64,000 bases of DNA from Saccostrea cucullata. Taxonomy: Eukaryota. This document shows positions 1 through 64,000 of the stretch, in pieces; position 1 is the stretch's first letter; each line of letters starts with the position of its first letter. The stretch is from positions 62,001 to 126,000 of the forward strand of contig NW_026929195.1 of NCBI RefSeq assembly GCF_032062105.1, written 5' to 3'. The notes under the pieces were generated by a model that worked only from the letters and a program-made list of their open reading frames with translations, searched no databases and was not told the origin of the DNA. Made by a program: the position numbers and the translations under genes.

Positions 1-26685: not shown

Positions 26686-26872
26686 TAGTGGAGCCTCATT
26701 TATCCGGACGCTTTGGTTCCTAGGCAATTTGTCCGGATATGTGAATCGTCAGGATATCGGAATTATCAGCTAAACAAGACAAAATAACGTTAAAAACTTT
26801 CGTACCGATGAAAAATTGGCCGGATACTAAAGCATCCAGATATCTGGCGTTCGAATATCTGAAGGTCCACTG
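26686..26872. mobile_element. Degenerate Tc1/pogo-type MITE nested in the 5-kb element
   Basis: agtggagcctc...gaaggtccact ends with repeated tccggata-like motifs. Confidence 0.5.
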
Positions 26873-27112
26873 CATTTTTATGCAAGAACGGCAGGCCCTT
26901 AGGAAGCTATTTCAGTTTTGGGGGGGGGGGTATTTTTTTTCAGTTGTGGGCACTATCAACCACCAAATTTTCTTTGACAAGCAAAACAATTTTTGTACGC
27001 CACGAACAGTCATTTATAATTTATTTTCCTCCGTGATAATGGCTTATTAACTTGATACCTTATAAACCTTTCACATTTCGATGCGATTGTCTTATCCAAT
27101 AATGAACAATTA

Positions 27113-28179
27113 CGAGGGTTGATCCAAAAGTTCGTGGAATTTCTTCATAATTTTTTTTTTATTTTTAAGTGGAATTGGTTGAAAATTACAAATGAAAATA
27201 TAGACACTTGATGAATATTTTAGATTGAAAAACATTTTAAATATCTTTGACAGTAACTCTATGGCAGTTACCATAGAAACGGTTGTTTTGAAATGCGGAG
27301 GAGACATTAACGTGTTTATTATCATTTTAATTCTTAATACGTGAAATGAGAATTAAACCGCCCTATGTGCTATATAAAACGAAAATCATGTCATTATTAC
27401 GATTGCTTGATCTTTCATAAACCTTTGTGTAAGAGTTTTATTGAATTTACTGGATATTTAGTTTATTAGTCGATGATTTATTGTTCATCTTTAAGTTGTT
27501 AGACTACGTCAAATTTCAGTCAAGTCATACGTTTTGTAAAAATCCCGGGATCACTCTATCTGAAACGCGTATATTATTGACATAGGCTTTGGAAAAATGC
27601 ATTTAGCTACTGGTTTCCTAGTGGCATAAGAAATTTAGGAAAAATGGAACTTCCATGGACGTTGATTAAAGGCATAGTCCACTTTTTGGAGGCTCTGTTT
27701 TAAGTGTGTATCCCCCTAGACAAATTTAAAGCGTTAATGGACGTTGTCGGCTGCCGTGCTGTCCTTGACATTGCTACTGAAATTGGAACATCATATGGAG
27801 AGATGGGTAGTATTTTGAAATATGAGTGAAAAATGAAGATAAGTTGGTACAAGAGGATAATTATGCTTTTCTTGAGAAAAAAAATGGAGAAAGGGGCGGC
27901 ATTTTGTAGAACTACGTAGTCAAATTTGACATTAGAGGTAGATGCTTCTATAACGCGACGTGGCATATATAACTTGACGTTACGTCGAAGTCTTCCCCGG
28001 GTTTCACAACATTCCATTTTCAGAAAGCTCGTGTGACCTTATTGGTTATTTGAAAGTGATGAAATTTTCCAATATTGTTGCATTATGACTCTATATTATG
28101 AATATGCCTGTTGTTTGCTTTTATCAAATCACTATAAAATTTTACGAAGAAATTCCACGAACTTTTGGATCAACCCTCG
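27113..28179. mobile_element. Mariner-type non-autonomous element with TA TSD, nested in the 5-kb element
   Basis: 34-bp perfect TIR cgagggttgatccaaaagttcgtggaatttcttc flanked by TA on both sides. Confidence 0.9.
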
Positions 28180-30292
28180 TACGTCCAACATACGTTAATG
28201 CTTTAAATAATAATATACCGCTATAATTTGACTCTCTTTCGTTGAAAATATTTAGGCAAACCAATTTTTCCCCAGTCATTACTTCAGAACAAACCAAACA
28301 TACCCAAAAAAACCATTTGACTCGTACCTTTGCCTGTCCCCGCACAACTCGTTTGAAAAAGAGGGGGGGGGGGGGTTCAAACAGAAAAAAATAAATTTAA
28401 CTTTAAAAAATCAACCAAAAAGGGGGATATCGAAACTCGAATCATATTTCGCCGTTGGGGAGGGGGGGGGGGTAGGTTCAGTCTTCTTTCAGTTACATAA
28501 TTCATTGCATTATTCTTTTGCCCTATAGTGCATGAATTTGACTATACTGCAACAAAATGTGTGTATGTGTGTGTGTGGTTGCATGTGGGAGACAGAACTT
28601 TCAATGTAAATCCCTACCCCCGTTGCTACTTGCACGCGACTGTAATGACCAATATTTTCTTTAAATGAAAAAAAATGTATTTGTTTATTAATTACACTTT
28701 CCGTAGAGTCATGTTAGGATTATGATATAAAGTCTTATGTGGTTTTCAACGGAACTTCAAGAAATTAATGTCGAGATATGCGGGGTATTTTGATACATGT
28801 ATCAGAGTTGAAGATTTCAGCGCAAAATGTGACTTATTTATTCCATATCATGAATTCAATAGGCAATGATATATATTTCACGCTCATCAAAGTTTTTAAA
28901 GATTAGGAACATTTTCATAACTTTTGGAAATTACACCCATAACAATTTGTCACACACTTTTTGCTCTTTTCAGTGAATATATATTCTTAAGAGATGAAGC
29001 CATATATCTGATATTATCCAGAAATACGTACGTCTTTTTTGCTTAATCTATAGTTTTTTTAATTTCTTTTGGTTTATAGATATCCTCATTCATGATATCA
29101 CTGTTGATGTAATATTGTTAATTTCTTCAACATTGGGCATAATGCTTTTGGGAAAAGTGTAAAATAGCTGTATTTAATTTCTTATAAAATATATATTGCA
29201 ATATAGGTTCCAGGGGGCTTTCATTCATTCATTCATTTTATCGGAATAATATCCGAAATTTGAAACAATAGTAATTTCTACCACACAATTCTTTTGAATG
29301 TATTTATTTGATCATTCTAAATTGGTTTTTGAAACAAAAATTATTTTAGCAAAATTTTCGTGGCATCCCCATCATCCGTATTTTTTTCCTTAGCATATTC
29401 TAATACTGTTAATATAGTAAAAAATATTTATTGTTAATTGATGTAGAAGGTTTGGATCTCCCATTTTACCAGTATCTTTATTCAATCAAAGAGGGACTAT
29501 GTTTCTCAGCTTTAACTTTAAATGGTCTTTTTATTCGAAGATATTTTTTTGGCTGTTCTTCTTACCCCTTCCCTTTTTAATCAACAGTTCACCGAAGGCT
29601 GTTATCGGGGTACATCAGTATGATTAACTATGGATTAAAATTAAAATGGCTAAATACACTCTTTACGTTTTAAATTATGGTATATATTTTCAGGGGAAAA
29701 AAAGTAGCGCTTATAAGAACGGTAATTACTATATGTGCAAAGACCTCTCATTCGCTCGTCTCTCTCTCTCTCTCTCTGAAAAAAAAAATATAAAAGTATA
29801 TGGAATATACCTTTTAATATTTAGACTTCTTAACATGAATTCAAATTTAAGCATTTGTAAATTGCCCAGAAAACAAATGTGCAGCATCTTTAATTTAGTC
29901 ATGCATAGACATCGTTTTAATCGCTGCTTCAGAGCTAGCAATGTGCATGTCCAATGTTCCGTATATCAACATCAAATTAAATACATAAACAAAATCATCA
30001 ATAAATTTACGTACTAAATTGTAATAATATCATATTCCTTTTAAAAAATGTCCGCATCAAGTTTCAAATTTTTGTTACACTTTGAAAATCAATTTTATTT
30101 TTTGTTTACAAAATGCGGTCAACAAAAATTACTTCCGTGTTTACAATACCGCGACTTTGACGTCGTTTTCTGAGCATTGTGACGTCAAAAGATAAGGGCC
30201 CTTTTCTCATGACGGCAGTCAGATGTATTTTTCAACTTATGAATAACGACTTACGAAAACGGAGAAAGAGACAGAGACTTACTTTTGATTTG

Positions 30293-30744
30293 TTAGTTCC
30301 CCTGAATCAAGCCTGTCAAGAAACTGAGAAGCACTGCAAAAGGTGAAACATTTGCTCATTTAATTATTTTTCATTTTTTTCTTCTTTTGATGTAAAAAAA
30401 TATGTAGTCAATAAAAATAATTAATGAATTCACTATGCACAGAAAAAATAAATACTTCAACTGACATATCCTACTGTAGTAAAGTATTTTAGGAGTTTTG
30501 TTCAATTTCTGTTCTACATACATAAGACAAAAAACGGTGTAATTCCTTGGAATGGGTCCTCTTCCTCGTATAATGTATCAACTTGCATCTGAGCAATTGA
30601 GGGTGGAAGTCCCCCAAAGGATTGTCCATAGGGGGTAAAACTCGCTGGGGCAGCACCGAAGGAGTAGGGGGATTGTACCCCATAGTACGCAGAGCAGACG
30701 GCGTACAAAGACATAAGGAGGACTACACAAATTAACTTTGTCAT
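30293..30744 (-). CDS. Small secreted protein with a hydrophobic C-terminus (87 aa); diverged member of the cluster's gene architecture (gene E)
   Basis: Exons 30744-30522 and 30333-30293 (phase 1). Signal peptide MTKLICVVLLMSLYAVCSA; C-terminus EEEDPFQGITPFFVLLLLSFLTGLIQGN*. ATG directly follows cag; non-coding exon 1 donor caag|gtaa at 31025; 3'UTR intron 30282-25197. Confidence 0.8.
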
Positions 30745-31473
30745 CTGAAATAATAAGATATTGCAATATAATTAAAATTTTCAGTTTCGTATGTATTTTT
30801 TTAAATTCATATGTAGAATATTTCCTAGTACGCATGCATACAATCATGTTTTGCATTTAGTATGAAGGCGTGAAAATGAGATTTCAAAACACGTTATAAA
30901 CTTTTTTTTTTAATAATGACAAATTTTGACGATATCTTCAATTAAAATTTGATGAATAACTATGATTTATAATTCCTTTGAATTTGTTTTACCCAAACTA
31001 ACTTCAAATGTTCAGACCACTTACCTTGCGATATCTTTCTTAAAATCCAGTTGCAACCATTTCAAACTGTTTCCAGAAAACTTAACGAGCCAGTTACGCA
31101 AAAAGGGAACCCCTATTGCGTGATTTACCTTCTATTAGGCGTGATCTACCAGGAACGATTCGTTAACATAGTATTACTAAACACTCTATATGATATATAT
31201 ATTATGATATTAATGTGACCATATACACCGCTAATTACATCTTGATCACACTGTGCGTAATAAAACATTTTTATTAAGTCCACGTTCATAAGCGATGTGT
31301 CTCGCTATTTTTTTTAAGTTAGCCGAAAAATGATTTATATGTGTAAAACTTCATTTTAAATGTACATGTACACGATGTGTGCAATTTTTTTTTTTTTTTT
31401 TTTTTTGAAATATAAAAATTTCTTATTATTCTATCAATTTATATTTTATTTATTATACAGTGTACATGTATTC

Positions 31474-31885
31474 ATTTTTATGCCCCTCTTCGAAGAATGG
31501 AGGACAAATTGCTTTCCTGCTGTCTTTCGGTCGGCTGGTCGGTAAGTGTGTCCGTACACCAAGTTTCCGTTCATTTTCTTCACAAATGTTGCACATACTG
31601 AAATCAAATTTGATATACAGATTATCATACGAATACTAGTATATAGGTCAGGTTCTGTTTTAGGTACGATCAGGCCATTTTGGACAGAGTCATGTCTCCT
31701 ATATTTAGATATTTAGAAAAATTCCAATTATTTGCAGTTTCCGTTCATTTTCTTCGCAGAGGTTGCACATACTGCACATACTGAAATGAAATTTAATATA
31801 CAGATTTATCATTTGAATATCTAGGTCAAGTTCTGATTTTGGTACGATCGAGCAATTTGGGACAGAGTTATGTCACTTGGACTCA
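31474..31885 (+). mobile_element. Truncated HINE-like repeat with two internal units
   Basis: ttttatgcccctcttcgaagaatggagg start, a cggtcggctggtcggt microsatellite, and duplicated gtttccgttcattttcttc...gacagagt units. Confidence 0.55.
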
Positions 31886-33719
31886 GTTTTAATATATTCT
31901 TCACAAGCACTTCAACCAACATCCCTCACTGAATGTGCAGTTATTTAATGTATATACGAAGTCAACTACCGCGGTAAATGTGACCTTGGAAAACCCCACC
32001 CCACTCCCAATAGAAAATGCAGATCTTATTTAAAAATTGTTGTGAAAAATCATAGATACTAGTATATTAAACTTTAGGAGTCAAAGACTACTCACCCCAC
32101 TCCTCCACCCCCACGAATGAGGTTTTTAACTCTTGGGGAAGGAGATCACGTTTCATGACTGGGATCCCCCCCCCCCCCGGGAAAAAAATTTCATGGATAC
32201 GCGGCTTACAATTTATCTCATCTTCAAGTAACTTGTAGAATCAGGTCTCTTCAAATCAAGGTACCTGAACCTATAATAAGCTTATTTCGAGGGTCAAATT
32301 TTGAAATTAGAATGCACATACATACATAAGGAGAAAAAAATCTATGAAAAACTAAAAAAAAAAAAAAAAAAAGACACAGCTAGTCCTATTGATACACAAG
32401 GATTTTTTTTCCCGAATTTGTTCAAACAAAGAGTCGGAACAAAATAGGCTATCAACATTAGACATGAGAATGAATGAATATAGGAAAATATGAAAAAAAA
32501 TCTGAGGAAGTAATAAAATAGTAATACATAGTGCATGAATTATTCAAACCTTTATACTATAATGAAATAATAGACCTCAGGGTAAGGCTGGTCTTACTTG
32601 AAGGATTTACATGTAAGTTTTACGGTACCGTATATACGCGTATTTTTAAAATCTAATTTTATTGTACAGAGAAACATAAATGGTCAAGGTTAAATGTTAT
32701 AAATTAACAGAATATGTCCATAATATTCAAAAGTTTGTTTTGTACATCATGCAGAATATACTAGTAAAAAAAAAATCTTCGCGAATCTAAAAAAGATTTG
32801 AATGATACTGGTAAAATACACATTATATGACCCAACTTTCTTCCTTTTTTTCGATAAGTAGATTATTAAATACAGTCCTATAGAACACTGAGGACCACCC
32901 ATACCCCTTTATTTCAACATTTTCCAAGAATACAAGTTTTAATATTTTATAATTTTACTACTCTGTACAATTTCGCCAAGAAGAGACCCCCTAACTTTTT
33001 GTGTTGCTGGCAAATTCCAGTATTTACCGAAATATTTGAATTGCAACTCCCCACCAATTTTCCTCCAGATCCCCACAAAGTTTGAATAACCCAGCGGATA
33101 TAGGATTTAGAGTTTGAGCTTTAGTTTTCAAACACTATTCCCTGTCAGTATTTTTGGGGGGTGGGGTGAGGTCCCTCCCCCTTCCACTAAATTGCTACGA
33201 GCATTTTTATTCCCATTTTTCTATTCCCAAGAGAATAGATATATACATTGTAATATTTTTTAACTCTAGACATAACCAAATTCTATTCCTTTCCTAACTC
33301 CTATAGTGCCTGAGTCGTAGGTTCAGAACATCTAAATGACAAAATGAGGAAAAAGACATTGAATCATTGTTATAAATCATCAATGTTAAAGAAAGATAAG
33401 TAATGAAAAACTGAGAATTCATCTCTGGATCTACACTCCCAAAAAAAAAAAGTCATTTAATTTCCACATCTTCATGAACAAGATGGATCATTAACGTGCA
33501 AGGACACTTGACTCGGGAACAAAATGGACTGACAAGGAAATATGTTGGTTTTTTTTTATCCCTTCACAGTTGGTGGGGATGCAGTGACGCAGTCGTGTAT
33601 GTTTGTTTGTGCCGGTGAGTAGGTGAGTGAGTTAATGTAATGTACGAAACGGAACCGCGACGTAATTCACATCAGGATCAATGCCAGGTGCTGTTTTCAG
33701 TAGTGTATGTTCTTTGTTA

Positions 33720-34211
33720 GGGGCCTGTCTGTTGTCAACTTTAACCTTCGCCATAACTTTTGAACCGTAAGAGATAGATACTTAATATTTGGTATGCGTA
33801 CTCCACTTTATAGGCTCTTTCAAATGACACCAAGTTCAATGACCTTGTGACCTTGACTGTGACCTATATGCAAAAAATATCTTTTTTGAACTTTGGCCAT
33901 AACTTTTAAACCATAGGAGATGGAGACTTCATATGCATACTCCATTAATCAAGTTCTTTCAATAATCAAAGTCAATTACCTTGTGACCTTGATTGTGACC
34001 TATATGCTTAAAATAGCTTTTTTGAATATGGCCATAACTTTTGAACCATAGGAGATAGAGACTTCATATTTATATGCTTACTCGCCTAATCAAGTTCTTT
34101 CAATGATCAAGATCAATGACCTTGTAACCTTGACTGTGACCTATATGCTAAAATTGTTTTTTCGAACTTTGTTGCCACCGGGAGCATAGTGTCAAAAATA
34201 CATCTTGTTTT
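33720..34211 (+). mobile_element. HINE-like fragment with three ~140-bp repeats
   Basis: Three gccataacttt...gaccttgtgaccttgactgtgacct-like units followed by a ...catcttgtttt end. Confidence 0.6.
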
Positions 34212-34320
34212 GAAATTCAAACTGTACTTTAAAAAAAATAATTGAAGTTCTTGAAAAAATTAATGATAAATCAGGACTAGAGGTATGGCAAGCACTTTTG
34301 CTATTCATGAATTGTCAAAA

Positions 34321-34640
34321 TTTTATTAGTCCCATACCGGTGAAACCGGAGGAGACTATAGCTATATGTTTTTTTTTTCTAAGGCTGTCCGTCCGTCTGT
34401 TTGTCCCTTTGTCAGTCTCTCCCATTTGGGTTTCCACGTTTTTTTCTGAACACTTGCAGAAAATGAGCTGATTTTTGGTATGTGACTTGGCCAAGATGAG
34501 TTATAGAGCTAGTTTGCATTTCGTTCCGTTTTATGGATTTTTTACGGAATCATATCTGGCTTTTTCAAATTTTAACAGGAACCGTATTACTTTTGCTGGT
34601 AGGAGACTTGTACTGCTAATGCGATATGCTCAGAATACGC
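34321..34640 (+). mobile_element. Short HINE-like element
   Basis: T-run + agtcccataccggtgaaaccggaggagact IR, a gtcc microsatellite and a 3' aggagact subTIR. Confidence 0.55.
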
Positions 34641-35118
34641 ATTGAAATTGTGTGACATCAAAGATGACGTGCACTTAAAATATACGTTCTCTCAGAATAA
34701 AGGTTCTGATATATTCTATTCCGGTCCATTTTTCAGAGAAGAAATTGAAAAAAAAAATAACAATTTTCTTTCGTAATAGTGTTTTTATTTCAACATGTAA
34801 AAAAACAACAAATAAATAAATAGTTGAAGCTTGTTCCCCTTTGGCGACTCCAAAGTGCGTGGCAAAAACATCTGAAAATAAAAAAAAAGTTGTACAAAAT
34901 TATTCCTAAGGGCATAAATAAAGTTCTGCTGATACGTTCTTAATCTTGTTTGAGAGAAATAAAGTAAAACTTAATTATATAATGATCATTGAAATAATTT
35001 CCCACAGCACTACATGATACAACGGGTTACGGTAAATTTATATTTTCAGGCGAGTAAGGGGAGTGTTTAATTCTCTCACCTGTAAAATTGGAGAGGGGGA
35101 ATAACTTGGTTTCTGTAT

Positions 35119-35891
35119 TTAACCGGAGAGGTTAAGATTTCCGTTCAAAAGGAAAGGAGATAGGGCCAACAAAGCTGAAATAAACAAGATTGAAATCTCA
35201 TAATTTGGCGAAAAAACAGCATTTTTAATTTAATTCACAGTTTTGTAAAATATTTACATGTATATATAAATAATTACAGAATAAAACAAAGGTTTTAGAT
35301 GAACCTTCAATATTTTTTAAAAACTTTTTATATGTAAATGGATTATTCATTATTATTCATGCTATTTTGATTTAAAAATTGCATTCAGCGATATTTAGTA
35401 TAGTTAAAAGAACTTGCGATGAAAAATGCGTAATTCTTACCCAAAAGAGCACCGTTTCCTCCGAAAACTCCTTGGTCATTGTTATCCTCTAGACCCAGAC
35501 CCAAACCAATGGGGAGGGGAGCTGGCTGGACAGGGGCGGCAACTGGTGTGGGGACAGCATATGGCACGTAAACGGTCTTTGATTTCTTGTGTCCGTATCC
35601 ATGTCCGCTTGATCCGTATCCGGATAATTTGTGTCCGTATCCACTCATTCCTGTGCTGTATCCGCCATATCCTGTATCATATCCGCCCATTCCTCCGGCA
35701 TATCCAGCATCATATCCACCAATACCTCCGGCATATCCGGCAACGTATCCGGTCTGGTCGTATCCACTTGTGTATCCGGATGAGTATCCTGATTGATCGT
35801 ATGATCCGCCACTGGAATATCCGTAATCGGCGCGGACAAGTGCGACGCCGAGAACCAGAAGGGCAGCGAGAGAGACAGCTGAGGAACGCAT
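35119..35891 (-). CDS. Secreted Gly/Tyr-rich protein, FGGNG-tail family gene A (168 aa)
   Basis: Exons 35891-35441 and 35174-35119. Signal peptide, GY repeats, KKSKTVYVPYAVPTPV and DNNDQGVFGGNGALL|ALLALSPFLLNGNLNLSG*. TATA ~36153-36160, exon 1 donor at 36108, 3'UTR intron donor at 35080. Confidence 0.9.
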
Positions 35892-37756
35892 CTGAAAATG
35901 AAGAATAATTTAGAATGAAATACATGTCAAAACATTTTTAAAGCTGTTTCTGCAACAGTGTTTTCAAAACGATTTAAATAATTAAACATGAATGAGATTA
36001 AATAAAAAATCTCCCATATCCCTCAATAAACTGAAATAAGTCTTCTTTTCTGTATTACTGTATTTATTTTCTAGGAAAAAAAATCTGCTTTTTAATACGA
36101 GGTTTACCTTGAGTGGTCTGTGAATATATATTTTATAAAACTTTCCTCAAGCATTTATACTTTTAATCCTAGACAACTGTTATGATGTTATACGCAATCA
36201 CCAAACCTTTTTTCCAATTCATGTTACCTTGGGATTGACCTTACCTGACTTACGTAATATGTGTGTGCTATTGATTAGGAAGGAGGAAGTAACCGTATGT
36301 GTAAGGTGCCACTTCAAATCTTAAACTTCCCAAGTACATGTATTATCTTTGTTTTTATTAAAAAATGATTAAAGGATTTAAAGTCAACTGTGAAATGCTT
36401 CAAAGTAGTCCCCTTTTTTAACTTCTTGTTCTATATTGTAGTAAAAGTAAAACATGGACTAACCATGGACTTGACATTAATATACAAAATTAATATTTGA
36501 AGCTGTACATACATTTATAGCAGCAACAAAACGTTTTATATAAAACACTGTCATATACATATAAAGGTGTATTTTTTAATTGTTAGAAATACTTCCAAAC
36601 CGGTACTACTTTGTATTTTGTCCCCCCCCCCCTGTAATTTGCCCTTTTTGTTATTTTGTTCATTCCATTTTTCTCTTTTGTACATTTTTTCTTCTCTATG
36701 TTACTTTGTTCATTTTTGTCTGTGTTTTTTTTTCTCTTCTTTTGTACATTCTTTTATTATTACTATTTATATTGTACCTTGACCTAAATGTAGGGAGAGG
36801 GCTAAAATAGGCTGCGCCTGCTGCCCAATCCTCTTCACGATAACATAAGTGAATAAAATATTGTTAAAAAAAAGTAAAACAGATATTTTTCAAAACAATT
36901 TATTTAGCCAAAAAAGCACAATCAAAGGTCATTTAAGTGTAGTAGCTGGCAAGTTTTACCGGCTGTTTTACCAAATATTTAAGTTAATAAAAAGGGCAAA
37001 ATTATTTATTTCTTTAAACATTAAGGAACATGATACGTGTAAAAAGGATATTAATTAATAATAAAATGAATTAAAATGCGAATTTGATGTACGATGCATA
37101 CTTTTAACAATCAAATAAAATAATGTAATAGTACATTAAAAGTAAGTCGTTTAGTTTTTATACATTATCTACGTATTTTTCGCTCTTTTGAAAATTAAAA
37201 GTTCCACCCTTGACCAAACGAAAATCACCCCTTTCCCAAATTGATAAAAATTAAATAATTATTCTCCCAATTGAGAGGCACCGGATGAAACCTTTACGGA
37301 CACTATACACTCGAATAATTATTCATTTTATTTATTTATTTATTCATTTTTTTAGTAAGATAAAATTATATGGGACGAAGGAGCTGGAAAGATCTATTTT
37401 GAAATTAATTACAAGGAATTCATTTTCAATATAGTGAGCGCTTTTTTACTCGGGAAAAATCTTCAAAGACAATTGAGAAATGATGAAGAAAAATTGCCTT
37501 TGTTTACTCAAATGGAGAAAATACATGCAAATTAAGTTTTCCACGACTCTATCTTGATCCATCATAATGTTTCAATATTACAAGTATTTATTTTAAATTA
37601 TGACATAAGGTGCAGATAACAACACGTAGGTCAAGTGATGGTAATAATCAGAGCCAAGCTCCTTTTTTAAAAATGAAGTGATTTCCGTATTTTTCCTCTC
37701 CAGTTTAATAATTCGGAAAGTTAATATTCACGTTAGTTGTTCTTTCTTTAGGATCT

Positions 37757-37820
37757 CTATGACGACACAATATGATGACGTCACAATTAGTCAGCGGCGT
37801 CATAATAGTTGTTGGCTATC
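37757..37820 (+). promoter_or_regulatory. Triple CRE promoter module of MGRR gene 2
   Basis: TGACG 37760-37764, TGACGTCA 37776-37783, and CGTCA 37798-37802 followed by taatagttgttggctatc. Confidence 0.6.
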
Positions 37821-38138
37821 TTTTCATGCAAGTTTACCTCGATCTTTAAAGCAGTTTGACATTTTCCAAAGCAAATTCTGGAAATATCATTAAGGTAAGA
37901 TCCACACTTGTTTTAAATAATTTTTCTACGTAGCATGGGTTTTAAGAAGGAGACAATTTTTGAAAAAAAAATACATGTAGGACGTGAGAAACAATACTAA
38001 CAGTTCAAATCCGTAATGATTTTACATATTTACATTTCTCGTTTAGGGATGCTGGCATATATATTGTGTTCATATTTTACATTGATGAGAATAATAAAAT
38101 ATGTTATATGTATTATAATATAAACATTTTTCTTTCAG

Positions 38139-39104
38139 ATGGGACGGAGAGATAAAAAGAGCGATGACACTCTTTTTATTCATAGCAATATGTATAGTAT
38201 TATCCCGGACATACCAAAAGCAAATAGCATACAGCCAAGGGAAAAGATCCCTAGCATTCCCACAAAAAAGCTTCCTTCAAAGAGCAAACAGTATGAGGTC
38301 TTGCCTCATCTAGGAGAATTTGTGCCACCGTCTTTCTGCAACAACGCAACCAGATCTGCTCCGTGCATAGAATTAGAGAGGTTAGCTGAGCCAACAGCCA
38401 AAAAGTTGAGACCTCCCCTGGCTTGCCTTGATGTGGAGAGTATTAGGAAGAAGATCGACAAAGCTGAAAAGAAGCAGAAGAAAGCGAAAAAGAAGAAGGC
38501 AAAGCCTCCTCCAAAAGAAGTCTATGTGGAGAGGGAGAACCCAATGCAACAATTAATGGAACAATATATTAAGATGATGCCTCATGAAGTGCATATCCCC
38601 CATCCTCCTCTCTTTCCCCTAGATCCAACAATGCTGAGAAGAATAGTTAAGATAAAAACGCCGACGTCAGTAACTGAGTTGACTATCGAGCAGTATGTGA
38701 GCCTCGTGACCTCAGGGCAAGATCCTTTCTCGGCAGGAGATCCATCAGCATACACCAGTTATGCAAATCCAGAAGAATTCATTGGATACCCAGATCCACA
38801 AACTGGAGGTAGGCTTCCAGATCTCGGAGCATATATGGATTCCTTTCAAGGAGATGGATACATGAATCCACCAGATGTTTACCAAGATAACATAAATCCA
38901 GATAGATATGGAAATCCGGAATTTCCATCCGTGGCCGGGGGAAAGATGCCAGATATACATAAGAGTCGATTTGCTCCAAAGGAAATGTACGGAGGTGGCC
39001 GATTTACCGCTAACAGGGACTACAGAAACCAGTTTAACAACGCATCCCAGAAACCTTCCATGTCTCGCAATACTATTTCCATTGATAGCCGCATCACCGT
39101 ATAA
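38139..39104 (+). CDS. Orphan 'MGRR' family protein 2 (321 aa), single coding exon
   Basis: Long ORF with ATG directly after ctttcag. Non-coding exon 1 donor taag|gtaag at 37894. Paralogous to 8623-10032. Confidence 0.88.
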   Translation: MGRRDKKSDDTLFIHSNMYSIIPDIPKANSIQPREKIPSIPTKKLPSKSKQYEVLPHLGEFVPPSFCNNATRSAPCIELERLAEPTAKKLRPPLACLDVESIRKKIDKAEKKQKKAKKKKAKPPPKEVYVERENPMQQLMEQYIKMMPHEVHIPHPPLFPLDPTMLRRIVKIKTPTSVTELTIEQYVSLVTSGQDPFSAGDPSAYTSYANPEEFIGYPDPQTGGRLPDLGAYMDSFQGDGYMNPPDVYQDNINPDRYGNPEFPSVAGGKMPDIHKSRFAPKEMYGGGRFTANRDYRNQFNNASQKPSMSRNTISIDSRITV

Positions 39105-41037
39105 AAAACTCGACAGTTTTGAGCGGGAAAAATGCAACCAAATTTTTGTCATGATTTCAGAATACATTTATTTTTATACATTTCCGATGTGTATGATGCC
39201 GCAGATGCTGTAAAAAATAGTTATTGAGAATATACTTGTGTCTAAGAATGGATTTTTTGTCAGAGAAAATATTCCCGGGAGGAAAAAAAACCTTATTAGT
39301 CCGAGATTCGAGCCTCCCAACTCCCAAACCCATAGCCTGCATGGTTGAAGATAAGCACATTGTATATCGATCCGTCATGATCTTACGCGGTACTAATGAA
39401 AAATGTACTACATATATCAGGAACTGAATCGGCGGATCATGACTCAATAAAACTTCATCATTCTTCATGATCTTTGCGGGCAGTGCTTTACCGAGCTAAG
39501 AGCAGATCCATGGACACAGTTAAGAAATAGCATAAAATAAATAGTAAATTCTACGATGCTTTGTGCTTGCTGTTTCTTCCTATCGAATAAAATTAAATAT
39601 TGCATTTGAAAACCGTTTCTGTTTTCTTTTCATGTTTTTTTTTTAATTTATAGTTGTATGACATATTTATGAAAATTTTCTTATCAAAGTTTTTTTTTTT
39701 CAATTAAAAATCCAAAACTTGATTATACATTGATCAAGATATTATACTGGAACATAAATGATTTTTTTGAAAGAAATGTTTATACTGTAAGTAAATGAAT
39801 TTACTTACAGTAATCATTGGACTTTAAAAACAATTTATGAAAAGTTAAAGAGGAAAAGAGGATAAGTTGTGCAAGTGATTAAAAAACAAACGATCATCAT
39901 TATTTACATATATATATATACATGTGCATAAATGTACATATGCTGTATACATGTAATTAATTTCAATCGATTTCCCAGTGAAAGTGTTAAATTACATGAA
40001 GACTTGTATTGGTTGCAATAAAACACCCTGTATATCTCCTTATAACTCACCAGATGCATGTATTATACAATATCCTTGTACCACCTATGGTTAACACATT
40101 CTTGCACGCTAGGAGATTGAAACATATGCACGTCTTTTCCTAGTTCCTCTTTTGGCGCTTTGTCTTTTGGTAATTACATGTAGTTTCTTAATCAATACAA
40201 ACAATTATTTAGTATTACACATGGCCGTAGGAACCGAAGGGGATGGGGAGGGGGTGGTTGGTGGGCTCCAATAATTTCACCGGTGTGAGGATATTCGTTT
40301 ATTTACATTGGGAAAATTTATGAAAATTATGAATTCAATTTCTTATTCTTGGTCTTATATAATGATGAAAATATTTTAATATATTACACATGTTACAAAT
40401 CGTATAATTAACTGTAAATAAATTTTTTAAAAATTTACTCGTGAGGGCAGATCACTCTAACTGCATAAAACTACCCTGTAAGTAAAGCTCTCTATAGTGT
40501 GCAGTGTTTATATATAGCTTAAAAACCACCTAACAGGTGCCTCACCTATAAATTACCAATATAAGCTAATAAATGTAAATATAAAGAACCAGTGCTTTGT
40601 TTGCTGGGTGTCATAGTTGGAAACATCACGGTGGGATAATTTATTTATAAAAGGCTTTGCCTTTATGACAATATTGAATGACTGTACTAAAAATTGTAAT
40701 TTATGCGCCGATAAAGACAATATACTTCATTTACAACATAATAAAATCAAAATTTACTTAATTGGTAAACAAAATGTCTATTATCTGTCACCATCGCACT
40801 TATTTAATTAGAATTACTTAATAGCCATTTTACATATCAATTAATTAATCCAAGATCAGGCCCGGTTGGTGTTAATGAAAACATAGTTTACTCGCCTTAA
40901 TCAACTCAGTACTCAGTGTCAAGCAGCCAATGAGCGCCACTGAGTCACTAATTAAGGGAGATCACTCCATATAGGAATAATAAAGTGCCTTCAGGAGTCA
41001 GTGTGTGTGGAAGTTCAATGACTGGGTATTGTTAGAC

Positions 41038-42128
41038 ATGAAGGAGGTTTTACCAAGATATGCCCCCGGAAAACGGAATTACAGGGAAAGTCCCTCAAAA
41101 AGACGGCGGCTACGGGGCAGTCAGGACGAGGAACGAGAAAAGTTTTGGCAAAACTATCAGGTGAGAATATAAATTTTACGATCATTTAGTCTAGAATGTT
41201 TCGTCTTCCTCTTTATTTCCAAGTCTATTTGTAATGCATGGAACATGTCTTCTGTACAAGCTTGATGAAGTACATGTATTCATTAATTGGTGATATGTAT
41301 GTACTTATTTTTTAATTGTTCATGACATGAAACCTGTCCGTAATTAATTCAGACGTGAATGTGTAAAATTATTTCTTTATAAATGTTGTAACCCCCCTTC
41401 AAATACTAGTAAGTAATTAAATTAGTATGTACACTGTACTTATATTCTATTTTGTATGTATACATACATGACATAGAAACTGTACTACAGTAGCTGCTTA
41501 CCAGTTTTGGGGATTTACTTAGTATATATCGAGAACATCGGTCATTGTTTATTTAAAATTATTTTCTTTTTCATAGGTGTCCGCTAAAGAAAACACTCCA
41601 CCACCCGCAGAACACCCAAACTTCCGTTCTAACACAGAAACGCTGCCATTTTCACCGACTAGTGAAAACTCACGTGGCGACCCCCTACTACCCAGATCTA
41701 TTGAACAGTATTTCCTCCCCATTTCCCCCAAGGAAGAAAACAGTATTCTAGACGCTCCCAACAAAGAAAATAATATTCCAGACAAATCCAACAAAAAAGA
41801 GTTTAGTCAGCCTCTTTGTACTGACAAAGAAATTTATTTAGATCCAAGGGAACTCTCAAAGGATTCCGTGGTCCCATGTCATCTGGATTCGGAATCTTGT
41901 ACAAAAGGTGCGTGTTTTCAAGAACTTTCAGAAAGTTATCACAATATTTCTATGACCGAGGAATCAATGGAACAGGATATGTTGACAAGGATTATAGATC
42001 GCTCCCCCAGGAAGGTATTCCCTGGCAAAACAAAGACAAAGACCACGTCATTTCTATCCCTTCTGTGTTGTATACTACCTAACGATGACCATGTACTTAC
42101 TAGCAATGTGTATCGTCATAAAAAATAA
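41038..42128 (+). CDS. Uncharacterised 2-exon, largely disordered protein (224 aa)
   Basis: Exon 41038-41160 (MKEVLPRYAPGKRNYRESPSKRRRLRGSQDEEREKFWQNYQ, donor cag|gtgag) joins in phase 0 to 41577-42128 after a tttcatag acceptor. AATAAA overlaps the stop. Confidence 0.72.
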
Positions 42129-42833
42129 AGCATATTGAACAAATGGAAGACTTCGTTCTGTTTTGTCTCATGGATATGTTATATGAATGTGTAAGTGCAT
42201 TGTCACTGCCCAGGCATTCGTTGTCTGCATACAAAATTCAGACGTACTGGTTTACTTAATTCTTGTATTCCATTCTCAAATCTAAGACCATGTGAAAAGT
42301 GTATCCTCAAATTGTAATATATAACTTTTAATTATACATTGTGTATTTGAACTTGTAATTTATATTTAATTCACCTGCTTTACCTAAATATTTATGTCTT
42401 AATCAAACTGTTTCAGTTTTTTTCTGGACACATGCGTCCTGAACTAAGTTAAGTATACCTCAAAAGAATTTTCTTTTATAGACAAAAAAACCTAGCTGTC
42501 TAGTGTTAAAACATATTTATTTCAATATGTTATATAAATAAAAAAGCGAAAACAGTTCCCGCTGTCAACTCCGAGCTGCCACAAATATATCTACAAAAGA
42601 CAGAAAAAAAAATAAAGAAAAAGTTGGAAATTGATTTTTTTAAAAAAAAATCAAAGTTACATGTAGTTCTTTAAGCACAATTTCTAGCATTTAAGTTTTT
42701 AAAAAATCGAGCTAATTGTAACAAAGTGATTCCATTAATATTGATACATCAGAATATTAAAACAAAAATTCTTATGGTGTAATACCTTAATTTTGTTGTG
42801 ATTTAGGCAGGGGAGGTAACCGCCAGTAACCGC

Positions 42834-43536
42834 TTAACCTGAGAGGTTAAGGTTACCGTTCAGAAGGAATGGTGTTAGAGCTAAAAGAGCTGAAAATAAA
42901 GAATAAAAAAAAAAATTAAATTCATGAGCATATAATCTTAGACTGATTATAAAAATCTTAAAATTTGCATAAATTAATTCATAAATTGATTCTTTTTATT
43001 TTATATGGATATAAAAAGATTTTTATAAATATATTCTGATTTGTTACCAATCCTATTTTTTAAAATCACATAAAAGCAATCTTACCCAAAAGAGCACCGT
43101 TTCCTCCGAAAACTCCTTGGTCATTGTTATCCTCTAGACCCAGACCCAGACCAATGGGGAGGGGAGCGGGCTGGACCGGGGCGGTAACTGGTGTGGGGAC
43201 AGCATATGGCACGTATACGGTCTTTGATTTCTTGTGTCCGTATCCATGTCCGCTTGATCCGTATCCGGATAATTTGTGTCCGTATCCACTCATTCCTGTG
43301 CTGTATCCGCCATATCCAGCATCATATCCGCCAATTCCTCCGGCATATCCAGCGTCATATCCACCAATTCCTCCGGCATATCCGGCAACGTATCCGGTCT
43401 GGTCATATCCACTTGTGTATCCGGATGAGTATCCCGACTGATCGTATGATCCGCCACTGGAATATCCGTAATCGGCGCGGACAAGTGCGACGCCGAGAAC
43501 CAGAAGGGCAGCGAGAGAGACAGCTGAGGAACGCAT
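42834..43536 (-). CDS. Secreted Gly/Tyr-rich protein, FGGNG-tail family gene B (168 aa)
   Basis: Exons 43536-43086 and 42889-42834 (ALLALTPFLLNGNLNLSG*). ATG after tttctag, exon 1 donor at 43678, TATA ~43721-43730, 3'UTR intron donor at 42786. Confidence 0.9.
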
Positions 43537-45433
43537 CTAGAAACGAAAAATCAAAGATGAAAAAATACGAAATTTATACAGAGAACGAAATGCTAAAAAA
43601 ATATTCATGAATTCCACGCAACTTTTCTTTTTCAATATTCAATATTTAGTTGACTTAGAAATTTCCGATATATTAACCTTGTAATTAAATGATTTGTGAA
43701 ATGATAGTAAAATTGACTTCTTTATATATACCCTTCTATCCGACACGTTTGCAGACAGGTTATGATTTGACTTACAACGACAACACTATTACCTGTTAAT
43801 GTGGGACCTACCTTGTTAGTATTACGAAACAGGTATGTGCTCAAGAGGAAGTCATAGTGGTAAAAAATCTGAAAAGGTCATTACGCTCCATTCCTTAAAA
43901 GTAATAAAAAATCGAGTATATTTAGTAAAAAATGCTTGTTTTTATTGTTTGTTAATACATAATAAAGAATATTTATATGATACATATATTACATATTAGT
44001 AGTAGTATTTATATATAATATAGAAAGAAAAACTAAAAAAAAATGTACACTAAACCAATACGTTAGTTAAAAAATCGGACTGCAATAATGCAATCATGGG
44101 TGATCTAATTTTCTTAATGTGAAACTAACCTTTAATATCTCTAAAAAAGATGAATAACAAATTTCGATTTCAATGTAATTTGCAACTCTCCATTCCTTAA
44201 AAGTAATGGAGCGCTCAAACAAAAGAATGACGTCATAGGTGGATTTTACATATATTACTAGCACACATACGAGTTAAATACCAATAATGCAAACTAAGCT
44301 AAAGATGAATATTTTTAGTAGCTGCACCATCCCCACCCCTCACCCTAATTTTTTAGCATCTATATTTTTAAATTATTAAAATAAAATTTGTGGATGAACG
44401 TTGTGTGTGTGTTTTTCCGCTTTAACGTTCTCTGATCTGAAATTAAATCAAGGCCTGTAGCTGATATCCACCTATATTGTACGATCATTCCTTATGGCAA
44501 ATATTTAATTAAAAATATGTTCATCGTCAAAGACACAAATTTATGTGTATTTCACAGGTCACGTTTCTCTCCATTTATAAAGATTTCCTGTACTGCTATA
44601 GTGTTACTTTATCATGTCGATCTGTTTGCGAAGACCGAAGGACCGAAGAATTTTCAATTTCTGACAAATATAAAAAAAAAATGATTTTTAAAAAATAAGT
44701 CATGACGTTTTTTAAATGTAAAAAAAAGTTTTTAAATTAACATGGTATTGTTTGTTTGGGGTAAAAATTACAAATTTGTTAAAGTCATTTTGCATCAAAT
44801 ATTTTCAAAGGTTTACCTATAAGATAAAAAATCAATTTGTAGCAAGAAACAGCAGTATCGAAACCAAAAACAAAGTACATGTACAAGTATGAGTAAAAAA
44901 AATCCAAGAATCAGAGAAAGACAAAGTTAAAAAAAAAATAAAGTTAACATGATCATTCTATCATAAATATAAATAGATACATGTATATATAGAGAGTTGT
45001 TTTATTTCGAATTCTGCCCAGGTTAGGCTAACTTTAAATAATGTTTGTTTGCCCTCTCCCGACTCAGGATGAAAATAAATGGGTCGGTAGGTAGGTGTAC
45101 AGGAGTTCGTGTACTTATCAATTTTACTGAAAATTTCAGTAAGTTATTAAAAAAAAATACGTCATATCTATTATTTTAATTTACTGAAAATTTCGGTAAA
45201 ACTGATACCATGTAGGTACGCGAACTCCTGTAATAATGCGAATTTTTATTTTCAGAAAATTTCGAGTTTAATGCTAATTTCTTAAAATCTTTTTTCCAGA
45301 ATGCATCATAAAAGCATCTCGGGGATAAGAAAAAGTTTAGTAGGCCATGGGTCATTTTTTGCAAGCTTGGAGAGGTAAACCAAACACTTTTTGAAAGATG
45401 TCCTTAAAAGAATAGAGCTTTTAACTGCATGAA

Positions 45434-46010
45434 AACAAGATGCATTTGTGAAATAATGATGCCCCCTATGGCAGCTTATGGCGAGGGTTGAATTCTCTCA
45501 AATTCTGAAGATAAAACTCCAAAGGTCAAAGTCAAAAGGTGTTACAAGGAATACACCTGTGAAATATGAGAACCCTAGTTCTAACTGTTCAAAACTTACG
45601 ACCAAGGTAACTTTTTAAAAAAAAAATATGTAAGCTCTTAGGTCAAGGTTAAAAGGTCAAAATATTAACACCAGCTGAAAGGTCTTGTCACAATAAATAC
45701 ACATTTGACGTATAAAAGCTTTACCTCCAACTGTTCAAAAGTTATGGCCAAGGTTAAACTGTGGTATTTTTAGTAAAAGTAGGTCAAACTTATAGGTCAA
45801 GAGGTCAAATTTGGTAATACCCAAAGATAGGTCTTGTCACAAGGAATACACCTGTGAAATATGAAAGCCATATCCCCATCCACTCAATAGAAATTGGGCT
45901 AGGCTAAGTTTGACAACAGGTAGACAGAAAAAAAAAACAGATAGACAGACAGACAAACGGAACAACAACAATATACCACCGGGATCTTTCGATCCAGGGA
46001 CATAAAAAAA
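45434..46010 (-). mobile_element. HINE-like element in reverse orientation
   Basis: aaacaagatg end, ~145-bp aggtcaa-rich repeats, a (gaca)n microsatellite and terminal IR gggatctttcgatcc followed by an A-run. Confidence 0.62.
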
Positions 46011-48174
46011 TTGCATGAGTCGATTAATACTTCTCTGTAGTATTACATGTACATGTATTCATGTCGGTAATTCTGTGCCCGTAATTGTTCGGCCAGATTC
46101 CGCCCCGTTTGCTTAGATCTGTTTTAATTATTTATTTTATTTGTTGAGTTTTATATCTACCTAAATAACTTTTAAATGTAAAAGTATTTGATTTCATACA
46201 TGGATGCATATATAAAGTTATACAATTTGCCAAAATACGTGTTTTAATTATATGTATACTTTAAATTTTTATTTAAAAAACCTCAGTTCTCCCTAAATAT
46301 TTTTTTTAAATAGGCTTGCATTAACATTTTTAGATTAAAAAAAATGCCTATGTGTTTATCATAAGTACAATATTACAGAATTAATGAACTAAATTTAATT
46401 CATTTTTAGATTAAAAAAAAAAAAATGCCTATGTGTTACAATCACTCATAGTAGTTTTACCATATTTACAGATAAATTAAATTTGAACTAAATTTAATTC
46501 AAAATAATTCAAGTAAACTGAAAGTTTATTCCCAACGCTTTACGAGACACACTGTTAAATTATAGGTTTTCCTTTTGAGACCATGTTTTATTCGCATAAA
46601 ATTATCACACCTGCTTGCTTCAAAATAGCTTGATCTTCATCATACAAACAAAAAATAGACATTCTTCATTAAAGTGATTCCGTAGATCACATGCTATACC
46701 CCCACCTCCCCTTCCCCGCAAGTGATTTATTATATCACGCCTACAAGAAAAAGTAAAAATATGAATATTACAAGATCAATATTGGTTATATATTAGATAC
46801 GATTTATGTATTGTAAATCCGATTACTAAATTACATGTACATATGTATGTGATTTTCGATGTATGAAAAGATATCACATTGCTCAAAGTAAGCAATTCAA
46901 AATATATATTTTTTCAAACATCGCTTTTATTTATTAAGTAGAGTTTGTTAGCATTACGGGTACCATTCATACTTGTATATAGCATAAGTGGAACGACTAA
47001 ACCTATAGAATGTTAAGATTAATATATTTTCAAATATAATAATATGTTATTTTTGTGACTATAGAATAATCATACTTCATTACATACGAGTATATCTATC
47101 CCACAAATTGGAAGAAATATGTAATGAAGTTGATTTTGAGATTATCTCCCTTTGAATATTCTACGAACATTGTATTACATCTTCATTTCCAATTTCTGGA
47201 TATTATCTGTGACACTAGTATATTACTCTCTATTTCGTGTTGTTTTATATTTTGAGGGATTTGTTCCATTGATATCATTATCATTGATATCATCTTGAAC
47301 TTGCTCATCAACAGTGTATAATAAACATTAAGTGTGATATATTTTGCATTGCACACCCTTTAACACAAACTTCATTTTTATTCCAATACTATTTAGAGTA
47401 CCTAACATCCAAAGCGTTATGTACACAGAGAACATGTAGTCTTATTATATCAGACAATGCATACTTTGCATCCAAACTTCCACACAAAGAGACCATTTTT
47501 ATTTTTAAAACCTCCCAGAATGATAGCCGATTGCCCGAACTATTTTTTTTAAATAAGTAACTAAATGGCCCCAAGTAAGGTCGATCAAAACATTCGCTCT
47601 GAATCTCAAACCTCAAAGGAAAGATTAACTGCAACATACCCAAGTTCGAATTCATTTAGCCCACTCCTTTTATATGTAAAAGGACATAAAAAATGTCAAT
47701 ATGTTTTTTTTTTCTATTTGGAAGAAACTCAATCAAACCCTGCTCGAGCATGATTTTAATGAAAGAGTTTCTTGTTTACTATGCGCTTTGCGTACCAATT
47801 CTTCAATTCACAAGTGTTGATTTTCTCGGTGCATGAAATGACCTTTTAGCAAATAACAAAATAAATATACTTATGGTGAATATTTCTATTTTTATTACAG
47901 ATTTCTCAATTTGTATACAATAAAAATAGAACAAGATGCACATTGGATGGCTTGCTTCGCCTAAAAAAAGAAAACGAGAATGAACAAATATATCTCTTTA
48001 CGTATATGAAAATTAATGTACAGTTATGATGCCTATCTTATCATTTATAAATCTAAGAATTTATAATAGGATTTTCATAATTTCTTCTAAATTATTTTAC
48101 AAAGTCTGACAGTATTTTTTTCAATATTTACCTTCATTGAGGACATATTTGGTAAGCTGATGATCACGTTAACT

Positions 48175-48839
48175 TTAACCGGTAGTAGTAGCGGTGTTCT
48201 GGAGAAGGAGGGGCAACAAAACCAAGAGGACTGCAAACAAAAATGAGAATATTGATATATATTTATTTTAATTTAAAAAGTTATTCACCTTTGTCAAAAT
48301 ATATTTAATTTATTTTATTTCAATTGTCTTGCTTTTTAATTTTTTTTTTTCGTTATATGCTTTTATATTAAAGAGATATACATTTGCAGTGGTGAAAATA
48401 AGGAGTTGTTTTTCATTGATACGGATTAAATGAACTTACATAAAAGTCCAGCGCCGTTTCCGCCAAAGATACCGTTATTCTGGTTCTGTGTGTTGCCAAG
48501 AGCCAGCTCCAGAGGGATAGAAGGAGCAGCCACAGGAGGAGTGACTGGGGTGGGGACGGCGTATGGGATGTACATAGTCTTGCCGGATTTTCCCATACGA
48601 GCATATCCCATTCCGGATCCCATTGTGTAGCCTAGTCCTGATCCTACTCCCATGGCGTAACCAGTGGACAGTGGTCCGTAGCTGGGAGAAAATCCTCCTC
48701 CAATGTAGATCAAACGATCGTCATCGAATAGATCATCGTCAAATCTGTCATCGAAATCATCAGAAATAAAACCAATCTGGGCGTGGACTGCAGCCACAGC
48801 AACGAGAGCTAGAACGGCGAGAGTGACGAAGGAGCGCAT
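48175..48839 (-). CDS. Secreted Asp-rich + Gly/Tyr/Met-rich protein, FGGNG-tail family gene C (151 aa)
   Basis: Exons 48839-48440 and 48230-48175 (FLLVLLPLLLQNTATTTG*). Signal peptide, SDDFDDRFDDDLFDDDR, KSGKTMYIPYAVPTPV and [15 protein letters not shown]. Exon 1 donor at 49053. Confidence 0.9.
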
Positions 48840-50639
48840 CTAAAAAAGATAAGGATCATTTATTATAAATAATTTTTTTGCAAAATAAATAAATCAAGTA
48901 TATTTAAGGAAAAAGTAACAAATGTTTTTGTAACAAAACTTGATATGAATAATATATTTTAATTTTTTTTAAAAAAAGTTCAACCATATGAATACTGAAT
49001 CTTTGGAAACATTTAATAAAAAAATAAAGTTACTGGCAACTTGATCTTTTACCTTGTAGTGCAAAAGTTTGTGTGGTGAAAGAACTGAAATTCTGGAAAT
49101 ATATATGCAAAGGATTCATGGTCGGTCGCCTTCAAGACGTAATCCTGCGGGTAACAGTCAGACAGACTTTACATAGAAGTAGATATGTATAGGTAATAAG
49201 CATGTGATCTCGGGTAACACGTCTCCTCTCAGGGCATTGGACACGTGTTACATAAAATGTTCTGCTTTAATTTGTTTTGGTACATATTTTTGTGCATTCC
49301 ATTTCATAATCTTGCATTAATGTGTTTATCTGTAGTACATGATATGATTTTTCTTTAAAATAAAATCCATTTGCATAAATCAGGAAGGATGTTAAATAAA
49401 TTCGTTTATTTAGAACACGTACGCAAGAAAGAAAATATAATTATTCATTAAAGCTGTGATCTTTAATCCTAAAATATTTGCTTCGAGAAATCAAATATTC
49501 GTGACAATTTTTTATATTGAAAAGTAACATTCATATCCTATTCAAATTCAATATTAAGATTTTCTTAACTATAAACCATATTTCGTGATAGTTAATGAAA
49601 TTCAGAAAGTTAACATCAAAGTTTAAAAAAATATCGCATTAATTATGAAACAAGTAGCATAACCCTAAAGGAAAGAAAAGTCTGTCAAAGTTCTTATTCG
49701 AAAAAGAATAAAAGCTAAATTAGAGAATTTGATGTATCAATTTATTGAAGCTGAATTCCATTACGTATTCATGTATGAACATGTATAGAGAAATACAAAT
49801 GTGGGTGTATATCCTGCAGTAACCACAGCGTGGGGCTGCATAGCTGATGAGACAATATTTATTTTTATTTATTCATTAAGTTTAGATACAGTTTTTTATT
49901 TTTGAAATTTTCATTTATTTTTGAAATCTTTCATTTGCTTTACTGATACCACCTCATTTTATTTTATTGTTGTCTAGTGTTTCTTTTATATCTATAAATT
50001 AAACCTTGTTATTTACTTTAAAAATTCCTGTAATAAGGGCCCTGGGGACTGAAACCTTTGGAGTAACATCATATGATGGCAAATGTGTAATCTCTCCAGG
50101 ATCCTATTTTCTTTCAATTTTTGGCCTCTTGAACAATTTTTTTTTCTTTACAGTCACAACAATGCATATCTTACCTATGTAGGTAGGGACTGACCCAATC
50201 ACTAGGCAGGACGTTTATTGATGAGGAACATAAATTATTTTTTTTCTTCTTTCTTAGTTTGGTTTAGCTATATCTGTGTGAATTTTTAATTCTCTAAACT
50301 TTCAAATTATTTAATTATTTTTTATTGTTATTAATAATACAATTAATTATTTTTAATCTGACTTTATGGGTTAAACGTAGTGCTTAATTTATATTACTGT
50401 CATATGACTTTTATTTATTTATTTTATAATATTCACATTATTTTTATTTTTGTTCCTCTTAATGCAATCATATTGCTTTTCAAGTTTGTCTTTTTTTTTC
50501 TTTAACTAATTCTAAAAAATCATTAACTCTTAAAATTTGTTGAATTCTTAAAAATTCGTTTTATCTGCCATATGTATGTGTATATATGCACATGTGTTTT
50601 TGCATGTTAATTTATGTTGTAAATGTTTTCTTGTGATAT

Positions 50640-50743
50640 TTTAACTGTGATAGTCGGTTTAAGAGCTCTACAGAGCTAATGTTTATTGTTATGCAATGTA
50701 TACAATGCCGACTTCAGATAAAATTTACTTACTTACTTACTTA
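50640..50743 (+). mobile_element. Possible 3' end of a non-LTR retroelement with a (TTAC)n tail
   Basis: ataaaatttacttacttacttactta tail after a structured segment. No RT ORF seen. Confidence 0.3.
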
Positions 50744-51101
50744 TATAATGTGTAAATTATTTGAAATGACATAAAAATTATATTTCTTTTTTCAATTAAA
50801 ATGGGAAATATCAGTAGTAATTATCTATGCTTTCAAATAAGTCTATTTTGCAACTTGCAATTGCCTTAAACCAAAATTTAATGGTTTATGAAAACTGTGT
50901 CAGTGCATTGACAATATTAAATTAAAAACCTGTGTATGTTTCTATTAGTGAAATGATTCCAAGAGGTCTTATCACGCAGAGTTCCTGAATTAAAAACGAG
51001 ACAATGTCATATTAGATAACTAGCATTCGTGTTAGGGTCAATCTAGGTTAAATTCAAGTATTTGTTGATATATCAGATAGGAGACCTAAATTTTGACGAG
51101 A

Positions 51102-52196
51102 ATGGCTTTTAATGTGGAATTTTTATTAATTCTTTGCATGATGACGTTTGCACAGTCTAAGTCAATAGAAGACGAAGAAAACAATGCTTTCCTGTTGAAA
51201 ATTATTGAAAAGCACGAGCGAATGATAGCACGTCTTGAAGAGAAAATAGACAAACAGGACAGACGGATTTTTGAGCTTGAGAAAAATTGTGCGCCTCACT
51301 CACTAAAACTTTCAAAAACATTCCGTGAAGATTCCAAAAGTTCATCTCAAAGTGCAATATTGATAAATGAATCGGGAAAAGAGGGAAGTTTAAAGAACAG
51401 TTTCCTTCGATCAGTATCCCAGAGGAATAAAAGCAAAAGTATCAAAACGTTGGAAGGCAAGAAAGAGCGGCCCCGAAGGTTACTTCTGGGTATGTACATG
51501 TACACTTACATCAAAAGAGGAACATAATACTTCCCTCCATCCCCTCCCTTCCTTCTTTTAAATTTTGGAAGGTAAATGTAAAGGTAGATTACTTGATTGG
51601 AATATTGTAAATCATGGTGGCATTAAGCATCGATCCTGATGCAAATTACGTCATTTTATCACGCACAAAGGACAAACTAACCCATCCACAAACACATGCA
51701 CAATACTATTTACCCTCCAACTACATTACAAGGGGATAACAAATGGCATTTTTCCTTTGCAGGGTCAACTACAGCCCCATCAGTAGAAGACTCCGGGGCG
51801 GTAGGATTTTATGCATATCTTGGAGCTCATGATTCAACACCGGCAGCCAATAAAATGATTAAGTTTGACTCTATTAAAGTTAATGTTGGTAACGCTTACA
51901 ATCCCTTCAGTGGCGTCTTCACCATTCCCGAGGCCGGAGTCTATGTGTTTTCTTGGACAATCGAATGTGATGGCGGTGGAAGCATTTTCACCCAAATAGT
52001 TAAAAATAACGAATTTTTCGGTTCTATCGCATCCGATAGTACCCAGGAATCAGAATATCGCATGTCCACGGGCGTGGCCCTGACCTTGGCGAATAAAGGC
52101 GATATTGTTTTTGTTCGCGTCAATTATGTTCATGGTTCCAGAATTCACAGCTCTAATGAGGCGCGCTCTTCCTTTAGTGGCTGGAAATTAAACTGA
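51102..52196 (+). CDS. C1q-domain-containing protein 1 (signal peptide + coiled coil + globular C1q; 273 aa)
   Basis: Exons 51102-51489 and 51763-52196 (phase 1). gC1q motifs VGFYAYL, IKFDSIKVNVGNAYNPFSGVFTIPEAGVYVFSWT, LTLANKGDIVFV and SSFSGWKL. Confidence 0.93.
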
Positions 52197-52982
52197 TTGT
52201 GATGAAAAGATGAAAGTGTTATTTTCTGTCAGATAATTTTTCAAAGTTACTTTAAGAAAATAATAAATAATTCTACTTTAAATTTGTTTAGTTCACTTCA
52301 ATTTGTTTTCTTCTGATTTGGATGGAAAGATTGGTATATATTCATAGTAATATTGATTTTTTCATGTACATATCGAAAAAAAAAAGAGGCTAAAAGTTCA
52401 ATTCTCTTCAGAGCTTCTTTGTTTGCGTTTGCAGTTGCTACATGTATGCCCTTCCTGTCAGACGCAGCAGATTTATAGTATTTCATATAACTGGATTCTG
52501 TTTTGTATAAATATACCTTTAAAAATAAATGACAAGAACAGGAGCAATACTAGGCTTATTATATTGATTCAAAAAAGGGAAAAAACCCTTTATCTTTTAA
52601 ACGACAATAACGTCTGAAAACAATTGAAACAGTCATCTGTCATTTTAGGCTACTCATGTCAGAAAACACACAGACCTCTTCTTGTCTTTATTCTTTTGTA
52701 AGTGAAATTAAGTATGTACATTTACCGGTTTACATTGAATTTTAAGGAAATTCGTCTCCAAGATTAAATTCAAATGTACGCGTAGAGTTTGGTTGAATTG
52801 TTCAGTCCCCTTTGAGAATTTTTAGTGAAGATAATGATTTGCAACAAAATCTATCAGAGAACAAGGAAAATCACTTTGACGTGCTTTTGGACCGTGAAAG
52901 GGGCCAATGTTTGTTTAGATCCTGCTGTAATTTCTATGTTAATTTGGGGACCTTGAGAATTTTTCTTATTCCCGATACGATG

Positions 52983-55644
52983 TTTACTCAAGCCCTAGAG
53001 GGGCTTGAGTTATCTAAAACGATGCTAGGTCATCGATTTACTCAGTTTTAAAACACGAAAATATATTATTTTGGTAGATAAAAATATTTCTAGAAACAAA
53101 AATGAAGCTTATCCTGAAAACGTCTGTATATTCATAGATATTAAGTGTTAAATGTCGAATTCTTTTCTATGGCGAATGAACAATGAGTGAAGCCCCGCAG
53201 TCGCAACAGTTTCTAAACAGAGATTTCGCGCTTTCCTTTGCGTAGGAATCTCAGGTAACTTTCAGTCGCTGACGTTTCGGTCGCCGACAAAGCATCCTTG
53301 GACGAGTCCACTGGTGACTGTGAAAGGTGACGCAGGTTACCCAATCGTTAACAAATTCTACAATGAATGGCCAGAAAATGGATGGCTGTGCCCCCCCCCC
53401 CCATCTGATATTGTAACTCACTTGCCTGCAAATGATGTGTACTTTGAGTGACAATAAAATGATAGCACAAAATTAATGATAATTTCTCCCTCATGTACGT
53501 TTGTTTTTCTAAAAAATGGTATCATCGTCAGTTTGGTAATAGAACCTATGTAACTTCTTTTGGATTCGTACGGAATATGTATTGGACATGCCGCACAGCT
53601 GGATGAATCCGTAGTCACGTGGATTATTTGCAGCCCGCAGCCCCCCCCCCCCCTTTTGAAAAAACTTTTCTACAGGCTTGTAACAAGCTATTTGGATTGA
53701 TTAGTCAGCCCGCGGGCTGACTAGTTATGGTACGAAGAACTTCCAATGCGCTTGCGTGACCTGGAATTCTGGGAGTGGTTCTGCAGTAAATCACGCCTGC
53801 TAATTTTATTTCAGTAAAATCAATATAGATTGTAAACCAACAAATCCCTATTAAACACCAAAGTAATCTGTAAATTTAACTCAAAAAAGGAATTTCCCGA
53901 TGCTTATTTTTGTATAGAAGGTTTCAAAAGTTAACTGGTTCGCAGTAATTTAACTGGTTCGCACATGATCATGTGTTCTACGCAGCGAAGCATACAGTTG
54001 CTACTGTTGGATGAATTTAGTGTTTGACGCGTAAATTGAAGCTCTTTTATAAAATATATTGAAAGTATTTTTACTTATGTATTTAAATCTACAGTTCAAA
54101 TATTGGTTTATTACATATTTTTAGCTTTTCAGTTTTTACTGCTTTTACTTTCGTTTTCACTACAAATCATTTCGATCCCGATGCTAAATAGTAGACAGAC
54201 TTGTTAAGTCATACAACAGATACTTCGGAAAGAAAACACAACTGGCTAAGCTTGCTCGTTTGTTGCCTCCCGCTGAAATTAGAGAATATCAATTTCAGTC
54301 TGTCTGTCCGTCCATCTATAGTTCTGTCTGTCTGTAACACTTTCACTTCCCCGCAATATCCCATGAAGTCTGGTTACACATATGGCCTTTGGAAGACCCT
54401 CTTGATTTTGAGGTCAAAGGTCAAGGTATTAAATTCAGAAATTCTGTCTCTTAAACACTTGTTTTCGCGCGATATCTCTATAAGCCATTGAGCTTTTGCA
54501 ATGAAATTTTATACCACAACTCCCTATGGCCATATATATGGCGTTAGGAACATGAAGGAATACCCCTGTGTATTTGGAGTTCAAACGTCAGTGTCATAAA
54601 GTCATACTTCTGTGTGACTCTGTGTAAAACTTTCATTTCATTTCTAGTCAATATCTCAAGAAGGTTTTGAGTTTTTGCAATTAAATGTCATAAACCATAA
54701 TTCCCTATGGCCCCGCCCTGGACCCCCCCCCCCCCCCCTGATCTGCGCATGCTTTTTTTTATCCGTAAATTGGCTTGTTTTTTATATTCTACGACCTGAT
54801 AATCTAGGTTGTGGCAATCATATTTATGAATTAATAGGTTTATTATATTATAAGAGGCCTGATAAATGAATTTGTAGGTCTAAGTAATGTTTGCTTTATT
54901 TCAATTCTACTTTTTATGAAAAAATTTTAAGCCAAAATTCAGCTAGTTACTAGTAAGTCAAATGACGATAGTTAATAAACTAAAAAAAGTAGAAAAAATA
55001 TTAAGACGATGTTTTAATTTTAGTGCCCAACTCTGCTACTGATTAAAAAATTGTTGAAGGCATTTTTTCAGTTCTCTATGATTCTTTAAAACATTATCAC
55101 AGAGAAGAAAAATCCACTGGCTGACTCTCTAAGCTTTTTTTAAAAGCTAAACTTGTGTATATTAATGTTGTCATAGGCGTCGGAAGTAAACTGAAAAGGG
55201 GGGGGGCTAAACCAACAAAAACACGTAAACCCCAATTTTCAATGCCTATGTTATGTCTATCTTTGCAAAAAAAAAAAAAAAAAGCAGCCTATGGGTTTGA
55301 AATTAAGCAAAAAATCAAAAAAAAAAATGTATATAGTTTGAAGTATATTAAATGTCATGTATAAACAAATATTTCATTAAATTAAGAAACGGCAACTATC
55401 TTCTATAAAATATTCCTGAAAGTGTGTAACGTAAATTCATCTTAAAAAGTAGTACGATTAATTATATTTATTCTAATTAAATTCAATATATGAATTTTGT
55501 TTCATGTAAATGTATTTTATTCAACGGAAGATTGAACTCAATAGCCCTCATCTTATACCATTTTAGGATATTAATTAATGACACTTCCTAGCTGACTTTC
55601 TACAGCTTGAGTATCTCTGACGTTTTGTCAGTAAATACTTGTTT
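52983..55644 (+). mobile_element. HINE copy 1, interrupted by a nested HINE
   Basis: 5' tactcaagccctagaggggcttgag IR; 3' cttgagta subTIR + ctgacgttttgtcag hairpin + T-run. Nearly identical to 56586-57816 apart from the insert. Confidence 0.8.
53701..55155 (+). mobile_element. Nested HINE of a different family
   Basis: Absent from the sister copy. 5' tagtcagcccgcgggctgacta IR, gtcc microsatellite at ~54300, 3' ggctgact subTIR + agctttt/aaaagct hairpin. Confidence 0.78.
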
Positions 55645-56133
55645 GTTTTTGTATCAAAACTTTTAAATCATAATTCAATTATTCTATTGTAAATAGGAGA
55701 ATATTATTTAATGAAAGTATGGTTTCAACTGTGGAAAGAAATCAAAGAACTATGTCAGATATTAATAATTCATTTATTTATTCATTTTGGCATGTTTAAA
55801 TGCTAAAAATGCATATAATAATTGATAAAAACCTAGTTAAAAATAATAAAGACAATGGTAAAAACATTAGCCAGTTATTTTAGACATGCATGGAGCGGAA
55901 AATGTATTTTATTTCCTTAAATTATTTTTTTGAGTTGAGAGAAGCAAGAAATATGCTGTCTATGTTTTCAATAGAATAAGTGGTATGCAATTGTGTGCAA
56001 TACTGTCCTTAAATAACCTACTGTCTGATCTGATAAGATCATGCAGGTGACAATCTAGGTTAAATTGTATAAAATAGATAAGTAGTAGAAATCACAAAAC
56101 ACAAAGCCGTCAAGCGCATTTTATATTCTAAAC

Positions 56134-58343
56134 ATGAATTTATTTCTTGTGTATATATTGACAGTTTTTGTGACTCTTGGAACAGTAATTGGTGAGGATG
56201 AAAGTGCTACATTGCTGAAAATTATTGAAAAACACGAACTGATGATTCGACGTCTAGAGGAAAAGATAGATAAACAAGACAAAAGAATCGCTGAACTTGA
56301 AAGAGGATGTGATCATCGGGTGCAGAAAGTTTCGGATATCCATGATGCGGCCAATCCGTATGAAGATGAAGTGCATTATCATGGACGAAATGAAACGGAG
56401 AAACCAAGAGATTTGAAAAACACATTAAAAGCTGTGACTCCAAGGAAAAATAACAAAGGAGAGAATAACGTAGTCACCAGCAATCTGAAGCACCGAAGGT
56501 TTCTATTGGGTAAGTCTCAAGAAAATGACAACACAAAAGTAATATTAATGCAAGGACAAAGATGTTTCTAAATGGTTGTTTGCTTTTTACTCAAGCCCTA
56601 GAGGGGCTTGAGTTATCTAAAACGATGCTAGGTCATCGATTTACTCAGTTTTAAAACACGAAAATATATTATTTTGGTAGATAAAAATATTTCTAGAAAC
56701 AAAAATGAAGCTTATCCTGAAAACGTCTGTATATTCATAGATATTAAGTGTTAAATGTCGAATTCTTTTCTATGGCGAATGAACAATGAGTGAAGCCCCG
56801 CAGTCGCAACAGTTTCTAAACAGAGATTTCGCGCTTTCCTTTGCGTAGGAATCTCAGGTAACTTTCAGTCGCCGACGTTTCGGTCGCCGACAAAGCATCC
56901 TTGGACGAGTCCACTGGTGACTGTGAAAGGTGACACAGGTTACCCAATCGTTAACAAATTCTACAATGAATGGCCAGAAAATGGATGGCTGTGCCCCCCC
57001 CCCCCCCCATCTGATATTGTAACTCACTTGCCTGCAAATGATGTGTACTTTGAGTGACAATAAAATGATAGCACAAAATTAATGATAAATTCTCCCTCAT
57101 GTACGTTTGTTTTTCTAAAAAATGGTATCATCGTCAGTTTGGTAATAGAACCTATGTAACTTCTTTTGGATTCGTACGGAATATGTATTGGACATGCCGC
57201 ACAGCTGGATGAATCCGTAGTCACGTGGATTATTTGCAGCCCGCAGCCCCCCCCCTTTTGAAGAAACTTTTCTACAGGCTTGTAACAAGCTATTTGGATT
57301 GATGTATATTAATGTTGTCATAGGCGTCGGAAGTAAACTGAAAAGGGGGGGGGGCTAAACCAACAAAAACACGTAAACCCCAATTTTCAATGCCTATGTT
57401 ATGTCTATTTTTGTAAAAAAAAAAAAAAAGCACCCCCCCCCGGTTCCGACGCCTATGGGTTTGATGTACGTTATTAAGCAAAAAATCAAAAAAAAAAAAT
57501 GTATATAGTTTGAAGTATATTAAATGTCATGTATAAACAAATATTTCATTAAATTAAGAAACGGCAACTATCTTCTATAAAATATTCCTGAAAGTGTGTA
57601 ACGTAAATTCATCTTAAAAAGTAGTACGATTAATTATATTTATTCTAATTAAATTCAATATATGAATTTTGTTTCATGTAAATGTATTTTATTCAACGGA
57701 AGATTGAACTCAATAGCCCTCATCTTATACCATTTTAGGATATTAATTAATGACACTTCCTAGCTGACTTTCTACAGCTTGAGTATCTCTGACGTTTTGT
57801 CAGTAAATACTTGTTTTTTTTGTTTCAATGGCTTTTATTAATATTGTTAAAGTGGGTTTGAATTTTATAGTCGAATGTAGTATATTCAAATCCTCTTATT
57901 TTATTTTTGCAGAAACTCCAACGCCCTCAGCTAAAACATCAACTGTCATAGGTTTTTACGCATATCTCGGAACTCACGATTCTTCGCCAGCCCCCAACAA
58001 AGTCATCGTATTTGATACCATCAAAGCAACCTCTGGTCACGACTATAACCCCTACAGCGGAATCTTTACCATTCCCGAAAGTGGGATGTACGTCTTCACT
58101 TGGACGATCGAATGCGACGGAAATGGCCAAATCTTCACCAAAATCGTAAAGAACTCCAGCGTATTTGGTTCCATTGCGTCTGACAGCAACCATGAAATAG
58201 AGTATCGCATGTCAACCGGTGTAGCATTGACTCTGGCAAATAAAGGCGATATTGTATTTGTTCAAGTGCACAGTGCACAGAATACGAAAATTCATAGCTC
58301 CGATTACGCAAGATCTTCATTCAGTGGCTGGAAATTAAATTGA
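56134..58343 (+). CDS. C1q-domain-containing protein 2 (signal peptide + coiled coil + globular C1q; 268 aa)
   Basis: Exons 56134-56509 and 57913-58343 (phase 1). Paralogue of gene 1 (LLKIIEKHE.MI.RLEEKIDKQD.RI.ELE; closely similar gC1q). Confidence 0.93.
56586..57816 (+). mobile_element. HINE copy 2 in the intron of C1q gene 2, containing a small MITE (57320-57457)
   Basis: Same termini as 52983-55644. MITE TIR cataggcgtcggaa / ttccgacgcctatg. Confidence 0.8.
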
Positions 58344-60420
58344 TTAAAAATGTAAAATGTTTGTTTGATTTTTTTAAAGCTTTTGCTTTATTTGTGCATG
58401 TATAGTTACAATTGCAAACTGTGATTCTGATATACTTTTCACTCAGACTCTGTCATAACATTCAAATTAGGCCCTTTAAGAGAATGCTTATGGAACCACG
58501 ATAATAAAATTTTAAAAAATTTAAAAGGAAACAGTGCTATTCCAAGAGAGTGTATTATTTTATTAATGCCTTTTACTTATCTGACCAATCTAGATTTTAA
58601 TTAGTACAATTTTTTTTACGTTCCTTAATATTTTAATTATTCAATATTAGAAAACCTACCGGTACTTTTAGAGGTTCAACCCTCAGCAATACTTTTGATA
58701 TACTGAACGAATGTTCATATGCAGTTTCTAATTCGATTGTCATTTATTTAGCTTAAACGTTAATTATGACCCGGAAGCTTTGCAAGATTAGAGTTTAGAG
58801 CTTGAAATGTAAGTTATATACCAGTATGTATGATAAATAAAGCAACCACGAGGTAATATAGATAAACTAAGATTTCTTCAAATAGTTCATGATACTGCAG
58901 ATTATTGTGCATATTCATCCATTCAATAGTAACTGTTTATGTTAATAAATTAAACCTTAATTGATGCACTCAATAATCATTTCTCTTCTTTTCATGTAAG
59001 AAGTATTTTATTCATAATATACAGAGAAGTGTACAATATGAATATGGATTGAACAGCAGGCCAAGGGCCTATATAAGTTCTCTCCATTTGTGATCAAGGT
59101 ACAATTAAATTACTGTACATATTTTTAAGTTCCACAAAACATGTATTATAAATTAATATTGAAAGTATTATAAAGAGTACATAATTGAAGAAAAATTGAG
59201 GGAAAAAAGTGCGTAAAGAAAACAATAAAATAAATATAAAACAAAAAACAAATGATGGAAAAAACAAACAAACAAAAATTTAAGTAATAAGAATATGGAG
59301 AGGAAGGTTCAGACCCATACTTGTATGTTTATGTGTACTTTCAACCTAAAGGTCAAGATTGAAAGACATGCTGCACATTATTTAATATATAATATATCAT
59401 TTCTCTTCAAGTGAAATACTGATATAAAATAACACTGATGCCCACAGTAATTCATTGGAAGAGAGCAATTTAATTCAATTAATGCATGAATTAAATATAT
59501 AGCATTATCTGCTTTCCTACATGTAATTTGAATTACTGAGCTCGTCAGTTCAGTTGTATTAAGAATGTAACAAATGTAAGTGTAAAATAATTCGTACTAC
59601 CTCTCTGGATATATAAATTCACTAGTGGAACACATACTCAATGGAAAAAAAAAACATTTGATATCATTGAATAAAACATATCATAATTGTACTACATTAA
59701 AATATCAGAAGGAAGTGAATTTCTCAAAATCAATTATTTAAACAAGATATTGGTACATGCATTTCTTTCTCTGAATTCAACTATAACATTTCTTCAAATT
59801 AAGCGCTTTAAATAAAGCAATTTTCTATTAATATTAAAAGAAATTCTTCTTTACAAAAACCTTTCCCCTCTATATTTTTGTGATGAAATGTGATAAGATG
59901 CATGTATATGTTAATTATCAGCCATAGGATATAATAATTATTTAGTCAACATGGATGATTAAACAATGGAATTAATATTAATTTTAATCAAGATAAAATT
60001 TAAAAGTCATAAATAAAATGTTTTATTAAAAAAGTGTTAAAATAATACATGCACTTAATGCCCCAAAGATATTTTCACCTGGGAAATAATAATTTAAGTC
60101 ATCTTTTAATTCTATTTTCAATATGACGCTACAATTGACACGTCGCATTGGTTCTAATCGACCGAACACCTTCATCAAGCTACTAAATAAGTATATGAAT
60201 GGATAAATACATAAATAGATAAAATAATTAATGATAATTATGACAAAATAAAAAGTTTGTATATAACAGTTTTACTCCATGTCGTACCCAAATATAAGAT
60301 TTTTGCCGTTTAGAATTGCCAAGAAAGAAAGAGGAAGGCATGTCGGCCTTGGCTGTCTGATAGTTACATAAAACCTACACCTGTTATAATTTGAAGGAGA
60401 GTACTGCAGTATTACGCCAT

Positions 60421-60514
60421 GTTGTTACGTCATTTTACTCTAGAGTCCCCTATATAAAGGGAGACTAACAAGTTTTCTTCAGTGTTCCACTCATACAAAC
60501 CTAACAGACAGAAG
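60421..60514 (+). promoter_or_regulatory. Core promoter and non-coding exon 1 of gene D
   Basis: TTACGTCA 60425-60432, TATATAAA from 60451, Inr-like TCAGT 60479-60483, donor gaag|gtaag at 60514. Confidence 0.7.
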
Positions 60515-60750
60515 GTAAGCAAAGCTAACTCCCCAATATTTTCTTAAGATAAGGACCTACATTTTTACAAGTTCTTAAACAGCCAACTTTTATTTTCAAA
60601 AAAAAAAATGAAATGAATAAATAGAGGAAAATTTAAATATATACATGTAGAATAATATACAAAATCCTCATAGGTAGATTGCATAGTAATTATTTTTTGC
60701 AATGTTTAGAATAGTTGAACTTCAATTTGATTAATATTTTTATCTTGCAG

Positions 60751-61434
60751 ATGCGTTCATTCGTCGCCGTTGCAGCAGTTATGATGGCCGGTATTGCCGT
60801 TGCCATGGCAGAGGGATACGGTAGCAGCTACGGTAGCAGTTACGGAAGCAACTACGGAAGCAGCTACATGTCTTATCCTAACTACGGATACGGAAGTGGC
60901 TACGATACCGGATACGGATACGGAAGTGGATACGGACACGGAAGCAGCTACGGCAGTGGATACGGAAAGGGATACGGAAAGAAAGGTGGTGTACAAGCTG
61001 TTTATTACCCAGTCCCTTACCCAGTCCAACAGCCAGCTGCAGCTCCCCTTCCCCTGCCCCCAATTGGTCTTGGTGCCGGTTTGGCCGCTGCTGACAACAA
61101 CGATAACGGTATCTTCGGTGGAAATGGCATCGGACTTCTCGGTAAATGAAGATTTCCTATTAACTTAAAATTGATTTTTGAAATATTTTAATTTTTTTTA
61201 AACAAATCTTTTTTTTCACCATCAGCTAACAATTAGATATCCAACACAGAAGCAATCAGAATATTAGAACATTTTATGTATTTTTTACAAATATTTAATA
61301 TTTTAAACAATAATTCTATATATTTTGTTGTGATATTTTGTGTCATATGAATTTATAGTATCTTCTTTCATTCCTTTTTAGCTCTTCTTTTCCTGATCCC
61401 TCTGCTTTTCAACACCAACACCACCACCGGTTAA
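60751..61434 (+). CDS. Secreted Gly/Tyr/Ser-rich protein, FGGNG-tail family gene D (147 aa)
   Basis: Exons 60751-61141 and 61382-61434 ([17 protein letters not shown]). Signal peptide, YGSS/GYG repeats, [16 protein letters not shown] and [16 protein letters not shown]. Confidence 0.92.
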
Positions 61435-62617
61435 ATGACCACGAGATTGATGTCGTCATCAAATTGAACGTCAAGAAGAGACTAATTTATATAAATTTAT
61501 TTATTGGACAAAACTTCTGGTCTGGTTTTGTCATCCTCTGTTAGGTTGTTACCCTGTTGGAAAAAATAAAATTTGGTTAAGACACCAGTTCGCTCTCTTT
61601 TTATGATTTCTACGAATATTATTGTACAAGCATATGAAAGAATATTAAAAGAGTGGTAAATGGCAACCACGTCCCGCCTAATTAACTGATGCTCCTTTGG
61701 AGTTCATTTGAAAAAGAGACATACACTGTATAACCTCTTTTCATTCAGAAATCCACAGACTCTGTGCCAAGCACGATTGGATTTTCCAAAGTTCTTTGAG
61801 GCAATGAAAGTATTTTACTATGAAGAGAGGAATGCATATAAACGCATATAAAATGGCATAAATATTGGATACTTGATTCCTCGATGCTTGTCACTCACCT
61901 TGTCTTCCTCTGAGTGTTCCGAATCACTTTATCAAAAAAATCATCAAAGAACAAATGCAAGAAATTTATTAAATAAGTATATACACTACATGTATATCTC
62001 TATTATGGGAAATCTTTGAAGAAGGGATACCAGCAAGATGAAAAAGTACTTAGACAAAAAGCCGAAGGATTCTTCCACATTTATAATGTAAAAGAGATAT
62101 AACTGTAAAAAAAGTCTTCCGATCTTTACACTGATTTTGTACAAGATTTGATGAGTGAAATTAGAATATAACTTTAAAAGAGGAATGCTCTTCAGCATTC
62201 AGTTTACTCTGTCATTTTAAAAAGTTGCACGTCTAAGTTCTAACTTGTATTAATAAAACTATAAGTAAAACTTGAATAGTTCCATTAAACGCAGTATTTT
62301 ATTTTAATAGAGACAAATATTGAATAATCTAAAGCAAGACAATGCCATTTCTTTCAATCTCATCATATCAATATCAGAGATTTGCCATAATAACGGGATC
62401 GGTCGAGCATCATGTTAGAAAACACCTAGATTTGAAGACAGACAGATTAAAAAAAATTTCTACATAAGATAAAAATAAATAATAGATAATTCATGTATGA
62501 TATAATATTTTTAAAAATCATGATAAAACATACCAGTATTTTAAAGTTTGATTATAACTACCCCCCTCTCAGAGATGCTATATTTGATAAATTTAGCTGT
62601 TATTGTAACATATTATA

Positions 62618-63646
62618 CGAGGGTTGTCCAAAAAGTTCGTGGACAATGACGTTTTTGTTAAAATAAATGGTTCTATATAAATCTATTGTATATCAAAATA
62701 TTTTTTATGAAAATCCAAGTCAGAATGATTTAATTTTTATTGATGGAACTTTATATTTTTGTAAAAATCGGGGTCTTTAAAGGTCGAGGATAGTGTGCAC
62801 GAACCAAGGTTAAAATGCCATGAACTCTGATATAAAGTGTTCGGAATAAAATGATTATTTTCTATAAAAACAAGTCAAAGCGTAATGAAAATTATATGTA
62901 ACACAAATAAAGAGGCTATAATCGCTTTCTGATATCTAAATTATCGCTTACTATATGGACATTGAAAATACTAAACTAAAACCGTAACAAGTATGTGTCA
63001 AAAATCGATAGAAAAAGCGACGTCGGCTGTCCGCACGGGGCAGCGTCCAATCAAAAAATTATGTTTTAATACGGTTGAAACGACGTAAGAGATAAACTAT
63101 TTGTTAAAACAACCCAAAATCATTTAAATATTTTTAGTTTATTGATTTGAGATTGGTATATACGCATGTAATTTGCTGAAAATGGAGATTTCTATTCATG
63201 ACGTTGTTATAAATCTAGCTCAGCGTCGGAGTTGGCTGTGCAGTTTGTGTATATAAACTGTTTATGTTGGTGACGCACGTAATTTTTTTGTGCATTGTTT
63301 TGAATTTTAAAATTTAAATTAATTATAATTTATACTTTAAAGATTATTGATAGCACTTGGAAGTGTGGCGCCATAAAAAAGAAATGTAGTGTCTGTCCAT
63401 GAACATATGTTAAAATTCAAAATCCAAATGTTGAATGAAATTAGCTTGACGTCAGACTGGTCCGTGCGCATTATCTGCGACCTTTGAAGACCCCAATTTT
63501 TACAAAAATATAAAGTTCCATCAATAAAAATTAAATCATTCTGACTTGGTTCTTCGTAAGAAATATTTTGATATACAATAGATTTATTTAGAACCATTTA
63601 TTTTAACTAAAACATCATTGTCCACGAACTTTTTGGACAACCCTCG
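62618..63646. mobile_element. Mariner-type non-autonomous element with long (~85-bp) imperfect TIRs and TA TSD
   Basis: ta|cgagggttgtccaaaaagttcgtggacaatga ... tcattgtccacgaactttttggacaaccctcg|ta. Confidence 0.9.
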
Positions 63647-64000
63647 TACATGTACGCACAAATGAACAAACGAATGCTTTTTGGACAACCGTCTGTTCGT
63701 ACATCTCTTATCCGCAACTCCTCTCATACCACTGAATGAAAATTGATGCAACTTTCACAGAATCTTTATTACAATTGCCATTGTGCACTATTTTAACGAC
63801 ACATATTTTGGGTTTGCATTTATAACCATAAAAAATATATTTATTTATATTTTACAAGGGAATGTGATGGTGGAAATATCTTGCTTTGGATAGAAAAATG
63901 TTTTTGATAAGCATTCTGATGTTATAATATTTTTTTTTTAAATTAAAAGAGTTATGTATGAGTATTAAGTATTAATAAAAATGAGTGTTTTTGAAATCCT

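Follow-up and report, generated by a model that had tools for sequence, protein, structure and literature searches.

The window, a 64,000-nucleotide stretch of the Saccostrea cucullata genome, carries four genes, designated A to D, that share a common layout of signal peptide, variable low-complexity block, Y-V-P/Pro linker, G[IVL]FGGNG motif, phase-1 intron and Leu-rich tail exon. These genes and the features discussed alongside them are listed below by position in the window.

30293-30744, minus strand: gene E, predicted (exons 30522-30744 and 30293-30333); signal peptide, Pro/Phe/Gly-rich sequence and hydrophobic tail, with exon phases as in A to D
34769-34871, minus strand: gene A last exon, 3' UTR only; contig piece 34769-34818 joined to 35080, start at 34871 predicted from the acceptor
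35080-35174, minus strand: gene A tail exon; coding part 35119-35174 with Leu-rich core containing Pro, Asn-rich end and Gly-stop, then about 40 nt of 3' UTR; contig joint 35174/35441
35441-35891, minus strand: gene A main coding exon; signal peptide, Gly/Tyr block (27% Gly, 14% Tyr), basic patch, Y-V-P/Pro linker and motif (35451-35471); seen in a transcript contig
36108-36160, minus strand: gene A TATA box (~36159) and short non-coding first exon ending AAG/GT at 36108; predicted, resembling the loose contig end behind 35895
42834-42889, minus strand: gene B tail exon (coding part); splice consensus, 93% identical to the annotated S. echinata tail exon
43086-43536, minus strand: gene B main coding exon; 97% identical to A, motif 43096-43116
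48175-48230, minus strand: gene C tail exon (coding part); present in RefSeq model XP_062618469
48440-48839, minus strand: gene C main coding exon; signal peptide, Asp/Phe-rich then Gly/Ser/Met/Tyr block, motif 48453-48473; RefSeq XP_062618469
51102-52196 and 56134-58343, plus strand: two coiled-coil + C1q genes between C and D (Pfam C1q E=2.9e-21); a synteny marker, not part of the family
60751-61141, plus strand: gene D main coding exon; signal peptide, Gly/Tyr/Ser block (26% Gly, 16% Tyr), GKK patch, motif 61108-61128
61382-61434, plus strand: gene D tail exon (coding part); splice consensus, orthologous tails in three other oysters

The motif G[VI]FGGNG occurs four times in the six-frame translation of the window, once in each of genes A to D, and was absent from 200 shuffles. 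Each gene has a single main coding exon of 130-150 codons beginning at AG/ATG, followed by a phase-1 GT-AG intron of 266 (A), 196 (B), 209 (C) or 240 nt (D) and a tail exon with 56, 56, 56 or 53 coding nucleotides, respectively, which ends in GGT TAA in all four cases. The coordinates, strands, signal peptides, motif, phase-1 introns and 53-56-nt tails given for A to D in the original prediction were correct, and its picture of a variable block joined to a constant C-terminal module was upheld in oysters and a scallop, making the arrangement older than the window alone shows. The expectation of a Gly/Tyr block in all four genes held for A, B and D (26-27% Gly and 14-16% Tyr in the main exon) but not for C, whose block is Asp/Phe-rich and then Gly/Ser/Met-rich with only 6% Tyr, class C beginning with Gln after the signal peptide. 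Past the signal peptide, the main exons lack Trp and Cys and contain 2-3% Lys.

Several other features of the locus were noted. A short predicted non-coding first exon ending AAG/GTA, with a TATA box about 50 nt before it, lies upstream of A, C, D and their orthologues, and candidate bZIP-like TTACGTCA/TTACATAA sites were seen upstream of several genes, clustering upstream of D in four species. Cryptic GTs precede the real donors in A-type genes and in C. virginica D. Two paralogous ORFs of 469 and 321 aa (8623-10032, minus strand, and 38139-39104, plus strand) start with MGRR, are Pro/Lys-rich, belong to no Pfam family and have proteins present exactly in NCBI/UniRef; the former contains a 28-aa tandem repeat (84 bp x 4.7), and the latter is transcribed and 70% identical in S. 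echinata. Between A and B, on the opposite strand, lie exons of a multi-exon gene (40774-42245, plus strand) whose sequence is conserved in S. echinata, in a gene encoding 236 aa (L007 13028-16430), and positions 2627-6481 hold about four tandem copies of a 1.2 kb unit with repeated identical ORFs of 84-90 aa, probably a repeat element.

A transcript-type contig from run X1, a run assigned to RNA by guess but whose contig is spliced, skips exactly positions 35175-35440 of gene A, a 266-nt interval bounded by GT-AG on the minus strand, and continues into the further 3' UTR exon, while its loose 5' end resembles the predicted non-coding first exon. At 85-99% identity, these reads and contigs must derive from other individuals or related lineages. 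Two oligo-dT libraries placed only few reads on gene A (depth up to ~6), indicating low expression in those two libraries; this low depth, together with high depth in one contig set, fits restricted expression. The proposal that the tail exons are spliced in is thereby borne out for A by the transcript contig and for C by the RefSeq protein XP_062618469, which includes the tail, and for the B and D junctions in S. cucullata it is supported by splice consensus and orthologue models with the same tail rather than by reads. Among the 18 genes examined, all 18 encode a terminal Gly, with three different codons used in the scallop, and codon differences between orthologues in the tail core are mostly synonymous (for example 6:0, 6:1 and 5:1). 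The tail is spliced in and under purifying selection.

Profile searches of the 1.17 Gb S. cucullata assembly (23,869 contigs) recovered five members: A to D and a further gene, F, which lies outside the A-D contig on contig C1169, has the same intron and tail, and together with A, B and D falls within 26-30% Gly and 14-16% Tyr. Window gene models were searched exon by exon, and whole proteins served as queries only where the database entry carries the tail. A profile of the main-exon module gave nine matches among 1.84 billion representatives, comprising seven oyster-type proteins, one metagenomic protein (P0010) and one chance match. The latter is how we treated P0008, a repeat protein of 1891 aa. 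P0010/P0030 (ENA ERZ26168041) is a divergent member from a metagenome with a splice-like end as in the family, and is absent from the S. cucullata genome. When the profile was instead made from tail-bearing database proteins, a scallop protein joined the matches at E=0.93, which on inspection has an acidic start, a Gly/Tyr block, PYAVP, GIFGGNG and a Leu-rich tail; in the scallop genome it is present as three tandem copies with the phase-1 intron of the oyster genes and terminal Gly codons GGT, GGG and GGA. Judged by these sequence features it is a true family member despite its E value. No mussel or pearl-oyster member was among the matches.

Four other oysters, S. echinata, C. virginica, M. 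gigas (orthologues LOC105342070 / XP_011447198 / K1RBZ9 and A0A8W8ITI1) and O. edulis, also have gene clusters of the family, and in C. virginica and O. edulis the orthologues adjoin a C1q gene as in S. cucullata, with one copy at the corresponding place. Given that members occur in both oysters and a scallop, the distribution dates the family to before the oyster-scallop split, which is Palaeozoic. Database names of members ("uncharacterized", "keratin-associated protein 6-2-like", "sulfur globule protein CV1-like") reflect composition, and an unspliced read-through of F is labelled "shematrin-like protein 2" in RefSeq. In the O. edulis C orthologue (L045 10001-10640) the DNA contains an in-frame tail exon that the RefSeq model omits by way of another acceptor. 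A predicted secreted protein elsewhere in the assembly (L006, G000:C21132:65057-68143; E=6.5) has a region that by eye resembles a chitin-binding/LPMO-type domain, and after it a stalk of Thr/Pro, a hydrophobic Gly/Leu stretch and GYGK repeats, building blocks similar to those of the Gly/Tyr family in a different order.

The main exons of A and B are 97% identical whereas their tail exons are 80% identical; B and its S. echinata orthologue, by comparison, share 87% of the main exon and 93% of the tail exon. Because of this reversal, the sequences point to recent gene conversion between older duplicates that was limited to the main exon and left the tail exon and flanks unhomogenised. Block classes A/B, C, D and F are each kept between species, and the block differences amount to ordinary paralogue divergence. 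Exon shuffling of a "cargo" was rejected, as signal peptide, block and motif lie on one exon. The notion of interchangeable cargo was overstated for a few orthologous classes conserved between species, and "system" was likewise too strong a term for a gene family whose locus contains no dedicated enzyme.

Gene E had been described as a similar gene, and it does share exon phases and a hydrophobic tail with A to D; sequence comparison, however, did not support its membership. It lacks the Y-V-P linker, the G[IVL]FGGNG motif and the terminal Gly, ending instead in Gly-Asn, and it gave no match in family profile searches, with an hhalign probability of 0.4%. Genome and database searches found it as a single copy with no relative. 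We accordingly rejected gene E as a demonstrated member; either strong divergence of a paralogue or an unrelated origin may account for it.

On sequence grounds, the family is best read as small secreted, intrinsically disordered, amphiphilic block polymers of pteriomorph bivalves, with members in oysters and a scallop. The C-terminus follows a conserved order of G[IVL]FGG[NS]G, a 12-14-residue Leu-rich segment with Pro, an uncharged Asn/Thr end and the terminal Gly, and AlphaFold2 predicts a disordered chain (pLDDT 51) with only a signal helix and a tail helix split by Pro. Our favoured interpretation, to which we assign a probability of roughly 45%, is that these are secreted low-complexity structural proteins that a retained hydrophobic tail anchors or assembles. 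The mature protein would retain the tail, as a short and kinked hydrophobic helix through which the chains, while being secreted, pack against each other or against a membrane or lipid surface; the Y-V-P stretch would act as a stiff or beta-type spacer and the Gly/Tyr arms would form the bulk of an extracellular layer in which, by analogy, Tyr cross-linking is possible. Class C would contribute an acidic arm that possibly binds Ca. Known matrix proteins suggest, by analogy, mantle or foot secretion as the likely site, leading to shell organic layer, periostracum or cement; cross-linking through Tyr and any part played in shell, periostracum or cement are analogies only. Bivalve matrix proteins include other secreted, low-complexity Gly/Tyr chains that each carry the C-terminal signature of their own family (PMC3896809, PMC9210306), so the design is a known one. 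Across the A, C, D and scallop classes, identity over the last 30 residues is 53-67% compared with 29-52% for the signal peptides, and although Leu/Gly bias inflates the tail figure, the tail identity is more than would be expected for a disposable signal; the anatomy of the tail makes a membrane-anchoring or assembly role plausible. Points against this reading are the fairly good fit of the tail to a GPI signal, the few Tyr in C, the loss of the tail Pro and the first motif Gly from the O. edulis C copy, and the failure of motif searches of papers and of shell-proteome supplements to find a family member.

The first of these points concerns a close rival, which we regard as a realistic though minority possibility: the last 28-30 residues may be a cleaved GPI-attachment signal, with cleavage after the Asp or Asn two residues before the first Gly of the motif, so that a GPI-anchored, disordered Gly/Tyr chain would remain at the apical cell surface, held on a Pro-rich stalk, and could later be shed. 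The published GPI pattern comprises an omega residue of A/C/D/G/N/S, a small omega+2, a spacer of 8-12 and a hydrophobic tail of 15-20 residues (PMC9098846). Consistent with it, Asp or Asn occupies the candidate omega site in seven of eight natively spliced database proteins and also in A to D, Gly is always at omega+2 in these, and no charge follows omega+2. The spacer fits in part, having 8-9 mostly small residues that are Gly/Asn-rich but include two hydrophobic ones. The hydrophobic core is 12-14 residues long and is followed by 6-8 uncharged, mostly polar residues; a core Pro or a short polar end also occurs in the signals of PLAP, Thy-1 and CD59. The omega residue is Gln in the C orthologue of M. 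gigas, as it is in similar sequences on Logan contigs that carry no label, and one O. edulis C allele has Asp at omega+2. Furthermore, GPI signals have no sequence consensus (PMC9098846), whereas here a fixed motif and terminal Gly persist from oyster to scallop. The retained-anchor and GPI readings both amount to a tethered Gly/Tyr protein, which was the core of the original prediction. A more specific version, which we consider unlikely, holds that the tail is a sequence-specific C-terminal sorting or anchoring signal kept across pteriomorph bivalves that would tether disordered Gly/Tyr proteins to the apical membrane, through GPI or dedicated processing, and template a cross-linked organic layer; such a role, if true, is without description for known shematrin-type proteins.

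The invariant terminal Gly, together with basic residues ahead of the module, would also suit a precursor in which a cut at the basic patch frees a hydrophobic C-terminal peptide of 55-65 residues that is amidated via this Gly and acts as a surfactant-like or membrane-active agent; a terminal Gly is the substrate of peptidylglycine amidation. The basic patch proposed as a common element is not constant: G-K-K or H-K-K lies ahead of the module in A, B and D and in a single scallop copy, whereas C, F and the other two scallop copies lack a dibasic site. Antimicrobial peptides differ from the predicted product, which would be uncharged or acidic, and the N-terminal blocks are conserved within classes, unlike spacers. 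We find this scheme improbable. Similarly doubtful is a single-pass, tail-in membrane protein with the Gly/Tyr domain luminal: the best 19-residue windows reach Kyte-Doolittle values of 1.8-2.3, but these top windows contain GGNG and a Pro, rough summed Hessa-scale values range from -0.3 to +2.6, and no basic stop-transfer residues follow the segment.

Searches of Pfam, NCBIfam, PDB sequences and the ESM Atlas assigned the Gly/Tyr members to no known family, and a JGI metagenome scan gave no match. Collectively, the family-profile check proposed at the outset returned relatives in oysters and a scallop and matched no characterised family. Literature searched by motif and locus id, largely outside subscription journals, contained no mention, and the Lottia and Pinctada shell-proteome supplements searched by motif contained no family member. 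Provisionally, the family is apparently undescribed in the literature covered.

Known bivalve Gly/Tyr matrix proteins are fast-evolving, poorly alignable between genera and basic at their ends. The present family can be traced from oyster to scallop through a 55-70-residue module and a conserved intron, which provides an old, alignable handle on the Gly/Tyr class. Should the tail be an anchor, it would be relevant to the way an epithelium holds secreted framework proteins during matrix formation. Automated annotation masks the family through composition-based names and a tail exon that is sometimes dropped, as for member F and O. edulis C. Bivalve genomes contain many unannotated low-complexity secreted families, which tempers the weight of one more whose function is predicted only.

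Among known systems, insect chorion, low-complexity cuticle, keratin-associated and sulfur-globule proteins set Gly/Tyr arms beside a conserved V/Y/P assembly segment, a likeness of composition only that is mirrored in sub-threshold compositional matches to Chorion_2 (E=0.21) and SGP (E=0.09). Bacterial GlyGly-CTERM proteins, the rhombosortase substrates, likewise place Gly-Gly ahead of a Leu-rich C-terminal helix, but the family lacks the basic cluster after the helix (no K/R past omega+2), and no NCBIfam match was found at E up to 10. GPI-anchored proteins share the signal peptide and small-residue site and broadly resemble the family in having a spacer and an uncharged C-terminal hydrophobic stretch; the family differs by its short core, polar end and unusual conservation. 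Prismalin-14 and MSI31, acidic Gly/Tyr framework proteins compared here by description, resemble class C and the scallop copies, which likewise join an Asp/Phe-rich N-terminus to a Gly-rich block. Prismalin-14 has PIYR repeats, an acidic C-terminus and no Leu-rich tail; PIYR was absent from the translations.

The nearest comparisons are the KRMPs and the shematrins. KRMPs are alike in small size, secretion, a Gly/Tyr block and a short conserved C-terminus, and differ in the Lys/Trp domain after the signal peptide (0% Trp and 2-3% Lys here) and the RKYKY-type C-terminus, both absent from the family. Shematrins, which belong to the prismatic-layer framework of Pinctada, are alike in signal peptide, G(n)Y block, small size, tandem paralogues and a constant C-terminal signature, and the signal peptide and G(n)Y domain typical of them are found in A, B, D and F and only in part in C. 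As originally noted, shematrins end instead in a basic RKKKY/RRKKY-type motif (PMC3896809), whereas all spliced family ends are uncharged and finish in Gly, and the RefSeq "shematrin-like" label on F most likely mirrors composition. With neither a basic C-terminal motif nor a Lys/Trp domain, the oyster and scallop family falls outside both the shematrins and the KRMPs; by analogy, it probably works as these two groups do.
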